Source: an uncultured cyanobacterium | GTDB taxonomy: Bacteria > Cyanobacteriota > Cyanobacteriia > Phormidesmidales > Phormidesmidaceae | Length of the DNA: 64,000 nt | Assembly (NCBI GenBank): GCA_963793265.1 | Contig: CAWBZI010000003.1 | Span: 1 to 64,000, forward strand | Direction: 5' to 3' | Shown here: positions 1-64,000 of the stretch, one piece after another | Layout: every line of letters starts with the position of its first letter | How positions within the stretch are numbered: position 1 is the first letter of the stretch | Notes under the pieces: model-generated | Database searches by the model: none | Told to the model about the DNA's origin: nothing | Seen by the model: only the letters and a program-made list of their open reading frames with translations | Program-made: the position numbers and the translations under genes

Positions 1-657
1 AACAACGGCCTGACCGAAGAAATAATTTTTGAACTGTAGGCTCAGTGCGTTCTCAACCTGCTGGCCTAAGTCATTAGGAAGCCACTTATAAAGGCCCTGC
101 CAGAAAGATTCTCCATACAGCAGTAGGTACAGCGTCAGTACGGCGGTGAGCACCACGTCTAGCAGGCGATCGGCAAAGCCCAGCAGGAAGTCTAGGAGCT
201 GGCCGGGCAGCAGCTTTAGCTCCACAGGCAATAAGTTGGCAAGCTGCGTGGTCAGGTCGCTAACGTCGAGGCTTTGGGCGGCTTCTAGCTTATCGATTTC
301 GGTATCGAGGACTTCTAGCTGCTGACTGCCAGAGGTCACCCATTTGGGGAGCTGAGTGGCAAGATCGGTGATTTGGTTGAGCAGGATAGGTGCGATCGCA
401 CCTACGCCCAAAGCCACAGCGCCTAAGGCCAGCAGCACAATCGCCGTGACGCTGTAGCCCCTTGGCAAACCTGTGCTCTCTAATAAACAAACCAAATAGT
501 CAAGCAAAAAAGACAGCAGCGTCGCCACGACAAAGATGCTCAGCAGCGACTGGAAATAATGAATGCCCTGAAACAGCAGCCAAAAGTTAAAAATGGTTAG
601 CGGAATTGCCAGTTCCCAAACTAGCCATCGCGGTAGTTTGCTCAGCAGGTTAGTCAC
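1..657 (-). CDS. AI-2E family transporter (3' end runs off the window)
   Basis: Manual translation from GTG at 657: MTNLLSKLPRWLVWELAIPLTIFNFWLLFQG...LLSFLLDYLV...IAPILLNQITDLATQLPKWV...LTLYLLLYGESFWQGL...FKNYFFGQAVV. Open to base 1 and absent from the ORF track. Confidence 0.85.
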   Translation of the reverse strand, partial: MTNLLSKLPRWLVWELAIPLTIFNFWLLFQGIHYFQSLLSIFVVATLLSFLLDYLVCLLESTGLPRGYSVTAIVLLALGAVALGVGAIAPILLNQITDLATQLPKWVTSGSQQLEVLDTEIDKLEAAQSLDVSDLTTQLANLLPVELKLLPGQLLDFLLGFADRLLDVVLTAVLTLYLLLYGESFWQGLYKWLPNDLGQQVENALSLQFKNYFFGQAVV

Positions 658-759
658 TGTGATTTTAAATTCTCCGAGGCGCAAGTATTGCCTACGATAG
701 CAACTATTGCTCCGGCTGCTATCCGCCTAGCGCCATGCAATGCTGGTTTCCATAGGGTC

Positions 760-2013
760 TTAAGCCTTAGCCTGGGTGATAGCTGTTGCCTCATGCGGCC
801 AGATTCTCATAGACAGATAGGCCAAAACGTAGAATAGCCAGTTGATGTTATCTGTCATAAACGAGCTTTCGGTGATGTTGTAAGACGTAACGAGCAGCAT
901 CACCGCTAAAGGCCATGACTCCTCTGGAGACTGCGCTTTGTAAGCATATTTTAATGCCAGCGCCCAGGTAGAAATAAACCCGGCTAAAAAGAGTCCTAAC
1001 CCCAGCCATCCTGAATCTAGCAAGATATCTAGAAAGCCGTTGTGCGAATGATACGTGTAGAACCCTGGGAACAAGGTATCACCGATGTGTTGGGCCGCAG
1101 GATTTGCTTTTGTCCAAAACGCAGAGAATCCATAGCCAAAAAAAGGTTTTTGGTTGATTTGATCAACGACGGCCACCCAAATATCAGTTCGGCCTGACAT
1201 TGTAGGATCTTTTCCTAATCCAGAAACCAGCGCCACCCAGTTACTAATGATGCCGCCAATAAAAACAAATGAAGAGAGGGTTGCTAGATCAAGAGCCAGA
1301 ATAGTTTTACCGCCTTGCCACCGATACCTTTGCCACATCGTTATCGAAAAATACCAGAAGATAAAGAGCACTAATGCTGTTTTTGAGGTGGATAAAATGA
1401 CCAGCATAGGGCACAAAAATAGACCGACTCTGGCCAGTCTGGCAACAATGCGATTGGTGTTTTTGAAGCTAAGCAGGTAAAAAACTACTAGCGCCCACAG
1501 CATTGAACCTGAGAACTCGTTTTTGTTAGCATAAAACCCTTTCCATGCACCAGCAAACTTATCACCGACGTGACGACCGACTGAAGGCATCGCAAAGACA
1601 TAAAACAAGTTGCTAATGACGGTGATACCCATAGCCGCAGCGATAATGTGTAGCTGGTCTTTCGGGCTAAACCGAGACGTAAAATACAGCCCGAAGACCG
1701 ATATTTGTAACAGCGACTTGATGATGCCTTTGAAGGTTAGCCCTGGATAGATAGACCAGGAGATAGAGAGCATACACAAGCCAAAGAAAAGCCAGAGAAA
1801 ACCGCCCTTAGGTAGAACGTGCAGAAATGTTTGCCATCTGAGCACTAGAAAAACGGATGAAACGACTAGAATCGAGTATCTAATTGCCGTCACAGCGACA
1901 GGCAGGGTTTCACTAAAAGTTGCCCACCAAAACCCTGTGTAGAAAAGAAAGCTATAGGCGCAAAACAAAACTTCAGTAAATGTAATCAGCCGGTTGATTT
2001 GACGATGCAGCAT
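760..2013 (-). CDS. O-antigen ligase / Wzy-like polysaccharide polymerase
   Basis: Multi-TM protein with WKGFYANKN, STSKTA, TMSGRTDIW, PFFGYG and HSHNGFLDILLDSGWLG motifs typical of Wzy_C/O-antigen ligase. Confidence 0.85.
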   Translation of the reverse strand: MLHRQINRLITFTEVLFCAYSFLFYTGFWWATFSETLPVAVTAIRYSILVVSSVFLVLRWQTFLHVLPKGGFLWLFFGLCMLSISWSIYPGLTFKGIIKSLLQISVFGLYFTSRFSPKDQLHIIAAAMGITVISNLFYVFAMPSVGRHVGDKFAGAWKGFYANKNEFSGSMLWALVVFYLLSFKNTNRIVARLARVGLFLCPMLVILSTSKTALVLFIFWYFSITMWQRYRWQGGKTILALDLATLSSFVFIGGIISNWVALVSGLGKDPTMSGRTDIWVAVVDQINQKPFFGYGFSAFWTKANPAAQHIGDTLFPGFYTYHSHNGFLDILLDSGWLGLGLFLAGFISTWALALKYAYKAQSPEESWPLAVMLLVTSYNITESSFMTDNINWLFYVLAYLSMRIWPHEATAITQAKA

Positions 2014-2314
2014 TGAAAATAATACTCAAAAAATTATGCATAAATTAAATGCATAAATGTCCGTAGATGCACTGATTTCTCAGGTGACTTTAAAGACGAA
2101 GAGGGTAAGAATATGTTCGCTGGCAATGCTCAGCAGACTGATAGGTCTTGCGCTTCTATCAGATGTCAGATCGGAGTTTATTTAGGCCATTACTTGGCTC
2201 AAACAAATTAGTTCGGGTTGATATTTTCTATGTACTATTATGAGTAAAAGATACAAAACAGTTTTGATAAATACATAGTTACACAGCCGTTACGCAGCTA
2301 CAGGTCATTGGAAC

Positions 2315-3064
2315 GTGCATAAGTTTTTTAGAGCTGGCATTCTATTTGAGCAGTTTAGATACGTAGAAGCTATTAGAATTTTGCTGGTTGGGCTGGTTCG
2401 CGCTTTGTGCGATCGCGATGCCATCTTCAGCTATTCTCAAACCGGCGAAGACAGAATTATCCACGCTCTTTTGGCAAAGTACAAAGGCCCCTACGGCGAA
2501 GAGAAGGGCTTTTATGTAGATGTGGGGTGCAACCACCCAACGAAGTTCTCTAATACGTTTGAGCTGTATAAAAGGGGATGGCGAGGCATTACGGTTGATG
2601 CCAATCAAACGTTAATGAATCAACACCGACAGAAAAGACCGGCTGATACGAGCATTTGTGCAGCGGTATCTGACAGTGAGAAAGAAGCTATATTTACACA
2701 CTTCAAAGACAGCTTAGTGTCTTCGATGTCTGCTGAGCATATAGAAGTATGGGGAAAGAAAAGAGAAGTCGATACGCAGGAGTCTGTGATTACAGTTACG
2801 CTCAATACCGTGTTGGAGCAGACAAATGCACCCCAAGCCTTTGACCTCCTATCAATTGATGTAGAAGGCCATGACTTCGAGGTGCTCAAGTCAATCAATA
2901 TCGACGTTTTTCAGCCTCAGCTTATCGTGATTGAAATGCACGATTTCCAAATATCGCGCTGTGAAGCCAGTGATATTTACAACTACTTGACAGCGAGGGG
3001 CTATCGAATGGCTGGCTATGTCACGATGAATGGCTTCTTTATGCGAAATGAAGTTGTTGTTTAG
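2315..3064 (+). CDS. FkbM family methyltransferase
   Basis: YSQTGED, FYVDVGCNHP, GWRGITVDAN and DLLSIDVEGHDFEVL motifs. Confidence 0.9.
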   Translation: MHKFFRAGILFEQFRYVEAIRILLVGLVRALCDRDAIFSYSQTGEDRIIHALLAKYKGPYGEEKGFYVDVGCNHPTKFSNTFELYKRGWRGITVDANQTLMNQHRQKRPADTSICAAVSDSEKEAIFTHFKDSLVSSMSAEHIEVWGKKREVDTQESVITVTLNTVLEQTNAPQAFDLLSIDVEGHDFEVLKSINIDVFQPQLIVIEMHDFQISRCEASDIYNYLTARGYRMAGYVTMNGFFMRNEVVV

Positions 3065-4677
3065 TATTTAGCTGCGACCCTGCCTGCTTTTAAACGACAC
3101 ATAACGATTAAGCACGCTAGCAAACCCAAAAGAGAGCTTTTCTCTGGAACTGTCTGATTAGTCAGCCCGCGAACGCGATTGTTAATGCCGTTAAGCACGT
3201 ACACGTTACCCTGGCCGTCCATCGCAATGCCGCTGCCAAGTTCAGTGGCCCCGTAGCCTTCTAAAGAAATGCGTTCTCCGGCTCGATTGAACAGTTCGAT
3301 AGCGTTGTTGATGCCGTTGACCTGGAAGTAGTCTTCGTCGCTTTGGGCAGTTAGATTGAGCTGTCGCATCAAAGCGCTCAACTCTAATGGTTGCGACAGT
3401 CCGCCCCCCGGCTGACCGCCTTTGAACAGAGCCTGCAAGGCTCTAGACGTATCGCTAACTTCAACGGTATTGTTCACACCGTCTACCAGATAGAAGTTAC
3501 CTGATGAGGATTTGCCTGAGCCGCTATCTGTAAATAGGGTGCCTTCGCTAGTGTGGGTCACCTGCAAGCGGCTGTTAAAGCCATCAACAATGTAAACGTC
3601 TTCGCTATCGTCAGCCGTCACCTGAATCGCAGAGCCGACCTTCCAGTTCCCGGTTTCCACGTCGCGCTGAAGCGAGAATGTTTCACTACCCTCTGTTGAG
3701 TTGCCCTCAGCCGTCAGTGACTTGATCCAGCCTAGCTGGCGATCGGGGTTGCCGATGCTGTCGATTATCTCCTCAGCCGACAGGTCTTCATTTTCAAATG
3801 GGCCTTGAGAGATAAGACTAAAAATTGCCTGGGCGTCTTGTTCGCTGAGGCTGTCGGAGAGTAAGTCTCCATTGGCAATGCTGGCGATTTGAGGAAGTAG
3901 GCTGGCAAGGTCAATGTCTGCTTGACCTGTAGGGCCGTTGAAGAATTGGGAGACTAGAGCGATCGCACTCGGCTCGATATTACCTGACTGGCCTAAGTCA
4001 CTGCTGTTGCCAGGTGCAGCTATTTGCAGAGTGTTATTAAACCCGTCTGCAATATAAAAGTTTTGAGCGTCTAGAGTAGGTGGCGCGATCAGGCCATTGC
4101 GCCGACCTGAAGTAGAAATTAGCCCAGGCGCGTCATTAGAGCGCTGAAAAGACTGATTGAAGTCGTCTACTAGGTATGTTTTATTTTGAGCTGCGGTTGT
4201 TACTTCAGAGGTTTTTTGAATCTCAGGCACAAATCCGCTGCGAGTATCTAAAACCTGAAGTGTGTTGTTGATACCGTCTAAGAAGTAAACCTTTCCTAGC
4301 ACCTTAGACAAGTCAGAACTCTCAGCTTTCAGAGCATTTGAATCCATAGCAAGGGGCAAAAACCAGATGCTAGTATCAAATACTTCTAGCGTGTTGTTGA
4401 TGCCATCTACCACATAAATATTAGCCGCATCGTTTATCTGCAAATCAACAGACGTTTGAAACGGCGTGTCTCCTACAGCCTCAACCGATCTTTGGTTGCT
4501 AAACGAAACGGCAGCAGCGGCAGTGGCCTCACAAACCAAGAAAGTGGCAGCGAGCAGAAAGGCTTGAAGAACGCCTCTAGCTTTAGTAGTTTTATTTTTA
4601 GTCTGTCTTCTATAAGATTTCCAGCTTTTGATTAACACCGATAAACTCCATGGGACAAAGGTTTGTTGTAGTAGCAC
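3061..4677 (-). CDS. Secreted PEP-CTERM-type protein with degenerate NHL-like repeats
   Basis: Signal-like N-terminus, about 8 copies of xY(V/L/I)xDG(I/F)NNxxxV, and C-terminal VPEKSSLLGLLACLIVMCRLK (PEP-CTERM-like tag, TM segment, basic tail). Start uncertain. Confidence 0.7.
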   Translation of the reverse strand: MLLQQTFVPWSLSVLIKSWKSYRRQTKNKTTKARGVLQAFLLAATFLVCEATAAAAVSFSNQRSVEAVGDTPFQTSVDLQINDAANIYVVDGINNTLEVFDTSIWFLPLAMDSNALKAESSDLSKVLGKVYFLDGINNTLQVLDTRSGFVPEIQKTSEVTTAAQNKTYLVDDFNQSFQRSNDAPGLISTSGRRNGLIAPPTLDAQNFYIADGFNNTLQIAAPGNSSDLGQSGNIEPSAIALVSQFFNGPTGQADIDLASLLPQIASIANGDLLSDSLSEQDAQAIFSLISQGPFENEDLSAEEIIDSIGNPDRQLGWIKSLTAEGNSTEGSETFSLQRDVETGNWKVGSAIQVTADDSEDVYIVDGFNSRLQVTHTSEGTLFTDSGSGKSSSGNFYLVDGVNNTVEVSDTSRALQALFKGGQPGGGLSQPLELSALMRQLNLTAQSDEDYFQVNGINNAIELFNRAGERISLEGYGATELGSGIAMDGQGNVYVLNGINNRVRGLTNQTVPEKSSLLGLLACLIVMCRLKAGRVAAKY

Positions 4678-4852
4678 CCATAACGTTGAAGAACATTAGA
4701 CATTGAAGTCATCAAATCGCCAATCTCATCTAGCGTACATCGCGACAGGTGATGACTTGAATGACCATTCTTTAGACGAGTTAGGCTATTCTTTCGGAAG
4801 TTAATTTTCAAATTCTTCAAGTAGGGTCGCTATCACAACAGCAACTTTTTAC

Positions 4853-5260
4853 CTACGGGTCATCTGCCACCCAGTTTTCCAAATCAAGATCGGGATAAAT
4901 GCGAAAATCGCTGAGATTGTTTGTCACCAGCGTCAGATTCAAACTTTTAGCATGGCTAGCAATCAGCTTATCCAAGGCATCTCGCTTTCGCTCTGAGGCC
5001 GCTGCCCTCACCGACGCGTATGCCCGAGCGGCCCCTTGCTCAAAAGGCACAGGCCAAATTCGCTTGATCAGCGCATCTAAAGCCCGACGATTCTGCTGCG
5101 CTGCGCTACTACTTTTGTGAATGCCATACTCTAGCTCAGCGAGGGTAATCGCCGAAATCACCACATCTCCCTGACGGCACGCTGCGAACCGCTTAGCCAC
5201 AGCAGGCGGCTGCCGTTTCATAATGTAGATACAGATATTCGTATCAAGCATATATTTCAA
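4853..5260 (-). CDS. vapC: VapC PIN-domain toxin
   Basis: YMLDTNICIY, ISAITLAELEYG, DKLIASHA and LVTNNLSDF PIN motifs; 4-bp overlap with the antitoxin gene. Confidence 0.93.
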   Translation of the reverse strand: MKYMLDTNICIYIMKRQPPAVAKRFAACRQGDVVISAITLAELEYGIHKSSSAAQQNRRALDALIKRIWPVPFEQGAARAYASVRAAASERKRDALDKLIASHAKSLNLTLVTNNLSDFRIYPDLDLENWVADDP

Positions 5261-5490
5261 AACGATTCTCGTTCCTGATTGCCCTGCTCTGGGCGTCCCT
5301 CGGCCATAAAGTCGTCGGAAAAAGTAGAGAAGAGATCCATCACGTCAGTGAGGTAGTCACCTACGGGCGTGATGATGATGCGATCGCCCTGCCGCTCAAT
5401 CTCATAGTCCACATCTAACTGCTCAAACTGAAGCTCTTTAGGAATCCGCACTGCCTGCGAATTACCACTTTGAAAAACCCGAGTACGCAT
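5257..5490 (-). CDS. vapB: VapB/VagC antitoxin (AbrB fold)
   Basis: MRTRVFQSGNSQAVRIPKELQF AbrB motif; ATG at 5490. Confidence 0.92.
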   Translation of the reverse strand: MRTRVFQSGNSQAVRIPKELQFEQLDVDYEIERQGDRIIITPVGDYLTDVMDLFSTFSDDFMAEGRPEQGNQERESF

Positions 5491-5510
5491 AGTTGGTTTC
5501 ACAATCTTTA

Positions 5511-5529
5511 TGTATATACAGTATATACT
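5511..5529. promoter_or_regulatory. Tandem palindromic operator candidate for vapBC autorepression
   Basis: Two abutting perfect 10-bp palindromes, TGTATATACA (5511-5520) and AGTATATACT (5520-5529), 20-40 bp upstream of the vapB ATG. Confidence 0.6.
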
Positions 5530-5586
5530 TTATTTTGATTGGAGATACGTACAGCAAAGTCAGTAAAACGATGGGTTCCAAATGAA

Positions 5587-5660
5587 TCGGGATGGCGGGA
5601 TTCGAACCCACGGCCCCTTCGTCCCGAACGAAGTGCGCTACCAAACTGCGCCACATCCCG
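5587..5660 (-). tRNA. trnP: tRNA-Pro(CGG)
   Basis: Reverse complement reads CGGGATGTGGCGCAGTTTGGTAGCGCACTTCGTTCGGGACGAAGGGGCCGTGGGTTCGAATCCCGCCATCCCGA: cloverleaf, anticodon CGG, T-loop GTTCGAAT, no encoded CCA. Confidence 0.97.
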
Positions 5661-6006
5661 CTACGCTGCACCAGGGCGGCAGAGAGCCCTTAAGCAATGC
5701 ACTAATAAAGCTACCACAAAAGATAAAAAAGTTGGGCGGTGAGTTGAGTCCAACTATCACCGTGAGGCAAAGGGGAACTTTCCCGATTGCATCCCGATTA
5801 GGCAGAGGGAACTTTGAAAGATCTAGCACAATCAACTTAGGTTGATGGGAACCTTGGTTTTGGGCGAGCGATCGCACCCCTCAATCCCAATCACTAGCGC
5901 TAAAGCAGCATCACTCGGTAAACTTCTGAGGATGTCTGCACAGACGAACGATCCAGCTCCCTTTAATTTTTATACTTACTGCACATCTCAACTGCACTTT
6001 ATAACC

Positions 6007-7458
6007 ATGGCTTCAGTCTCTCCATCTACGTTTGTGGGTAAAGAAATCAAGTTTGGCACCGACGGCTGGCGGGGGATTATCGCGGCTGACTTTACCTTTG
6101 AGCGGGTGGGTAGAGTGGCTGCGCTGGCCGCTCAGGTGCTTGAGGAAACCTACGGCAGTAACGGCAGTAAGACGGTGATTGTGGGCTATGACCGACGCTT
6201 TTTGTCTCCTGATTTTGCGCGATATGCGGCAGAAAGTATTGCGGCGGCAGGCTACGAGGTAAAGCTATCAGAGTGCTTTGCGCCGACGCCTGCGTTTAGC
6301 TGGGCGGCGTTTGATCAAAAGGCGCTGGGGGCGGTGGTGATTACCGCGAGCCATAACCCGGCGGCGTATAACGGGCTGAAGATAAAGAGCGCTTTGGGTG
6401 GGTCGGTGCCGCCAAAGGTGACAAGTAAGGTAGAGGCTAGGCTGAAGGAGGAGACGCCCAAGGCGAGTGCGCCTGGGAGCATTACGAGCTTTGATCCCTG
6501 GCCGAGCTATTGCAGCGCGCTGCAGTCGATGGTGGATATTGAGGCGATTCGGCAGGCGGTGGATGATGGCAAGCTGACGGTGTTTGCAGAGGTGATGCAC
6601 GGGGCGGCTTCGACGGGGTTGAAGCGGCTGCTAGAGCGGGAGGTGAATGAGATTAATAGTGAGGCCGATCCTTTGTTTGAGGGGGGTGCGCCGGAGCCGC
6701 TGCCGAAGTATATTCCGAAGCTGTTTAAGGCGATTGAGAATAAGGAGAATGATGGCCTGACGGTGGGGCTGATCTTTGATGGGGATTGCGATCGCATTGC
6801 TGGAATGGACGGGAAAGCCACCTTCCTTAGCTCCCAGGTGCTCATTCCGATTTTGATGGAACACCTGACCAAGCGGCGTGGGATGAAGGGCGAAGTGGTA
6901 AAAACGCTGAGCGGGTCTAACCTGTTTCCGGCGTTGGCGAAACTGTACGATTTGCCGCTGTACGAAACGCCGATTGGCTACAAGTACATTGCCGATCGAA
7001 TGCTGGATGCTGAGGTGCTAATCGGCGGTGAGGAGTCGGGTGGAATTGGCTACGGCCACCATATTCCTGAGCGAGACGCGCTGCTTTCGGCGCTGTATTT
7101 GCTAGAGGCGGTGGTGCAGAGTGGGAAAGACTTTGGCGAGCTGAATGATTCGCTCAGAGCGCAGGCAAACTTTAGCTCGGCCTATGACCGAATTGATTTG
7201 CCGCTGGCGAGTATGGAGGTGCGCGCTAAGCTGCTCGAAGCGTTGCAGTCTAGTACGCCTGCGGAGGTTGCCGGGCAAAAGGTAGACAACTGCATCACAA
7301 TTGACGGCTATAAGTTTAATTTGGTGGATGGTAGCTGGCTGTTAATTCGCTTTAGTGGGACGGAGCCAGTGCTGAGGCTGTATTCAGAGGCGGCGACGAT
7401 TGAGCGGGTGCATGAGATTTTGGCGTGGGCGAAGGACTGGGCGAATGCGGTTGGGTAG
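6007..7458 (+). CDS. Phosphoglucomutase/phosphomannomutase
   Basis: FGTDGWRG, ITASHNP, FDGDCDR, GGEESGG and RFSGTEP motifs; likely start ATG at 6007. Confidence 0.95.
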   Translation: MASVSPSTFVGKEIKFGTDGWRGIIAADFTFERVGRVAALAAQVLEETYGSNGSKTVIVGYDRRFLSPDFARYAAESIAAAGYEVKLSECFAPTPAFSWAAFDQKALGAVVITASHNPAAYNGLKIKSALGGSVPPKVTSKVEARLKEETPKASAPGSITSFDPWPSYCSALQSMVDIEAIRQAVDDGKLTVFAEVMHGAASTGLKRLLEREVNEINSEADPLFEGGAPEPLPKYIPKLFKAIENKENDGLTVGLIFDGDCDRIAGMDGKATFLSSQVLIPILMEHLTKRRGMKGEVVKTLSGSNLFPALAKLYDLPLYETPIGYKYIADRMLDAEVLIGGEESGGIGYGHHIPERDALLSALYLLEAVVQSGKDFGELNDSLRAQANFSSAYDRIDLPLASMEVRAKLLEALQSSTPAEVAGQKVDNCITIDGYKFNLVDGSWLLIRFSGTEPVLRLYSEAATIERVHEILAWAKDWANAVG

Positions 7459-7499
7459 TGCGCAATAATGAGAGAGTGTTCGGGCTTGCTGTACTTTAT

Positions 7500-8168
7500 C
7501 TAACGCGCCAGATCGTATTCGCCGCCTCGATCTAGCGCTTTTTTGTAGGCCGGGCGAGCGTGAATGCGGTCTAAAAAGTCACGAATAGCCGGACGCTTTG
7601 GATCGACTTCACCGCTACCGGCGGCCTCTTCTAGCGGAAAGCTCATTTGAATATCGGCAGCAGTAAAGTCATCGCCAACAAACCATGAGTGCTTCGATAG
7701 TTCGGCATTCATATAGTCTAAATGCAGCGCTACTTGAGGATTGATAAATCCACTTTTGGCTTGCTTTGTAATTGCGCGTGTGGCCTTGCGTAAGAAGAAC
7801 GGCGTTTTCTCTTCGAGCATGTCAAAAACCAGCTTTAGCAGCAGGGGCGGCATGGCAGAGCCTTCAGCATAGTGCAGCCAATAGGTGTAGCGCAGCTTTT
7901 CAGGCGTATCTGGGGCGGGCATCAGGCGTCCATCACCATATCGATTCACTAAATATTCAACAATAGCGCCTGACTCTGCGATGGTTAGCTCACCATCGGT
8001 AATCACCGGAGATTTGCCAAGTGGATGCACTTTGCACAGTGCGTCTGGGGCTAGCATCGTCTGCGGGTTGCGTTCGTAGCGTTTGATGTCGTAATCTAGA
8101 CTGAGTTCTTCTAGCAGCCAGAGAATACGCTGCGATCGCGAATTATTCAGGTGATGGACAGTAATCAT
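7500..8168 (-). CDS. Glutathione S-transferase
   Basis: HHLNNSRSQRILWLLEEL, HPLGKSPV, AESGAI and FTAADIQM motifs. Confidence 0.95.
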   Translation of the reverse strand: MITVHHLNNSRSQRILWLLEELSLDYDIKRYERNPQTMLAPDALCKVHPLGKSPVITDGELTIAESGAIVEYLVNRYGDGRLMPAPDTPEKLRYTYWLHYAEGSAMPPLLLKLVFDMLEEKTPFFLRKATRAITKQAKSGFINPQVALHLDYMNAELSKHSWFVGDDFTAADIQMSFPLEEAAGSGEVDPKRPAIRDFLDRIHARPAYKKALDRGGEYDLAR

Positions 8169-8252
8169 AAGCGCCTTTTCGAGACTTGAGCTAAAACTGT
8201 TGCTTCTACAACAACCTTACATAGATAGTTACAACAAAACGTGCGGCTGTCA

Positions 8253-9026
8253 TCAGCCCGTAGTGTAGTCAATTGCCAGCTTAATCACCAGCGCACTCGT
8301 CACCAGAATAAAAATCGGCTTAATTAGCTTTGCGCCTTTTTTAGTAGCAAAGGTTGCGCCGATAAATGAGCCAGCGCTGACGCCTATCGCACCACAAATG
8401 CCTCTGGAATAGTCGATATTACCTGCGAAGGCAAAGGTAATAAGAGCAGTGAAGTTAGCCAGTAGGTTCAAAACTTTAGCGGTGCCAGTGGCGCGTAAAA
8501 AGTCGAAGGGCCACAGCGATAGCAGCACAAATACGAGAAAAATGCCGGTACCAGGGCCAAAGAAACCGTCATGAAAGCCGATAATCCCACCTGCAAAGAT
8601 ACTCCATAGAATTCTCTTTGTTGGATTGGCGGTGAGTTCATCAGAGGTTTCAGCTTTTGGCTTTGCCATACCAAAGCCAGGATTGAGCACAACAAAAAGG
8701 GTGATCGCGACCATCAGCGCAATGACTAGCGGCTCGGCCCAGGTGGAAGGCAACAGACCGATACTGCGACTGCCTAAGTAAGAGCCCAACAGCGTCGGCA
8801 CTGCCATTACGGCGCAGGCTCGCCAGTCTACCTGTTTGGACTGGGCGAATTTTAGAGAGCTGGTGAGTGCGCCAAAGGTGCCGCAGAGTTTGTTGGTGGC
8901 GATCGCACCACTCACAGGCAGTCCTGAAAACAGCAGCCCTGGCAGCATAATTAAGCCACCGCCACCTGCGATCGCATCGACAAACCCCGCCAGCAACCCC
9001 ACCGCAAAAATTAGGAGTAATATCAT
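8253..9026 (-). CDS. TSUP (TauE/SafE, YfcA-like) permease
   Basis: AGFVDAIAGGGGLI, ATNK and GFHDGFFGPGTG motifs; multi-TM. Confidence 0.92.
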   Translation of the reverse strand: MILLLIFAVGLLAGFVDAIAGGGGLIMLPGLLFSGLPVSGAIATNKLCGTFGALTSSLKFAQSKQVDWRACAVMAVPTLLGSYLGSRSIGLLPSTWAEPLVIALMVAITLFVVLNPGFGMAKPKAETSDELTANPTKRILWSIFAGGIIGFHDGFFGPGTGIFLVFVLLSLWPFDFLRATGTAKVLNLLANFTALITFAFAGNIDYSRGICGAIGVSAGSFIGATFATKKGAKLIKPIFILVTSALVIKLAIDYTTG

Positions 9027-10285
9027 CCCTTCAGAATATCACTCAGGATTTGAATACCGCGTTCGGTAACCGCTGGGGGCAGTGAAAAATTAAGGCGCAG
9101 TGCGGGATAGCCTTGATGGGTGGGGAAGAACGCAGCGCCCGAGCCAACGAGAACCTTTTGGGCAGCAGCAGCAGCACACACCGCCATCACACAAAGAGAA
9201 TCGGGGAGCTGAATCCATAGAAACGTGCCACCGTTCGGGACTGTCCAGGTGACATTTGCCGGAAAGTGGCGGAGGAGGGCGGCGATCATGTGATCGCGGC
9301 GCTCGCGGTGCAAACTTCGCAGTTGGTTCAGGCGGCGGCGGTAGTGCCCTGAGGATAGATACTCTTTGATGATGGCTTGAGAGGCGGTGGAAACGTGGAA
9401 GTCGTGAAGCAGCTTGCGCTCAATAATGGACTGGCTTTCGGCTCCGGTAATAGCCATGTAGCCGACCCGCAGTCCTGGCATTAGGGTTTTGGAGAAGGTG
9501 CCCACGTAGATGACGTGATCGCTCGTATCAAAGAACGCCGTTAGCGTCATAGGAATACCGACGATTTGGGCGTTTCGCTGCTGAAGGCTGGAAAGGAAAC
9601 CGTGATAGGTAGGCGCTTCGACCATGACGCGATCGCCCGGTGCGACAAAGTGTTCGACTAAAAGAGAGAGTGACTGCATAGAGCCGCTGGTCACAATGAG
9701 ATTTTCAGGAGAGATTTCTAGCCCTTGCTGAATGAGAAGCTGGGTAATTTGCTGACGCAGGCCCAAGTCGCCCTGTGGATCGCCGGGATGAAAAAAGGTG
9801 TGTGCTTCTTTCATCGCTCGGCGGGCGATCCGCTGAAGATCTTCGAGGCCGCTTGGCTGAGGAAAGCCAAGGCCAAAGTCGATGTAGTTGTCCTGCGCGT
9901 GGGTGTGTAGCGAGGCGGCGTAGATTTTAGGAAAAGCATTGATCCCGTGAGTCGGAATGATGACTTCTTGGGCGGGATTGAACTGGCGGCTGCGCTCTAC
10001 TGGGCGAGACTCGGGGGAAATTACTTTCGGCGCAGTCGCTCGATAGCCAGGCGGATTAATAAAAAAGCCCGATCCCTGTTTGGCTCGCACCAGGCCATCG
10101 GCTTCGAGCACACTGTAGGCTTCGAGCACAGTGAGCTTGTTTACTTTCACCGTTTGGGCCAGTACGCGAATAGAAGGAAGCTGGGCGTCAGGAGGCAGAT
10201 GGCCGGTTTGGATGAGGTGGCCGATGCGATCGCGTATTTGCAGATAAATGGGCTGCTTAGCCTGACGATTAAGCGGAATTTTCAT
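9023..10285 (-). CDS. MocR/GabR-family GntR regulator with an apparent in-frame internal deletion
   Basis: GntR wHTH (PIYLQI...LPSIRVLA...GSGFFI) plus aminotransferase-like domain (VEAPTY, GTFSKTLMPGLRVGY); the NPTG and EDxxY segment is missing. Confidence 0.85.
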   Translation of the reverse strand: MKIPLNRQAKQPIYLQIRDRIGHLIQTGHLPPDAQLPSIRVLAQTVKVNKLTVLEAYSVLEADGLVRAKQGSGFFINPPGYRATAPKVISPESRPVERSRQFNPAQEVIIPTHGINAFPKIYAASLHTHAQDNYIDFGLGFPQPSGLEDLQRIARRAMKEAHTFFHPGDPQGDLGLRQQITQLLIQQGLEISPENLIVTSGSMQSLSLLVEHFVAPGDRVMVEAPTYHGFLSSLQQRNAQIVGIPMTLTAFFDTSDHVIYVGTFSKTLMPGLRVGYMAITGAESQSIIERKLLHDFHVSTASQAIIKEYLSSGHYRRRLNQLRSLHRERRDHMIAALLRHFPANVTWTVPNGGTFLWIQLPDSLCVMAVCAAAAAQKVLVGSGAAFFPTHQGYPALRLNFSLPPAVTERGIQILSDILKG

Positions 10286-10583
10286 GGGCCTACGTTTGAT
10301 GTGTGCCATCGTCACAGCCTACCGGATCGTCAAACAGGCCGCACGGTACAGTTTTTGAAACTTTAGCTAGAACACTTTTGTTTTTCCCTAACTGTTCTAG
10401 CCGTAGGAATAGCTGACTTGATGTTTGGCTAAAGTATGGAGTTGTCATAAACGATTTTGTATAGATGTCTAAAAGACGGTGCGTGTATAGCATCCGATAG
10501 GCTATCGTGACCGTACTTATACGTAGTTAAGAAGTACGTAGGAATAAGGAGTGGCCTCTGGCGCTGTCATTCGTAATTTGGGT

Positions 10584-12206
10584 ATGAACTGTTTAGAGCT
10601 ATTGGCGAGCGGGGTAGAGCAATGGAATCAGTGGCGATCGCTGAATCCTGACGAGCCCTGTGATTTTTCGGGCCAAGATCTAAGCGCCTGCTTTGGCTTT
10701 GAGGGCAACTTCAGCCGGGTCAACTTTAGCGGCGCTAACTTACAAAGGGCGTGCTTTATTGGCGCTAATCTTGAAGGGGCTGACCTCAGCGGCGCTGACC
10801 TGCGAGGCGCGTATTTAGGAGATGCCAATTTACGCAGCGCTAACTTGAGCCGGTCAAAGCTTGCAGGAACCCATTTAGATAGAGCTGATTTGCGAGAAGC
10901 TAACTTACATGGGGCAAATGTTGCAGAAGCCAATACTCACAAAGCGATATTTACGCCAGCCGTAGGAGAGAATTCTATTGAGCATCAGGAAGAACCGCAG
11001 CCTACATCGAGCTTAGTAAAAACGGCTGCTCCCGAACTATCCTCGCAAGATCTCCTCAACAAAGAGGCAAAGAAAAAAGAGAATGCAAGCGACGGCCGTC
11101 AGAGCAATTTGCTAGCACCGCGCCGAGAAACTGGGAAAATAGCAACTGGACTGATAGCGGCAACTGGCGCTGTTTCAGTTTTAATCGGGCTCTCTTTACT
11201 GTCACTTCCTCGCAGCGATAGCTTCGCTGTCAATGATGCTACGGGCACCGATGCCGCAAGTACCGATACTGCAAATACCAACATCACAGAAAATCGCTCC
11301 CCTAACTTTCAACTGGCCCAGTCTGTAGAGGAGGGTGCTGAAGTGTGGGCGATCGCAGCTCATTCAGAGGTTGGTGGGAGCCCGGTCGTGGTCAGTGGCA
11401 ACAACAACGGCAACCTTGACATCTGGAATCAGACCACAGGAGGACTGGAGCGATCGCTAGAGGGCCATAGTGATACAGTGCGATCGCTGGCAGTCTCAAG
11501 CTCTGGCCAATACCTCGCTAGCAGCAGCTCTGATGGCATCAAAGTATGGGAGCCTGCAACGGGCGCGCTGGACTACAGCCTGCCCGTTGCAGGCTCGCCG
11601 GTATGGTCGGTAAGCATTAGCCCTGATGAAACAACGCTGGTGAGCAGCGACTATACAGGCAACATTGCGGTGCGAAAGCTAGAGAATGGAGAGTTGATTT
11701 ATAACCTGGAGAATGATGCGACGGTATGGTCGGTGGTAGTGGCTCCTGATGGTGAGTCTTTTGTGAGTGGGGGAAGCGGTCGCACTATCAAACAGTGGGA
11801 TTTGGCGACAGGCGAGCTGATTAGAGAGTTTGAAGGGCATGACGATGCGGTGCGATCGCTGGCTATTAGCAGTGATGGCAAGACATTGGTTAGTGGGAGT
11901 TGGGACAGCACTATTAAGCTATGGGACTTGGCGACAGGTGAGCTGATGTCTACGCTGAGTGGCCATGATGATCGCGTGGTGAGCGTGGCGATTAGTCCTG
12001 ATGGTAAAACGCTGGCAAGTGGCAGCGTCGATACGACCTTAAGGCTTTGGGATGTGAGCGCAGGCGAGTCAATTAGTATTTTAGAAGATAATACTGATTG
12101 GATTTTGGCAGTGGCGTTTGAGATAGCAGCGCCAGATCAGCCGTTAGAGGAAGCGGTGCTGGTGAGCGGTGGGAAGGATGAGCAGGTGAATATTTGGCGG
12201 CGGTAA
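10584..12206 (+). CDS. Pentapeptide-repeat / TM / WD40-repeat protein
   Basis: N-terminal A(D/N)Lxx repeats, hydrophobic segment GLIAATGAVSVLIGLSLLSL, and about 7 GH...WD repeats. Confidence 0.88.
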   Translation: MNCLELLASGVEQWNQWRSLNPDEPCDFSGQDLSACFGFEGNFSRVNFSGANLQRACFIGANLEGADLSGADLRGAYLGDANLRSANLSRSKLAGTHLDRADLREANLHGANVAEANTHKAIFTPAVGENSIEHQEEPQPTSSLVKTAAPELSSQDLLNKEAKKKENASDGRQSNLLAPRRETGKIATGLIAATGAVSVLIGLSLLSLPRSDSFAVNDATGTDAASTDTANTNITENRSPNFQLAQSVEEGAEVWAIAAHSEVGGSPVVVSGNNNGNLDIWNQTTGGLERSLEGHSDTVRSLAVSSSGQYLASSSSDGIKVWEPATGALDYSLPVAGSPVWSVSISPDETTLVSSDYTGNIAVRKLENGELIYNLENDATVWSVVVAPDGESFVSGGSGRTIKQWDLATGELIREFEGHDDAVRSLAISSDGKTLVSGSWDSTIKLWDLATGELMSTLSGHDDRVVSVAISPDGKTLASGSVDTTLRLWDVSAGESISILEDNTDWILAVAFEIAAPDQPLEEAVLVSGGKDEQVNIWRR

Positions 12207-12319
12207 GTGGGTTCTAGCGCGTAATTGTTCTATTCAAATCAAACAAAAGCGTACCTTCCGGCAGTAGCACCTCAACAGTCATAGTAAGGGTGTTGTCACC
12301 AGATAAAAGGCTAGTAGCG

Positions 12320-12610
12320 ATGGACTCTCACTTTGCACATCAAGGCGATCGCACCCTAGAAATAGAATTCAGTCAAAGACTTCAACAGTCTCCTTTCTTC
12401 AAAGAATCACCCACCCCACTGCCGCAAAAGTGGTTCAAGCAATGGGCGCAAGCAGTCGTTGACTATCTCACAGGCGCTCAGGCTTTATCTATTCGCCAAA
12501 AGCTTTGTAAGGACGGCAGTGTGCAATGGATAGCCTACGATCCATACACTCGCAGTCGCCACGTTTTCAGCTCTGAGCAAGCCGTTCGAGTTTGGTTAGA
12601 GCAGCGATGA
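12320..12610 (+). CDS. Conserved cyanobacterial hypothetical protein
   Basis: C-terminal WIAYDP...FSSEQAVRVWLEQR resembles a small protein family I recall from cyanobacteria. Confidence 0.6.
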   Translation: MDSHFAHQGDRTLEIEFSQRLQQSPFFKESPTPLPQKWFKQWAQAVVDYLTGAQALSIRQKLCKDGSVQWIAYDPYTRSRHVFSSEQAVRVWLEQR

Positions 12611-12750
12611 GCTGTTTTGACACACCGCGTTAAGAGGCTTTTTGTCTGATTCAGTGCGGCTGAAATGGTTCAATATGGCTATGGGCGGTTTGCTCGCAGC
12701 TAGCGTTGTTTTACTGTTGAAATAACCTAAACAAAATATAGGAGAACGCA

Positions 12751-13599
12751 ATGGGACTAACGGTTATTCAGGTAGATGCTTTTACCAACAAGCCTTTTTC
12801 GGGCAATCCAGCGGCGATATGCGTAACAGATGAGCCTTTAGATGATGGGCTAATGCAGGCGATCGCAGTTGAAATGAATCTCTCCGAAACCGCCTTCCTC
12901 TATCCTCTTAAAGATGGCCCAATCGAAGGCGGCTATAGCCTGCGCTGGTTCACGCCTGCTACAGAAGTAGACCTGTGCGGCCATGCCACCCTAGCGGCTT
13001 CGCATGTGCTGTGGAGCGAAGGCCATATTGCCTCAGCCGACACTGCCCGATTCAATACGCGCTCCGGCTGGCTTAGCGCGACTCAAAAGGAAGACGGCTG
13101 GATTGAAATGGACTTTCCATCGCGCGCTGTACGCTCAGCCCACGTGATGCCACAGCTCATTAGCGCGCTGTGCTGCGGTGGCAATATTCGCTCTGTTTCT
13201 AAAAACGATAAGCACTATTTAGTAGAGCTGCATTCCGAGACGGCCCTGCGCGGACTAGAGCCTAATTTTGATGAGATGAGTAAGCTGCCGGTGCAGGGGG
13301 TGATTGCTACTGCGATCGCTGACAGTGAAGGCTACGATTTTGTCAGCCGCTACTTCGCCCCTAGCGTCGGCGTCAGCGAAGATCCGGTGACGGGCTCAGC
13401 CCATGCCGAACTTGCGCCCTACTGGCAAGAAAAGCTCGAAAAATCTCAGATGATGGCGCAGCAAGTCTCTAAGCGAGGCGGCGTGATTCGAGTAGAGTGC
13501 GTTGAGGCGGGTGCTGAGGGCTCGGATAAGGAAGGTAGAGTACTGATTAGCGGGCAGGCAGTTGTCACACTTAAGGGCGAGCTGTTCTTCTCTATCTAG
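12751..13599 (+). CDS. PhzF family isomerase
   Basis: QVDAFT, GNPAA, EMNLSETAF, LRWFTPATEVDLCGHATLA and EDPVTGSAH motifs. Confidence 0.95.
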   Translation: MGLTVIQVDAFTNKPFSGNPAAICVTDEPLDDGLMQAIAVEMNLSETAFLYPLKDGPIEGGYSLRWFTPATEVDLCGHATLAASHVLWSEGHIASADTARFNTRSGWLSATQKEDGWIEMDFPSRAVRSAHVMPQLISALCCGGNIRSVSKNDKHYLVELHSETALRGLEPNFDEMSKLPVQGVIATAIADSEGYDFVSRYFAPSVGVSEDPVTGSAHAELAPYWQEKLEKSQMMAQQVSKRGGVIRVECVEAGAEGSDKEGRVLISGQAVVTLKGELFFSI

Positions 13600-13605
13600 G
13601 AGCCA

Positions 13606-14319
13606 TCATTCGTATAGCCCTTGAAGATAAGATTCTCCGCCAAGCTGATTCATCTGGCCAAGGATCCAGTTTTGGCGATCTATTACGACCCAATCAGGAT
13701 TCGCCAGGCTGTATAGCTCTGGGCCGGGGAGTACTGCCGCGAGCAGGGCGGCTTCTGTGGCGGTAAGGTCACGCGCGGAGACTTGAAAAAAGGTTTGGCT
13801 GGCGGTTTCTACGCCAAAGGTGCGATCGCTGAACTGGGCAATGTTCAAATACATTTCTAAGATTCGCTGTTTGTTCCACGTCAGCTCGATAAGGAACGTC
13901 AGCCAGGCTTCTATACCTTTGCGAAAAAAGCCGCCCCCCGGCCAAAGGAAAAGGTTTTTGGCAACCTGCTGAGAAATGGTGCTGGCCCCGCGCAGATTAG
14001 CGCCATTTTCGGCATCTCTAAGCGCCGCGTTGATAGCGTCCAGGTCAAATCCGTTGTGGATAGGGAAACGTTGGTCTTCGGCAGCGATCGCCGCAATCGC
14101 CATATTGGGCGAAATCTGTTCATAGGGCTGCCAGCGGTAAGCATAGAGCCCATTGCGCAAGCCGGTTTGGATCATAAAGCTGGTAGTTGGCGGTGGCACG
14201 AACCGCAGTAGCAGCACTAGCACTATCGACGCGACCCACGGCCAAAAAAAGAGACGAGCGACCCACCAGAGAATGCGAGACAGACGGAAGCGTTTTTTGC
14301 CTTTATTGCTTCTGTACAT
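13606..14319 (-). CDS. mtgA: Monofunctional peptidoglycan transglycosylase
   Basis: AAEDQRF, GASTISQQVAKNLFLW, RKGIEA and ILEMYLN GT51 motifs; N-terminal TM. Confidence 0.95.
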   Translation of the reverse strand: MYRSNKGKKRFRLSRILWWVARLFFWPWVASIVLVLLLRFVPPPTTSFMIQTGLRNGLYAYRWQPYEQISPNMAIAAIAAEDQRFPIHNGFDLDAINAALRDAENGANLRGASTISQQVAKNLFLWPGGGFFRKGIEAWLTFLIELTWNKQRILEMYLNIAQFSDRTFGVETASQTFFQVSARDLTATEAALLAAVLPGPELYSLANPDWVVIDRQNWILGQMNQLGGESYLQGLYE

Positions 14320-14355
14320 AAAAACTTTACTATAACTTTTGTACTATAGCTGCTG

Positions 14356-16173
14356 TCATTGAGACAGGCTTTCTTTTATCCGGCGGATTTTTTCGGGAGA
14401 CGGCGCGCTGCCCTTTGTCAGGCTCTCAAAGAGAATAATGTTCTCTTCTGTTTCAAAGAAATCTGAGTCGAACTGATCTAGTATTCTTCTCGCATAGAAT
14501 TCCATACACTTTCTTTCAAACGTTTTTGGCTTTAAAGAAGACATGCCAGATATAGGCTTAGAAACGCCCCCAACAGGTTTATTGTTTTGGTTTCTAAACA
14601 TGTCAGTATAGCGCAAGCAGTTTAATATCTCGTTAGATCTTTTTCTTGATAGCATGTCCACATTATCACGCATATTTTTCGATATTTCATTGAAATTCGT
14701 AGGCTCATCTAAACCGTTCATTAATTTAACGAGTTCGTCAAACGCTAGCGGCCTGCACTCCGGTGCCAAATTTAGATTGTGCTTTTTAAAGAAGCTCTCA
14801 AGACTATCACTATCGATATTGTCTGAAGTAGAATTATTCACCTCATCTTCATCCTCATCGTTCTCACTTTGACTAATGCCATAGGACACGATGCTCTCTT
14901 TAATTCTAACTAGGAAATCATTCTGATCTGCAACGGTTATATTCCAGTGATGGTTGCGAAGATGCGCTTCTGTTTCGTCAATATCAAGAACGACGAAAAT
15001 AGCATTCGAGGCATTGAGGTTCAATCTCTTTCGATGGGTATCAAACTTCTCTAGACCTTCGTGATAGCGCTGGGTTGCTTTACATTCAATCAGTAAAGGG
15101 TTGCCGTTGACCAAGAAAAACAAATCGAGTTCTGATAAGTCTCCATTGGGATATACAACTTTTGGGTTTCTAAGATACTGATAGTCAATTCCTTCTGAGT
15201 CAAATAATTCAATTACTTTGTCATAGATAAACCGTTCAAACCAGGCTCCGTCTAAAAAGCCTTTCACATCTGGTCTATCGTAAGAAGTCGCCGTGATGAA
15301 GTCTTCACTATCTTTCCTTTTGACTATTTTTCCGCGCTTCAAGTAATCGCTCGATATCAGCTTTTTAAGATATTGATTGTGAATTCTCTTTGCGCCTGAA
15401 TCGTACGTCGCTAGCCTGAGCTGAGTACTTTTTCCTGCACTAGCTCTCAGTTTGTTGTGAAAGTGTTTCAGTATAGAATAGTTATCACCAAGATATAGCG
15501 ATAGCTTATCTAAAAGCGCGTCTATTCTAGGATCAGGTTCATAATAGTTCTCGACCTCAATTCCTTTTCCTCTAAACCATTCGATTGTGGTTTGAGCGGC
15601 TTCCTCATCCTGGGTTTCTTCAACGGCTTCCTCGACTATCTTTTTCGAATAGATATCTGGTTTCTGAGTAATTTTCGTTTGGGTATCAATAGAATCTACT
15701 TTGCGTTCTAATCCCTCGATAGCGGCCTTAATATGCTCAAGTTGAGCCGACTTTACTGAGTCTTGAGAGACTTTGGATTCTATTGCCTTTAATTGCGCTT
15801 TGATACTATTGAGTTCGTTCGGCTTTACAATATCTCTCTCTGTCTGAGGCTGTAATGTACCCTTAATTTCAGCAATATTAGTTTCATGAACCTGAGTCGC
15901 CCGTGAGATTGATTCGGTGACCTGTGCGGACTGGGTAATGAGATCTCTTAGGTTATGGACTTCTATTTGTTGTTCTCTATCCTCTACTCTCTGACGAGAA
16001 GCAATTTGCCTGAGGCGTTTATCATTCCTCACATGTCCGGTAGCTGCTGCGACGCCAGCAAATGATCCGACAAGCGCGCCCTTAGCCTGCTGCGGCATCA
16101 GCCAAAACCCTGCTGCGCCAAAGATGACACCTGAAGCAACCACTATGAGAGAATTTTGCGTTTTATCGTTCAT
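14356..16173 (-). CDS. Membrane-anchored coiled-coil protein with Card1/DUF1887-like PD-(D/E)xK nuclease domain
   Basis: Two N-terminal hydrophobic segments, a coiled coil, then FLDGAWFERFIY...ELDLFFLVNGNPLLIECK. AT-rich, and no HIP1 seen. Confidence 0.6.
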   Translation of the reverse strand: MNDKTQNSLIVVASGVIFGAAGFWLMPQQAKGALVGSFAGVAAATGHVRNDKRLRQIASRQRVEDREQQIEVHNLRDLITQSAQVTESISRATQVHETNIAEIKGTLQPQTERDIVKPNELNSIKAQLKAIESKVSQDSVKSAQLEHIKAAIEGLERKVDSIDTQTKITQKPDIYSKKIVEEAVEETQDEEAAQTTIEWFRGKGIEVENYYEPDPRIDALLDKLSLYLGDNYSILKHFHNKLRASAGKSTQLRLATYDSGAKRIHNQYLKKLISSDYLKRGKIVKRKDSEDFITATSYDRPDVKGFLDGAWFERFIYDKVIELFDSEGIDYQYLRNPKVVYPNGDLSELDLFFLVNGNPLLIECKATQRYHEGLEKFDTHRKRLNLNASNAIFVVLDIDETEAHLRNHHWNITVADQNDFLVRIKESIVSYGISQSENDEDEDEVNNSTSDNIDSDSLESFFKKHNLNLAPECRPLAFDELVKLMNGLDEPTNFNEISKNMRDNVDMLSRKRSNEILNCLRYTDMFRNQNNKPVGGVSKPISGMSSLKPKTFERKCMEFYARRILDQFDSDFFETEENIILFESLTKGSAPSPEKIRRIKESLSQ

Positions 16174-16547
16174 TGTAGATGAGTTTGTATAAGGTTTAGA
16201 CGGTAGAGTGTGATCGCCTGGTCTTGTTTTTTTGTATAAGCCTCAAAGCGAGGCAATTAGATAAAATTAAAAGCGCGTTTTACTAAACGATAGTGAACGC
16301 AAGTATAGTAGACGATCTTAAGTCTATACAAAGTGCTCAGGCAAGCTTACGGACTTTATCAAACGTCTTTACGTTTGATCTATTGAGGGGTCTATCTGCG
16401 TAATGCCACAGAGCGAGGTTCTGAGTATCACAGTGTCGGAACTCGCGTCGTCGCAATTCGTACACTTTTACGGGATAGAAAAGTGATATTTATGATACAT
16501 GCGTGTTTTGCGTGTTCCTTTTTAAGCAGGCGTTCTGCAGCGTGGCT

Positions 16548-17999
16548 ATGCCTTTTGATACCTACGATCCAGGCGATTTTTACGACGAACTTTTTACCGC
16601 AACCGGGGCTCCTCGCAAGGCGGCGACGCTGCTGATAGAGCGGCTAGGCTCAATTGCGATTGAAGACTTGGTGCGCCGTCAGCAGGCCGCTCAAAACACC
16701 CTGTTCCGCCAGGGCGTGACGTTTAATGTGTATGGCGACGAGCAGGGCGCTGAAAAGGTGTTTCCCTTTGACGTGGTGCCGCGCGTGGTGCCGGGGCGAG
16801 AGTGGCAGTGGCTAGAGAAAGGCTTGCAGCAGCGAATTACGGCGCTCAACTGCTTTTTAGACGATATTTATAACGCGCAGAAGATTATTGCCAATGGCAT
16901 TATTCCACGGGCGACGGTAGAGTCGGCGTCTGGGTTTCTGCCGCCCTGTATGGGGCTGAAGCCGCCAAGAGGGGTGTGGTGCCATATTACCGGGACGGAT
17001 TTGGTGCGCGATCGCAAAGGAAAATGGTACGTCCTCGAAGATAATTTGCGCTGCCCGTCAGGAGCTTCATACGTGCTAGAAAACCGGGCCGTGATGAAAA
17101 GCTCGTTTCCGCACTTGTTTGAGGCAATGGATATAAAAGCTGTTGACGACTACCCGAGCCAGCTCCTTCGCACTTTGTTGCAGCTAGCCCCTGATAGCAT
17201 CAGCAGGCCAACGGTGGTGCTGTTGACGCCTGGAGCCTTTAATTCTGCCTACTTTGAGCATTCATTTTTAGCGCAGCAGATGGGCATCACCCTGGTAGAA
17301 GGACGCGATTTGGTGGTGGATGATGGCTATGTAAAAATGCGAACGACGAAGGGGCTGTGTCAGGTCGATGTGATTTACCGGCGGATTGATGATGATTTTA
17401 TTGACTCAAGAGAGTTTCGGAAAGATTCTATGCTGGGGGTGCCGGGGCTGATGGAGGTGTACCGGCAGGGAAGGGTGGCGATCGCGAATGCGCCGGGCAC
17501 TGGGATTGCTGACGATAAGCTCGTGTATGCCTATGTGCCAGAGATGATTCGCTACTACCTGAATGAAGAACAGATTATTCCAAATGTGCCTACTTACTTT
17601 TGTGAAGATGAAAAGCAACAGGCGCATGTGTTGCAAAACTTGGATTCGCTGGTGGTGAAGGCAACCGATGCCTCGGGTGGGTATGGGATGCTGATTGGCC
17701 CGCAGTCAGAGAAAGTTGAACAGGATGAGTTTGCCGAGAAAATTAAAGGCAATCCGAGAGGGTATATTGCGCAGCCGACGCTTTGTTTATCGAGATCGCC
17801 CACGCTGATTGATGGCTCTTTTCAGGGGCGACATGTCGATTTGAGGCCGTTCATTTTGTATGGACAAACGGGACAGAGCGCGCCCTACGTGAATCCTGGC
17901 GGACTGACACGGGTGGCGCTAAAAAAGGGATCGCTAGTGGTGAATTCGTCGCAGGGCGGCGGCAGTAAGGATACTTGGGTGGTGAATGCTTATGCTTAG
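16548..17999 (+). CDS. Circularly permuted type 2 ATP-grasp protein
   Basis: PFDVVPR, VLEDNLRCPSGASY, NSAYFEH, DVIYRRIDD, GGLTRVAL and VVNSSQGGGSKDTWV motifs. Confidence 0.95.
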   Translation: MPFDTYDPGDFYDELFTATGAPRKAATLLIERLGSIAIEDLVRRQQAAQNTLFRQGVTFNVYGDEQGAEKVFPFDVVPRVVPGREWQWLEKGLQQRITALNCFLDDIYNAQKIIANGIIPRATVESASGFLPPCMGLKPPRGVWCHITGTDLVRDRKGKWYVLEDNLRCPSGASYVLENRAVMKSSFPHLFEAMDIKAVDDYPSQLLRTLLQLAPDSISRPTVVLLTPGAFNSAYFEHSFLAQQMGITLVEGRDLVVDDGYVKMRTTKGLCQVDVIYRRIDDDFIDSREFRKDSMLGVPGLMEVYRQGRVAIANAPGTGIADDKLVYAYVPEMIRYYLNEEQIIPNVPTYFCEDEKQQAHVLQNLDSLVVKATDASGGYGMLIGPQSEKVEQDEFAEKIKGNPRGYIAQPTLCLSRSPTLIDGSFQGRHVDLRPFILYGQTGQSAPYVNPGGLTRVALKKGSLVVNSSQGGGSKDTWVVNAYA

Positions 18000-19083
18000 T
18001 CGCGTTGCTGATTCTATTTACTGGCTAAATCGCTATGTAGAGCGGGCCGAAAATGTGGCTCGCTTTATAGAAGTGAATCTTAATATGCTGATGGATAATC
18101 TGGTCGGGGTGTCCCAGCAGTGGGAGCCGCTGATTTCGGTGACGGGCGATCGCGAACTTTTCCATCAGCTCTACGCAGAGCCGACTAGCCACAACGTCCT
18201 TCAGTTCCTCACCTTCGACAGCCGCTCGCCAAACTCCGTGCGCTCCTGCGTTCGCGCCGCTAGAGAAAACGCCCGCTCCGTACGAGAAACTATCTCTTCT
18301 GAGATGTGGGAGCAAGTCAACAGCTTTTATCTGATGGTAGAAGACGCGGCCAAAAATAAGCCCGAAGACATTCAAGATATCTACGCTTTTTATGCCGAGG
18401 TCAAAATCGCCAGCCATCGATTTGTTGGCGTGATGAATGCGACTGCCTCCTGGAATGAGAGCTGGCACTTTGGCCGTTTGGGCCGCTACCTAGAAAGGGC
18501 CGACAAAACTAGCCGAATTTTAGATGTCAAATACTTTTTACTGCTGCCCTCTGTGACAGAAGTCGGTTCGCCGCTCGATAATTTGCAGTGGATTTCGCTG
18601 CTAAAGTCGGCGAGCGCCTATGAAATGTATCGTAAAACAGAACACACCATTTCGCCTACTGGCGTCGCCCGATTTCTCATCTTCGATCCGCACTTTCCGC
18701 GCTCTATCAAGTTCTGTTTGCGCCGAGCAGAAGAATCTTTGAAGGTGATTGCGGGGACTTCTGAGCAGGCGATGTTGAGTGAGCGTACGCTAGGCCGGTT
18801 AAGAGCTGAGCTAGAGTACGTCACGTTTGAAGAGATTTTTCAGCAGGGCCTCCACGAGTTTCTAGACGGCTTGCAGCAGCGGCTTAACCAGGTAGGAAGC
18901 TGCGTATATTCAGATTTTATCGCGATTCCACCTTCAGCTACGCGGCCAAAGGGATTGATTGAACCTCGAACAGGCGAGCCTCAAACAGACAAGCCTGAGA
19001 GAATGGAACAGTCTCAAACACCCTCTTTTAGTATGGAACAATCTTCTATTGCGGCCCCTTCACTCATCCGCGAGGTGAACTAA
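17992..19083 (+). CDS. Alpha-E domain protein (DUF403)
   Basis: MLSRVADSIYWLNRYVERAEN, ARENARSVRE, LGRYLERADKTSRILDVKY and FPRS motifs. Confidence 0.95.
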   Translation: MLSRVADSIYWLNRYVERAENVARFIEVNLNMLMDNLVGVSQQWEPLISVTGDRELFHQLYAEPTSHNVLQFLTFDSRSPNSVRSCVRAARENARSVRETISSEMWEQVNSFYLMVEDAAKNKPEDIQDIYAFYAEVKIASHRFVGVMNATASWNESWHFGRLGRYLERADKTSRILDVKYFLLLPSVTEVGSPLDNLQWISLLKSASAYEMYRKTEHTISPTGVARFLIFDPHFPRSIKFCLRRAEESLKVIAGTSEQAMLSERTLGRLRAELEYVTFEEIFQQGLHEFLDGLQQRLNQVGSCVYSDFIAIPPSATRPKGLIEPRTGEPQTDKPERMEQSQTPSFSMEQSSIAAPSLIREVN

Positions 19084-19086
19084 CTC

Positions 19087-19959
19087 GTGCGCTATCGCAT
19101 CACTCACAAAACGCGCTATCAATACAGTCGGCCTGTTCAACTGCGGCCCCACACCCTGAGACTATGCCCGCGCAGCGACGGCGCTCAGTGGCTACAACAG
19201 TTTGACATTTCAATCTCTCCTCAGCCCTCCCAACAGCGATATTTTCTGGACGTTAGCAGTACTACCTGCCTGCAGATTGCCTTTGACTCACCGATAGAGC
19301 ACCTTCATATTGAAACCATCAGCGAGGTGCAAACTACGCGCGATAATCCGTTCGACTATATGGCAGAGCCCTGGGCGATCGCACTCCCAATCAACTATCC
19401 TAGTGCCCTAGCCATGCAGCTTCGCCCGTATTTTGAATGGCCGGTAGGTTGGGGAGTAGATGAGGCGATCGCACCAGAAGTCTTAGACATCGCCCGCAGG
19501 CTAAAACGAGAAAACAACAACGTTGGCTACTTTTTAACTAACCTTACTCAGTTTATTCAAGAGCAGTGCGCCTATCAGCAGCGATTAGAAGGCGAGGCTT
19601 ATCCACCCGCCGTTACGCTGGCCAAAGGCAAAGGCACCTGTCGAGATTTTACGGTGCTGTTTATGGCGATTTGTCGCGCAGTTGGGCTCGCGGCTCGGTT
19701 TGTGAGCGGCTATCAAGAAGGTGACTTGGAGGGCGATGTACCACATGATTTGCACGCCTGGGCAGAGGTGTATGTGCCCGGCGGCGGGTGGCGAGGATTT
19801 GATCCGACTCTGGGGCTAGCAGTAGGCGATCGTCATGTGGCTTTAGCCGCTGCGCTCAATCCGGGTCAAGCGGCCCCTGTTTCTGGCAGCTTAGCCCCCA
19901 ATCGAGATGTGGAAACAGCGTTAAGCACCCACATCGATCTCTCTTTGATCGCCGACTGA
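19087..19959 (+). CDS. Transglutaminase-like protein
   Basis: YRITHKTRYQY N-domain; catalytic GTCRDF, HAWAEVY and FDPT triad. Confidence 0.95.
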   Translation: MRYRITHKTRYQYSRPVQLRPHTLRLCPRSDGAQWLQQFDISISPQPSQQRYFLDVSSTTCLQIAFDSPIEHLHIETISEVQTTRDNPFDYMAEPWAIALPINYPSALAMQLRPYFEWPVGWGVDEAIAPEVLDIARRLKRENNNVGYFLTNLTQFIQEQCAYQQRLEGEAYPPAVTLAKGKGTCRDFTVLFMAICRAVGLAARFVSGYQEGDLEGDVPHDLHAWAEVYVPGGGWRGFDPTLGLAVGDRHVALAAALNPGQAAPVSGSLAPNRDVETALSTHIDLSLIAD

Positions 19960-19985
19960 GCGCTGAGACGAGTAACAGCGCAGCT

Positions 19986-20021
19986 ATGGTGCAAAAGAGA
20001 CGAGTGCTGTCTTTGCACCAT
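19986..20021 (+). terminator. Stem-loop after the transglutaminase gene
   Basis: ATGGTGCAAA...TTTGCACCAT 10-bp inverted repeat 27 bp after the stop; weak U tract. Confidence 0.5.
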
Positions 20022-20251
20022 TGAAAAATAACGCTGCTCAGTAGAATATTGTCAGAAATATATTGAGTTTTTCAAAAGACGGTTTGAGATATTTTGAAAG
20101 CGGTATAGGCTGAATTCACTAAAAGCGCCACGGAATCACCAGCTAATAGCGTAAAGGAATGTAACTATTTTGTCGCGATCGCCTCCCGGCCAACATATCC
20201 CTGTGCAACACGACCCTTTATTTGCCCGTTGTTTGGCACAAAACACCTCTC

Positions 20252-21298
20252 ATGGAAACAGAACAGCACCTCAAGATTCCCCTATGCCAGGCAGACTGTC
20301 AGCAGGCGATTAAACAAGCTGCCCGCTGGCAAGATCCAGCAAGTGCTGAGCAAGTAAAGTACAACACTCTAGCCGCGTTAGCTGCAAGCTACTATCTCAA
20401 GCTGATTGGCGTCGCTAGTGAAAGCTTAGAGAAAAAGCCCAACTTTTTACAGGCAACTTTTCCAAGCTGGGGAGAGCTGTTGATTTCATCGGCTCAGCGC
20501 TTACGGTGTTTGCCAGTCGTAGCCGGTCACTCTATAAGTCGGTCTATAAACGAGGCGGCTTTGAGTGTTCAACCAGATGATTCCTGCTTGGGCGTACTAG
20601 CCGTTCAAATAGATTTGACCCAAAGAGAGGTTCAGATTCTAGGTTTTTTATCTCGCGATCGCCTCACCGATCGCCTTACCGAACGCCTCACCGAACGTCT
20701 GAGTGATAGCCTCAAACTTCAACCCCTTACCGCTCTAATCAAAGCGCTAGAAGGTTCACCCATCGCCTCTTTACAGCAGTGGCTCACGGGCGCTTTTGAA
20801 GTGGGATGGCAGCAAATGTATCAGCCGAGGCCACGCACTCGAATGGCCTTTTGCTTTCGTAGCTCGCCCGAGTCAGACGCTACTGAATCTGCTCTATTAG
20901 ACACCATTCGCCATACCCAAAATGACGAACAGCGCTGGCAGGCCGCCGAACAGCTTTGGGAGCTAAATCCCCATCATCCCAAAAGCCCCGTTTTGCGCAC
21001 CAAAGATTTGGGGCTGTATTTGGCCGGGCACAGCGTCACGTTGCTGGTGGGCGTGCTGGCCAAAGCAGATGGAGAAAGGCTGATCTTGGCGCGAGTGCTG
21101 CCCGCCGAACAAAAGCCTTACCTGCCTCGTAACCTAACCCTAACGGGCGCAGATAGTGCGGGTGATACAGTGTTCTCTATTCAGTCGCGATCGCAAGATG
21201 ATTACATCCAATTCAAATTTACCGCCGCAGCAGGCGATCGCTTCCAGCTCCATATCAGCGCCAGCGAAGCGAGCGTCACCGAACATTTTATAGTTTAA
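20252..21298 (+). CDS. DUF1822 family protein
   Basis: YNTLAALAASYYL, GVLAVQIDL..REVQILGF, LQQWLTGAFEVGWQ and C-terminal YIQFKFTAAAGDRFQL...VTEHF, all DUF1822-like. Confidence 0.8.
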   Translation: METEQHLKIPLCQADCQQAIKQAARWQDPASAEQVKYNTLAALAASYYLKLIGVASESLEKKPNFLQATFPSWGELLISSAQRLRCLPVVAGHSISRSINEAALSVQPDDSCLGVLAVQIDLTQREVQILGFLSRDRLTDRLTERLTERLSDSLKLQPLTALIKALEGSPIASLQQWLTGAFEVGWQQMYQPRPRTRMAFCFRSSPESDATESALLDTIRHTQNDEQRWQAAEQLWELNPHHPKSPVLRTKDLGLYLAGHSVTLLVGVLAKADGERLILARVLPAEQKPYLPRNLTLTGADSAGDTVFSIQSRSQDDYIQFKFTAAAGDRFQLHISASEASVTEHFIV

Positions 21299-21327
21299 GT
21301 AAGCGACTCAACCGGGCCTCGAATCTC

Positions 21328-24291
21328 ATGACACCCCCCTCATCTACAGCCCCCCCGAATCCCAGAGGCCCGCAGGTCATTTTTGTGTTGCGCATTAGCA
21401 GCGGCAGCTTTGAAACCGGCTTTGCCGCCACGCTAGAAATCTCAGAGCCCGGACGACTAAACCCCCATCAAAGGTATTCACTGCCGCCCTGCCCCGAGCT
21501 GCCGATTGCCTACGATGACTGGCAGGCAAGCTACAGCGACCTCAATCAAAACAACCCGTCTACTCGCAAGATTCAGCCGGTGCCTGGTCAAACCATTCAG
21601 CGTAGCTATGCCGAACGCCAGAGCGAGTGCAAACAGGCCACTATTGCCTTTGAAGACAGATGCACAGAATGGTTCGAGCAGCCCATCTTTGAGGCGCTAC
21701 GCCGGTCAATTTTGGCGGCTGTTGCAACCTACGGATTGGAACAAGTCTCTATCTTTTTAGACACTAGCACTAGCAGCCCCGAACAAAACTTGCTGTTGCG
21801 CAAGCTGCCCTGGCATGTCTGGTCGCTCTTTGAAGATCTGCGGCGCTCGGAGCTTATTTTGAACGCGCCCGTTACGCCTATCAACCACCAGCTCACAGGC
21901 CCGGTCAAAATTCTGGCCATCTTTGGCTCTCAAGCGGGTGGCCTTCAGCTCAGCGGCGATTTGGCGACCCTAAAATCTTATATAGGCACCAAAGGCGCGC
22001 AGCTCACGCTTCTCGAACAGCCCGACGCTAGAGAGCTGCAAATTGCGCTCAGGCAAAAGCCCTGGGACATCATGTTTTTTGCAGGCCACAGCAGCAGTTG
22101 CAGCGATACATCCGGCGGCATTATTCAAATTAGAGATGATATTGTGCTCTCGCTAAGAGACTTGAAGCCGCACCTCAACCAGGCGGTAGAGAACGGGCTA
22201 AAGCTGGCTATCTTCAACTCTTGCGACGGCTTGTCTTTAGCCGATTATTTAGCCGCGCGCAAAGTGCCGATCAGCATTGTCATGCGAGAGCCGGTGGCCG
22301 ACCGGGTCGCTCACTATTTTTTAGAGTACTTTCTAGAAGAATTCTCTAAAGGTCAGATGACGCTGACCGCTGCGGTTCGAGTTGCCAGAGAGCGCCTGCA
22401 GTGGCTAGAGTCTGACGGGGCCGATGCTTGCCCTGCGGCCACCTGGCTCCCGATTATTTGCCAAAATCCAAACCAGTCTCCCCTCAGGTGGCCGGTTAAC
22501 GTGCCGCAGGCTGCTGCTACCGTCCTCCAACCCCAAACAAACACGCCAGTCGTAAATCCTAATCCAAGCCTTCTCCCCTCTCAGGCCCCTACCGTTCTTC
22601 ATCAGGCGACGACGCCCAGTCAGGCAGCCACTCAGGCAGCCACTCAAGCAGCCACTCAAGCAGCCACTCAGGCAACCGTTCTGCCAACCGGGCAGGCTCA
22701 GACAGTAGCGGCTCTCACATCCGCCATTCAAACGCCTGAAAATTCTGTTGAAGTAGGCGAATCAACAGCAATACCGCCTCAGCAGCGATCCTCTCAGCAA
22801 CAGAACAAGCGAATACTGAGAACAGGTGCTGTTTTGTTGTTTCTGCTGATGGTGGCTGGTAAGGGGATTGAGATGATAGTTGACAAAAACAGTCAGTCTG
22901 CCCCGCCTAAAACAGGCTATGAGACGTTGCAAGCTAGATTTAGCACGGGCGATCGCGAACTGTTTGTAGAAGAAGCAGCGTCTCTTAAGTGCGACAGTGC
23001 GCAAAAGTTCCAAGCCGCCAAGAGCAAGGGCATTCAGCGTGTTAACGACGGTCGCTCAGACGCCGCTGCCGCTGAATTTAAAGACGCTTTTGAAACCTGC
23101 CGATCACCCGAAGCCTTGATCTACAAAAACAATGCCCTAATCGGGAAAGGATCGGCCTACGAGCTTGCCGTGGTTGTGCCCTATACCAAAAACCGTAAGA
23201 ACGCCATTGAAATGCTGCGGGGTGCAGCCATGGCCCAAAACAACATCAACCAGGCAGGCGGATTAAACGGTATGCCCCTGAAGCTTGTGATTGTTGATGA
23301 CAGCGACAGTCCTAGCACGGCGGCTGATATTGCCAATGAACTCATCGACAACACAGAAGTGCTCGGCACCATCGGCCACTGGACAAGCGGCGTTAGCTTA
23401 GAGGCCGTTAAGGTGTACTGGCGGCGAAAGCGTTTAGCTTTTATCACCCCGATCAGCATGACTAGCAACTTAGAAGACTACGGCGAATGGGTGCTGAGAT
23501 CGGCAACGAATATCGAGAAAGCGCAGACAGCCGTCATAGACTATCTGATAGAGCAACAGTATACAAAAGCCGCTGTGTTCTATGTCGATGAGGCGCAAAC
23601 CAGCGAGGCGAGCGCGCTCTACAGCAAAGATTTGAGAGATCAGTTTGACCGGCTGTTTTCAAACTCGGGGGGTAAAGTGATTACTGGCGGGGAGAACTTT
23701 AGCGCGTTTAGCCTGGCCGATCCGGGGTTTCGAGAAAACGCTGAGGCGATCGCAACAGCGATGGTACAAGAGGCCAAAGCTCAGGGCGCGCAGGTGATTG
23801 TGCTCGCACCGAATAATGAGTTGGTGAGCAATGCAGAGCAGGTGATTAAAGCCGCCGACCAGGAAGGGATACCGGTAGTTGGCGATACTAACCTATACCG
23901 GCAAGAAGTTTTGGCCGCCACCTGCCCTGCCAGTGAGGGGATGGTGGCGGGCATTTCCTGGCATTCGGGCGGGCGCGCCAATCGTGACTTTGTTGAAGCG
24001 GCCAGCAGCTTGTGGGGAGGAGACGTTAATTTTGCCACGGCGATGACCTACAATGCGACGCAGGCAATGGCAGCAGCGATTCGCACGTCCCCACCAGGGG
24101 CGGTCAGTCGAGAAACCGTGCAAGCAGCGCTGAATCACCCAGATTTTGTCGTAGAAGATACTGCCGACGCGGCCCCTTTTACGTTTGATGAAAACCGGAC
24201 GAGGGCGGCAGCGGCTCAGCTTGTGGAGGTGGTGAGAAATGAAAGCAAGCCTTCTGGCTGCGAATATGTGGCGATGGGAGATAATACATGA
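21328..24291 (+). CDS. CHAT (caspase/HetF-like) protease - TM - type 1 periplasmic ligand-binding domain fusion
   Basis: LPWH, FFAGHS (His), LAIFNSCDG (Cys), VMREPV and WLPIICQNP motifs; Q/P/T linker; TM LRTGAVLLFLLMVAG; LivJ-like domain (INQAGGLNGMPLKLVIVDD, VLGTIGHWTS). Confidence 0.88.
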   Translation: MTPPSSTAPPNPRGPQVIFVLRISSGSFETGFAATLEISEPGRLNPHQRYSLPPCPELPIAYDDWQASYSDLNQNNPSTRKIQPVPGQTIQRSYAERQSECKQATIAFEDRCTEWFEQPIFEALRRSILAAVATYGLEQVSIFLDTSTSSPEQNLLLRKLPWHVWSLFEDLRRSELILNAPVTPINHQLTGPVKILAIFGSQAGGLQLSGDLATLKSYIGTKGAQLTLLEQPDARELQIALRQKPWDIMFFAGHSSSCSDTSGGIIQIRDDIVLSLRDLKPHLNQAVENGLKLAIFNSCDGLSLADYLAARKVPISIVMREPVADRVAHYFLEYFLEEFSKGQMTLTAAVRVARERLQWLESDGADACPAATWLPIICQNPNQSPLRWPVNVPQAAATVLQPQTNTPVVNPNPSLLPSQAPTVLHQATTPSQAATQAATQAATQAATQATVLPTGQAQTVAALTSAIQTPENSVEVGESTAIPPQQRSSQQQNKRILRTGAVLLFLLMVAGKGIEMIVDKNSQSAPPKTGYETLQARFSTGDRELFVEEAASLKCDSAQKFQAAKSKGIQRVNDGRSDAAAAEFKDAFETCRSPEALIYKNNALIGKGSAYELAVVVPYTKNRKNAIEMLRGAAMAQNNINQAGGLNGMPLKLVIVDDSDSPSTAADIANELIDNTEVLGTIGHWTSGVSLEAVKVYWRRKRLAFITPISMTSNLEDYGEWVLRSATNIEKAQTAVIDYLIEQQYTKAAVFYVDEAQTSEASALYSKDLRDQFDRLFSNSGGKVITGGENFSAFSLADPGFRENAEAIATAMVQEAKAQGAQVIVLAPNNELVSNAEQVIKAADQEGIPVVGDTNLYRQEVLAATCPASEGMVAGISWHSGGRANRDFVEAASSLWGGDVNFATAMTYNATQAMAAAIRTSPPGAVSRETVQAALNHPDFVVEDTADAAPFTFDENRTRAAAAQLVEVVRNESKPSGCEYVAMGDNT
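22621..22679 (+). repeat. 12-bp tandem repeat, about 5 copies (QAAT)
   Basis: CAGGCAGCCACT/CAAGCAGCCACT units in the CHAT protein linker. Confidence 0.9.
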
Positions 24292-25343
24292 CCACTGACA
24301 ATTGCGATCAGGCCACCCGCTTACTGCCGCCTCCTGTCTCTTCTTTTGCGATCGCCTCTATGAACGAAGCCGCCGACTACCTCAAAGCCTTTCTAAAGCT
24401 AATCAACAATCTAGACGCAGAGATTGAAGAGGACGCGGCAAAGCTGTTGATGCAAAAGGCGCAAATATCCTTAGCTCAGTGTTCAGAGCTACAAGAGTTA
24501 CTGAGCCAAACGGTACCGCAGCCCTTAGTAAAGATTGCCACTGAGCGGCTTTTGCAGCAGCTTCATTTGTGCAAAAATCCCGACCGGCTAGCTGAGTGGG
24601 TCAAAGCGCGCCTGCAAAAGATTGTTGATTCACTCCAGATAGATGAGAACCTTCGCGGGCTCATTCAACAGATTCAAGGACTGCCTAAGCGCAGCAGCGA
24701 TCGCCGTAATCTCATCAATACGCTCATCATTCAAATGCAGGCATCTGGCAAAATCACGGCCTGCATCTCGGGCCTACCGGCTGAGCTATACAGCGACGCT
24801 TTGAGCGAAACAATGCTGTGGTTTTTTGAGCATATAGACGAATACAACCCGTCACTATCTGGGCCGATCACGTGGTTCAACTGCAATCTGTTCTACACGG
24901 CCAGCCGCATCAGAAAAGCACACTACCGCCATTTGCCCCAGAAATTTCAGGCCACCGAAAGAGACAGGTGGTTGCAAGGTGGCCCCGATGCCTACGACTC
25001 GCTGATAACTGAGTCTGAGCACCAAACACTAGAAGAGCTATACGACTGGGTGCAACAAGATACGACCGGTCAGCTCAGGCGGACAGCGCTGAGCGATCGC
25101 CTTGATATCAACGTGCAGGCCATTCTCACAGCCGTCTTAGGACATATCCGCAAGCTGCGCAGCCTCAACCGAGCGCCTACGCAGCTTTACGATGTGTTTG
25201 CCAAGCAGCCCACAGACTTAGCGCAACTGTTCAAAACCCTTGCTGAGCGGCTAGCGTGCGAGCCCGAACGGCTACGGCGATTTTGGCGAGAGCAGTGTCG
25301 GCCTGCTATTCAGGTCTTCTTTCAGCAGAGCGGCAATGACTAG
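24288..25343 (+). CDS. Cyanobacterial sigma-70/ECF-like (HetZ-related) protein
   Basis: Region-2-like YSDALSETMLWFFEHIDEYNP...ITWFN and C-terminal WVQQDTTG...LAERL...LRRFWREQCRP HTH-like segment; ATGA coupling to the CHAT gene. Confidence 0.65.
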   Translation: MTTDNCDQATRLLPPPVSSFAIASMNEAADYLKAFLKLINNLDAEIEEDAAKLLMQKAQISLAQCSELQELLSQTVPQPLVKIATERLLQQLHLCKNPDRLAEWVKARLQKIVDSLQIDENLRGLIQQIQGLPKRSSDRRNLINTLIIQMQASGKITACISGLPAELYSDALSETMLWFFEHIDEYNPSLSGPITWFNCNLFYTASRIRKAHYRHLPQKFQATERDRWLQGGPDAYDSLITESEHQTLEELYDWVQQDTTGQLRRTALSDRLDINVQAILTAVLGHIRKLRSLNRAPTQLYDVFAKQPTDLAQLFKTLAERLACEPERLRRFWREQCRPAIQVFFQQSGND

Positions 25344-25437
25344 ATCGAGGATCAAATGAACGGCTCAACCGTTGTTTGCTGAAGCCCTCACCCCAACCCT
25401 CTTACCGTCAACCACACCCTCACAAGGGCGATATTCC

Positions 25438-26514
25438 ATGGCTACCCTATTGAACTGGCCACCGCTACCGATTTCGATTAATACGCGATCGCGTCAGCAG
25501 GCCGAAGCTTTTGCCAGCGGAGCTAATACCGATCAATCGGGCGCTGTTTACAGGCGGGCGATCGCTACCTTAGCCGTCCAACACTATCTGCGCCTGATCG
25601 ACGTGCCCCACCGATTAGAAACCCAGCCCAGCGGCCCTGCTTTATATATAGAAGAACTCAGCGGATACATCGGCTGCTGCGCGGTGGCACCAAATGCCGA
25701 TCGGTGCACGGTTCTAGAAGAGGACAGAGAGAATCGTAAGGGCTATCTGTTTGTAGAACTCAGCGAGCCCTACCTGCAGGCGAATGTTCTCGGCTTCGCG
25801 GGCACCCTCAGCGTTAGTCAGCTACCGCTCAGCTACCTACAGCCTTTAAGCGCATTTATTGAAGCTTTAGACGCTGCTACTGCGCGTCCGGCTATCTCGA
25901 TTGCTGACTGGGCAAAAGGTCTAGCTCAGGGCTGGCAAAGGCTTTACGATCTGCCGCCTGCGCTGCGACCTGTGCGATCGCCCGTGATCGCAATGAGAGG
26001 ATCGCGCCCGGCTGAACCCCAACCAACAAGCGCCGCCGCGCTGCTTGAAATATTAGATACCACAACCAACGACGTAATTCGCTGGCAGATCGCAGAACGA
26101 CTGGCAAAAGAGAGCCCCGAAACGGCATACACTGACCTTTCGAGCGCAGTATTTCAGGTGCGGCCACTGGCTGATGAGCTGGGCGGTCTGGCGGTAGCGC
26201 TACTCGTGGGCATTATCACCAAGCCAGATCAGACCTTTTTGGTGGGCTGTCGGCTCTATTCTGTGGGCGGTGATGAAGGCGATCGCCCAGCGCTACCCGA
26301 AGACATAGTGCTGCAAGGCATTGAAGAACAAGGAAATACGCCAGGTGGTGCAGATATCGGCAACCAGACTTTCTGTAAGCTGACACCCTCGGCTCACGGA
26401 GATCCCATAGAGTATCTATTAACGGCTGAGGCGGGCGATCGCTTCAGCCTAGAGGTTCGCTACTTAGATAGCGTTTCGACCAGCACATTCGTGTTACCTA
26501 CCTTTTCTAGCTAG
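25438..26514 (+). CDS. DUF1822 family protein (second paralogue)
   Basis: VYRRAIATLAVQHYL, RKGYLFVEL...ANVLGF, IADWAKGLAQGWQ and EAGDRFSLEV motifs. Confidence 0.75.
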   Translation: MATLLNWPPLPISINTRSRQQAEAFASGANTDQSGAVYRRAIATLAVQHYLRLIDVPHRLETQPSGPALYIEELSGYIGCCAVAPNADRCTVLEEDRENRKGYLFVELSEPYLQANVLGFAGTLSVSQLPLSYLQPLSAFIEALDAATARPAISIADWAKGLAQGWQRLYDLPPALRPVRSPVIAMRGSRPAEPQPTSAAALLEILDTTTNDVIRWQIAERLAKESPETAYTDLSSAVFQVRPLADELGGLAVALLVGIITKPDQTFLVGCRLYSVGGDEGDRPALPEDIVLQGIEEQGNTPGGADIGNQTFCKLTPSAHGDPIEYLLTAEAGDRFSLEVRYLDSVSTSTFVLPTFSS

Positions 26515-29232
26515 CTCATCAAGGTTAAACTGCTGTCGTAGTAACCGCTCATTTAATGTGACCTGATTCTCTATATCGTCGTACGTCAAGATCATATAGC
26601 CGTCGATATTTAGAACGCCCTGTAGGGTCTTCAGCAAAGGCTCAAGCGTATTAACTGGCTGGCTGGTGACTTGCGCTAGCTGGGCGAGTAGGAGGTGGCT
26701 GTTGTTTATTAATAGCGCTGACAGAATTTGTGCTGCCCATTCTTTAGAGAAGGAAGGGTGGCCTACCACTTGAAGCTGGTCTTGGTAGATTGGAGAGTGA
26801 AGCAGACGTTCTATCCAGGAAGTTGCCTGATCGCTTTGCGTGGCTGATTGAAAAGTATCGTGGTAGCTGAAGAGAGGCCCCAGTGACGTTTTGCCTGATA
26901 GCGCACAGGGGGCTAGTATGTTTTCAACATCTGGCTGCTCTATTGTTGACCACCAAAATGGCGTTTTTATATCTGTTGCCTGGCTGCCTTCTACTCGCAT
27001 TCCAACTGGCGAGAGAGTAGCCACTGGAACAATCATTTCCTGAGGCGTGATGCCGCCGTGATATCCCTTTTTTTTGGGGCTACAGTAGCGGAGTTTTTCT
27101 GTCCAGGGTGCAATCAGCGCAGATGATTCGGTTGCAAGCACACGATCGCCAACAACCTGAAGTTCTTGGGCGCTGTGTGTTCCATTATCCTCGCGCCATC
27201 GTTCACCGCCTTTACCTGCTTTTTTATAGTCTACACCGTGGTGAATAATGTGGCCGTGGTCGCTGGTGATGATCACCAGACGTTGAGCAATTCTGGCCGC
27301 TTCTAAGATAGGCGATAGCACTTTGATGCGATCGCTTGTCCAGGCAATATCGACCTGCTCTCCTTTATTGAGCAAATCGTCAACAGCGTTGATAACCAGC
27401 CCGATGACTTGGTTTTGAGGCGAGGAAATTGCACTATAAAGCGCTTCAGAAAGGTGAGGCGTATCGACTTCCTGAAGTCCTTTTTTGTGGAATAACAGTG
27501 GCGGCTTATTGCGCTTACAGTGCTTACGCAAGGCTGGGTGCTGGCTAAAGCCCTTAGTCTCTTGAGCCTGCTGGCCTTTTTGAAGCTGCCCGCACAGCAG
27601 ACTGTTGCGAGAAACTTCGGTGACGGAGGGAATGGCTGCTAGCCCGGCCTGCATCGGAGGGCCTTGAGCCTCATTCGTAATAAGTTGCCAGCCTTGTTGA
27701 ACCACATCGGCAAGCAGCTCGTGGGCGATCGCCATGCTGGCACCGTCGAGCACTAGCAGTAAAACAGGATGGTGCTCTGCAAAAGGCGCAACGACGCTTT
27801 CTAGAATTTGTTCGACTAGAAGAATAGATTTTCGCGTAGAGCCTATGGCTGTCCAGTCTTTGAGGAGAGTGGCAAATTGCTGTGACTGGATTTCTCTTAT
27901 TGTCGTAACGGTTTCAAAGAGCTTGCTGTAGGCGATAGAAAGCTCACGGTGGGGCTCTGCGATGGGGAGAGTGAGCCTGGCCCAGTCAAGAAAGCTGCCG
28001 GTGGTGGTGTAGTGAGCGATCGCCCCTTCTAAGGCACGGGCTGAGTCATTGAATTCCTTTGGATTGCGCTGTCTGCCGACTAGCCACTGAGCAAGCCGTA
28101 GGGCCATATTAATGCGTTCAATTCTACGGCTGCTTTTGTTTTGAATGACCTGTAGATGGTTCGTAAGTGCTTGGTGAGATTCAATGAGCTGATCTAACTG
28201 GGTCTGTTTAGGATTTTTGATGAGGGCGATCAGGTGTTGGCTGAGCTGACTGAGGCGCTGATTGAATCCTTTTGCTGAGACGGTGCTAAGGTAGGCAAAC
28301 TCATCCGCGCCAATCTCTGAGAGGATAGCGTCGCTGCGCTGAATGATGAGCTGCTGCTGGTCGGGTAGTTCGAGGAGCGCCTGTCGGGCGGCGGTGCTCC
28401 AGGTTTGCATGACATTTGGCGATGGCGACTGGCCACCGAGAAAGCGTTCTTCGAGTTTGCCGAGGGCTTTGTCGAGTTTGTTTTGGGTGTTGGGATGATA
28501 GACGACTTCGGCGGCGAGTCCGAGCGGTAGCGCGTCGGGGCTTTGGCTATAGAAGGTGCAGCCCAAGATAGCTTCGGTGGCGCTGCCGAGCCGATCTGTC
28601 AGCCAGTTGCTAGCAGCGGTGCGAAAGTCTTCGGGGGCCTGCTGGTAAAGGGCAATGTGCTCGCGCTGCGTTGACCATTTAAGAATGGCAGCTAGATCTG
28701 GCCGGTCGGCAGATAGCTTGAGGCCATGTGATAGCAATAGCGGCCACATGATCTCGGCATCTAAAAAGCCGCCCATGACGGGAGCGCATCGGTTTGCTGG
28801 GATCAGATCTATGAGGGCATCTGGAATCCATTGATGCTGAATAAGCCTGGGATCTATGTTGGTGGCGCGAAATAGAGATTTGACAATTTGCCAGGAATCG
28901 ATAGTGAATAGCTGCTGTTTGGTAAGCCGCAGCAAAATATCTTCGGCTAGGTCGGCGTTGGTTAGCGGCGTAATGAGTACGTGGATGGGCGCTTTGGCAC
29001 CGTTTTTTGGTTGATTTATATCGGCTGTCTGAGGCAGGTTTTGCAGGGCAAGGCGCAGAGCCAAAGGTGAGTCGCACTGGTCGATGATGTAGAGCTGGTC
29101 GCCGTCTTGCTGCTGACGATCGCCGCTCCATCGACCTTTGGCATGGATACCGACCGCCTGATGGCTATGAGAATGTAAGGCAATAGCGGTGACCTGCGCC
29201 TTGATTTGATTAAAGGTGGGGGTCGCTATCAC
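26494..29232 (-). CDS. pglZ: BREX-2/Pgl alkaline-phosphatase-family protein PglZ
   Basis: LLVLDGAS, PSVTEVSRNSLLCG, NAVDDLL, ITSDHGH and GYHGGITPQEMIVP motifs; type-2 C-terminal LNIDGY..L tail; coupled to pglY. Confidence 0.9.
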   Translation of the reverse strand: MIATPTFNQIKAQVTAIALHSHSHQAVGIHAKGRWSGDRQQQDGDQLYIIDQCDSPLALRLALQNLPQTADINQPKNGAKAPIHVLITPLTNADLAEDILLRLTKQQLFTIDSWQIVKSLFRATNIDPRLIQHQWIPDALIDLIPANRCAPVMGGFLDAEIMWPLLLSHGLKLSADRPDLAAILKWSTQREHIALYQQAPEDFRTAASNWLTDRLGSATEAILGCTFYSQSPDALPLGLAAEVVYHPNTQNKLDKALGKLEERFLGGQSPSPNVMQTWSTAARQALLELPDQQQLIIQRSDAILSEIGADEFAYLSTVSAKGFNQRLSQLSQHLIALIKNPKQTQLDQLIESHQALTNHLQVIQNKSSRRIERINMALRLAQWLVGRQRNPKEFNDSARALEGAIAHYTTTGSFLDWARLTLPIAEPHRELSIAYSKLFETVTTIREIQSQQFATLLKDWTAIGSTRKSILLVEQILESVVAPFAEHHPVLLLVLDGASMAIAHELLADVVQQGWQLITNEAQGPPMQAGLAAIPSVTEVSRNSLLCGQLQKGQQAQETKGFSQHPALRKHCKRNKPPLLFHKKGLQEVDTPHLSEALYSAISSPQNQVIGLVINAVDDLLNKGEQVDIAWTSDRIKVLSPILEAARIAQRLVIITSDHGHIIHHGVDYKKAGKGGERWREDNGTHSAQELQVVGDRVLATESSALIAPWTEKLRYCSPKKKGYHGGITPQEMIVPVATLSPVGMRVEGSQATDIKTPFWWSTIEQPDVENILAPCALSGKTSLGPLFSYHDTFQSATQSDQATSWIERLLHSPIYQDQLQVVGHPSFSKEWAAQILSALLINNSHLLLAQLAQVTSQPVNTLEPLLKTLQGVLNIDGYMILTYDDIENQVTLNERLLRQQFNLDELARKGR

Positions 29233-32200
29233 GGGCGATCAGTCTCCTTGGGAGCGGGTTGGGTGACCGTTTCCTCAATTATCCAGCTAAGGCTTAAGCG
29301 CACATTTTGCCCTGGTTTGACCGTTTTGCCTAGTGCGATTAGGGTATCTTGTGCGGCTTTGAAGTTGATATCGGCTTTGCTGCCTTCGCTGACTTTTTGA
29401 ATGACGGTAACGGTTTTGGGTGTTTTTCCTTTGACGGTTTTTGCGGGGGGTGGCGAAACGGGAGGCGCAACCGGGGGCGGTGAAACGGGAGCCGTATCGG
29501 CTGGGGGAACTGGCTGTACGGGTGCAGCGGGTTGCTGGGTGAGCAGTCTGACGGCCTGGTTTTGCGATTTTTTGATTTGTAAGCCCAGGGCAATCACGTG
29601 CTCGTCGCTGCTGAGGGCTTTAGTAATATCGCTCAAAATGCTCTGGGCTTCTGGCTGGCGCTTGTCGGTAAGATTGGCGATGCCCTGAAAAATATCCCAG
29701 CTAATGCTCTCTAAGGTTCCGGTCAGGGTAGCGGCTTTTTTTAGGCATTCGGACATGGCGGCTTCTGAGGTAGCGATCGCGCTGCTTGCGAGCACTTCAA
29801 TACTTTCGTCAGCTTTAGCTGAGCTGAGCTGTTCTAACAAAGCGAGTGTGGTAGTAGCGGTAGATAGGCGATCGCACTCCTTTTCAAGCGCTAGTTCTGC
29901 AAAAGCCGCTTGCAGCGCCTGCACGTAAGCCTGGCAATCTTCCAGCCGCGCTTTGGCTTTTTGCTGCACCCTAGCTTCTAGGTCGCTGGCGGTGCTGGCT
30001 TTGCGCAGGGCCGTGACCGATAGACCAAAGATGGCTTTGGCTTTTTGGATTGCGATCGCCCAGTCGGCTTCAGTCGGCAGCTTTTGTTCGCGCAGTTCGC
30101 AGTCGTTAGGAATCTCTTTGAGCGTGACATCAATGAGGTTGTTGTGGCGAAAAAAGCTGCGTCCGGTTTGCTCGGCGTAGGTAAGAATCACCAGATTTTG
30201 CAGCTCTTTAGAAAGACCCATTGGCTTAGGCCGATCTATCCACTGGCGCAGGCCACTAACCTGAGGTGTGCTGCCTGCTTTGGCAATCTCCTTAGTGAAG
30301 TGTTGTTTCCAGTGCTGAGCCAAAACAAAATGAGTCTCTGCCATTTCTCCGAGCATGAGCGGATTGGCAATTTGCCTGAGTAAAGGGCGTACGGCTCGCT
30401 CCACCTCTATTCTGCCGTCGGGAGTTTGGGCAGCTTGGCTAACGTACTGATATACCTTTTGCAGGCTGTTAAACTTGCTGGCGTCGGCTTCAAAGTTGGG
30501 CGCTGCTGGAAACTCATGGGCAAGCGCTTGTGAGAGTAGGTGTTCTAGTCCATCTGAGAGATTGGCTACTGTGGGCGGCTGTAGTTCAAAGCCGGGCTGT
30601 AAGGAGACGAACTGTTCGTTGAGTTCTAGGCTAAGCGCGTTGTCTAAAGAGTCGCGGGCGGTGCTGATACCATAGGCGGCATCTATGTGCTGGCAAACTC
30701 TTTGTCGTAAGACGCTGCGCTGGTTTTCGAGCAAAGATTTAGCGGTTTGGCGATCTTGTGGGGAGAGATGATTGGCGTAGCCAGAAAATCTTTCTCCTGT
30801 CAGGACATGATCTAACACTAACAATGTGCCGAGTTCTTTTTTGGCTTCTTCACTAAAAAAGGAGGGAATCCAGCAGAGGGTTTTAGCACCTTCAGCGTGG
30901 TCGTCTTTAAAAGCTTCGCAGGTTTGGCGATCGTCTTTGGGGGAGAAGGTGGCCTCGTCGAAGGGATAGTCGATCACCAGTTTCCAGCGGTCGTCTATGT
31001 TTTCTAGAGAGGCGGCGGGAAGTTCTCGAATGTTGCCGAAGATGATCGCGCCAGAACGCTTGGTGTTTTTCCAGATGAAGTCGTAAGACTGCTCGAACTG
31101 GTCTTCGCCTTGAATGTTGAGCTGGCTATACACCATATCTTTTACCAGGCGAATGCGATTGCCGCGATTGTCTTCTCGTTCGGCCTGCTTGAGGATGGTT
31201 TCGGTATCGACGCCTGAGAGCTGAATAGAAATGCTGGGGTTGGCGTTTTCCTCGCCAATGCGAATTTCACCCACGCTGGCGGCCCATGACTTGCAGCGGC
31301 GCAGCACTTCCTGACCCTCTCGTCCAAGAATGGGAGACTTGATGGTGCCGTGGTTGAGGCTAGCTAGGCGTTCGGCGGTGAGGCCACGTAAGGATTCGAC
31401 TTCGGGAACTAGGGCAGAAAGTAGGAGGGTTTTGATCAGGCGGTCGTCGTTGCGGAAGGCGGCGTGTTTGGGATCGGTGAGCGGAAGCTGTGCTATTTCT
31501 TCTTTGCGACCGTGAGTTTTTTCTAGTTCGGAGAGCAGCTTTTGCTGGTAGAGGCGCTTGGCGTTGTTGAAGTGAGTAGCCATGTCGGGGCTAAAAGCTT
31601 CGTCACCGTGGGCGACAACATCGAACAGATCGCCTACAGGAACAATGTCGCCGACGCTGAGGCTTTCGCGGTGATCTACTAGGAGCTGCATCATCACTTT
31701 GAGGGCGGTGCGTTCTCTTTGCAATACGCTAGAGACGGCAATCAGCGTTTGGACTAAAGCGGGGCTGAAGGGATACACTTTGCGAAACATTTCTCTGTCG
31801 CCTTCGCTGGTGAGCAGAGTGTTCATCACCGACTCTCGCACTTTGGCTGTTTGATCAAAGGCGGCGTTGAGTTCTGCTCGGGCAGCTTTGTTCTTGCATT
31901 TGAGCACTCTTTTTTCGGCGATCGCAGGCAGGTTACGATCTTCTAGGGTAATGCGATGGAAGCGGCCTTCCCAGTGCTTAAGCGCGTCGCTAAAGTTAAG
32001 GCGTTCGGCACCGGGGATGGAGTCGCCAATAAGTTCGCTCAGGTCGCGCTGGCGGGCGACGAAGCTGACGATGGGGATGGGGCGATCGGCGAGCTGGGCT
32101 TCGACGAGTTTGGAGAGTTTTTGGCCTTCTTGGTGAATGAATTTGAGGTCGGTGGCGCGGCTAGCGAGCCAGAGGATGAGTTCGTCGAGAAAGAGGATGA

Positions 32201-32981
32201 GGGCATCGTAGCCGAGGGCTTTGGCGTGTTTGCTGATGACGCTAAGGCCCTGATCGAGCGAGATGAAGGCTTCGCCTTTGCTGCCGGTTTGGATGTCGTA
32301 GGAGTTGAAGAACTGCTTGATTAGGTCGTTGATGAGTTTGGATCGTTCTTCTTCGCCGGGGGCGGCGGTGAGGGCGGCTTGGAAGCGATCGCTGTCCCAG
32401 CTTTTGGAGAGTTTGCCCCACCCGCTGCTGGTGCTGGTAGCTTCGCTGAGCTTGCTAAAGAATGCGTCGTCGCCCATGGTGGCACGTAGAGACTGGGCGT
32501 CGTTAAAAAGACCTTCGGCGAGGTATACGCCAGGGATGGGGGCGGTGGGATGGTTGCGGCGCACGAAGTCTACGTAGCCGCCGAGGATGCCGGATTCCAT
32601 GTTGGTTGCGCCGATCATGTGGTAGGGCACGAGGAGGAATTTTTTGCCGGTGATCCAGTCGTTGTGTTTGGTGATAACGGGGGCGAGTTCGGTGATGCCT
32701 TTGGCTTCGGGAATGCCTTGGAGGATGAGGTTGAGTACGGCCATGAAGTGGCTTTTGCCGCTGCCGAAGCTGCCGTGTAGGTAGCTGGCTTTGCTGCTGT
32801 TGCTGCTGAGGGCGCTGCTGATGAAGGTGAGGGCGTTGTCGAAGCAGTCTTTGAGTTCGGGGGTGACTACGTAGTCGCGCAGGGTGCTTTCGGGGCGGGT
32901 GACGCCCTCGGTGAGTTTGAGTACGAAGTCGCCTTTTTGGACGCGCTCGGGAATGTGAATAAGGTCTTTAATAAGTGTCAT
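29229..32981 (-). CDS. pglY: BREX-2/Pgl ATPase PglY
   Basis: MTLIKDLIHIPERV.KGDFVLKL N-terminus, Walker A LHGSFGSGKSHFM, Walker B LFLDELILWL, YPFSPAL and LQRERTALK. Confidence 0.9.
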   Translation of the reverse strand: MTLIKDLIHIPERVQKGDFVLKLTEGVTRPESTLRDYVVTPELKDCFDNALTFISSALSSNSSKASYLHGSFGSGKSHFMAVLNLILQGIPEAKGITELAPVITKHNDWITGKKFLLVPYHMIGATNMESGILGGYVDFVRRNHPTAPIPGVYLAEGLFNDAQSLRATMGDDAFFSKLSEATSTSSGWGKLSKSWDSDRFQAALTAAPGEEERSKLINDLIKQFFNSYDIQTGSKGEAFISLDQGLSVISKHAKALGYDALILFLDELILWLASRATDLKFIHQEGQKLSKLVEAQLADRPIPIVSFVARQRDLSELIGDSIPGAERLNFSDALKHWEGRFHRITLEDRNLPAIAEKRVLKCKNKAARAELNAAFDQTAKVRESVMNTLLTSEGDREMFRKVYPFSPALVQTLIAVSSVLQRERTALKVMMQLLVDHRESLSVGDIVPVGDLFDVVAHGDEAFSPDMATHFNNAKRLYQQKLLSELEKTHGRKEEIAQLPLTDPKHAAFRNDDRLIKTLLLSALVPEVESLRGLTAERLASLNHGTIKSPILGREGQEVLRRCKSWAASVGEIRIGEENANPSISIQLSGVDTETILKQAEREDNRGNRIRLVKDMVYSQLNIQGEDQFEQSYDFIWKNTKRSGAIIFGNIRELPAASLENIDDRWKLVIDYPFDEATFSPKDDRQTCEAFKDDHAEGAKTLCWIPSFFSEEAKKELGTLLVLDHVLTGERFSGYANHLSPQDRQTAKSLLENQRSVLRQRVCQHIDAAYGISTARDSLDNALSLELNEQFVSLQPGFELQPPTVANLSDGLEHLLSQALAHEFPAAPNFEADASKFNSLQKVYQYVSQAAQTPDGRIEVERAVRPLLRQIANPLMLGEMAETHFVLAQHWKQHFTKEIAKAGSTPQVSGLRQWIDRPKPMGLSKELQNLVILTYAEQTGRSFFRHNNLIDVTLKEIPNDCELREQKLPTEADWAIAIQKAKAIFGLSVTALRKASTASDLEARVQQKAKARLEDCQAYVQALQAAFAELALEKECDRLSTATTTLALLEQLSSAKADESIEVLASSAIATSEAAMSECLKKAATLTGTLESISWDIFQGIANLTDKRQPEAQSILSDITKALSSDEHVIALGLQIKKSQNQAVRLLTQQPAAPVQPVPPADTAPVSPPPVAPPVSPPPAKTVKGKTPKTVTVIQKVSEGSKADINFKAAQDTLIALGKTVKPGQNVRLSLSWIIEETVTQPAPKETDRP

Positions 32982-33061
32982 GAGAATAGCGGCTTGGGTT
33001 TAGGAATTTGACGGTTTAGCGATTGTGATATAGCAAGCAGCGAATTGCATTCGTCGTTTGC

Positions 33062-33126
33062 TAGTCGCTTAGCCTTTTGTGACTCAAGGGTCTTAGCCGC
33101 ACGCTATGCCGTAAGCTAAGCGACTA
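33062..33126. repeat. 12-bp inverted repeat between mazF and pglY
   Basis: TAGTCGCTTAGC ... GCTAAGCGACTA with a spacer of about 41 bp. Confidence 0.75.
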
Positions 33127-33152
33127 AAGCTATAGTTCAGCGATGGATAGTG

Positions 33153-33470
33153 TTAGTCATCTGCCGCAATTATTGTTGCGATAGATAGCGTTGTTTTAAT
33201 GAGGGTTTGGCTGGAAGCCGTGCCTAGCTTTCGGATAAACCGTTTGAGATCAACACTTCGCATCTGTAGTGTATCGATAGCGGAAAGCTTTCTTAAGCCG
33301 TTGCTGGCGTCAGGTTTAATTTTTATGTGCCAGGCGTTTCGACTGAAGCTGGGTTTCCAATCGGTGATAGGGACGATGAGTTTGACAGGTAAGCGCCCCA
33401 TCTTATTAGCGCTAATGACAACGACGGGACGTGTTTTTTGAATCTCTGAGCCAATGGTTGGATCGAGGTC
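33153..33470 (-). pseudogene. mazF: PemK/MazF toxin, 5'-truncated
   Basis: LDPTIGSEIQKTRPVVVIS...IVPIT...QMRSVDLKRF. The normal RG(E/D)(V/I)W start is absent; upstream sequence is antisense intron ORF. Confidence 0.75.
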
Positions 33471-35113
33471 AAAATCGTTCTCCTTTGAGAGATGTCTATC
33501 GACAACTGTATAAAAAGCTTTCTCCGAAAGATATTTCGAAAGATCGGTACGAGCGCTATCGTTGGACACCCGTTCGACGAATACACATTCCTAAGAAAAA
33601 CGGTAAAACCAGACCGTTGGGCATTCCGAGCTGGTCAGACAAACTGCTCCAGGACGTGATTCGCTCTCTTCTAGAGGCTTATTACGAACCGCAGTTTTCT
33701 AGACATTCACATGGTTTCAGACCAGGACGCGGCTGTCACACGGCCTTAGTGGAAATTAAGAAGGTGTGGCACGGAACCAAGTGGTTCATCGAAGGCGATA
33801 TCCGAGGCTGTTTCGACAGCATTGATCAGGAGATTCTGCTGTCAATCCTGAAAGAAGATATCCACGATAACCGCTTCCTCCGTCTGATGAAGAACCTGTT
33901 GCGGGCAGGATACATGGAAAATTGGCGGCGCACACCGACCTTGAGCGGGACACCGCAAGGGTCAATTCTGAGTCCAATTTTATCCAACCTGTATCTCAAT
34001 CGGTTCGATGCATTTGTCGAACAGACCTTGATTCCAGACTACACAAAGGGCAAGAAGCGGGCGCATAATCCGTACTACAACCGCCTATCGAATAGAGCCT
34101 ACTATTTGAGACGGCAGGGTCAACCAGACGCGGCAAAAGTGTTGGAGAAGCTTCGCCGAAGTGTACCAGCCAATGACCCGCATGACCCGGCCTATCGGCG
34201 GTTGCACTACGTGCGATATGCGGACGATTTCTTGCTAGGCTTTGCAGGGCCAAATCAGGAAGCAGAGGACATCAAAACAAAAATCAGACAGTTCTTGCGC
34301 GATAGTCTCAAACTAGAGCTATCTGAAGAGAAGACTTTGATTACTCATGCAACCACCCAAAAGGCTCGATTTCTGGGCTACGACATTGCTGTGACTCAAT
34401 GTGATTCCAAAATCACGACGAACAGACGGTCTGTGAATGGCGGGATTGCTCTGCGAGTACCTGCTGCCTTCATTAATGACCGATGCCGTCGCTACATGAA
34501 GAAGGGCAAGCCTATTCACCGAAAGGAGCGAACTCACGAGACGGACTACAGCATCATCTGTCAGTACCAATCGGAGTACAGAGGTTACGTCCAGTACTAC
34601 CAGCTAGCGGACAACATCGCTTGGCTTTCTAAGCTGCACTGGGCAATGCGGTTGTCTCTACTCAAGACGTTGGCGCACAAGTACAAACTGAGTGTGGCCA
34701 AAGTACGCCGCCGATATGCGGCTACGGTAGAGACACCTAAAGGCCCCAGGAAGTGCTTAGAAGTTCAAGTGCCGCGAGCTGGGAAGAACCCTCTGGTTGC
34801 TCGCTTCGGGGGCATTCCATTGTGTGTCAACCGGGAGGCGATTATTCAAGACCGAGTACTCACTAAGCCATCAATGGGGCGGACTGAGCTAATTCAACGA
34901 CTGTTAGCAGACGCCTGTGAAGCTTGTGGCTCAACACTCAATGTTGAGGTACATCACATTCGGAAGTTGGCAGACTTGAACCAACCAGGGCGCAACCCTA
35001 AACCGGGATGGGCGAAACTCATGGCGGCGCGGCAAAGAAAGACATTAGTCCTCTGCCGTCAATGTCATCGGAATCTCCATGCTGGCAGGCCATTGAAGGC
35101 AAAGGCGGGATGA
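33461..35113 (+). pseudogene. ltrA: Group II intron reverse transcriptase/maturase with HNH domain, N-terminus damaged
   Basis: RPLGIPSWSDKLLQ, GFRPGRGCH, EGDIRGCFD, TPQGSILSP, YVRYADDF, X domain and CEACG...HH...LCRQCH. The native start and most of RT0 are missing. Confidence 0.88.
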
Positions 35114-35122
35114 GTGACTGGA

Positions 35123-35217
35123 GAGCTGTGATGCGGTGAAAGCCGCACGTCCGGTTCGGAGGGGGGACGATGGAAAAGGAGCTATCACCTAGCCACCTCG
35201 TCAGCGTCCTACCCTAC
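35123..35217 (+). ncRNA. Group II intron catalytic domain V and domain VI
   Basis: AGC triad, GAAA-containing loop, DVI stem with bulged A, and terminal UAC. Confidence 0.88.
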
Positions 35218-35688
35218 TTTTTAGAACTAGGAGAACGAAATAGCTTTACGGAGATAGAGTTAGAATCGGCTCTGATTGAACAATTGCAGGCATTTTTACT
35301 GGAGCTAGGCAAAGGATTTTCGTTTGTTGCCAGGCAGCGGCGGATTACGCTGGATGGAGAATTCTTTTATGTCGATTTGGTGTTTTACAACTATTTGTTG
35401 AAGTGTTTTGTACTGATTGATTTGAAGCTAGGCAAGCTGACGCATCAGGATATTGGTCAGATGGATACCTATGTTCGACTATACGAAGATCAATTCCGGC
35501 GAGAAGATGATAATCCGACTATCGGGCTAGTGTTGTGTTCAGAAAAGAATGAGGCAGTTGCAAAATACTCTGTTCTCTCTGATGGCAAACAGATTTTTGC
35601 ATCAAAATACCGCTTTGTGCTACCGACCGAAGAAGAATTAGCACAAAGCTTAATGGCTATAGAAGCAGAGATTGAAGACTTAGCTTGA
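35218..35688 (+). pseudogene. DUF1016 (YhcG-like PDDEXK) gene, 3' exon only
   Basis: FLELGER...FLLELGKGFSFVARQRR...DLVFYNYLLKCFVLIDLK...DIGQM...NPTIGLVLC starts exactly at the intron end. The 5' exon is not in the window. Confidence 0.85.
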
Positions 35689-35699
35689 CACCAACATAA

Positions 35700-36464
35700 T
35701 TAGCTAAAGTCATCCGGCTCTGAAGACACCGCTACTCTGTTCCACTCAATGCGCGGCAAATTTTCAGAGGCCGATGAGAGCGCTTCTTCCCAATAGCGCC
35801 GCATTTTTTCTAAAAACGGATCGCCCTCGTGAAGCTGAACGCGATCGCGCACCTCCAAAGCATCTGTCTCATACAGCACCATATCAATCGGCGGGCCTAC
35901 CGACAGATTTGAGCGCATCGTCGAATCCAACGACAGCAGTGCCGTTTTTGCCGCCCGATCCAGCGGCGTCTCATAGTCCAGCGTTCTATCTAAAATCGGC
36001 TTACCATACTTCGTCTCCCCAATCTGCAAAAACGGCGTTTCCGGCGTCGCCGCAATAAAATTGCCCTGGCTATACACCAAATACACCACAGGCGATTCGC
36101 CCGCAATCTGCCCGCCGACAATAAACGTACTCTGGTAGTCAATGCCGTCTTTCTCTAGCCAGGGCCGCTCTTTGTCCTGAATTTGGCGCATCGTTTCCCC
36201 CAAGTAGCTCGCGACTTCGTGCATAGAAGGCAGCGTGTGCAGATTGACCTCGGCCTCAGTTTTGAGGTGCTGCTCTAGGGTATGGATGACAGATTGGGAG
36301 GTGGATAGGCTGCCAGCGGTACAGAGGATGATGACGCGATCGCCCGGCACCGAAAAGTCAAACAGCTTTTGATAAGAAGAGATATAGTCTACCCCCGCAT
36401 TCGTGCGTGAGTCAGCCGCAAACACCAGCCCTTTCTCCACTGAAATTCCAAGGCAATAAGTCAT
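35700..36464 (-). CDS. Anbu proteasome-type (Ntn) protease
   Basis: MTYCLG (Thr1), ADSRTNAGVD, FLQIGETKYGKPILDR and STMRSNLSVGPP motifs. Confidence 0.93.
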   Translation of the reverse strand: MTYCLGISVEKGLVFAADSRTNAGVDYISSYQKLFDFSVPGDRVIILCTAGSLSTSQSVIHTLEQHLKTEAEVNLHTLPSMHEVASYLGETMRQIQDKERPWLEKDGIDYQSTFIVGGQIAGESPVVYLVYSQGNFIAATPETPFLQIGETKYGKPILDRTLDYETPLDRAAKTALLSLDSTMRSNLSVGPPIDMVLYETDALEVRDRVQLHEGDPFLEKMRRYWEEALSSASENLPRIEWNRVAVSSEPDDFS

Positions 36465-36556
36465 TTGTTAAGGGTCTATGCTGAAAAGTATACTGAGCCT
36501 AGCAAAGCAGTGGATCTTTCGCGCGATTCATAAGGCATACGTTGGAGCAAGTACCG

Positions 36557-37174
36557 ATGGCTAGCGGCTACACATACAATCTAAATTCTGGGCAGCTACT
36601 AACTCTGGTCAATCAGGGCGAGCAAACCACTGTGATGATCAGTAGCGGTGCAGGCACTCAGCAGCAGCAAAGCAGCAATGGGTTTGCGACGGGTTCGTGG
36701 GTCGGTGAGCCTCGCCTGTATAAAGTTGGCGCTGGCCTTTTTATTACCCTATCTACCCCGCTTCAGACCTACTACATTCAGTATCAGCAAGGGCAGGTGC
36801 AGGTTTCGACGGAGGTTTCGACGGAGGTGATGGATGAGGTGGCGCGATCGCAACCCATCCCCATGCAGCCGATGGCCAAACTCCCCGACGCCCCCACGCT
36901 AATCATGCCACCGATGCAGCCGATGGCAGGAATGAACCCAATACCCAAAATGCCCGACATGCAAATGAACAACCCCATGAGCATGACCATGGGCAACATG
37001 TCGATGAGCATGGCCGACGCCACTGCCAAAGCTACGAGCAAAACCACTACCGACACCACCCATCAGCCCGCCTCAGAAGCATCTCAATCAAATAAAAAGT
37101 TCTGCACCCAATGCGGCTCACCCATCGCCCCCACCGATAAATTCTGCGGCCAATGCGGCACAGCTCTCACCTAA
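36557..37174 (+). CDS. Zinc-ribbon domain protein with Met/Pro-rich linker
   Basis: C-terminal FCTQCG...FCGQCG; MQPM/MTMGNMSMSM-rich linker. Confidence 0.8.
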   Translation: MASGYTYNLNSGQLLTLVNQGEQTTVMISSGAGTQQQQSSNGFATGSWVGEPRLYKVGAGLFITLSTPLQTYYIQYQQGQVQVSTEVSTEVMDEVARSQPIPMQPMAKLPDAPTLIMPPMQPMAGMNPIPKMPDMQMNNPMSMTMGNMSMSMADATAKATSKTTTDTTHQPASEASQSNKKFCTQCGSPIAPTDKFCGQCGTALT

Positions 37175-37207
37175 ATTCTCTCCCAACTAATTCTCTCTTC
37201 TTCCCCC

Positions 37208-37939
37208 ATGACAAACCTTAGCGTCAACCTCAACAAAGTTGCCCTCCTCCGCAACGCCCGCCCGCTCACCATTCCCAGCGTCGTCAAAATGGGAGAACTC
37301 AGCATCAAAGCCGGAGCCCACGGCCTCACCGTCCACCCCCGCCCCGACGAGCGCCACATCCGCCGCACCGACGTATACGACCTCGCCACCCTTCTCAAAA
37401 ACCACCCCACCATCGAATACAACATCGAAGGCAATCCCTTAGAGTCTCCTTTTATGGACATTATCCGCGAAGTGCGCCCTGACCAGTGCACCCTCGTCCC
37501 TGACAATCCTACTCAAAACACATCTGACCACGGCTGGAATGTTGCCAAGGACGCCGATAAGCTTAAGCCGATTGTTGATGAACTAAAAGAGATCGGCTGT
37601 CGCGTTAGTTTGTTTATCGATCCAGACATAGAACAAATTAAGCTTGTTCCTCAGCTAGGATGCGAGAGAATTGAGCTGTATACTGAGCCCTACGCCACGG
37701 CCTATCGTGAGGGTGAAGGCGATGAGAGTTTTGAGCTATACAAACAAGCCGCAGAGTGTGCGCAGTCGCTAGGCATTGGTGTAAACGGCGGTCATGACCT
37801 GAACTTAGAGAATCTGCCCAAGTTTCGAGAGATTCCAAACCTGTTAGAGGTTTCTATCGGTCATGCCCTCACCGCAGACGCTTTGGAAATGGGATACGAA
37901 AACGCGGTAAAGGCATATCTGAAGGCGCTAGAGGCATAA
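37208..37939 (+). CDS. pdxJ: Pyridoxine 5'-phosphate synthase
   Basis: LSVNLNKVALLRNAR, TVHPRPDERHI, IELYTEPY, GHDL and EVSIGHAL motifs. Confidence 0.96.
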   Translation: MTNLSVNLNKVALLRNARPLTIPSVVKMGELSIKAGAHGLTVHPRPDERHIRRTDVYDLATLLKNHPTIEYNIEGNPLESPFMDIIREVRPDQCTLVPDNPTQNTSDHGWNVAKDADKLKPIVDELKEIGCRVSLFIDPDIEQIKLVPQLGCERIELYTEPYATAYREGEGDESFELYKQAAECAQSLGIGVNGGHDLNLENLPKFREIPNLLEVSIGHALTADALEMGYENAVKAYLKALEA

Positions 37940-38325
37940 TGGGCATTCAACGTCACTTCACGAACACGCCTTGGGAAGCCAGAGTCGGCTACTGCCGTGC
38001 CCTCCGCGCTGGTAACATCATTTACCTTTCTGGCACCGCTCCGGTTGACGATGACGGCAACACATTCGCGCCTGGTGATGCCTACGCCCAAGCGCGTCGC
38101 TGTTTTGAAATTATTCAACAGACGCTCGCTGATATGGAAACTGGTAGCTATAGCGTAGTACGCACTCGCATGTATGTGACTGATATCAGTCAGTGGGAAG
38201 CTTTCGGCAAGGCGCATCAGGAATGCTTCGGTGAGCATCCACCCGTCACAGCGATGGTAGAAGTTAAAGCTTTGATCAATGCAGATATGTTGATTGAGGT
38301 AGAAGCTGAAGCCTATGTGTTTTAA
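37939..38325 (+). CDS. RidA/YjgF family protein
   Basis: WEARVGYCRA, VVRTRMYVTD and LIEVEAEA motifs. Confidence 0.92.
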   Translation: MGIQRHFTNTPWEARVGYCRALRAGNIIYLSGTAPVDDDGNTFAPGDAYAQARRCFEIIQQTLADMETGSYSVVRTRMYVTDISQWEAFGKAHQECFGEHPPVTAMVEVKALINADMLIEVEAEAYVF

Positions 38326-38395
38326 TCCGCTTCCGTTCGGAGTGCGATCGCCCTTCGCAACAAAGGACTAAATCGCTCATCTCTCAAGTGCGCCT

Positions 38396-39475
38396 TTAAA
38401 TCAATGCTTTAATCGCGCTGACCATTCGCACATTCTGTTCTGGGGTGCCCACTGTAATTCGCAACTTGTCATCTAGCCCCGGCTGATCGAAATAGCGAAT
38501 CATAATTTGTTTTTCTTTAAGTCCTTTGTATAGAATCTCAGCGTTAGTCGGCGGCTTTGTTAAGAGGAAATTAGCGTGCGATCGCCAAACACAAAAGCCC
38601 ATAGTCCGTAAATCTGTTGCAAGCTGCTCACGCGCCGAGATTATCTTTTGTGCGGTAGAGTCTTTGTATGCCCGATCTAAAATCGCGACTTCACCTAGCC
38701 GTAGCGCCAAAGCATCCACGTTGTAGCTATCTTTAATCTTAAGCAAACCCGATAGCAAACCCGGCTGCGCGCAGCCAAACCCCAATCGCAAACCCGCCAG
38801 TCCATAGCCCTTAGAGAGCGTTCGCAACACAATCACATTCTCGAATTCTCTAACCAGTTCAAGCGATCGCTTATCGGCATCCTTTCCCACAAAATCGACA
38901 TAAGCCTCGTCTACGACCAGCACACCTGATAGACCACTTGCGAGCGATCGCAAATCTTCCATCGCCACCACATGCCCCGTCGGACTATTCGGCGTTGCCA
39001 CAAACGTCACCGCCGCCTGAGCTGCAAGCAATCCTTCTACCGGCAACTGCCACTCATTCTCTACTTTCTCATACGGCACTTCTATCACTTCCGCCGGTTG
39101 AATCGCCGCTAACGTCCGATACAACACATAGGTTGGCATTGGATACGCCAATACTCTCTCTTTCCCGACCGCGCAAGCTCGCACCAGCAGCGTCAGCAAA
39201 TCATCACTGCCATTGCCCGCAATCACCCAGTCAGCCGGGATATCGAATGTCTGTGCGACAACCCGGCAAAAGTCAGTGGCTAGCGGATCGGGATACCGGC
39301 GTAGCAGCTCGCCGTTAAAGTCAGCCATCACGGCTAAAACGTTTGGCGATGGCGGATACGGATTTTCATTAGAGTTCAGCTTCAGTACGCCTGAGTTTAA
39401 AGCAGGCCATTCGCCCGGCTGGTAGCCCTGCATATTGTTGATAGAAGAACGAAACCAGGCTTTGGAAGTTGTCAT
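38396..39475 (-). CDS. hisC: Histidinol-phosphate aminotransferase
   Basis: KLNSNENPY, RYPD, GNGSDD, PNSPTG, VDEAY and RTLSKGYGLAGLRLG motifs. Confidence 0.95.
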   Translation of the reverse strand: MTTSKAWFRSSINNMQGYQPGEWPALNSGVLKLNSNENPYPPSPNVLAVMADFNGELLRRYPDPLATDFCRVVAQTFDIPADWVIAGNGSDDLLTLLVRACAVGKERVLAYPMPTYVLYRTLAAIQPAEVIEVPYEKVENEWQLPVEGLLAAQAAVTFVATPNSPTGHVVAMEDLRSLASGLSGVLVVDEAYVDFVGKDADKRSLELVREFENVIVLRTLSKGYGLAGLRLGFGCAQPGLLSGLLKIKDSYNVDALALRLGEVAILDRAYKDSTAQKIISAREQLATDLRTMGFCVWRSHANFLLTKPPTNAEILYKGLKEKQIMIRYFDQPGLDDKLRITVGTPEQNVRMVSAIKALI

Positions 39476-39511
39476 TACGCAGTGCTTGCAAAGAGCTTCT
39501 AAAGAGGACTT

Positions 39512-40495
39512 CTAAAGAATACGCTTAAGCAAGAGGTACAGGAAAAAGAAAGCGCCTATCCAAACCGTAGCAGGCATCCAAGACTCTTGTTTACGAGCGT
39601 CAGCTTGCGCTTTGAGTCCTATCTTCTGCGTACTCCAAGGGCCGGTATTAGGCAGCTCTTTCATTTTGGCCTCGGCAGCAGCAAACTGTTTTTGCAATAT
39701 CAAATTCTCAGCCTCTTGCACTAATCGCTCAAAGCGCTGTTCAGCGGCATCGGCCTGTAGCAAAATCTCGGTTTGCTTAAGCGTCCAAAAGGGATGCTGG
39801 CGCATAGCTTGAGCCGCTTTGGTTGCGATCGCTAGCTCATACTGCTCCAGCGCTAACTGTGCCCGCTGATACTGACGCTGGTTGTATAACCAATCCTGCT
39901 GCCAGCCATTCATCAAGTCCTGGCTAGATTGGCGCAATGGACTATTTTCAGGCACTGCCTCTACAATTCGTAGCGCTTCTGAAATTTCACCGTTTTCCGA
40001 ATAGTAGTGGTTTCGAGCCACCTCGATAATATTCTGCGACCAATCTCGAATATTCTGTTGAGCCTCAGCTTGTAATGGGCCACCTTGAATTTGACTGGCT
40101 TGAGTGATCGCCTCTCGAAACCGCCCTTGAGCGGCCAACTTTTCGGCATTCACTAGCCATCCTGCTGCCACAGGTGCATAGCATAGGTTATTCAAATGCT
40201 GCACTCGCACATACAGACTATACGAAACCGGCACCTCAGCAAGCACCCGAATGCAGGCCAAATGCCGACCATCAGCCGCTAGCTTTTCGGCGCGGTTGAG
40301 CTTCTGCCAATGCATTTGTTCTAGCTGCTGCTGCTGCTGTTGCTGAAATAGATTAGTACTCTCTTGCCCAGAGGTGTAGGCAGTGTAGGCAGAAAAAATC
40401 AATATCACGATAAATAGAATCGTGAGTGCAAACGACAATATATAAACCCAGGGAGTAGGCGCTTTTTTGCCTGGGCCTGACTGATTAAGAACCAT
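39512..40495 (-). CDS. Hypothetical membrane protein (two TMs flanking a helical repeat region, poly-Gln)
   Basis: N- and C-terminal hydrophobic segments, a Q8 run, and TPR-like A..A..IP..S repeats. Confidence 0.65.
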   Translation of the reverse strand: MVLNQSGPGKKAPTPWVYILSFALTILFIVILIFSAYTAYTSGQESTNLFQQQQQQQLEQMHWQKLNRAEKLAADGRHLACIRVLAEVPVSYSLYVRVQHLNNLCYAPVAAGWLVNAEKLAAQGRFREAITQASQIQGGPLQAEAQQNIRDWSQNIIEVARNHYYSENGEISEALRIVEAVPENSPLRQSSQDLMNGWQQDWLYNQRQYQRAQLALEQYELAIATKAAQAMRQHPFWTLKQTEILLQADAAEQRFERLVQEAENLILQKQFAAAEAKMKELPNTGPWSTQKIGLKAQADARKQESWMPATVWIGAFFFLYLLLKRIL

Positions 40496-40581
40496 GCTGT
40501 AATTCTCCTAAAGGTTAGAAAAATCGAGAAATGACTGCGTTTACATCTGCACTGCTATAGTCTTAGGCAATTGTTGATTAG

Positions 40582-40971
40582 CTAGAGCAAGCAGTGAACT
40601 GGTGTTACAATCAGGGTGTTGCCCTTTTTACCGATCGCGATCGCAAACTGATCGGGCAACAACGCTGTAGAGCGGCTTGTTTTACAAAGCTCAGCTCGCC
40701 AGCTAATGCTATTGGCCCTGACACGCCCGGCGCTCGATATGTGAATGGTGCTAGTAACGCGGCAGAAGAGTCCTTGGTCGAACATTTCAGTTTCAAATTC
40801 TTTGAGTGGCCGTAGAGCCTGAGCAGAATCTGCGCGTTTAGGTTGTTGCATAGTGAGTTGTTCTCTAAATGAAAACAGCTGGTTTAAAAGCTGAAAGCGC
40901 AGGCAAACAAAAGAACATAAGTTCCAAATGTCTGCCTGCGCTTGGTCGCAATCGTCAGGCGATGTATGCAT
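40582..40971 (-). CDS. NfeD-like C-terminal (OB-fold) domain protein
   Basis: GRVRANSISWRAEL...LLPDQFAIAIGKKGNTLIVTP resembles the NfeD GRV...W.A...V.V....G..L.V pattern. No TM; start uncertain. Confidence 0.55.
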   Translation of the reverse strand: MHTSPDDCDQAQADIWNLCSFVCLRFQLLNQLFSFREQLTMQQPKRADSAQALRPLKEFETEMFDQGLFCRVTSTIHISSAGRVRANSISWRAELCKTSRSTALLPDQFAIAIGKKGNTLIVTPVHCLL

Positions 40972-41027
40972 TTGTAGTAAGGCTTTGAAGAAAAACTAAA
41001 GTGAGATAGAGGTGAGGCTTGGCTTGA

Positions 41028-41471
41028 TCAGGTGCGCAGATCTTCAATAATGACGTGTCGCTTAGGCGGCCTATTGCAACCGTATCGTTGCAGCAGGTCG
41101 CGACCAACATGCTCGCTCCAGTGATGAACCGAGGTGACATCTTTAGGCTGAAGATATTCTCGATAAATAGCGCCTACGTGTAGCTGCATAGCAAGCGACC
41201 CCTTTTTAGGTTGAGCCTTAGCCGTGTGAATTAGAAGATCGCCAAACTCACCCTTAGACAAAATACCGACCTGCGCCATGCTCATCATGTTGAGTGCAGG
41301 CGGAAACCACAGTGGCACTGCTTGAGCAGAGGTGATCGCCTCTGACATGGAGTCTTTAAGCAGATTTGATTTTTGATTAAGCGGTTGCGGACTATATATC
41401 AGCACTGCCATAAGGTGCTGTGGATAGTGCCTATATAGCTGTAAGGAATCAAAGCATTGAGAATGAAACAT
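41028..41471 (-). CDS. Hypothetical protein
   Basis: 147-aa ATG-started ORF, co-oriented with the NfeD-like gene and divergent from the 1156-aa gene. Confidence 0.55.
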   Translation of the reverse strand: MFHSQCFDSLQLYRHYPQHLMAVLIYSPQPLNQKSNLLKDSMSEAITSAQAVPLWFPPALNMMSMAQVGILSKGEFGDLLIHTAKAQPKKGSLAMQLHVGAIYREYLQPKDVTSVHHWSEHVGRDLLQRYGCNRPPKRHVIIEDLRT

Positions 41472-41910
41472 TGTGGAGCACCTGGATTAGATCAAGAGGC
41501 TGCAACTGAGGCAACGGCTGTTGTGATCAAGCTGAACTATTTAGATGTTATGCCAAAAATAAAAAAGTGGATCATCTTTAAGCGTATTAAATGCTACATA
41601 CTTAAATATTTTTATATTTTCTGCCAAATCGATAATAGTTTTTGGGTTAAATTCTTAAATTCTATCTAGATTGTTCGTATTTGCGACTTTTTTCGTTTTA
41701 AAAACGTAGAAGTTCTAATAGCTTGTGCGTCTCATACTGTTTTTCAGATTTTTAGTGTACAGTTTGTACATCCACTGAGCGAGCTACACTTAGATGCGAA
41801 ATTTTCGGTGTCTAGAAGCATCTGAAAGGTTCGTATCTTGGGCACACGTTTTAAGGGCAAAAGTTCACCCATTCAACGAGCTATAGACCGCAGTAAGGGA
41901 CGTTAGTGAC

Positions 41911-44900
41911 ATGCGCAAAGACTCTGGTGCTTCAAACCGTAGACAGCGAGATACTGCCGATCAGGCTCGCGATCGCGCACTATATCGATATCTTCTGAAG
42001 CTCACTGACTTAGGGCTATCAGGCAAAGGTAGCCTGCCGAATGAAACTAGCATTGCAAAGCAGTGGGGCGTTGAGGAAAATCGTATTTTTGTGCGGCGGG
42101 TGCTGCGCTCCGTCCTTTTTGATGAGCTGTATGCCGAAAAAGAGAAAAAGCCGTCGTCTATTCCTGGGCTAACGCTCTCTAAGCTGGTGAACATTCTATC
42201 GGCGCTGCAAACCTATCAAGAAAAGCAGCAGGCTCAAGCAGGCAGCGCTGACAGCAAAACGCGGCCCGTTATTAGCCGGGCAGAAAAGCTCAAGGCACTA
42301 CAGCTATTTGCGCAGCTTTCGGCTGAGGAGCGATCGCAAATCGAACTAGCCCCGCACCCAAGCGAAGCCTTGATCGGACAAATTCTCGAAAAAGCAACCA
42401 GCAAAGCCGATCCCTATACCACCGCCGATGCTACTCGCCTCTATCGTTTCTTTTTGCAGCAGCTCAGCGAACCTTCCTCTCGTAGCCTAGCTAATGCCCT
42501 TTCGAGCGCTCAGGAAGGTAGCTCAAAATCAACGGGGCTAAGAGGGCTAATCAAAGCCATGGTGGCCCGTCATATAGAGCAGTACTATCCCAGCCTGCCA
42601 GGGCCTACAAAAGAACGAAAGATCAAGGCGTTTGTTGGTAAAGTACGGCGAGAAATTGATCGCATTGAACTACAGTCGGGTGCGGAACAGGCCCATACGT
42701 TTTTGAGCGATGAGAGTGCTAGCAGCCATCACAACAGTCCAAGCCTACTCAGACTGCTAACGCCCGAGTTTATCCAGCGTCTTACATATTCTGTAATCGA
42801 TAACGAGGTGCTTACCGACGAATTTCCAATTCACATTAAGCACTTCGAAATTGAGCGAGTCAAACCGCTGCCGCTATACATTAAGCGGCACAATAACGAA
42901 AAGAATGGGCTATTAAACGCTTTATTCTTAAAAGATAGCAAAGCGCCGCGCAGCGTTGAAGGGCTCGAACGACAAGTAGCCTATCGAGCGCGCGTGCACT
43001 TTTACATCAAGCTACCCGACGACTACAACATTCAGTTTGAGAATCTGACTATATTTAAAGAGATCTCTGGCCAGCGCCGTTTGGAGTTCTCTGAAGAAGT
43101 CGTTGGCGTCGGCTGCGTCACCTCGCACATTATCGCGGTGATCAACCGGGTACTGCTATGGGATATTCCTTCACTCCGGGACTATCTTCCTATTGCTGAT
43201 GGCACGCATTGTAACGATGAAGTTATTGGGAGCACCCCCAACAGCCCAATGTGGTCGCACTGTGTCGCGAAACTATACAGGCGCGAAGACGTGCGCAAGG
43301 CCATTGAGCAGGGCAAATCCTGCGAGGCCGTCGCCACCACAGCAGAAACGGCCAGCGCCGACTTTTGCGGATTTGATCTGTTGGAAACGGTATCAAAGTC
43401 CGCTTTATTAGCGCGGCTAAGGCTGGTAAAACAAACGCTCGCCCATCATCCTGAAACCAGCACAAGTCAATACGTAGGAGAGCTGTGCGCGCGGGTTGAG
43501 GAGATGAGCGCACTCAAGCGCGCCCAAAGTCTGCTAAGTGGCTACCCGTTTTCGCTCAGGGCGATGGAGGGTGAGCTAGACACCACTATCTTTGCCGGAA
43601 AATACCGAGAGCGCTTGGAAAAGACTGTTTTCAAGCAGCTTTCTCCTAACTGGAGTGTGGTGGCTGTAGAAGCACAGCTTTCTATTGCAGAAGCTAATCT
43701 TAAAGAAGGGTTGTTTCATATCGCGAAAAGATATCTTGATGCGCTGCCAGATTCTTTTCGCAACAAAGAAGAGCATGTTGGTGATTTGCTCATGGCCCGC
43801 TACTGCCTGTGTATGTTTCGATATTACTATCTCAGTGATTTAGCAGATCCCGCCTGTCTGTTCGAAGATCGTCATATGGCTATTCGCAGGGCAGAAGAAG
43901 AGCTAGAAAAAGCAGAAGACTATCTACAAAAGCGGCTAAAGCACTACGAGAAATTAGACGAGCTGACACAGAGCAATCTGAATCCTCAGTTTTATTTCCT
44001 CTCGCGAGTGTACGCGCACAGGGCCAAGCTTCAGATTTTTTTTCCGACCTATATGCCTAAGCTAGACCGGTGGAGCATGTTGCTAGAACCGGTTAAGCTG
44101 CTCGAAAAAGCGCGCATTTATGCTGCTAGAGACGGCGAACCTTCGCTTTATGCCCAGTGGTCAGCTTATCAAAGCTGGTGCTACATTATGCTGGCATACT
44201 TGGCTAAGGCTGAAGATATTAGCAGTAAAAGCTTGAGCTATTCAAGCTGTCTAGACTGGGCGAAGCGACTCATTGAACACGCTGAGATCTGCTACTCACC
44301 GATTGGGAAACAGTGCTATCAACAAATCAAAGACGGGGACGGACGCACCACCGAACACAGTATTGATCCACCGACAGAATCTCAGCATCAGAAGACCCCT
44401 CTCAAAACACAACATATTCTTCGAGATAGGCCAAGGCCAAGGTATTACGAGAAATATGGCAGCACAATGATTCGGGTCATTCCTTTGGTTCAAGAGCTGT
44501 TTCAAAACGAAGGCAAAAAAAAGAATCAGCGCTATCAGTCGGATAGCCACGTCGTTGAAATAGATCTTGATTTACTCAAAATTCCAGGGAAGGACGAGAG
44601 TGGCTCTGTTTATCTTTTTGGGATGCAGTCAGGAATTTTGCTGTTTGCTAAAGGGGTGCTGGCGCTCTGCAAAGATTACGAAGACGATAAGAAACTATTA
44701 GAGGCGATTGACGGACAGGCAATGAGAATGTTCCAGTACTGTTGCGCAATCACTTCCGACGGCACTAGGCGAATCGACAGCAAAGCTGACTGGCCTAACG
44801 GCACTGAGGAAAATTCGACCGTGCTTGATAGAACGCTACCCGACCACAACGCAGAAAACGAAGCGCACAAGGACGACCACACCCAAAAGATAGACGACGA

Positions 44901-45381
44901 TACACATTCGCGCGATCGCCTCCTGCAATACTTCTATCCTCACCGGCTCACTCAATTTGCCGACTTAGGGAAAATATTTATCATTGTGTGTCGGCTCATT
45001 CTGCTCGTCACCCACAGCGCTGCACACGGTTCTGCATATTCACAACAAGCTTTAGAAGAAAAAGGTTTAAAAGAGATTAATTCTTTTTCTGGAAACGAAG
45101 TTAAAAGAATTCGCGCGCTCGTGAAAGAGCTTCGGAGGAACGATAGCTTCCCGTTTGACAAAAATCAAACCTGTGGTCAAAAGAGATACAACGGACAGCT
45201 TGCCAAACACTACAAGCACCTAGATAAATACGTTGAAGTCTTTATTGAAGCCTTTCAAGATCACAGGCTAAAAAAAATGAGCGGGTTCTACTTACGCGAC
45301 CTGCTCGTTACGGACATGTTTAAAATCATTCGAGGGGAGGTGAGCGTCATGCCTGATGTACGCCCTAAGCAGCAGTCCTAA
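41911..45381 (+). CDS. Large hypothetical protein, possible N-terminal HTH and central TPR-like helices
   Basis: 1156-aa ORF; NETSIAKQWGV...RIFVRRVL is HTH-like, followed by helical repeats (IAEANLKEG...AKRYLD, LSRVYAHRAKL, LLEKARIYAAR). Confidence 0.75.
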   Translation: MRKDSGASNRRQRDTADQARDRALYRYLLKLTDLGLSGKGSLPNETSIAKQWGVEENRIFVRRVLRSVLFDELYAEKEKKPSSIPGLTLSKLVNILSALQTYQEKQQAQAGSADSKTRPVISRAEKLKALQLFAQLSAEERSQIELAPHPSEALIGQILEKATSKADPYTTADATRLYRFFLQQLSEPSSRSLANALSSAQEGSSKSTGLRGLIKAMVARHIEQYYPSLPGPTKERKIKAFVGKVRREIDRIELQSGAEQAHTFLSDESASSHHNSPSLLRLLTPEFIQRLTYSVIDNEVLTDEFPIHIKHFEIERVKPLPLYIKRHNNEKNGLLNALFLKDSKAPRSVEGLERQVAYRARVHFYIKLPDDYNIQFENLTIFKEISGQRRLEFSEEVVGVGCVTSHIIAVINRVLLWDIPSLRDYLPIADGTHCNDEVIGSTPNSPMWSHCVAKLYRREDVRKAIEQGKSCEAVATTAETASADFCGFDLLETVSKSALLARLRLVKQTLAHHPETSTSQYVGELCARVEEMSALKRAQSLLSGYPFSLRAMEGELDTTIFAGKYRERLEKTVFKQLSPNWSVVAVEAQLSIAEANLKEGLFHIAKRYLDALPDSFRNKEEHVGDLLMARYCLCMFRYYYLSDLADPACLFEDRHMAIRRAEEELEKAEDYLQKRLKHYEKLDELTQSNLNPQFYFLSRVYAHRAKLQIFFPTYMPKLDRWSMLLEPVKLLEKARIYAARDGEPSLYAQWSAYQSWCYIMLAYLAKAEDISSKSLSYSSCLDWAKRLIEHAEICYSPIGKQCYQQIKDGDGRTTEHSIDPPTESQHQKTPLKTQHILRDRPRPRYYEKYGSTMIRVIPLVQELFQNEGKKKNQRYQSDSHVVEIDLDLLKIPGKDESGSVYLFGMQSGILLFAKGVLALCKDYEDDKKLLEAIDGQAMRMFQYCCAITSDGTRRIDSKADWPNGTEENSTVLDRTLPDHNAENEAHKDDHTQKIDDDTHSRDRLLQYFYPHRLTQFADLGKIFIIVCRLILLVTHSAAHGSAYSQQALEEKGLKEINSFSGNEVKRIRALVKELRRNDSFPFDKNQTCGQKRYNGQLAKHYKHLDKYVEVFIEAFQDHRLKKMSGFYLRDLLVTDMFKIIRGEVSVMPDVRPKQQS

Positions 45382-45605
45382 ACGACGACTTCTTTGACAA
45401 GCGTCTCTAAGCCCTGGTTATATTCAAACAACACTTTGCCATTCAGCCGCTTCTTTAGCGTCTCTAGCTGCTTATAGCCTTCTAATAGCTCCATCCGTTC
45501 TTCGTCTGTGATACTACCAGTAGCCTGTTCGCTGTTCGGGCTGCTCTGACGCCTTACTTGAATAATGGCATCTAGAGCCTCTACTACTAACTGTGGATTA
45601 TCCAT
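45378..45605 (-). CDS. Small hypothetical protein
   Basis: 75-aa ATG ORF converging on the 1156-aa gene, with protein-like composition. Confidence 0.5.
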   Translation of the reverse strand: MDNPQLVVEALDAIIQVRRQSSPNSEQATGSITDEERMELLEGYKQLETLKKRLNGKVLFEYNQGLETLVKEVVV

Positions 45606-45905
45606 GCTTTTTAAGTATTCTCATCAAAATGCTTGAAATGTTCTATTCATGGCGAAACCTTAGCACAGTAGCTACAGCTAGATAATTTCGCGCAGCAGCT
45701 TCACCAGAACTTTATCCGATTGAAAGGCATCGTCGTCGCAAGCGACAGGACACATCTAAGACACGCATATGGCTTATTAACAGGCTTATACAAAGCTGCT
45801 AGCAGTCCCAGAATTACGATGTCTAGGCCCTATCCTACCGTGACAAGATTCATCTGACCATCAGTTTTTATGATTATTGTGATTATATTGATATCACTTT
45901 TCAGC

Positions 45906-47753
45906 TCAATCGATCTCAGTTGTGAAGGGCAATCGCATATAAGTATTATTTGGATCGTTTAGAGACTCTAACAGCGTGAATTCTTCTCGTAGTTTCAAGA
46001 GCTGATCGGTGAGGGGATCTTTGTTCCAGGGCAAGCGGGTCACAAAGCCTGCGGCTGCCTCTACGCCAAAAATGCTGTCTAGTAGCTGCTCTTCAAAAGA
46101 CGGAAGGCGAGGAAACTCACTTACGGTATAGTCTTCGATTTCGGCAGTCTCAGCAGCTAGCGCGATCGCATCTTCCAATCCCCCCAGCTCATCGACTAAA
46201 TTCGCCTTAATCGCATCTTCACCCGACCAAACCCGCCCCTGAGCCACCTGACTCACCCGCGTTTTAGAAATATCTCGCCCCGTTGCGACAATACTCATAA
46301 AGCGGTCATACAGCGTATCTACATAGTCCTGCTGAATCTTCAGCTCAGCTTCGGTCTGCGGCCTAGCCGTCGTTTGCATATCGGCAAACTTAGCCGTTTT
46401 CACCACGTCCCAGGTAATGCCGTTCTCATTGGCAATCTCTTGAAAGTTCAGCAGCAGGCCAAACACGCCAATCGAGCCGGTAATCGTCGTCGGCGAAGCC
46501 AGGATCTTTGCACCCGGCGCAGCAATCATGTAGCCGCCTGAGGCCGCATAGTCGCCCATTGAGATAATTACCGGCTTCTCTTCTGCCAATAGCTGCACCT
46601 CATGCGCGATCATTTCTGAGGCAACGGCGCTACCGCCAGGGCTGTTCACTCTTAGTACAACCGCCTTCGTGTCTTCGTCTCGGCGCATTTTGCGAAGCGT
46701 AGAAGATAAGCCCTCAGAAGTGATAGAGCCGGGCTGGCTGTCTTCGCCCATGACAATGCCGCCCTCTGCATAGACGATGGCGATCGCATCATCACCGCGA
46801 TTAGCGCGATCGCTCTCCATCCGAGTTATTAGAGCATATTCCGCCAGCCCCACCTGCGGAAACACATCCTCGTCTTCATCCGTAAAATCATCGGCCTTAA
46901 TCTCTTCGGTTTCCGTGCCCGTTAGCTCTTTTAGCCCTGCAAGCACATCGTCATAAAACCCAAGCTGATCGACCAGTCCGACTGATAGCGCATCTGCTGA
47001 CTCAATCAGGCCACCTTCATCAGCCAGGGTTTGTAGCTGCTCGGCAGTAATATCGCGATCGCTCGATACCGTCTGCAAAAAATCCGTCCACAGATCCCCA
47101 ATCAAAGCCTCCGTCTGCTGCTTGGCCGCAGGACTACTCTGTGACTGTGTAAACGGCTCAACCGCCGACTTATATTTGCCTACCCGCAACACCTGCACAC
47201 CCACACCGTACTTATCAAGCGCATTGCCCAAAAACTGAGTTTCCGCCCTAAACCCGTTTACCTCCATTAGGCCAACCGGCGCAAGCACAAGGTTATCGGC
47301 CACCGAGGCCACGTAATAGCCGCTCTCATCAAAGCCCGTGTTATACGCCCAAATTGGCTTACCTGATTCCTTAAACTCACTGAGCGCGGCCCGCACTTCC
47401 TTCAGCGTAGCGAGCCCTTCATTCGGTGATCCCTTAAGGTAGATGCCTGAAATCTTGTCATCTTCAGCCGCCGCCTTAATCGCGGCCAAAGCCCCATACA
47501 CCGACACCGACGGCGGCTGCCCGTATACATCAAACAGCGCGCCCGATGAGGGCACTCCATCGACAATATCGGTACTCAAGTCAAACACCAGCACTGACTT
47601 ATCTTCTAGCTCCACCTCCGGCTCCGAGCTTCCTGACGAAAGCAGCACGCCTACTAGGCCAAACGCCCCAATGCCCAGCAGCAGAAGCAGGCTAAACAAG
47701 CCCACCATCGTACCTACCGCGCTCGCAGCCGCAACTTTAAAGAAATCTCGCAT
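45906..47753 (-). CDS. sppA: Signal peptide peptidase SppA (67K type)
   Basis: RVGKYKSAVEPF, LRVNSPGGSA, SMGDYAASGGY, TITGSIGVFG and QGRVWSG motifs. Confidence 0.96.
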   Translation of the reverse strand: MRDFFKVAAASAVGTMVGLFSLLLLLGIGAFGLVGVLLSSGSSEPEVELEDKSVLVFDLSTDIVDGVPSSGALFDVYGQPPSVSVYGALAAIKAAAEDDKISGIYLKGSPNEGLATLKEVRAALSEFKESGKPIWAYNTGFDESGYYVASVADNLVLAPVGLMEVNGFRAETQFLGNALDKYGVGVQVLRVGKYKSAVEPFTQSQSSPAAKQQTEALIGDLWTDFLQTVSSDRDITAEQLQTLADEGGLIESADALSVGLVDQLGFYDDVLAGLKELTGTETEEIKADDFTDEDEDVFPQVGLAEYALITRMESDRANRGDDAIAIVYAEGGIVMGEDSQPGSITSEGLSSTLRKMRRDEDTKAVVLRVNSPGGSAVASEMIAHEVQLLAEEKPVIISMGDYAASGGYMIAAPGAKILASPTTITGSIGVFGLLLNFQEIANENGITWDVVKTAKFADMQTTARPQTEAELKIQQDYVDTLYDRFMSIVATGRDISKTRVSQVAQGRVWSGEDAIKANLVDELGGLEDAIALAAETAEIEDYTVSEFPRLPSFEEQLLDSIFGVEAAAGFVTRLPWNKDPLTDQLLKLREEFTLLESLNDPNNTYMRLPFTTEID

Positions 47754-47901
47754 CGGTTTGTTCTATCCGGCTTGCCCGGCTTGCTCTAGGTGATAAATAG
47801 TGATGGGTGAAAAGGGTGACGAATCAAATGTAATAAGTCTAAGGTAGCGCTATCTACCCAAAGACAGCCGTTACATCCCTCATAATGTTACGAACGAAAT
47901 A

Positions 47902-49023
47902 CTACAGAGCGCGGCGTAGCACATCGCTTTGACGCAACGCGGTCAAATTCTCGCACCCTGTACAAAACAATACAGTCACAATTTCTGCAATCAGTGCTTC
48001 ACATAGCTCCGCTAAGGCCGCTTCCGACTGACTCGCCGCCTGCAAAAAGGGCAATGCCAGGCCAGCCAAATCCGCGCCCAGTGCTAACGATTTGGCAGCA
48101 TCAAGCCCATTACGTAGCCCACCTGAGGCAATCAGAGGCACTTCTTGAGTCCGCGCATCATCAAGCCCGCGAATGCTGGTGATACACTCTGCGGTCGGGA
48201 TGCCCCAGTCTGCAAACGTATTGCCCAGCCGCCTTTGCTTAGCATCTTTAGCCCGCTCGCTTTCTACCCGCGCCCAAGACGTGCCCCCAGCACCCGCTAC
48301 ATCCAGCGCCGATACGCCAATATCCATTAGTCGCCGGGCCATCACCGCCGAGATGCCGTTGCCCACTTCTTTGGCCACAATCGGCACGGGCAAAAGGCCC
48401 ACAAGCTGCTCAATTTTGGCAAATAGCCCCTTAAAGTTGACGTCGCCTTCGGTTTGTACCGCCTCTTGCAGCGGATTTAGATGCAAAATTAGCGCGTCTG
48501 CTTCTATCGCATCTACGGCCTTTTGGCACTGGCTAATGCCGTAGTCGTAGTTGAGCTGTACCGCGCCTAAGTTGGCGAATAGCAGCGCGTCGGGGGCGTG
48601 CTGACGAACTGAGAAGGTGGGAATGAGATCGGGATTTTCGACAGCGACCCGCTGAGAGCCAACGCCCATTGCCAGACCAAAGCGCTGCGCGGTTTTCGCT
48701 AGCCGCTGGTTGATCGTGCGAGCTTGTTCTGTGCCACCTGTCATGGAGGAGATCAGAAGGGGCGTGGCGATCGCCTTGCCTAAAAACGTCGATGAAATAT
48801 CAATCTCAGCGCGGTTCAGCTCGGGCAAACAGGCGTGGGTAAAGCGATACCGCTCTAGGCCGTTGGTAATGCGGTGGCTCTGCACGTCTTCTTCTAAACA
48901 CACGCGCAAATGGTCTGCCTTGCGAATCTGTGTCTCTAGGGCTTGTGCTTCTGGGGCTTGTGTTTCTGAGGCTTGTGTTTCTAATGAGGCGGATGGCGAC
49001 GGGCTCACGGTTCGATTTCTCAC
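47902..49023 (-). CDS. fni: Type 2 isopentenyl-diphosphate delta-isomerase
   Basis: [40 protein letters not shown] and ASGGLRNG motifs; the N-terminus carries 15-bp tandem repeats (E.QA.). Confidence 0.95.
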
Positions 49024-49168
49024 TCAAGACACGTACAAGTAGAGTCCTAACCTACCGCACTCTTATGGCCGGTTTCGGAGCGATCGCACCTAAATAGCAC
49101 ATAACGTAAAGTGAGCGCCTGACTCTCCTCAAAAGCACCTAAGCCCCAAAAACCCCAAGTCCCTAGCC

Positions 49169-49705
49169 TTACGGCTGCGTCAGCTCCACACCGTCCTTAT
49201 CATCCACCGCCTGCACAAACACCTTTACCGTCTCATCGCTCGCGGTCGGCAATTGTTTCCCCACAAAATCGGGGTGAATCGGCACCTGCCGGTGCCCGCG
49301 ATCGATCAGCACCGCCAGGCGAATCGTCGCCGGACGACCGTAGTCATGCACCGCATTCAAAGCCGCTCGCACCGTACGACCGCTGTAAATTACATCGTCT
49401 ACTAGCACCACCGTCTTACCAGCCAAGTCAAACGGGATCTCAGTTTTAGCCGGTGTCCGTACGCCGATCTTATCGAGATCGTCGCGGTAAAACGTAATAT
49501 CTAGCGAACCTGTAGGCACCACGATGTCTTCTAGCCGCTGAATCTGCTCGGTCAAAACTTCTGCTAGGGGCACCCCCCGCGTCCGAATGCCCAATAACAC
49601 CAGATCGCTTAAATCCTCTGTGCGCTCAACGATTTCAGAGGCCAGCCGATTGAGCGTACGACGAATATCTTCGGGAGAAAGGATGCTGACAACTTTTTGA
49701 ACCAT
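49169..49705 (-). CDS. pyrR: PyrR / uracil phosphoribosyltransferase
   Basis: [35 protein letters not shown] and DRGHR.VPI motifs. Confidence 0.96.
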
Positions 49706-49907
49706 TAGATTTTGTAGAAGCTCGCAAAAGAAGAACAAAGCCGTCGAGTCAAAGCCTTGAAATGAGATGATTAAGATGTGTCTTAAAAGCTATTTTTCAC
49801 TGAGCCCACACACCGTTTTTGGCGGGTAAAGTGGCCTTCGTTAGCTATCTCGCTAAGCACTATCTCGTCACTATCATAAGTAAGATAAGTAAGGTTTAGA
49901 AATTGAA

Positions 49908-50936
49908 TTAGAAACGCGCCATCCAAAGCAAACCAACTGTGCCCATAGCCAGCCCAATTAAGAAACTCCATCGCGTTAGTCTAAGCGCTTCAGCGACAAC
50001 AGCTTCAGTAATCTCTCGCCTCGCTTCGCCTAAGTAGGGCTTTATTTTTAGTTTACCTTGATATGTGTTCGCCCCACCTAGCCGTACGCCTAATGCAGCG
50101 GCATAGGCGCATTCGCTCCACCCAGCGTTAGGACTAGGATCGGCGCTTGCATCTCGCCAGCACAGGCGTAGCACGTAGAGCGGTTTGCCTGAGATCAGCG
50201 CAATAGTCAGGACGCTAAGGCGGCAGGGTAGCCAGGTCAGCACGTCTTCAAACTGGGCGCTAAACCAGCCCAAATGCGTGTAAGGAGCCTCGCGGTAGCC
50301 CACCATAGAATCAAGCGTACTGGCGGCTTTGTAGGCGATCGCAACCCCCACACCCAAAAAAGGAATCCCCCAGTTCGTCCCCACAAACGCCCCCAGCAGC
50401 GCATAAAACAAAGGAGCCAGCACACCATCGATCCCGTTTTCGCTCACGGTTTCTAGCACAGCTCGATTGATCTCATCGGCGTCTAGCGCCTCAGTATCGC
50501 GCCCTACGTACATCGCCAGCTTCGAGCGGGCCGTTTTTAAATCGCGATCGCCTAGTGGCCTCAGCACATCCTCAGCCGCCCGCCGCAGGCTCCGCCCAGC
50601 AAAACAGCTTGCTAGCAGCACCACCGCCGCCGCTCGACTTGCCCAGAGCGATACTAGGCTCAACAGCCATAGCCCGCTCCAGCTCAGCACGCCACTGCCC
50701 ACTATCAGCAGGCCAGCTAGCCCAACGCCACCAATTTTCACTGCCCAATCAGACATCTGCCGCGATAGTATCCACTGGCTGTAGGCGCTAATCACCTTGC
50801 CCATCGCCTGCACTGGATGCGGCCAGCCCCAGGGATCGCCCACCCCAAAATCTAGCAGGGCGGCAGCGAGCAAAATAATAATCTCAGACGCTTTAGCCCA
50901 CTCAAGCTGGTCAAACCACAAAACTTGCGCCCTCAC
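49908..50936 (-). CDS. cbiB: Adenosylcobinamide-phosphate synthase
   Basis: GDPWGWPHPV, VGRDT, ETVSEN..DGVLAPLFY, YKAASTLDSMVGY and SPNAGW.E motifs. Confidence 0.95.
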   Translation of the reverse strand: MRAQVLWFDQLEWAKASEIIILLAAALLDFGVGDPWGWPHPVQAMGKVISAYSQWILSRQMSDWAVKIGGVGLAGLLIVGSGVLSWSGLWLLSLVSLWASRAAAVVLLASCFAGRSLRRAAEDVLRPLGDRDLKTARSKLAMYVGRDTEALDADEINRAVLETVSENGIDGVLAPLFYALLGAFVGTNWGIPFLGVGVAIAYKAASTLDSMVGYREAPYTHLGWFSAQFEDVLTWLPCRLSVLTIALISGKPLYVLRLCWRDASADPSPNAGWSECAYAAALGVRLGGANTYQGKLKIKPYLGEARREITEAVVAEALRLTRWSFLIGLAMGTVGLLWMARF

Positions 50937-51360
50937 CCTGAGCCGCCTGCCAGCTCCGCGCGTCGTAGTACAGATCTTCTAGCGTAATGCTGTAAAAGGC
51001 TTCTTTTAGCTTTTGGTGCAGCCGCTGCCACAGCATCGAGGTCACCCAGTCTTCGGCCTGGCCTTCAGCAATACCTACGCCATTGGCCAGCGCGTTCGTC
51101 GATTCCCCCACGGCTTCTAAGATTTGGCCGAGCGAAATTTGGCCGGGCGGCTTCGCTAGCCTGTAGCCGCCGTGTGCGCCTCTCACTGAGCTGACCAGGT
51201 GCGATCGCCGCAGTTCAATCAGCAGCTTTTCTAGATAGGGCGCAGGCAAATTCTGCCTCTGCGAAATGGCGCTTACCGAAGAGACGTTACCGGCTGGCTG
51301 AAGGCTTAAATCCAGTAGCGCTTTAACACTGTAATGACCACGAGTCGTAAGTTTCATCAC
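50911..51360 (-). CDS. Rrf2 family transcriptional regulator (no Cys)
   Basis: MKLTTRGHYSVKALLDL, YLEKLL and SVRGAHGGY motifs. Confidence 0.93.
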   Translation of the reverse strand: MMKLTTRGHYSVKALLDLSLQPAGNVSSVSAISQRQNLPAPYLEKLLIELRRSHLVSSVRGAHGGYRLAKPPGQISLGQILEAVGESTNALANGVGIAEGQAEDWVTSMLWQRLHQKLKEAFYSITLEDLYYDARSWQAAQGEGASFVV

Positions 51361-51839
51361 TAGATTCTCTCTCTATAAGCCCGTTCTATAGTCCTTTTAA
51401 AGGGTCGGTTCGGAAGGCCGCTGAAGACGCACTTGTCCGTTGTTGCGAACTCATCTAATAGCGTGCATCAATTGCAATAAAACGAATGTTGCTGCAAACG
51501 TTTTCACTATCAAATCTAACTCTTTAAGGTAAAAAATAAGTCTATTGCGATAACAGTTCAAAGATATTTTATGCTTAGTAATGTCAGCGAATCAAATGTT
51601 TTTCGCTGATGGCTATAGGGGTTTTTTTGAGGTTGTTTACTACAGTTTGGAAGTATGCTTTTATAGTAAAGCCTAAAACTTGTGAACAGCTTTGAATATA
51701 AGAGGCGAATGCACAGAATGTATTCGCAAACGCATACGCCATTTTGTATACCTCTGATTTGCACAAAGACTATATAAGTGAATCGTATTGGTTGCGTTCT
51801 ATTATTGGTATCTGCTGTTTAGTCTAGAGAGTTGAGTGA

Positions 51840-52247
51840 ATGGTTAACGACCCAAATACGGACGCCCTCAAGGGCAAAGCGCTGCTCACAAAGGTCAAAG
51901 AGCTAGAGCACCTGAGTAAAGAAGAGAAGGCCAAAACCTGCGGGTACTACACCGTCACTAAAAAGGGCGTTACCCGCGTCAATATGATGAAGTTTCTCAA
52001 GGCGCTGATTGAAGCTGAGGGCATTCAGATTGAAAGCACTCAGGGCGGCAATGGCAGGGGAGGCCGTAGCGCTAGCTATCGCATTACCGTGCAGTCCAAC
52101 GGCAACTTGCTGATCGGCTCTGCCTACACTAAGCAAATGGGCCTCAACCCCGGCGACGAGTTTGAAATTTCACTGGGCCGCAAGCACATTCGTCTCACTC
52201 AGCTAGACAACAGCGGCGAGAGCATGGCAGAAGATGAGGATGAATAG
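51840..52247 (+). CDS. Cyanobacterial AbrB-like regulator (cyAbrB)
   Basis: LKGKALL.KVK, CGYY and GGRSASYRITVQSNGNLLIGSAYTKQMGL.PGDEFEISLGRKHI motifs. Confidence 0.95.
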   Translation: MVNDPNTDALKGKALLTKVKELEHLSKEEKAKTCGYYTVTKKGVTRVNMMKFLKALIEAEGIQIESTQGGNGRGGRSASYRITVQSNGNLLIGSAYTKQMGLNPGDEFEISLGRKHIRLTQLDNSGESMAEDEDE

Positions 52248-52299
52248 GGCTAAATAGGCATGAAAACGAATAGGCCGTAAAGGCTGGAGACGTATTGCG

Positions 52300-53952
52300 A
52301 TGGGCTTGCCGGTTGTTGTAGAAATTGCCATTGGGCTGATTTTCATCTATCTCGCGCTGAGTCTGGTCGCCAGCGAAATTCAAGAAATTATTAGCGCCCT
52401 CTTTCAGTGGCGCGCCGAGCACCTGAAGCGCTCGATTGAACAGCTTTTGGCCGGAGATAGTCTGAGCGGTCGGACGAGCGGACAGCTTCAGGGCAATCGC
52501 GCCAGTAATCGCGCTACCGACCGCGCCACCGACCGCAAAGCTAGCCGTAAAAATGCTCGCCAGAGCGCTAAACAGAACGCCCGAGCTGCCAAAACCTTAG
52601 CCGACGACCTCTACAGCTCGCCGCTGATCGAAAACCTCAACTACGAGGCGCAAGGACGGTTAGCCAGCGGGCTACGGGCTATTTTGCACGGTGTCGGCAC
52701 CCTCTACCGCACCCTCACCTTCAGCCGTAACGTATTTGGTCGCAAAACCAGCGGCCCTTCTTACATTCCCGCCGAAACCTTTGCTACCAGCCTCATTGAC
52801 CGGCTCAAGCTAGCTGACTTTCAGCGGCTGCTAGTGCGATCGCGCTTTCAAGACTTTGTAGAAAATGACGTGCAGCGTCCCCTTCACAACATGGTGCACG
52901 AGCTGCGCGCCCGCTTAGGCCAAGAAGATCTCCTCGCCTCTGAGCTGGCCTACTTTGACGCGGAAAGGCAGCAGATATTAGACGACTTGAGCAACCGGCG
53001 GATTACCCTAGAAGCCGCCCTAGAACGACTTTCTCTGGCGCTAGAAACGTTTGAAGCGATGACTACAGACATGCCGCTCTCGCCCGACTCACAGGCTTCA
53101 GCCGTCGCCAGCTCTTTTGCCAAACGGGTGCGCTACCTGCGTCAGGGCTTAGATGGCAGCAGCCAAAAGATAGAGGCGCTACTGGTCAGAATTAGACCTA
53201 GCTTGAGTGATTTGACCGCGCTACTCGATCCAAACAGTGCAACCTACGCTGAGCTGGTCGCAGTGGCTCAGCGCGAGGGCGGGGCCGTATGGGAATCGCT
53301 GCAAAAGCTTCAGCAGGCCGTGATTCCGCCTCGATTAAGAGAGAGCATGGCGACGCTGGGCGATAGAGCTGAGCGGCGTGTGAAGACCAGGGGGGCGGAG
53401 TTGCAGCAGCTACAGACCGAAGTAGAAGAGTGGTTTAATCGCGGGATGGATCGCGCTAGCGGTGTGTATCGGCGCAATGTGAAAGGGGTGGGCCTGATGA
53501 TTGGCTTTGCGATCGCCTTCATGCTCAACGCCGATACCTTTTACATGTTTAACCGGCTCAGCACCGATCAGGCCATTCGCAACAGCATTATTCAAACAGT
53601 CGATCAGCTAGAGGTGCGCAGCCTTGAAAATGCCGAGGCGCTTTCACGAGAGCTGCAAATTGATGGGCTCTCTGAGGAGCTGCGTGAAGAATTGCAGGGC
53701 GACTTACGTTCGGTCGGGACAGCCGTAGAAAATGCGCTGGCGGCCTATCCGCTCCCGATTGGGCGATCGCCTGAAATTTTTAGAGCGCAGCAAAGGGCAG
53801 AGGCCAACTGGCCAATTCCCTACCTGCCTCAGCGGCTGTTCGGCTGGGCGGTTACCGGGTTAGCGCTATCAATGGGCGCAAGCTTCTGGTTTGATCTGCT
53901 GCGCAAGGTGACTTCAGCGAGAGCATCTGGCGATCGGCCTAGTAAGGCTTAG
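52300..53952 (+). CDS. Conserved hypothetical membrane protein
   Basis: N-terminal TM (IAIGLIFIYLALSL), WFNRGMDRASGVYRR, and C-terminal GWAVTGLALSMGASFWFDLL. Confidence 0.75.
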   Translation: MGLPVVVEIAIGLIFIYLALSLVASEIQEIISALFQWRAEHLKRSIEQLLAGDSLSGRTSGQLQGNRASNRATDRATDRKASRKNARQSAKQNARAAKTLADDLYSSPLIENLNYEAQGRLASGLRAILHGVGTLYRTLTFSRNVFGRKTSGPSYIPAETFATSLIDRLKLADFQRLLVRSRFQDFVENDVQRPLHNMVHELRARLGQEDLLASELAYFDAERQQILDDLSNRRITLEAALERLSLALETFEAMTTDMPLSPDSQASAVASSFAKRVRYLRQGLDGSSQKIEALLVRIRPSLSDLTALLDPNSATYAELVAVAQREGGAVWESLQKLQQAVIPPRLRESMATLGDRAERRVKTRGAELQQLQTEVEEWFNRGMDRASGVYRRNVKGVGLMIGFAIAFMLNADTFYMFNRLSTDQAIRNSIIQTVDQLEVRSLENAEALSRELQIDGLSEELREELQGDLRSVGTAVENALAAYPLPIGRSPEIFRAQQRAEANWPIPYLPQRLFGWAVTGLALSMGASFWFDLLRKVTSARASGDRPSKA

Positions 53953-53968
53953 CCCCGTTTGCTAGCGC

Positions 53969-55477
53969 TCAGATTAAAGGCTGACGATCAACCTCTAGCA
54001 GCCACACAATAAAAGCGCTGCCAGGGCCTACGTCAGCCTGACTATCTTCAACAATCGCCGGTAGCCAGGGCGTGCCCACAGCAGGGCTTACCACTTCGAT
54101 AAAGCCCTGCATCTCCTTGACCAAAGATTGCGCGATCGCTAGCCCCAACCCCGTCCCTGGAATATCACTCGCCGCCTGTACCCCCCGATAGTTGCGCTCA
54201 AACAGCCGTCCCTGGTCGGTCGCTGGAATCCCTGGGCCAGTATCGCCCACTACAATCCCCTGATAGTGACCGCCCTCATCGGCCCGGCTCACCCCCGTTT
54301 GCACCCATACCTGAGCCCCTGACGGCGAATACTTAATCGCATTGTCCACCAGATTGCTCACCACCTCACCTAGCGCCTCTTCCTCTCCCCACACCGAGGG
54401 CGTATCCGAAGTCACCTGTGCGTGCAGATCAACGCCTTTTTCAGCGGCCACAATGCCAGAAACCGCTAGCACAGGCTCGACAATATCAGGGATGTACTGG
54501 GCAGTTAACGTTAGGACATGACCCAGTTCAGCGCCTTGATGGTTCGCAGGCTCCTCCGTATTGTCTGCATTTCCAGAAAGTAAAGGCTGCGGCGATCGCG
54601 AGCCTGTCAATAGCTGGCCCGGCGATAGAATTCTAGACTGCACCGCCGCTGCTGTTTGCGCGGTTTCAGCCCGCAAGTCGGCATCTCCAATTGCGATCGC
54701 CTCGTCAAAGTGCGTCACCAGCTCCCGCAGCCGCTTATTTTCACGCACGATGCCCGTTGCAATCGGCTGATTGGTATCTTCTACATCTAGTCGCTTCACC
54801 AGCAGTTGCCCAAATGTAGACACCGCCGTCAGCGGATTGCGAAACTGATGCAGCAAATTGTGAAAAATCTCTGACTGACGGCTCTGAAGTCCGCGCTTAT
54901 GCGCAAGCTGACTTTGCAACCACTGATTGCGCCGCTCTAGCACGCAGCCACCCGCAAGCGACTGCGCCACCGTCTCCACATGCCTGCGCTCCTCACTCTC
55001 CCAAGCGCGATCCGGGCGAACGGCCACCAGCAGGCCCACCACCACATCGGTATACATCAGCGGCATCACGAGCTGCTGTTCGGGCTGCAAAATATCGGGC
55101 CACTCAAACTCAGCTTCAGCCACCGACTCCGAGTCCGCACTAGCCGAACGATCCACGGGCGCTTGTACGGGCTCAGGCAAACCAACCGACTCCGCATCTA
55201 GATCAGCAGCGTCGCCAGGAAGCGCTAGCTGAGGGCTCACGCCCGAAGATCGATGAGTCGATCCGCTTGACCAGGGTGTGGCCCGCTCAAAATTGGCTAC
55301 CCAGCTCTCGACCGGCTCGGGATAGCTTACGACTGGCACAAAGCTAGACTGCTCGTTGCCCTGGGCGAGCACGTCTGCAATATATAGCGCCGCCGAAGAC
55401 GTGGCTAACCGCTGAGTCAACAGCCTAAGCTGAGTCCGACAGAGTGATATAAATTCAGGACTTGCGATCGCTGTCAT
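53969..55477 (-). CDS. hik2: GAF-domain sensor histidine kinase, Hik2-like
   Basis: ASPEFISLCRTQL N-terminus, H-box LLHQFRNPLTA, NLVDNAIKYS, DTGPGIP and GTGLGLAI. Confidence 0.8.
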   Translation of the reverse strand: MTAIASPEFISLCRTQLRLLTQRLATSSAALYIADVLAQGNEQSSFVPVVSYPEPVESWVANFERATPWSSGSTHRSSGVSPQLALPGDAADLDAESVGLPEPVQAPVDRSASADSESVAEAEFEWPDILQPEQQLVMPLMYTDVVVGLLVAVRPDRAWESEERRHVETVAQSLAGGCVLERRNQWLQSQLAHKRGLQSRQSEIFHNLLHQFRNPLTAVSTFGQLLVKRLDVEDTNQPIATGIVRENKRLRELVTHFDEAIAIGDADLRAETAQTAAAVQSRILSPGQLLTGSRSPQPLLSGNADNTEEPANHQGAELGHVLTLTAQYIPDIVEPVLAVSGIVAAEKGVDLHAQVTSDTPSVWGEEEALGEVVSNLVDNAIKYSPSGAQVWVQTGVSRADEGGHYQGIVVGDTGPGIPATDQGRLFERNYRGVQAASDIPGTGLGLAIAQSLVKEMQGFIEVVSPAVGTPWLPAIVEDSQADVGPGSAFIVWLLEVDRQPLI

Positions 55478-55802
55478 AAAAAAGCGGCGTTGAGCGCCAT
55501 AAGAGCATCAGACGAGCAGCAGGCAACAAGCTTGAGCGAAGACCTCCACGCTTATTGTTAAGTTTGTTACAAGTTTTATAGCAGCTCGGCTGTTCATTTT
55601 AAGAACATTCTGCAAGTAAAGCCGCTACAAAGCTAGTAAATTCAAGGAGAAACCGCAATAACACGGAAACGCAAATGAATGTTTAAGCCAACTTGAAATT
55701 TTAAGTCGTACCTGCTATATTTTGCAAGGTCTGGGCCTGATTGTAGTCATTGCTACATCTGAGCTTTTGACAATTGGCTAAACGGTACAAGAGGTAGAAA
55801 AC

Positions 55803-56114
55803 TTGGCACGCAGACGTAAGCGCAAAAGTCGTCGTCGGTTAGAAGGGCGTCGCATCTTAGAGGCAGTGCCTCAGTTCAGCATCGAGAGCGGTGAAGAAAA
55901 GCCTGTGACGGCTGCTCGTAATTACATTCACGCTCAAGGCATTTGTCCGCCTGCTCTACTGTTAGTAAAGCGAAACGAACACACGACCGATCGCTATTTT
56001 TGGGCTGAAAAAGGTCTATTTGGCGCTCAGTATGTTGAAGAGAACCACTTTTTGTTCCCTAGCCTCCGTCTTCTTATGACTGAAGAAGAAGAGGAGCTAG
56101 CGGTTTCAAGCTAG
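55803..56114 (+). CDS. DUF3155 family protein
   Basis: MARRRKRKSRRR.EGRRILE...RNEHTTDRYFWAEKGLFGAQY; TTG start with AGAGG RBS. Confidence 0.88.
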   Translation: MARRRKRKSRRRLEGRRILEAVPQFSIESGEEKPVTAARNYIHAQGICPPALLLVKRNEHTTDRYFWAEKGLFGAQYVEENHFLFPSLRLLMTEEEEELAVSS

Positions 56115-56147
56115 TCGTTCTCCAAATCCATCAGAACTCATCTAAAT

Positions 56148-56198
56148 AGGAAGGGGCTAGACGTGCTTATTAGGAGTACTTAGCGCCTTCCTTTTTTT
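56148..56198 (+). terminator. Intrinsic terminator
   Basis: AGGAAGG...CCTTCCT stem followed by a T run, between convergent genes. Confidence 0.65.
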
Positions 56199-56211
56199 GG
56201 TCTGTTTATCT

Positions 56212-56871
56212 CTAAGCCAGCTTCTTTAGCCCGGCCCAATCTCTCACATCAGCTTGCGCAAAAGTATTCTCCAAATCAGCCAGCTCATCTCGATGCCCTT
56301 TCACAGTCAGCTTCGAGAGCAGGCTTTCATCGCCCTCAGCGGCAGACTCACCTGCAACCATCGGCTCTACTTTAAACACAATCGTCTCCGGGCGATTGGA
56401 CTTGCGCCAGTAGAATACGCCCGCTAAAGGTGAAGCTGCGACTAGCCCCAACAGCCACCCGCCCCAGCTCGGAAACAGCGTGGCGACCACCAGCGATAGG
56501 CAGGTAAAGCCAACGGCGGCAAGCACCGACAAAAACACGGCCATGAAAACGCTGGGGCTGACCATGCCCGTGAGCGTAGTGCCGTTGATGATTGTTGGGC
56601 CGGGGGTATTGTCGGGCACGCGATCGCTTGGCTTATAGGCGCGGCTATAAAAATACTTCATCACCGCCTGCTGCAACGTATCGGCCTTTTGCACAGAGCC
56701 GAGCTGCACCACCTCAATGCGGTCTTTGGTAGAGGCGCGAATAAAAAAGACCAGACCAATCACCATCAGGCTCGTCAAAATCAGCGTAGACGTGCGGGCT
56801 GGATCGTTAAAGAACAAAGCGTTTGTACCTTGATTACATGCTGAGAATAAACAACAGTTTACCAGTTCCAC
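56212..56871 (-). CDS. ccb1: Cofactor assembly of complex C subunit B (CCB1, DUF3529)
   Basis: STLILT.LM.IGL.FFIRASTKDR, SPLAGVFYW and GHRDEL motifs. The true start is probably downstream of the track start. Confidence 0.88.
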   Translation of the reverse strand: MELVNCCLFSACNQGTNALFFNDPARTSTLILTSLMVIGLVFFIRASTKDRIEVVQLGSVQKADTLQQAVMKYFYSRAYKPSDRVPDNTPGPTIINGTTLTGMVSPSVFMAVFLSVLAAVGFTCLSLVVATLFPSWGGWLLGLVAASPLAGVFYWRKSNRPETIVFKVEPMVAGESAAEGDESLLSKLTVKGHRDELADLENTFAQADVRDWAGLKKLA

Positions 56872-56879
56872 AAAAAAAC

Positions 56880-56926
56880 AGAGAAAAGACCACAGACGAC
56901 AAGGAGGGCTGTCATCTGCGGTCTTC
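56880..56926. repeat. Imperfect inverted repeat between pex and ccb1
   Basis: AGACCACAGACGACA...TGTCATCTGCGGTCT. Confidence 0.5.
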
Positions 56927-56998
56927 TATCAACGGAGCTTTTTTGGGTGTATCTATATCTGTTTGAAAGACCTACTCAAAAGCGAAAAGCGCTGCTTG

Positions 56999-57466
56999 CT
57001 AGGAACCAGCAAACTTCATTTCAGCGGCCACAGCTAGCGCCTGAGTCGCCACGACATGTTGAGCGACAGCAGTCTGAGGAATGGGCTGAGCATTCACCTT
57101 TTGAGGCGTCTGCTGGCGACTGCGCTGCTGGCCTACCATGTAGCGCTGCCACAGGTCGGCTAGCTCGCGGGCTTTCATCTGCCAGTCAGGGCGCAGGCGA
57201 TACATCCGACGCGGACGACCTCGGCCTTCGACCTTTTTCCAGTAGCCCATAATCGACGCCTGGTTCTCTAAAAACTTCAGGGCGCTATAGAGCACAGTAT
57301 CTGAAAGGCGATAGTGGGGATAGTCTTGCTCGATGGCGTGGATCAGTTCGGTGCCATAAGAGTCGTGGCGGGTCAGAACTGACAGAACGTAGCAGACGGC
57401 CAGCTCTTTGTTGAGATACACCGGGGGGGGATCTTCAAAGAACTGATAGATATCTTCAAACTTCAT
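56999..57466 (-). CDS. pex: PadR-family circadian period extender Pex
   Basis: EDIYQFF..PPP.YL.KELAVCYVL, SYGTELI, RLSDTVLY.AL.FLE and GRGRPRRMY motifs. Confidence 0.88.
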   Translation of the reverse strand: MKFEDIYQFFEDPPPVYLNKELAVCYVLSVLTRHDSYGTELIHAIEQDYPHYRLSDTVLYSALKFLENQASIMGYWKKVEGRGRPRRMYRLRPDWQMKARELADLWQRYMVGQQRSRQQTPQKVNAQPIPQTAVAQHVVATQALAVAAEMKFAGS

Positions 57467-57793
57467 AGGAAGCTCCGATAGCGGGCTAGGTAGCAGCTTG
57501 TAGAAGTCAACACGCCCTACATAGCTTTCTATTTTTTAGTTAATAGAAGACAGAAGAGGTGCTAAAACTGCTGATTCATTTTAGCCACTAAATAATAGAT
57601 TTACTTAATTTTTGCGAAAGCGGTAACTATCCGCAAGGTTTCGTCAGACTTAGGCAAAGATCGACGGTTCAGGCACCATTTTTGTCACAAAGCAGGAGCG
57701 ATCGCTTCTCACTTTGTTGTGTTTCGTCACTAATTAATCAAGCTATGTTGCTAACTATTTCAAATCGTTTCAAACAGCACTCGCTCAACCGAT

Positions 57794-59278
57794 TTATTGA
57801 GAGCTATCGCGAGTGCGGAAGAGGACTCGGCCATCTTGAACGGCAGCCAGATCGAGGTAGACAGGGCCGGTGGTGAGGATAGGCTGGCTAGCGATCGCCC
57901 GAATCTCAAGCGGCTGACCGTAGCTTTGCACCCGGCTCAAAAAATCCAGAACCGGCTCAGAAAGACCGTTGGCAATAATCGGCTGATAGCGAATGATGCC
58001 GTTGCGACGGGCCTGAAACTCAGCCGTGGCTCTCAGCAGCGTAAAGCGCTCAATCAAGGCTTCGTTACTTACATTAGCGGTAACGGGCGCGGCCGCTAGT
58101 ATCTCCCCAGGCTGAAAGCGAACCTCGTTGACGGCTGCGTCAATATTCACCTGCAAGCAGGGCTCAGTGTCCTGCGTAACCGAAGCATTCACGCAGGGCT
58201 CACCAACGATGTAATTAGCTGCCGAAGAGACTCTAATTACATAGTTTTGCTCGTCGGGAATGGCATTTATAATCTGTTCGACTGTCTCCTCGTCAAAGCG
58301 AATAACTACCTTGTCAGTGCTGTCGATACCCGGTAGAACAGTCTGCGCGGCAGTTTGGTTGGCGGTTACTAAAGCTTCTTCTACAGCCCTGCGCGCAGCC
58401 GCTGATGAATTAACGCGAGCAATAGTCAGCGCCAGCGTTTCATTGCGGCCTAGTGCCACGTTACCTAAGCGCAATCCTTGAAACTCAGCTTCTAGACTTT
58501 TAATTTCTTCGGTGAGGAAAGCCTGTTGGGTTTGCAAATCAGCTAGGCGGCTTTCACGCTCAGCAATTTCCCGATCACGCTGGGCGATTTGCTCGTCACG
58601 CTGGGCAATTTGGCTGTCGCGCTCGCTCAGCTCAGCGGCGCTTCTGGCAAGTTCTTCAGCCCTTTCGGCAAGCTGTTGATCACGGTCAGAAAGCTGCGCG
58701 TTACGCTGTGAAATTTGCTCGTCGCGCTGGGCAATTTGGTTAAGCACTTTCGCCTGCTCATCTAATAAATTCTGCCGCTCCGTGCGCAGCCCGTTGATTT
58801 CGTCGCGCAGCCCTACCGCCTGTTCGGAAACGCTGCCTAGCTGCGACTGGGTTTCCATTAGTCGGCCTAGCGTTTCTTCTTCGCGGGCGATCGCAGTCTG
58901 CAAAGAGTCATTGATCTCTAGCAGCCGAGACTGCGCTTCTTTTTGCAGCTCGGTAGATTCTTGTAGCGTGCTTTCCACCTCGTCTTTCTCAGCCTGAGTC
59001 GATTCTAAATCAGCCTGAGCTAGCGCGAGTTCTTCTTGAATATCATCAATTTGAAACAGCCCTTTGCGCAGTTGGCTATCGAGCGCGATCAGCAGCATTA
59101 GGGTAGAGAAGGAAGCGACGACGCCTGTAAAAACGCTGACTAATGTGGCGGTTTGCCGGGGCCGCAGGTTGAACAGGCTGAGGCGAGATTTTCCCACCTT
59201 CATACCAATGCGATCGCCCACCGTGGCGATCGCACCGCCGAGGCAAGCCACCGCAAAGATTAGTACAAATCCTGTCAT
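57794..59278 (-). CDS. DUF3084 domain coiled-coil membrane protein
   Basis: LGGAIATVGDRIGMKVGK.RLSLFNLRPRQTA motif; heptad QRDEQIA repeats; usual neighbour of ntcA. Confidence 0.88.
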   Translation of the reverse strand: MTGFVLIFAVACLGGAIATVGDRIGMKVGKSRLSLFNLRPRQTATLVSVFTGVVASFSTLMLLIALDSQLRKGLFQIDDIQEELALAQADLESTQAEKDEVESTLQESTELQKEAQSRLLEINDSLQTAIAREEETLGRLMETQSQLGSVSEQAVGLRDEINGLRTERQNLLDEQAKVLNQIAQRDEQISQRNAQLSDRDQQLAERAEELARSAAELSERDSQIAQRDEQIAQRDREIAERESRLADLQTQQAFLTEEIKSLEAEFQGLRLGNVALGRNETLALTIARVNSSAAARRAVEEALVTANQTAAQTVLPGIDSTDKVVIRFDEETVEQIINAIPDEQNYVIRVSSAANYIVGEPCVNASVTQDTEPCLQVNIDAAVNEVRFQPGEILAAAPVTANVSNEALIERFTLLRATAEFQARRNGIIRYQPIIANGLSEPVLDFLSRVQSYGQPLEIRAIASQPILTTGPVYLDLAAVQDGRVLFRTRDSSQ

Positions 59279-59415
59279 CCGTCGCCGAGCACTTGCAGAT
59301 TCTTTAACTACGCATTCCTAGCTACGTAATAGCACGGCCTACGACCATACCATAGCAAGATGTCGGGATAGAGGGCTGCAATGCCCCAACTATCAGCAGG
59401 CACAATCGGCTCGGC

Positions 59416-60090
59416 TTATGTGAACTGCTGTGAGAGCGTCACCGGATCGTGAACCGTAATCTTCTTTTTATGAATCGAGATCATGTCTTTTTCACGCAGA
59501 TCGCCTAGCAGCCGAGTGACGGTAACGCGCGTAGATCCAATAGCTTCTGCGATCGCCTGATGAGAAAGCTTCAAATCCACCGTGATCCCCGAGCTACCGG
59601 GCACCCCAAAGTCGCGACACAAAATCAGCAAAAAGCTCACCAGCCGCGAGCCCATATCGCGGTGGGCCAGCGTCTCAATCATCATCTCAGTCTGCAAAAT
59701 TCGCGAAGACAAGCCCCGCAGCATCAGCGCCGAAAGCCCTGGATTCTCCATCAGCGCCTGATTTACCTGATCGCCCTGTAGCGAAAGCAATTCTACCGGG
59801 GTAAAGGCCACCGCATGATAAAACCGATCGGACTTCTCGCCTGTTAGCAGCGAGAGCACGCCAAACACGCTATTTTCGCGCAGCAGCGCCACCGTAATTT
59901 CTTCACCCGCCTCGTACACCCGCGACAGCTTCACCGCGCCCTTCGTTAAAAAATAGATACGCTCTGCCGGGTCACCCGGAAAAAAGATGGTCTTATTGCG
60001 TTCATAAGACTCGACAACCGGCGGTAGCCCCCCACCCGCTAACGCGCGAAACAGCTCGGACATAGGCTTGTTAGGAATTGTCGAAACCAT
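59416..60090 (-). CDS. ntcA: Global nitrogen regulator NtcA
   Basis: [52 protein letters not shown] and [22 protein letters not shown]. Confidence 0.98.
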
Positions 60091-60189
60091 ACTTGAGAAC
60101 CGAAGGGGTGAAGCGTAGGGGATCTGGATTGTTATGGGATGCTAACGCATCGCTGATACCACTAAAGCTCATCAGCCAAGATACGTTTT

Positions 60190-60203
60190 GTATCGTCCCA
60201 TAC
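60190..60203. promoter_or_regulatory. NtcA box upstream of ntcA
   Basis: GTA-TCGTCCCA-TAC (GTA-N8-TAC) 100 bp upstream of the ntcA start; no clean TAN3T seen at the canonical distance. Confidence 0.65.
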
Positions 60204-60362
60204 CAAATAGACCCCGATTTTCTCATAAATCGGGGTTTCGCGACACTTTTATCAGTACTTTCGTATTGACAGGTACTTAGAACACGGACAGGGGGCTATC
60301 GTGAATTCACCGTTTTTCAGTATGCTCCTAAGGCGCATCCAAACTGTTTAGACGAAAGATTC

Positions 60363-61140
60363 ATGCTAGATCTGACCGGAAAAAAGGCCCTTGTGACCGG
60401 CATCGCTAACAACCGCTCAATTGCCTGGGGCATTGCTCAGCAGCTCCACGCAGCGGGCGCAGAAATCGGCGTTACCTACTTGCCCGATGACAAAGGGACG
60501 AGCTGAGGGCAAGGTGAAGAAGCTAACTGAGCCACTTGAGCCCAGCCTCTTTTTGCCTTGCAACGTGCAGGACGACGCCCAGGTAGACGAGCTGTTTGCC
60601 ACCGTCAAAGAAAAGTGGGGCACGTTTGACATTCTCATTCACTGCCTGGCCTTTGCCAATCGCGACGATCTCACAGGCGCTTTCAGTGACACCTCACGAG
60701 CCGGATTTGATTTAGCGCTGAGCGTAAGCGCATATTCTTTGGTGCAGCTAGCTAAAGGCGCAAAAGCACTAATGCCTGAAGGTGGCAATATCGTTACGCT
60801 TACCTACCTCGGCGGCGTTCGGGTCGTACCTAACTACAACGTCATGGGTGTGGCTAAGGCGGCATTGGAAATGAACGTACGCTATTTGGCGGCTGATTTA
60901 GGCCCGCAGAATATTCGAGTCAATGGCATTTCCGCAGGCCCTATTCGCACCTTGGCCTCATCGGCCATTGGCGGCATTCTAGACATGATTCACCATGTTG
61001 AAGAAGTAGCTCCACTCAGACGAACTGTCACGCAAACTGAAGTCGGCAATGCGGCTGCATTCTTGTGTAGTGACTTGTCAAGCGGGATTACGGGTCAAGT
61101 CGTTTATGTAGATTCTGGCTACGCGATTATGGGGATGTAG
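60363..61140 (+). CDS. fabI: Enoyl-ACP reductase FabI (one extra base near 60495)
   Basis: [25 protein letters not shown] from ATG 60363 joins the ...[12 protein letters not shown]...[10 protein letters not shown] frame if one G of GGG at 60495-60497 is removed. Confidence 0.92.
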
Positions 61141-61152
61141 CTTAGCTCCGAT

Positions 61153-62827
61153 TTAGTCGGTGAACGCGCTATCAATGGCACCGACTGCAACAGGTTGAGA
61201 TTCAGGGTTAAGGAGAGGTTGCAGGGCGATCGCCTGAGCCTCTTTCATTTGCCCGTAGGTAAACACGCAGGGCGTTCCAGTCGGTAGTATTGGCTGAATT
61301 TGTTGCCACACGTAAGGGCTGCCGTAGACGATGACGGCCTGCACGTTGCGGCCTAGCGCTTGGATGTATTGCTGGGTGATCGCACTCAACCCAACCCCGC
61401 TACGAAACGGATTGCCCCGAATAAAAAGCTGCACCAGGGTAGTCGCTTCTATATCTAATCGATCAACGTCTGCACTTCTGCTATCAACCAGCGTCAAACG
61501 GTAGCCTTGAGCGCCCGGCACCGTCACCGCAGGCGCAGTGCGATCTAAAAACGGGCAGTGCAGCACGTCATCCACGAGCACCAAATTTTGACCGGGAATG
61601 AGAGGGGCGCTGATTGCCTGACCCAGGCTTTTAGCGGGCGCGTGGCTCACCTGCTGAGCACGTTGCAGAATGTCTTTGGCAAGTGCTCTGGTCGGCTCAG
61701 TGGCTAGATACTCAAGCTGAACGGGTGGCACGGCCTGCTGCTGCCAGGCGTGCTGCGAAAAAGAGTCGGTGACGGGTAAGTCGGCAATTCTGTGCTTTCG
61801 CTCGCCAGATGCGTTCGACGGCTCGCAGGATAACCGCTGGCTCGATTCGGCCTTCATTTACCGCCGCACAAACAGCCGCGATCGCCCCTTCCACATTCTC
61901 CGGCATCAGCAGAACATCAACCCCCGCCTCCACCGCTAGCACCGCCGCTTCATCTGCGCCGTAGTGCTGAGTAATGCCACCCATCACCAGCGCGTCGGTT
62001 ACAATCAGCCCGTCAAAGCCCATATCCTGCCGCAGCAGGCCGCTGAGAGTCACTTTGGAGAGCGTAGCGGGATACTCAGGGTCAACGTTGGGGAGCTGGA
62101 GGTGAGCGGTCATGATGCTGTCTACTTTAGAGGCGATCGCCCGCTCGAAAGGCACCAGTTCCAACGCCTGCAACCGTTCAAAATCGTGAGGCACGACAGG
62201 TAGGCTCAAATGCGAATCCATATCCGTATCGCCATGGCCGGGAAAATGCTTAGCTGATGTCAGCACCGGAAACGCCCGCGCGCCTTCAATAAAAGCACTC
62301 GTCAGCGCTGCTACCGTCTGAGCACTTTCGCCAAAAGCCCGCACGTTAATCACCGGATTAGCCGGGTTATTATTCACATCCACGACTGGAGCCAGCAGCC
62401 AGTTCAGCCCGATTGCCGTAGCTTCTTGAGCAATACTTTCTCCCATCTGCCGCGCCAAATCTACCGCCAAAGGCAAATCCTCGCGCGCAATCTGGCCTAG
62501 TGCCATCGGTGGGGGAAACCACGTCGCCCCGCTAAAGCGCTGCCCGACGCCCTCTTCAATATCAGCCGCCATCAATAGCGGATACTTTGCTAAAGACTGA
62601 AGCTGCTGCGTTCGGACGCCGACTTCAGCCGCACTGCCGCCCAGCAAAATCACGCCACCCACGCCCAGCGCCAGCACCCGCTCTAGCTCAGCATTCGTCG
62701 CCTCCCACTGCGGATAGGCCACCTCATGATCGAATAGATGGCCTGTCGTTCGCACCACGATCATCTGAGCCACCTGCTCAGCGAGGCTTAGCGTTTCGGG
62801 GCTCGGTAATCGCGTCGTTGCCAGCAT
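61153..62827 (-). CDS. GH3 beta-N-acetylhexosaminidase (NagZ-like), one extra base near 61797
   Basis: ADIEEGVG, APVVDVN, KHFPGHGDT..DSH and IVTDAL motifs. The two track ORFs join as ...RIWRAKHRIADLP... after removing one T of 61796-61798. Confidence 0.88.
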
Positions 62828-62854
62828 GTCAGGGCGTCCACCGTTCAATTTCTT

Positions 62855-63259
62855 CTAAGTATCTGCTTCGCTCGTCTCTTCAGCATCAATCGAGTCTCCT
62901 GCCTTTCGCTCAGCGCTAATTTGATTGATTACGTTGAGCACATCTGTCGCCAAGTCAAACGAGCGGTCTTCTTTAAAAGTAACTTCAGGCGTTCGCCTCA
63001 GCTTCATTCGCTGCCCTAGCTCCCGGCGTACGTAGCCCTGAGCGGCTCTAAGCCCTTCCATCGTCTCAGCTTTAGCCTCATCAGTGCCATAGATGCTGAC
63101 AAATATCTTGGCGTGCTGCAAATCGCCAGCGACATCTACATCGGTAATGCTGACCATACCCGCACCCACGCGGTCGTCTTTGATGCCGTTGATAAGCATC
63201 TGACTGACTTCGCGCTTGATGGCCGTCGAAACTCGCGCGACTCTTCTGCTGGTAGCCAT
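62855..63259 (-). CDS. rbfA: Ribosome-binding factor A
   Basis: [28 protein letters not shown] and LRRTPEV.F motifs. Confidence 0.97.
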
Positions 63260-63317
63260 AGTGGTTTAAAAGGAGTGATTCAAAAGGGCAAGCGTACTGT
63301 CGAGAACGTGCTTGTTG

Positions 63318-63515
63318 TCAGGCGATTCCTAGCATGGCCTGGAGGGTAAAGGTGAGGCCAATCATGCCTGCGATCAGGGCGCTAATGAGTGCGATCGCTG
63401 TAAAAGGATTGTTTAGCAACGGCCCTAAAGGGGCGAGCGCGTTGTACAAAATGCCGAAGGTAAAGCTGATCAGATAGCGAGGATAGCGAGAAACATTGTT
63501 GATAAATTCTTCCAT
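63318..63515 (-). CDS. DUF751 family protein
   Basis: F..NVSRYPRYLI...LQAMLG; conserved position upstream of rbfA. Confidence 0.88.
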   Translation of the reverse strand: MEEFINNVSRYPRYLISFTFGILYNALAPLGPLLNNPFTAIALISALIAGMIGLTFTLQAMLGIA

Positions 63516-63602
63516 GGTGTCAGTCGGGGGCGGATGTGCGCTTCACTTAAGCTATCCTACCGCAAGCGATATTTAACGGTTGCTTACCTACATAGCCTTT
63601 TT

Positions 63603-64000
63603 ATGGCCAACGCTCCTTTTCCTTCGGCTAATGCTGTTTCAGGCCATACGGTTTCGGCTAATACCGCGCAGATGCGCGCGATCGCCCGTCCCTTTCTCAA
63701 ATGGGCAGGTGGCAAAGCACGACTCATCGACCAGTACAAGCCATTTTTACCCGTCGAGTTTGGCAGCTATCACGAACCATTCTTAGGCGGCGGTGCGCTG
63801 TTTTTCCATCTGGCCGCGCGGCTACAGGCACAGGGAAAGAAGGCTTATTTGAGCGATCTCAATCCTGAGCTGGTGAACGTGTATCAGTGTGTGCGTGACC
63901 ATGTAGAACCGCTGATTGTGCTACTCAAAGAGCATCAGGAGCGACATGGAGAAGCGCGGTATTATGAGGTGCGATCGCACATACAAACCGACCCCATCAA
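63603..64000 (+). CDS. dam: Dam-family (D12) DNA adenine methyltransferase, runs off the window
   Basis: Manual translation from ATG 63603: ...RPFLKWAGGKARLI...YHEPFLGGGALFFHL...AYLSDLNPELVNVY. Absent from the ORF track. Confidence 0.9.
   Translation, partial: MANAPFPSANAVSGHTVSANTAQMRAIARPFLKWAGGKARLIDQYKPFLPVEFGSYHEPFLGGGALFFHLAARLQAQGKKAYLSDLNPELVNVYQCVRDHVEPLIVLLKEHQERHGEARYYEVRSHIQTDPI

Follow-up and report, generated by a model that had tools for sequence, protein, structure and literature searches.

HIP1 (GCGATCGC) is a palindromic octamer and therefore its own reverse complement. In the cyanobacterial genome analysed here (99% complete), the DNA on either strand was G-richer upstream of HIP1 than downstream. 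This was the case at 81% of 6,887 HIP1 sites genome-wide (d = 0.114 ± 0.002), while 191 other palindromic octamers, taken as a genome-wide control, gave d = −0.005 ± 0.020. An earlier note on part of this DNA had described a G-before, C-after flip at HIP1 irrespective of coding strand, and this now extends to the whole genome. We found no description of HIP1 flank skew in the literature searched, and two papers treat the function of HIP1 as open for three decades (PMC13756078; PMC5861425). Whether the footprint reflects nicking at HIP1 followed by 5'→3' replacement of the strand on its 3' side is, in our judgement, an evenly balanced question.

Strand composition around HIP1

The window, which is the whole 64-kb stretch of DNA analysed, contains 89 HIP1 octamers against a mean of 1.8 after shuffling. 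Seventy of the 88 scorable sites were positive (d = 0.094), and 2,000 random draws gave 0.000 ± 0.012 with a maximum of 0.039. All HIP1 sites named in the earlier note were among the 89 (Table 1), and at all nine of its examples the G/C skew of the 100 bp before the site exceeded that of the 100 bp after it. At some of them the drop was relative, without a flip of sign (+0.36 before and +0.13 after 6788; −0.14 and −0.21 at 35841; −0.14 and −0.44 at 61878). The drift from C-rich to G-rich that had been seen between consecutive sites in the anbu and GH3 genes appeared as rising skew in both intervals. Pfam matches agreed with the labels anbu, GH3 and adenine methylase (dam), for anbu through a weak match to the Proteasome family; the methylase gene is listed as context only. 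The single exception noted, 32400–32960, is indeed G-rich (skew +0.29), and is followed, through 34500, by neither HIP1 nor a variant of the type GTGATCGC, the commonest decayed HIP1 form here.

Table 1. Location and local G/C skew of the HIP1 sites discussed, with the D12-class methylase gene.
Feature	Position	Strand	Observation
89 HIP1 octamers and flanks	392..63978		each strand G-rich 5' and C-rich 3'; sawtooth between neighbours
HIP1 at 6788 and flanks	6688..6895		+0.36 before, +0.13 after; drop relative only
HIP1 at 12345 and flanks	12245..12452		−0.02 before, −0.26 after
HIP1 at 18146 and flanks	18046..18253		in + strand gene; +0.29 before, −0.38 after
HIP1 pair 35841, 36336	35841..36343		in − strand anbu-like gene; −0.21 after first, +0.37 before second
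HIP1 at 36844 and flanks	36744..36951		in + strand gene; +0.11 before, −0.38 after
HIP1 at 50335 and flanks	50235..50442		in − strand gene; 0.00 before, −0.46 after
HIP1 pair 61878, 62133	61878..62140		in − strand GH3 gene; −0.44 after first, +0.33 before second
D12-class adenine methylase gene, 5' part	63534..64000	+	PF02086, E 2.7e-16; Dam/DmtA-like, predicted specificity

The sawtooth was found genome-wide, with skew climbing from −0.47 to +0.45 over 2,056 inter-HIP1 intervals of 300–700 bp. Fourfold skew against signed distance, the comparison proposed in the earlier note, gave an antisymmetric curve centred on HIP1, and synonymous sites responded most strongly. On the strand 5' of HIP1, fourfold skew was about +0.6 at 0–10 nt, +0.39 at 30–40 nt and +0.19 at 100–125 nt, with the same profile on coding and template strands. 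Its decay is described by two exponentials of ~58 nt and ~1.1 kb. Most of the effect lies within ~60–150 nt, closer in than the several hundred bp originally described, and a weaker tail reaches ~1 kb. Because the second- and third-nearest HIP1 carry a weight of just 0.24, the nearest site dominates.

Near HIP1, fourfold sites were occupied by G at 0.445 and C at 0.146, and T was not enriched (0.21 near, 0.235 far). An excess of T over A was confined to the long component (0.14–0.17), and the T/A part of the short component was nil (0.03 ± 0.02). Of the G/T versus C/A contrast first described, the G versus C part therefore stands and the T/A part applies to the long component only. All 24 neighbour contexts shifted in the same direction, by 0.53–1.53 ln units, and G was favoured over T in every one. 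No clear 10.5-bp helical periodicity was detected (amplitude 0.016 at 10.5 nt, not above other periods).

The skew was equal in both gene orientations and in all three reading frames, and was also present at intergenic HIP1, which bears out the argument that codon usage of a single gene is an insufficient cause. Both flanks responded equally. As the short component is the same in either orientation, a transcription-coupled origin was rejected, as was a gene-position gradient, since gene start and end covariates left the HIP1 effect unchanged (control palindromes in that fit, −0.012 ± 0.016). The outcomes that would have spoken against the original observation, namely a flat synonymous profile, a similar profile around control octamers or an effect limited to one gene orientation, did not occur.

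The HIP1 effect was 1.25 at fourfold sites, 0.31–0.46 in intergenic DNA, 0.28 at codon position 1 and 0.18 at position 2. Regional skew was damped across these classes in much the same way (1.05, 0.20, 0.10 and 0.05, respectively), which fits a non-selective pressure. The long component depended on regional skew, its up/down values being 0.71/−0.30 under one regional sign and 0.46/−0.63 under the other, and its ratio of T/A to G/C (0.15/0.5) was about that of the regional skew itself (0.23/1.05). The short component kept both flanks under either sign (1.05/−1.39 and 1.36/−1.18).

Site specificity, lineages and candidate enzymes

The skew required the full octamer. HIP1 coefficients were 1.27 (short) and 0.53 (long), compared with −0.04 and 0.07 for non-HIP1 GATC, while non-HIP1 CGATCG was near zero (0.033 ± 0.032) and single-mismatch variants other than GTGATCGC did not exceed 0.037. 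The latter form had a skew of 0.156 where a sister genome has HIP1 (n = 19) and −0.039 elsewhere (n = 13), so that, on these small numbers, we rejected it as a second active site. We likewise rejected GGGATCCC, an alternative palindrome in genome G021 that was flat or slightly negative at its 112 sites.

Best matches to relatives of the window's genome were mostly 70–77% identical, with one piece at 83%, and a sister trio was therefore used for comparisons between genomes. HIP1 was strongly conserved, being retained in all three genomes at 163 of 248 loci. Skew was 0.40 at sites present in all three and 0.15 at those present in one only, and this weakness of lineage-specific sites supports the expectation for a footprint. 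Orthologues without HIP1 still showed a skew of 0.06; the skew outlasts loss of the site.

Among 113 HIP1-rich genomes, 105 leaned in the same direction and some were flat or reversed; the exceptions include the flat G023, the weakly skewed G151 and G133, in which the skew was slightly reversed. G286 and G157 also belong to the flat or reversed group, whereas G068, G201, G047 and G275 were, like the window's genome, strongly skewed. Four genus g1 genomes and G068, a member of another family, had a similar near amplitude (0.50–0.6). Outside this class, some genomes poor in HIP1 also had a crude pattern ratio above 1 (for example G096, 139/73, and G090, 69/25), and fourfold sites in G090 and G076 combined were flat.

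We next consider enzymes that could act at HIP1. In five genomes including that of the window, neither MutH (PF02976; E. coli control detected) nor Vsr (PF03852; three controls detected) was found. NucS was above the cut-off in none of the five, with nothing in the window's genome and one sub-threshold match in G023, and EndoV was found in one of five, the window's genome lacking it. A search for DpnI was uninformative, as it returned no match anywhere, controls included. MutS, MutL and a D12-class methylase gene of predicted GATC specificity were all present. The MutL carries EQHIAHERVLYE and CPHGRP, which we take to be endonuclease motifs. However, MutS1 and MutL occurred in 29 of 29 genomes, those with flat skew among them, and being universal they leave the variation in skew unexplained.

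A conserved m5C methylase of predicted specificity was found with one query in 24 of 34 genomes; a cluster look-up returned no name for it. That query did not find it in the skewed genomes G068, G047, G275, G304 and G027, and it was present in the flat or reversed G100, G241, G306, G215, G229, G298, G133, G157 and G189. On this query, the m5C form appears neither necessary nor sufficient for skew. Because this methylase does not track skew, and non-HIP1 GATC and CGATCG are almost skewless, a tie between HIP1 skew and methylation is unproven.

Substitution rates and competing explanations

Polarising substitutions in sister genomes, as had been suggested, revealed both raised and lowered rates on the 5'-side strand. 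At 21 loci of one species trio (fourfold identity 0.61–0.68, stationarity assumed), near/far ratios were raised for A>G (1.43, 1.24–1.69) and C>A (1.57, 1.04–2.22), and lowered for the complementary changes T>C (0.81, 0.66–0.98) and G>T (0.80, 0.64–0.97) and for G>C (0.60, 0.42–0.86). Increases in C>G (1.33, with an interval of 0.92–1.91 that spans 1) and in C>T (1.00 at fourfold sites) are less secure, as is the decrease in G>A (0.92 at fourfold sites). T>G was raised as well (1.43, 1.15–1.78), while A>C was not lowered (1.10). At other third positions, the ratios were forward/reverse symmetric (A>G 1.22, G>A 0.89, T>C 0.81, C>T 1.27). The total rate was unchanged (1.01, 0.91–1.14). In a non-reversible fit, the stationary value implied for G near HIP1 (0.33) was lower than the fitted root (0.46). 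Eight within-species data sets were listed, all of them contigs, which do not reveal the ends of molecules; the 40 of 241 differences listed for four of these were too few for an allele-frequency test.

A model with rates raised 1.4-fold and lowered to 0.7 yields G 0.44 and C 0.14, close to the observed composition. Pure deamination and increase-only models were rejected on T content and total rate, the increase-only ones requiring T of 0.27–0.35 and a total rate 27–40% higher. Pure protection, with decreases only, was rejected because A>G rises, as do C>A and T>G. An excess of C>N and A>G on the 5'-side strand, as expected of a single-stranded tract, was found. Still, a purely mutagenic tract misfits, because some rates drop and the total is constant. 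The earlier suggestion that HIP1 is the entry point of a strand-asymmetric process is partly supported, by the antisymmetric curve, its presence in both gene orientations, its absence around control palindromes and the weaker lineage-specific sites.

The reading that we put at about even chances is as follows. One strand would be nicked at HIP1 as an entry point, and DNA 3' of the nick would be removed and resynthesised 5'→3'. Near each site, the strand 5' of HIP1 would then serve as template and win: C and A damage or mispairs on it would be copied and fixed, and identical lesions on the excised strand erased. As HIP1 is palindromic, either strand could be nicked, giving a mirror-image footprint per site. 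A candidate nicking factor is an endonuclease-type MutL acting with MutS, much as in the HIP1-directed mismatch repair hypothesised by Elhai (PMC4390886), though in one direction and blind to strand age; an alternative candidate is a HIP1-specific nickase. It is slightly less than an even bet that many cyanobacteria possess a repair or recombination system, so far undescribed, for which HIP1 is the recognition site. Such a system would open a single strand there with none of MutH, Vsr and NucS, and would rewrite ~60 nt, sometimes ~1 kb, one way. A fixation bias, through conversion or selection, matches the rates about equally well as a mutational reading.

Biased gene conversion in HIP1-anchored heteroduplex, between chromosome copies or during transformation, seems unlikely. 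Here, HIP1 would set the donor and excised strands, and G-containing mismatches (G:T, G:G, G:A) would favour the 5'-side strand more than C-containing ones. The bias is then one of fixation rather than mutation, and polar strand replacement is common to both explanations. The symmetric ratios at non-fourfold third positions, the flat total rate and the purely G versus C short component are consistent with conversion, as is the boost that homologous HIP1 gives to integration in PCC 7002, a gain kept after addAB deletion (bioRxiv 10.1101/2024.09.10.611283). HIP1 is further reported to correlate with transformation genes (PMC13756078). However, fourfold A>G against G>A, and T>C against C>T, fall below the predicted symmetry, and near amplitude is similar in genus g1 and G068 although a fixation bias would be expected to scale with population size.

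Rather less probable is that the flanks are under weak selection as a landing pad with polarity. A protein that loads on the octamer, whether RecA, a helicase, a translocase or a nucleoid factor, would then work better with G-rich 5' DNA. A parallel proposal was once made for the GT-rich islands around Chi. The balanced rate ratios match a fitness order of G > A≈T > C, HIP1 is strongly conserved, and RecA prefers TGG repeats, with TG-rich DNA near Chi discussed in PMC3763553. Yet fourfold T is not enriched, G outdoes T even where T yields GTG (G_G context, +0.99 and +0.78), and the flanks have neither motif specificity nor helical periodicity. The intergenic response, about one third of the fourfold level, and the skew retained at decayed sites also argue against selection.

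Replication-coupled errors appear improbable. HIP1 would mark the places where replication is primed, pauses, exchanges polymerases or processes Okazaki fragments, and a mirror-image gradient would result from forks arriving from both sides. The ~1.1 kb component, with T over A as well as G over C in a ratio near that of the regional skew, and its dependence on the regional sign point this way. The short component does not, as it lacks a T/A part and keeps both flanks whichever the regional sign. In addition, the sign is terminus-like, and would be opposite to that of an origin and to the exposure gradient of HIP1-primed Okazaki fragments.

That the skew is an artefact, whether of codon or amino-acid context, of gradients along genes or of local composition autocorrelation, has next to no probability. 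For this genome an artefact is refuted by the fourfold peak, the equality across orientations and frames, the intergenic sites, the inert covariates, the control palindromes and the flat fourfold profile of G090 and G076, although a similar account was published for Chi islands (in a work among the references listed in PMC3763553) and such an artefact may be the source of weak ratios (1.1–1.5) in other genomes, given crude ratios above 1 in HIP1-poor G096 and G090.

The footprint shows that something directional takes place at HIP1, with a measurable polarity, two length scales, a need for the full octamer, nearest-site dominance and a substitution signature. Strongly skewed, flat and reversed lineages offer a natural contrast for tracing the factor. 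With G:C at about 4:1 at silent positions adjoining HIP1, the pressure is large, and it extends to codon positions 1 and 2; it can therefore confound analyses of codon usage, GC skew and selection in these genomes. If nicking and one-way replacement do occur, HIP1 would be the entry site of an undescribed system that shapes the choice of synonymous codons, and even amino-acid composition, throughout the genome, and the footprint would reveal the polarity, tract length and lineage distribution of that system.

Comparison with known systems

Vsr/Dcm repair nicks at a methylase site, and 5'→3' synthesis then fills a patch of about 10 nt. At HIP1, Vsr was not found in the five genomes searched, GTGATCGC sites act as ghosts and the tract is longer than this patch. 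Canonical Dam/MutH mismatch repair is bidirectional. Like the process proposed here, the E. coli system takes a methylated GATC-core palindrome as its strand signal and has kilobase reach (summarised in PMC4390886). It relies on MutH and on any GATC, whereas here MutH was not found and other GATC sites are nearly skewless; it also only lowers rates, whereas some rates near HIP1 go up.

Chi (RecBCD/AddAB) is also an abundant octamer with a recombination link and biased flanks, and HIP1 was once termed Chi-like. Chi is non-palindromic, unlike HIP1, whose flanks respond equally. Chi islands are GT-rich, which a work in the reference list of PMC3763553 ascribes to codon usage, whereas HIP1 flanks are rich in G and not in T or TGG. 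Unlike Chi with AddAB, the HIP1 gain in PCC 7002 is left in place by addAB deletion (bioRxiv 10.1101/2024.09.10.611283).

Human meiotic break hotspots leave a motif-centred mirror footprint of the same polarity, with C>N and A>N on the template strand that remains after 5'→3' resection (PMC7615360). They arise from double-strand breaks, and have a symmetric centre, peaks 700–800 bp off-centre and more mutation overall (PMC7615360). The HIP1 footprint, in contrast, peaks at the motif, decays over ~60 nt and leaves the total rate constant.

Elhai's hypothetical G-mC/HIP1-directed mismatch repair was meant to account for the origin of HIP1 (PMC4390886). It includes neither polarity nor a 58-nt component; the strings 'skew' and 'asymmetr' do not occur in that paper, and flank skew is not mentioned. 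The model relies on methylation of CGATCG and places the nick across from the methyl mark, on the other strand; here, skew does not follow the m5C form of the methylase. It does share with the process proposed here a HIP1-directed nick, excision and resynthesis on the opposite template, a reach of ~1 kb, and MutS and MutL in the absence of MutH. It also takes G-mC inside HIP1 as the signal rather than bare CGATCG, and the skew is likewise seen at HIP1 and is near zero at other CGATCG sites.

The skew flip at HIP1 in G000

The HIP1-linked skew flip is real, strong and HIP1-specific. The window (C3:1–64000 of genome G000) holds 89 HIP1 sites (shuffle mean 1.8), and the flip from G-rich to C-rich that the earlier note had seen at individual sites was recovered at all nine of its examples, which are G-richer before than after. 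The skew contrast between the flanks before and after HIP1 (d) is positive, i.e., G-richer before, at 70 of the 88 scorable window sites, with d = 0.094 versus 0.000 ± 0.012 for 2,000 random draws. Throughout the source genome G000 (5.68 Mb, seven contigs, ~1.2 HIP1 per kb), skew in the 10 bp flanking HIP1 is +0.32 before and −0.32 after, and approximately ±0.06 at 100 bp. Over 10–100 bp, d is 0.114 ± 0.0015, and 81% of 6,887 sites are positive. Within the window, differences to contigs of run X1 are densely clustered at 33877–33968 and 34573–34696, indicating a divergent allele, a recombined tract or another organism.

Gene calls in G000 (4,905, giving 85.6% coding sequence; uncurated) come from a custom script based on ORFs and hexamers. 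At fourfold sites 6–10 nt from HIP1, the strand lying 5' of it (the 5'-side strand) has a G fraction of 0.46 and a C fraction of 0.11, while A and T are nearly unchanged with distance. Fourfold skew is +0.39 at 30–40 nt, +0.19 at 100–125 nt and +0.08 at 250–500 nt, a decay that two exponentials (58 nt and about 1.0–1.2 kb) fit far better than one. A more distant HIP1 on the same side has a weight of 0.24, of which saturation may be part of the cause. No clear helical period was found in the skew of these flanks. The flanks had been described as G/T-rich before and C/A-rich after HIP1; this holds for the long component, where T also exceeds A, but not for the short one, which involves G and C only.

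As proposed, the pattern is independent of coding strand: fourfold skew is equal whether the 5'-side strand is coding or template. It is alike in all three HIP1 reading frames (0.29–0.32) and is also present outside genes (0.091 over all bases at 526 intergenic sites). The proposed drift from C-rich to G-rich between neighbouring sites was likewise found, from −0.47 to +0.45 over 2,056 intervals of 300–700 bp. All 24 contexts of neighbouring bases shift in the same direction. Regional patches of fourfold skew occur at C4:100–300 kb and C6:0–100 kb (+0.26 to +0.31 and −0.29) in a genome that is otherwise weakly skewed.

Control octamers lack the skew, as the proposal in the earlier note requires. 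Of the 256 possible palindromes, 192 have at least 10 copies in G000, and the 191 other than HIP1 average −0.005 (sd 0.020). The highest, ATCGCGAT, reaches 0.064 and falls to 0.012 away from HIP1. Among 12 classes of single-mismatch HIP1 variants, GTGATCGC alone is strong (0.096 far from HIP1), the others having at most 0.037. A logistic model of skew with gene-start and gene-end covariates gave HIP1 coefficients of 1.27 (short component) and 0.53 (long), compared to −0.012 and −0.014 for control hexamers, 0.033 ± 0.032 and 0.021 for CGATCG outside HIP1, and −0.04 and 0.07 for GATC outside HIP1. The skew requires the entire octamer.

Distribution among cyanobacterial genomes

In 301 genomes of the phylum, we counted the HIP1 copies in which positions +7 to +16 are all non-G and those in which they are all non-C, and took the ratio. 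We kept the 113 HIP1-rich genomes of the class; 165 genomes from other classes, and 23 from the same class that gave no more than 32 matches, were omitted. Among the 113, a ratio above 1 is seen in 105. The median is 1.43, z is above 3 in 86 genomes and below −3 in five, and the maximum of 5.0 is reached by G000 and G068; related genomes are not independent. Because ratios above 1 also occur on small counts in some omitted genomes (139/73 in G096, 69/25 in G090), weak ratios are soft evidence. HIP1-poor G096, G090, G105 and G108, from other classes, have ratios of ~1.7–2.8 at GCGATCGC, also on small counts.

Fourfold sites in G090 and G076 combined are flat (62 kb, 37 sites). The profile of G068, which belongs to another family, matches that of G000 (0.51 falling to 0.06). 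In samples of 20–120 kb per genome, near-site skew is positive in G027 (0.51), G106, G047 and G035, weak or unclear in G022 and G059, and a long, low plateau of 0.11–0.22 in family f19. All nine other genomes of genus g1 have z of at least 4.7 (20-kb samples). Profiles are flat in G023 (220 sites) and at GGGATCCC in G021, and weak in G151. T exceeds A on the 5'-side strand at 10–70 nt in G189 (loci L117–L120) and in G133 (L101–L105), with AT skew of −0.12 to −0.47; G/C skew is slightly reversed in G133. The footprint spectrum seems to differ between lineages.

Site age and substitution pattern

Three sister genomes of genus g1 (G004, G009 and G007; 85–88% identical), aligned three ways over 165 kb at 21 G004 loci, display the same skew profile and have HIP1 in common at 163 of 248 loci. 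Skew within 60 nt is 0.40 where the trio shares HIP1. At loci where just one of the three genomes is missing HIP1, that genome has a skew of 0.28; where just one carries HIP1, skew is 0.15 in the carrier and 0.06 in the orthologous sequences. Comparisons with shared sites reach significance, with orthologous bases non-independent; 0.06 and 0.15 do not differ significantly (p = 0.29). Of 53 loci at which one genome has lost HIP1, 18 have GTGATCGC, the commonest decayed form. Loci with GTGATCGC have a skew of 0.156 where a sister has HIP1 (n = 19) versus −0.039 otherwise (n = 13). We infer that a HIP1 site arises first, and that skew comes later and outlasts it. In G000, no other single-mismatch variant is as common as GTGATCGC (763 copies versus 163–460), which deamination of a methylated C could explain. 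GTGATCGC had no clear enrichment in the G004 and G009 samples, despite their having the same m5C methylase as G000.

Rate ratios on the 5'-side strand came from a non-reversible fit to fourfold sites of the trio (near, 2–40 nt, 5,285 pair-sites; far, at least 250 nt, 28,414; bootstrap over loci). Near HIP1, A>G (1.43, 1.24–1.69), C>A (1.57, 1.04–2.22) and T>G (1.43, 1.15–1.78) are raised, and T>C (0.81, 0.66–0.98), G>T (0.80, 0.64–0.97) and G>C (0.60, 0.42–0.86) are lowered. Ratios for C>G (1.33, 0.92–1.91), C>T (1.00, 0.85–1.15), A>C (1.10, 0.73–1.52) and G>A (0.92, 0.80–1.08) span 1, and those for A>T and T>A carry no information. The 5'-side strand gains G and loses C, its partner does the opposite, and the net rate is unchanged (1.01, 0.91–1.14). 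The fit is noisy, and the stationary composition it implies (near G 0.33) is lower than its fitted root (0.46); parsimony pointed the same way for A>G, T>C, C>G and G>C. Ratios at other third positions are 1.22 for A>G, 0.89 for G>A, 0.81 for T>C and 1.27 for C>T. Increase-only models were rejected, as a near G of 0.44 would need T of 0.27–0.35 and 27–40% extra rate. With rates raised by a factor of 1.4 and lowered by 0.7, a balanced model attains 0.44 and predicts T of 0.25 (observed 0.21).

Possible mechanisms and enzymes

There is an even chance, in our view, that the skew is produced by a HIP1 nick and subsequent 5'→3' strand replacement. A nick would be opened at HIP1, and 5'→3' removal and recopying would start from it; C and A lesions or mispairs would then be fixed on the template strand and erased on the excised strand. 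The substitution data fit mutation or repair bias and fixation bias alike and do not separate them; biased conversion in heteroduplex anchored at HIP1 is an unlikely source of the skew. Selection is a more doubtful one; the response to HIP1 is 1.25 at fourfold sites, 0.31–0.46 in intergenic sequence, 0.28 at codon position 1 and 0.18 at position 2, and regional skew falls off likewise across these classes (1.05, 0.20, 0.10 and 0.05). A replication-coupled process is improbable; both HIP1 flanks keep their skew, somewhat modulated, under either sign of regional skew. That a skew lacking at the control palindromes should be an artefact is barely credible.

G000 carries MutS1, several m5C methylases and a MutL with motifs that we take to be endonuclease-type, and searches of its genome found no MutH, Vsr, NucS or EndoV. 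The dam gene that had been placed at 63603 corresponds to a D12-class methylase in the window. One m5C methylase, with relatives in 24 of 34 genomes, is from this distribution likely the CGATCG enzyme. With this query, it was not found in five skewed genomes; nine genomes that are flat or reversed carry it, and flat G023 and weak G151 lack m5C methylases of any sort. Our survey covered m5C forms, and m4C forms are described by Elhai (PMC4390886). Three m5C methylase matches are possibly broken or frameshifted genes, judging by their sequence. According to PMC13756078, RadC and a GIY-YIG nuclease correlate with HIP1.

Coordinates of the window protein and of the interrupted methylase matches
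Feature	Location	Strand	Remarks
1,250-aa protein	window:29229-32981	minus	sub-threshold DUF6079 match only; includes G-rich 32400-32960, an exception in the earlier note
m5C methylase match	G000:C1:809848-811017		internal stops or in two pieces
m5C methylase match	G000:C4:93034-94084		internal stops or in two pieces
m5C methylase match	G007:C7:71686-72946		internal stops or in two pieces

The terms 'skew' and 'asymmetr' have no occurrences in the accessible text of PMC5861425 and PMC4390886, and 'skew' occurs twice in that of PMC13756078, both times on sampling and not on HIP1 flanks. We found no description of HIP1 flank skew in literature including these three, bioRxiv 10.1101/2024.09.10.611283, PMC3763553 and PMC7615360, mostly open-access main texts; supplements of HIP1 papers could hold flank analyses.

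Opposite geometry combined with other lesions would give the identical skew sign. For the HIP1 nick, we favour 5'→3' geometry because the substitution classes that rise on the 5'-side strand of HIP1 match those that human meiotic breaks leave on their template strand (PMC7615360). The HIP1 skew is a bacterial, palindrome-anchored variant of the strand-asymmetric footprints known around break sites.

Follow-up and report, generated by a model that had tools for sequence, protein, structure and literature searches.

The locus examined here raises the question of how a CHAT protease, a sigma-like factor, and proteins of the DUF1822 family work together, and in particular what DUF1822 does. It lies in the window, a stretch of 64,000 nucleotides from a contig of an uncultured cyanobacterium. 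All four ORFs are on the plus strand and closely packed, as an earlier note on this DNA had reported, and the successive spacings are a 29-bp gap, an ATGA overlap, and 94 bp up to the ATG at 25438. The features are as follows, with a slash marking the predicted cut and the evidence given last:

20252..21298, plus strand: DUF1822-A (DUF-A), 348 aa; ORF and Pfam match of 147.5 bits
20858..20860, plus strand: predicted cleavage site Arg203 of DUF-A (AFCFR/SSPE); conservation, low-pLDDT linker, likeness to PatU3
21328..24291, plus strand: CHAT1 receptor, 987 aa; ORF, Pfam domains, hydrophobicity, family alignment
24288 (ORF opening), likely start 24360, to 25343, plus strand: sigma-like gene; start conservation, AlphaFold model, fold match
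25382..25402, plus strand: remnant of a dispersed short repeat in the spacer between the sigma-like gene and DUF-B, with loose ends at 25359-25402; genome matches
25372/25438-26514 (ORF), plus strand: DUF1822-B (DUF-B), 358 aa counted from the ATG at 25438; Pfam match of 66.8 bits
25996-25998, plus strand: linker Arg of DUF-B (IAMR/GS); sequence
26515..35699, strand not given: segment replacing CHAT2, outside the cassette; profiles, synteny with the related locus L122, variable junction

Cassettes of this kind were already known by computation. Kaur, Iyer, Burroughs, and Aravind (2021, eLife, PMC8195603) catalogued EACC2-caspase / ECF sigma / DUF1822 neighborhoods computationally, and in the available sections of that paper they describe a constant EACC2 and caspase with a variable sensor, mostly beside genes for an ECF sigma and for DUF1822 (labeled "TPR"). 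The supposition that the system was undescribed is therefore not correct. The same sections assign no role to DUF1822, and in the available part of another paper the family appears in a variant table (PMC9679502). No experimental study of DUF1822 or of such cassettes was found in the literature searched, in which subscription journals were thinly covered. The cassette in the window shares with those of Kaur et al. the caspase/CHAT domain, a variable sensor, the sigma and DUF1822 genes, a cyanobacterial host, and a constant N-terminal module that is probably the same one. The variable sensor found here is a small-molecule-binding domain behind a predicted transmembrane helix. The cassette differs from theirs in having, in its complete form, two DUF1822-receptor pairs around one N-extended sigma, and DUF1822 is modeled here as nuclease-like plus Ig-like rather than as TPR.

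CHAT1 carries the His-Cys dyad of an active protease, and proteolysis is predicted from it. The Pfam CHAT domain is at residues 212-388 (E 2.7e-11), and His254 (FAGHS) and Cys299 (FNSCDG), which the earlier note had recognized as intact, are invariant in all 50 of the 50 family members. There is a single hydrophobic segment at residues 500-518, preceded by basic residues (Kyte-Doolittle 19-mer score 2.02, runner-up 1.19), and the corresponding segment in three homologous receptors scores 1.44-2.48; the one transmembrane helix claimed before is thus retained as a predicted segment. The LivJ-like binding domain is likewise confirmed, as Peripla_BP_6 (LivJ-type) at residues 628-969 with an E value of 9.8e-30. 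This order of CHAT, transmembrane segment, and Peripla_BP_6 is a sensor architecture of the Kaur type, and the DUF1822 and ECF-type sigma genes beside the receptor make up the corresponding neighborhood. We infer the membrane topology of CHAT1 and its gating by a ligand. A conserved module with invariant residues lies N-terminal of CHAT in 50 of 50 aligned receptors and is tentatively assigned as EACC2 from its position and context. The C-termini of the family receptors vary: 33 of 48 were scanned, giving 21 CHASE2, 7 PBP, 2 nSTAND1, 1 NACHT, and 2 without a match. A PDB sequence search with the N-terminal half of the receptor gave nothing meaningful, the best match being a CHAT protein at E 0.12.

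The third gene is predicted to encode a divergent ECF-type sigma-like protein, with promoter recognition and holoenzyme formation as predicted functions. The protein has no Pfam or NCBIfam match, a PDB sequence search with it yields nothing meaningful, and Foldseek with its model returns no match at E ≤ 0.001. The nearest ESM Atlas cluster is automatically named sigma-70 family (score 0.96). In the AlphaFold model (pLDDT 90) a helical N-terminal extension of about 90 aa is followed by a sigma-2 fold and a weaker sigma-4-like C-terminus. The best match to sigma region 2 aligns 86 residues to SigW with an rmsd of 2.0 and a Z of 9.8; for helical folds the tool advises caution under a Z of about 13. 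When the model is compared with the whole fold library, the top 31 rows consist of sigma factors, chains of sigma-containing complexes, and a single sigma-derived scaffold that spans the residue range of a sigma domain. The modeled sigma-2 fold bears out the earlier reading of this gene as sigma-like. Region 4 is matched weakly, with Z scores of 5.0-5.5 to sigma-4 domains and weak matches to Pfam Sigma70_r4_2 in 3 of 44 members of the sigma family. The D-x-x-Q motif is the core-binding motif of sigma factors; in the clade to which this protein belongs, Ser or His stands in place of the Gln that most of the family carries. That clade was found in 4 out of 173 genomes from the order, all in the host genus, and most sigmas of the same family lack the N-terminal extension.

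The start of the sigma-like protein bears on how its gene is joined to the receptor gene. Among 15 homologues, the Met with at least 90% conservation corresponds to Met25 of the 351-aa ORF (nt 24360), where the protein likely starts. The ATGA overlap had been interpreted as translational coupling between receptor and sigma. Because the conserved start is Met25 and the overlap is missing in the orthologous loci L010 and L122, coupling is doubtful, and the overlap probably does not serve this purpose.

Structural modeling predicts three parts in DUF1822: an N-domain that resembles a nuclease but seems to lack conserved catalytic residues, then a loose linker, and finally a C-domain of Ig-like fold. 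The AlphaFold model of DUF-A (pLDDT 85) has an alpha/beta N-domain (residues 1-167), a short motif with a near-invariant Trp177, a low-confidence linker (191-210), a hairpin (212-238), and an Ig-like beta-sandwich (247-347). The N-domain has a middling similarity to PD-(D/E)XK nucleases (I-Ssp6803I, Z 7.6, rmsd 4.1, 118 residues aligned; NhoI, Z 6.2), while the C-domain matches Ig-like folds with Z up to 8.2. The candidate catalytic columns, which were placed by eye, are poorly kept, with D in 30 of 69 rows, E in 16 of 69, and Lys outside the three commonest residues. Foldseek with the DUF-A model finds no match at E ≤ 0.001, and a PDB sequence search with DUF1822 finds nothing meaningful. The TPR label of Kaur et al. 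does not suit the protein, which has a single helical hairpin in the model and no TPR match in Pfam.

The linker contains a conserved arginine that is predicted, by analogy with a known CHAT substrate, to be the site where CHAT cuts DUF1822. This residue (Arg203 in DUF-A) is kept in 61 of 69 homologue rows and in 31 of the 36 rows below 50% identity; its flanks are gappy, but no other charged residue of the family is kept as well. In an alignment-free count, [FMY]R occurs in 49 of the 69 linkers, compared with 12.2 ± 3.1 (maximum 22) over 1000 shuffles. Arg203 sits in the linker at a pLDDT of 56-61, and no other long stretch of the model has a confidence as low. The arginine is missing from seven homologues (P0025-P0031). 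Some DUF1822 C-halves are joined to other N-termini and precede the EACC2-caspase in the available part of the table of Kaur et al. (PMC8195603), and by eye these retain a hydrophobic-Arg-small motif. The conserved arginine could instead be a docking or inhibitory residue.

The distribution of neighboring genes links the N-domain of DUF1822 to the sigma and its C-half to CHAT. The host genome has 23 Pfam CHAT matches and seven DUF1822 genes, six of which stand directly before a CHAT gene, giving six such cassettes; the seventh is DUF-B. The relatives were sampled as 75 regions around DUF1822 matches of 30 relatives, 18 of them in the host genus, annotated with local profiles. The co-occurrence of DUF1822, CHAT, and sigma genes, which the earlier note had put forward for checking, is far beyond chance (6 of 7 in the genome; 53 of 84 across the sampled relatives with a CHAT gene directly downstream), although these linkage counts are descriptions and not tests because kin are not independent and the sample is mostly from one genus. 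The 84 are the DUF1822 genes with enough downstream sequence, 4 further genes at contig ends being excluded; 31 have no directly downstream CHAT gene, and several of those retain the Arg. If each split gene is counted as one and two genes truncated at a contig start are excluded, a sigma-like gene is directly upstream of 69 of the 73 DUF1822 genes that have the N-domain (three of these only weakly classed) and of none of the 13 that lack it (none of the 9 with more than 3 kb upstream in view). Of the four exceptions among the N-domain genes, three are DUF-A or orthologues of it, whose cassettes do contain a sigma gene farther downstream. The sigma-like genes that precede DUF1822 form three classes, and the cassette sigma belongs to the short one. 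All 3 tested members of the second class exceed the TIGR02937 cut-off, the third is joined to the second by hhalign at 99%, and hhalign does not link the short class to these two longer ones.

The cassette closely parallels the pathway of heterocyst patterning. In Anabaena PCC 7120, HetF cuts PatU3 between R117 and S118, in TNYR/SPET (PMC9457339, available part), and PatU3 inhibits HetZ, an ECF sigma, so that the two form a published sigma/anti-sigma pair (PMC13342950). As far as the predictions for the cassette go, both systems have a membrane-anchored CHAT of the same subfamily, an aromatic-Arg/Ser site, a sigma gene followed by an inhibitor gene, and an ECF-type sigma with insertions. The sites compared are FCFR/SSPE in DUF-A and IAMR/GS in DUF-B with YR/SPET in PatU3, and the PatU family of the host genome keeps P-x-[YF]-R in 112 of 120. 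When the host genome is searched with a profile of the cassette proteases, HetF scores 87 bits and a HetF-like protein 82, compared with 18 for the next non-cassette CHAT. These two are the only strong non-cassette matches, and they share the FNSC and M-x-E-x-[IV]-P-D motifs with the cassette proteases. HetF differs in having a TPR sensor, and hetF is not adjacent to hetZ in the host genome.

The cassette genes were also considered as orthologues of HetF, HetZ, and PatU, and this was rejected. They are below the family cut-offs (CHAT1 scores 24 bits against the HetF model, with a cut-off of 1200, and the sigma-like protein does not match the HetZ model), and the host genome has separate, true hetF, hetZ, and patU genes elsewhere. 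A global alignment of PatU with DUF1822 puts both arginines in register, with scores that are not significant. An hhalign comparison of the two gives P 0.006 and a probability of 6%, a deeper PatU set gives a score of 20.7, above which 2 of 60 nulls (shuffled or reversed) also rise, and in HMM cross-searches the best PatU has an E value of 0.18, amid the genome background. CHAT is linked to sigma/anti-sigma control in the type III-E craspase Csx29/Csx30/sigma as well, a system that is RNA-triggered and cytoplasmic. DdvA/DdvS of Myxococcus xanthus has the same tie between CHAT and sigma/anti-sigma control, but its CHAT is periplasmic and part of the anti-sigma (PMC11506125). According to the available part of that paper, craspases target putative anti-sigma factors.

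The reading that we prefer is that a ligand-sensing CHAT protease cuts DUF1822 at the linker Arg and frees the sigma, and we consider its chances to be even. A small-molecule ligand in the periplasm would bind the LivJ-like domain and switch on the cytoplasmic CHAT protease, on which the C-half of DUF1822 would dock. The protease would then cut after the linker Arg, which is Arg203 in DUF-A and the matching Arg in DUF-B. This cut would destabilize or detach the N-domain of DUF1822, so that the sigma, presumably held by the N-domain, would be released. Of the two DUF1822 proteins, DUF-B is more probably the anti-sigma partner, and DUF-A more probably works with CHAT1. Several observations speak against this reading: the homologues without the linker Arg, the DUF1822 genes with no CHAT gene directly downstream, the Ser or His in the D-x-x-Q motif of the sigma clade, and the weak match to region 4.

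The locus in the window is a copy of a two-receptor cassette that has been truncated by loss of the fifth gene, CHAT2. The relative loci L010 and L122 have DUF-A, CHAT1-PBP, sigma, DUF-B, and CHAT2-PBP in this order, and in L009 and the longer L011 these genes are present in a shuffled arrangement, where the DUF1822 that precedes CHAT1 is N-truncated. The order in the first two and the contents of the others show that a complete cassette comprises a single N-extended sigma and, around it, two pairs of DUF1822 and receptor. The earlier note described two DUF1822 paralogues flanking one receptor; both are present, but in relatives each precedes a CHAT receptor of its own. DUF-B occupies the canonical position after the sigma gene, without CHAT2, the receptor that belongs to it. 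Two bases separate the end of CHAT2 in L122 from a proteasome-like gene; next come a zinc-ribbon gene, pdxJ, and a RidA-like gene, and a transglutaminase gene is on the other side of the cassette. The flanks in the window match those of L122 with 73-91% identity for most and 43% for the zinc-ribbon gene. The position of CHAT2 is taken by 26515-35699, a 9.2-kb BREX-2 remnant that contains BREX-2 pglZ and pglY, a PemK/MazF-like gene, a group II intron-type reverse transcriptase, and a YhcG fragment. No CHAT2 orthologue is found in the 99%-complete host genome, where the best match is CHAT1 at about 41%. Near-identical DNA in three runs from two studies departs from the window's sequence exactly where the stop codon of DUF-B ends, with an ATG 15 bases farther along, and one of the three runs also contains the form joined to pglZ. 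Our guess is that this ATG opens CHAT2 in those runs. The sequence that follows DUF-B in these other strains (30 bases visible) was not found in the host genome.

In the absence of CHAT2, this strain could release the sigma only if DUF-B were cut by CHAT1 or by one of the five other cassette proteases in the genome. It is possible, although we lean against it, that the five-gene form is functional while the copy in the window is partly disabled, with CHAT2 replaced and the sigma staying locked by DUF-B. The lack of CHAT2 in a nearly complete genome and a junction precisely at the DUF-B stop are in line with such a remnant. However, all four remaining ORFs are intact, with the dyad and the Arg, and CHAT1 and five other cassette proteases are still in the genome. 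A remnant of this kind is compatible with the cleavage-release mechanism.

An unlikely explanation is that the receptor cuts itself, as the autopeptidase of Kaur et al., and that DUF1822 is an uncut adaptor relaying the signal to the sigma. Self-cleavage is proposed in section 9 of PMC8195603 and likewise for DdvA in the available part of PMC11506125, and CHAT1 has a long low-complexity linker, rich in Pro, Gln, Ala, and Thr, between the protease and the membrane. This linker, however, varies widely in length and sequence among orthologues, and self-cleavage leaves unexplained why the linker Arg of DUF1822 is so well kept and travels with the C-half. Cleavage of DUF1822 itself also has to be weighed against a scheme in which DUF1822 is a securin-like inhibitor or chaperone, the Arg is a pseudo-substrate in the active site, and the substrate is elsewhere, possibly the N-extension of the sigma. 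DUF-A before CHAT1 has no upstream sigma, the gene before CHAT1 lacks the N-domain in L009 and L011 and has a frameshift in it in L122 (which may be an assembly error), and the sigma has a 90-aa extension like those of pro-sigma factors. Yet the site resembles that of a real HetF substrate, with a small residue after the Arg, the N-extension is absent from most sigmas of the family, and the N-domain goes with the sigma in 69 of 73 cases, so that we regard this scheme as improbable.

The BREX-2 genes next door do not appear to be partners of the cassette. The pglZ match of 719 bits is over its cut-off, the pglY match of 1099 bits is under its cut-off of 1700, and no pglX match is found in the host genome. 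Since the BREX-2 fragment stands where CHAT2 should be, the linkage to pglZ is accidental, and the hint of a stress or defense role that had been drawn from this neighbor loses its basis. That the cassette is a defense or stress module working with the adjacent BREX is very improbable: pglZ overlaps the DUF-B stop, Kaur et al. class such systems with counter-invader systems (PMC8195603), and the CHAT/sigma pair DdvA/DdvS is among those that control defense islands elsewhere (PMC11506125; both in their available parts), but the fragment displaced a cassette gene, none of the three orthologous cassettes that were read adjoins BREX, and the 2 of 30 relatives with BREX-2 pglZ over the cut-off have it on contigs separate from their DUF1822 genes. 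BREX-2 (Pgl) is therefore rejected as a partner, and its likeness to the present case is limited to having pglZ and pglY as mere neighbors.

If the cleavage-release mechanism is correct, a caspase-like protease would connect a periplasmic ligand to transcription in a single step, and this route would be widespread, as filamentous cyanobacteria have several such cassettes each. A broader and more tentative proposal is that DUF1822 is the substrate and anti-sigma of the receptor-caspase family, with a portable dock-and-cut C-half and a nuclease-derived sigma-trap N-domain, that HetF-PatU3-sigma-HetZ is a domesticated member, and that the five-gene variant feeds two small-molecule receptors into one sigma. 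Heterocyst patterning would then be placed within a larger family. The locus in the window is itself a damaged copy of a catalogued module, and what the analysis adds is a named residue, Arg203, a view of DUF1822 as two functional halves, and a close likeness to the Anabaena pathway. With a named substrate, a residue, and a division of labor, DUF1822, a family of unknown function, becomes testable.

Two minor observations concern the noncoding parts of the locus. A promoter scan upstream gives two weak sites, each matching at 9 of 12 positions. The repeat remnant in the spacer between the sigma-like gene and DUF-B has 13 matches in the genome with at most 2 mismatches.

The five-gene cassette of the relative's region L122 sits between the same flanks as in the window, a transglutaminase and a proteasome-like gene. 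The proteasome-like gene lies beyond the far end of the cassette and is oriented toward the operon. The features concerned are:

16503-19959 and 35700-36464, ATP-grasp / alpha-E / transglutaminase operon and proteasome-like gene
25382-25402, dispersed-repeat fragment in the spacer between the sigma-like gene and DUF1822-B
26494-35688, BREX-2 remnant (pglZ, pglY, PemK-like gene)

The last 90 bases of DUF1822-B (26424-26514) occur as two alleles in sequencing run X2, one running into pglZ and the other into a different sequence, a pattern that suggests recombination within the 3' end of DUF1822-B. The repeat in the spacer has 13 close copies in the window's own genome. A group II intron-type reverse transcriptase, encoded on the other strand, breaks up the BREX-2 remnant on its upstream side, and a search of the same genome found no pglX. 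The pglZ-pglY-PemK set is also present in region L125, in different surroundings.

Other DUF1822 proteins differ in architecture and linker. Fusion proteins of 620-880 aa join a long N-terminal region to the DUF1822 C-half (G000:C7:321074-325721, L050, L075-L079, L081, L082, L084); they occur without a sigma gene, and their genes are often ahead of a CHAT receptor. Seven further homologues (P0025-P0031) keep the helical hairpin, and their linker has a hydrophobic stretch and lacks the Arg. The proteases that partner them might have a different specificity.

The genome of the window also encodes homologues of heterocyst genes, and two other genes of the window were searched:

G000:C1:964787-967205, C4:207146-208666, C6:356817-358013 and C6:845865-848246, hetZ-patU, two further HetZ relatives and one hetF homologue
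41911-45381 (+), 1156-aa ORF
14356-16173 (-), AT-rich gene of 605 aa, GC about 0.42

The 1156-aa ORF had no match in a Pfam search. The 605-aa product has a weak match to a Card1-like endonuclease (E 7e-5, below the cut-off).
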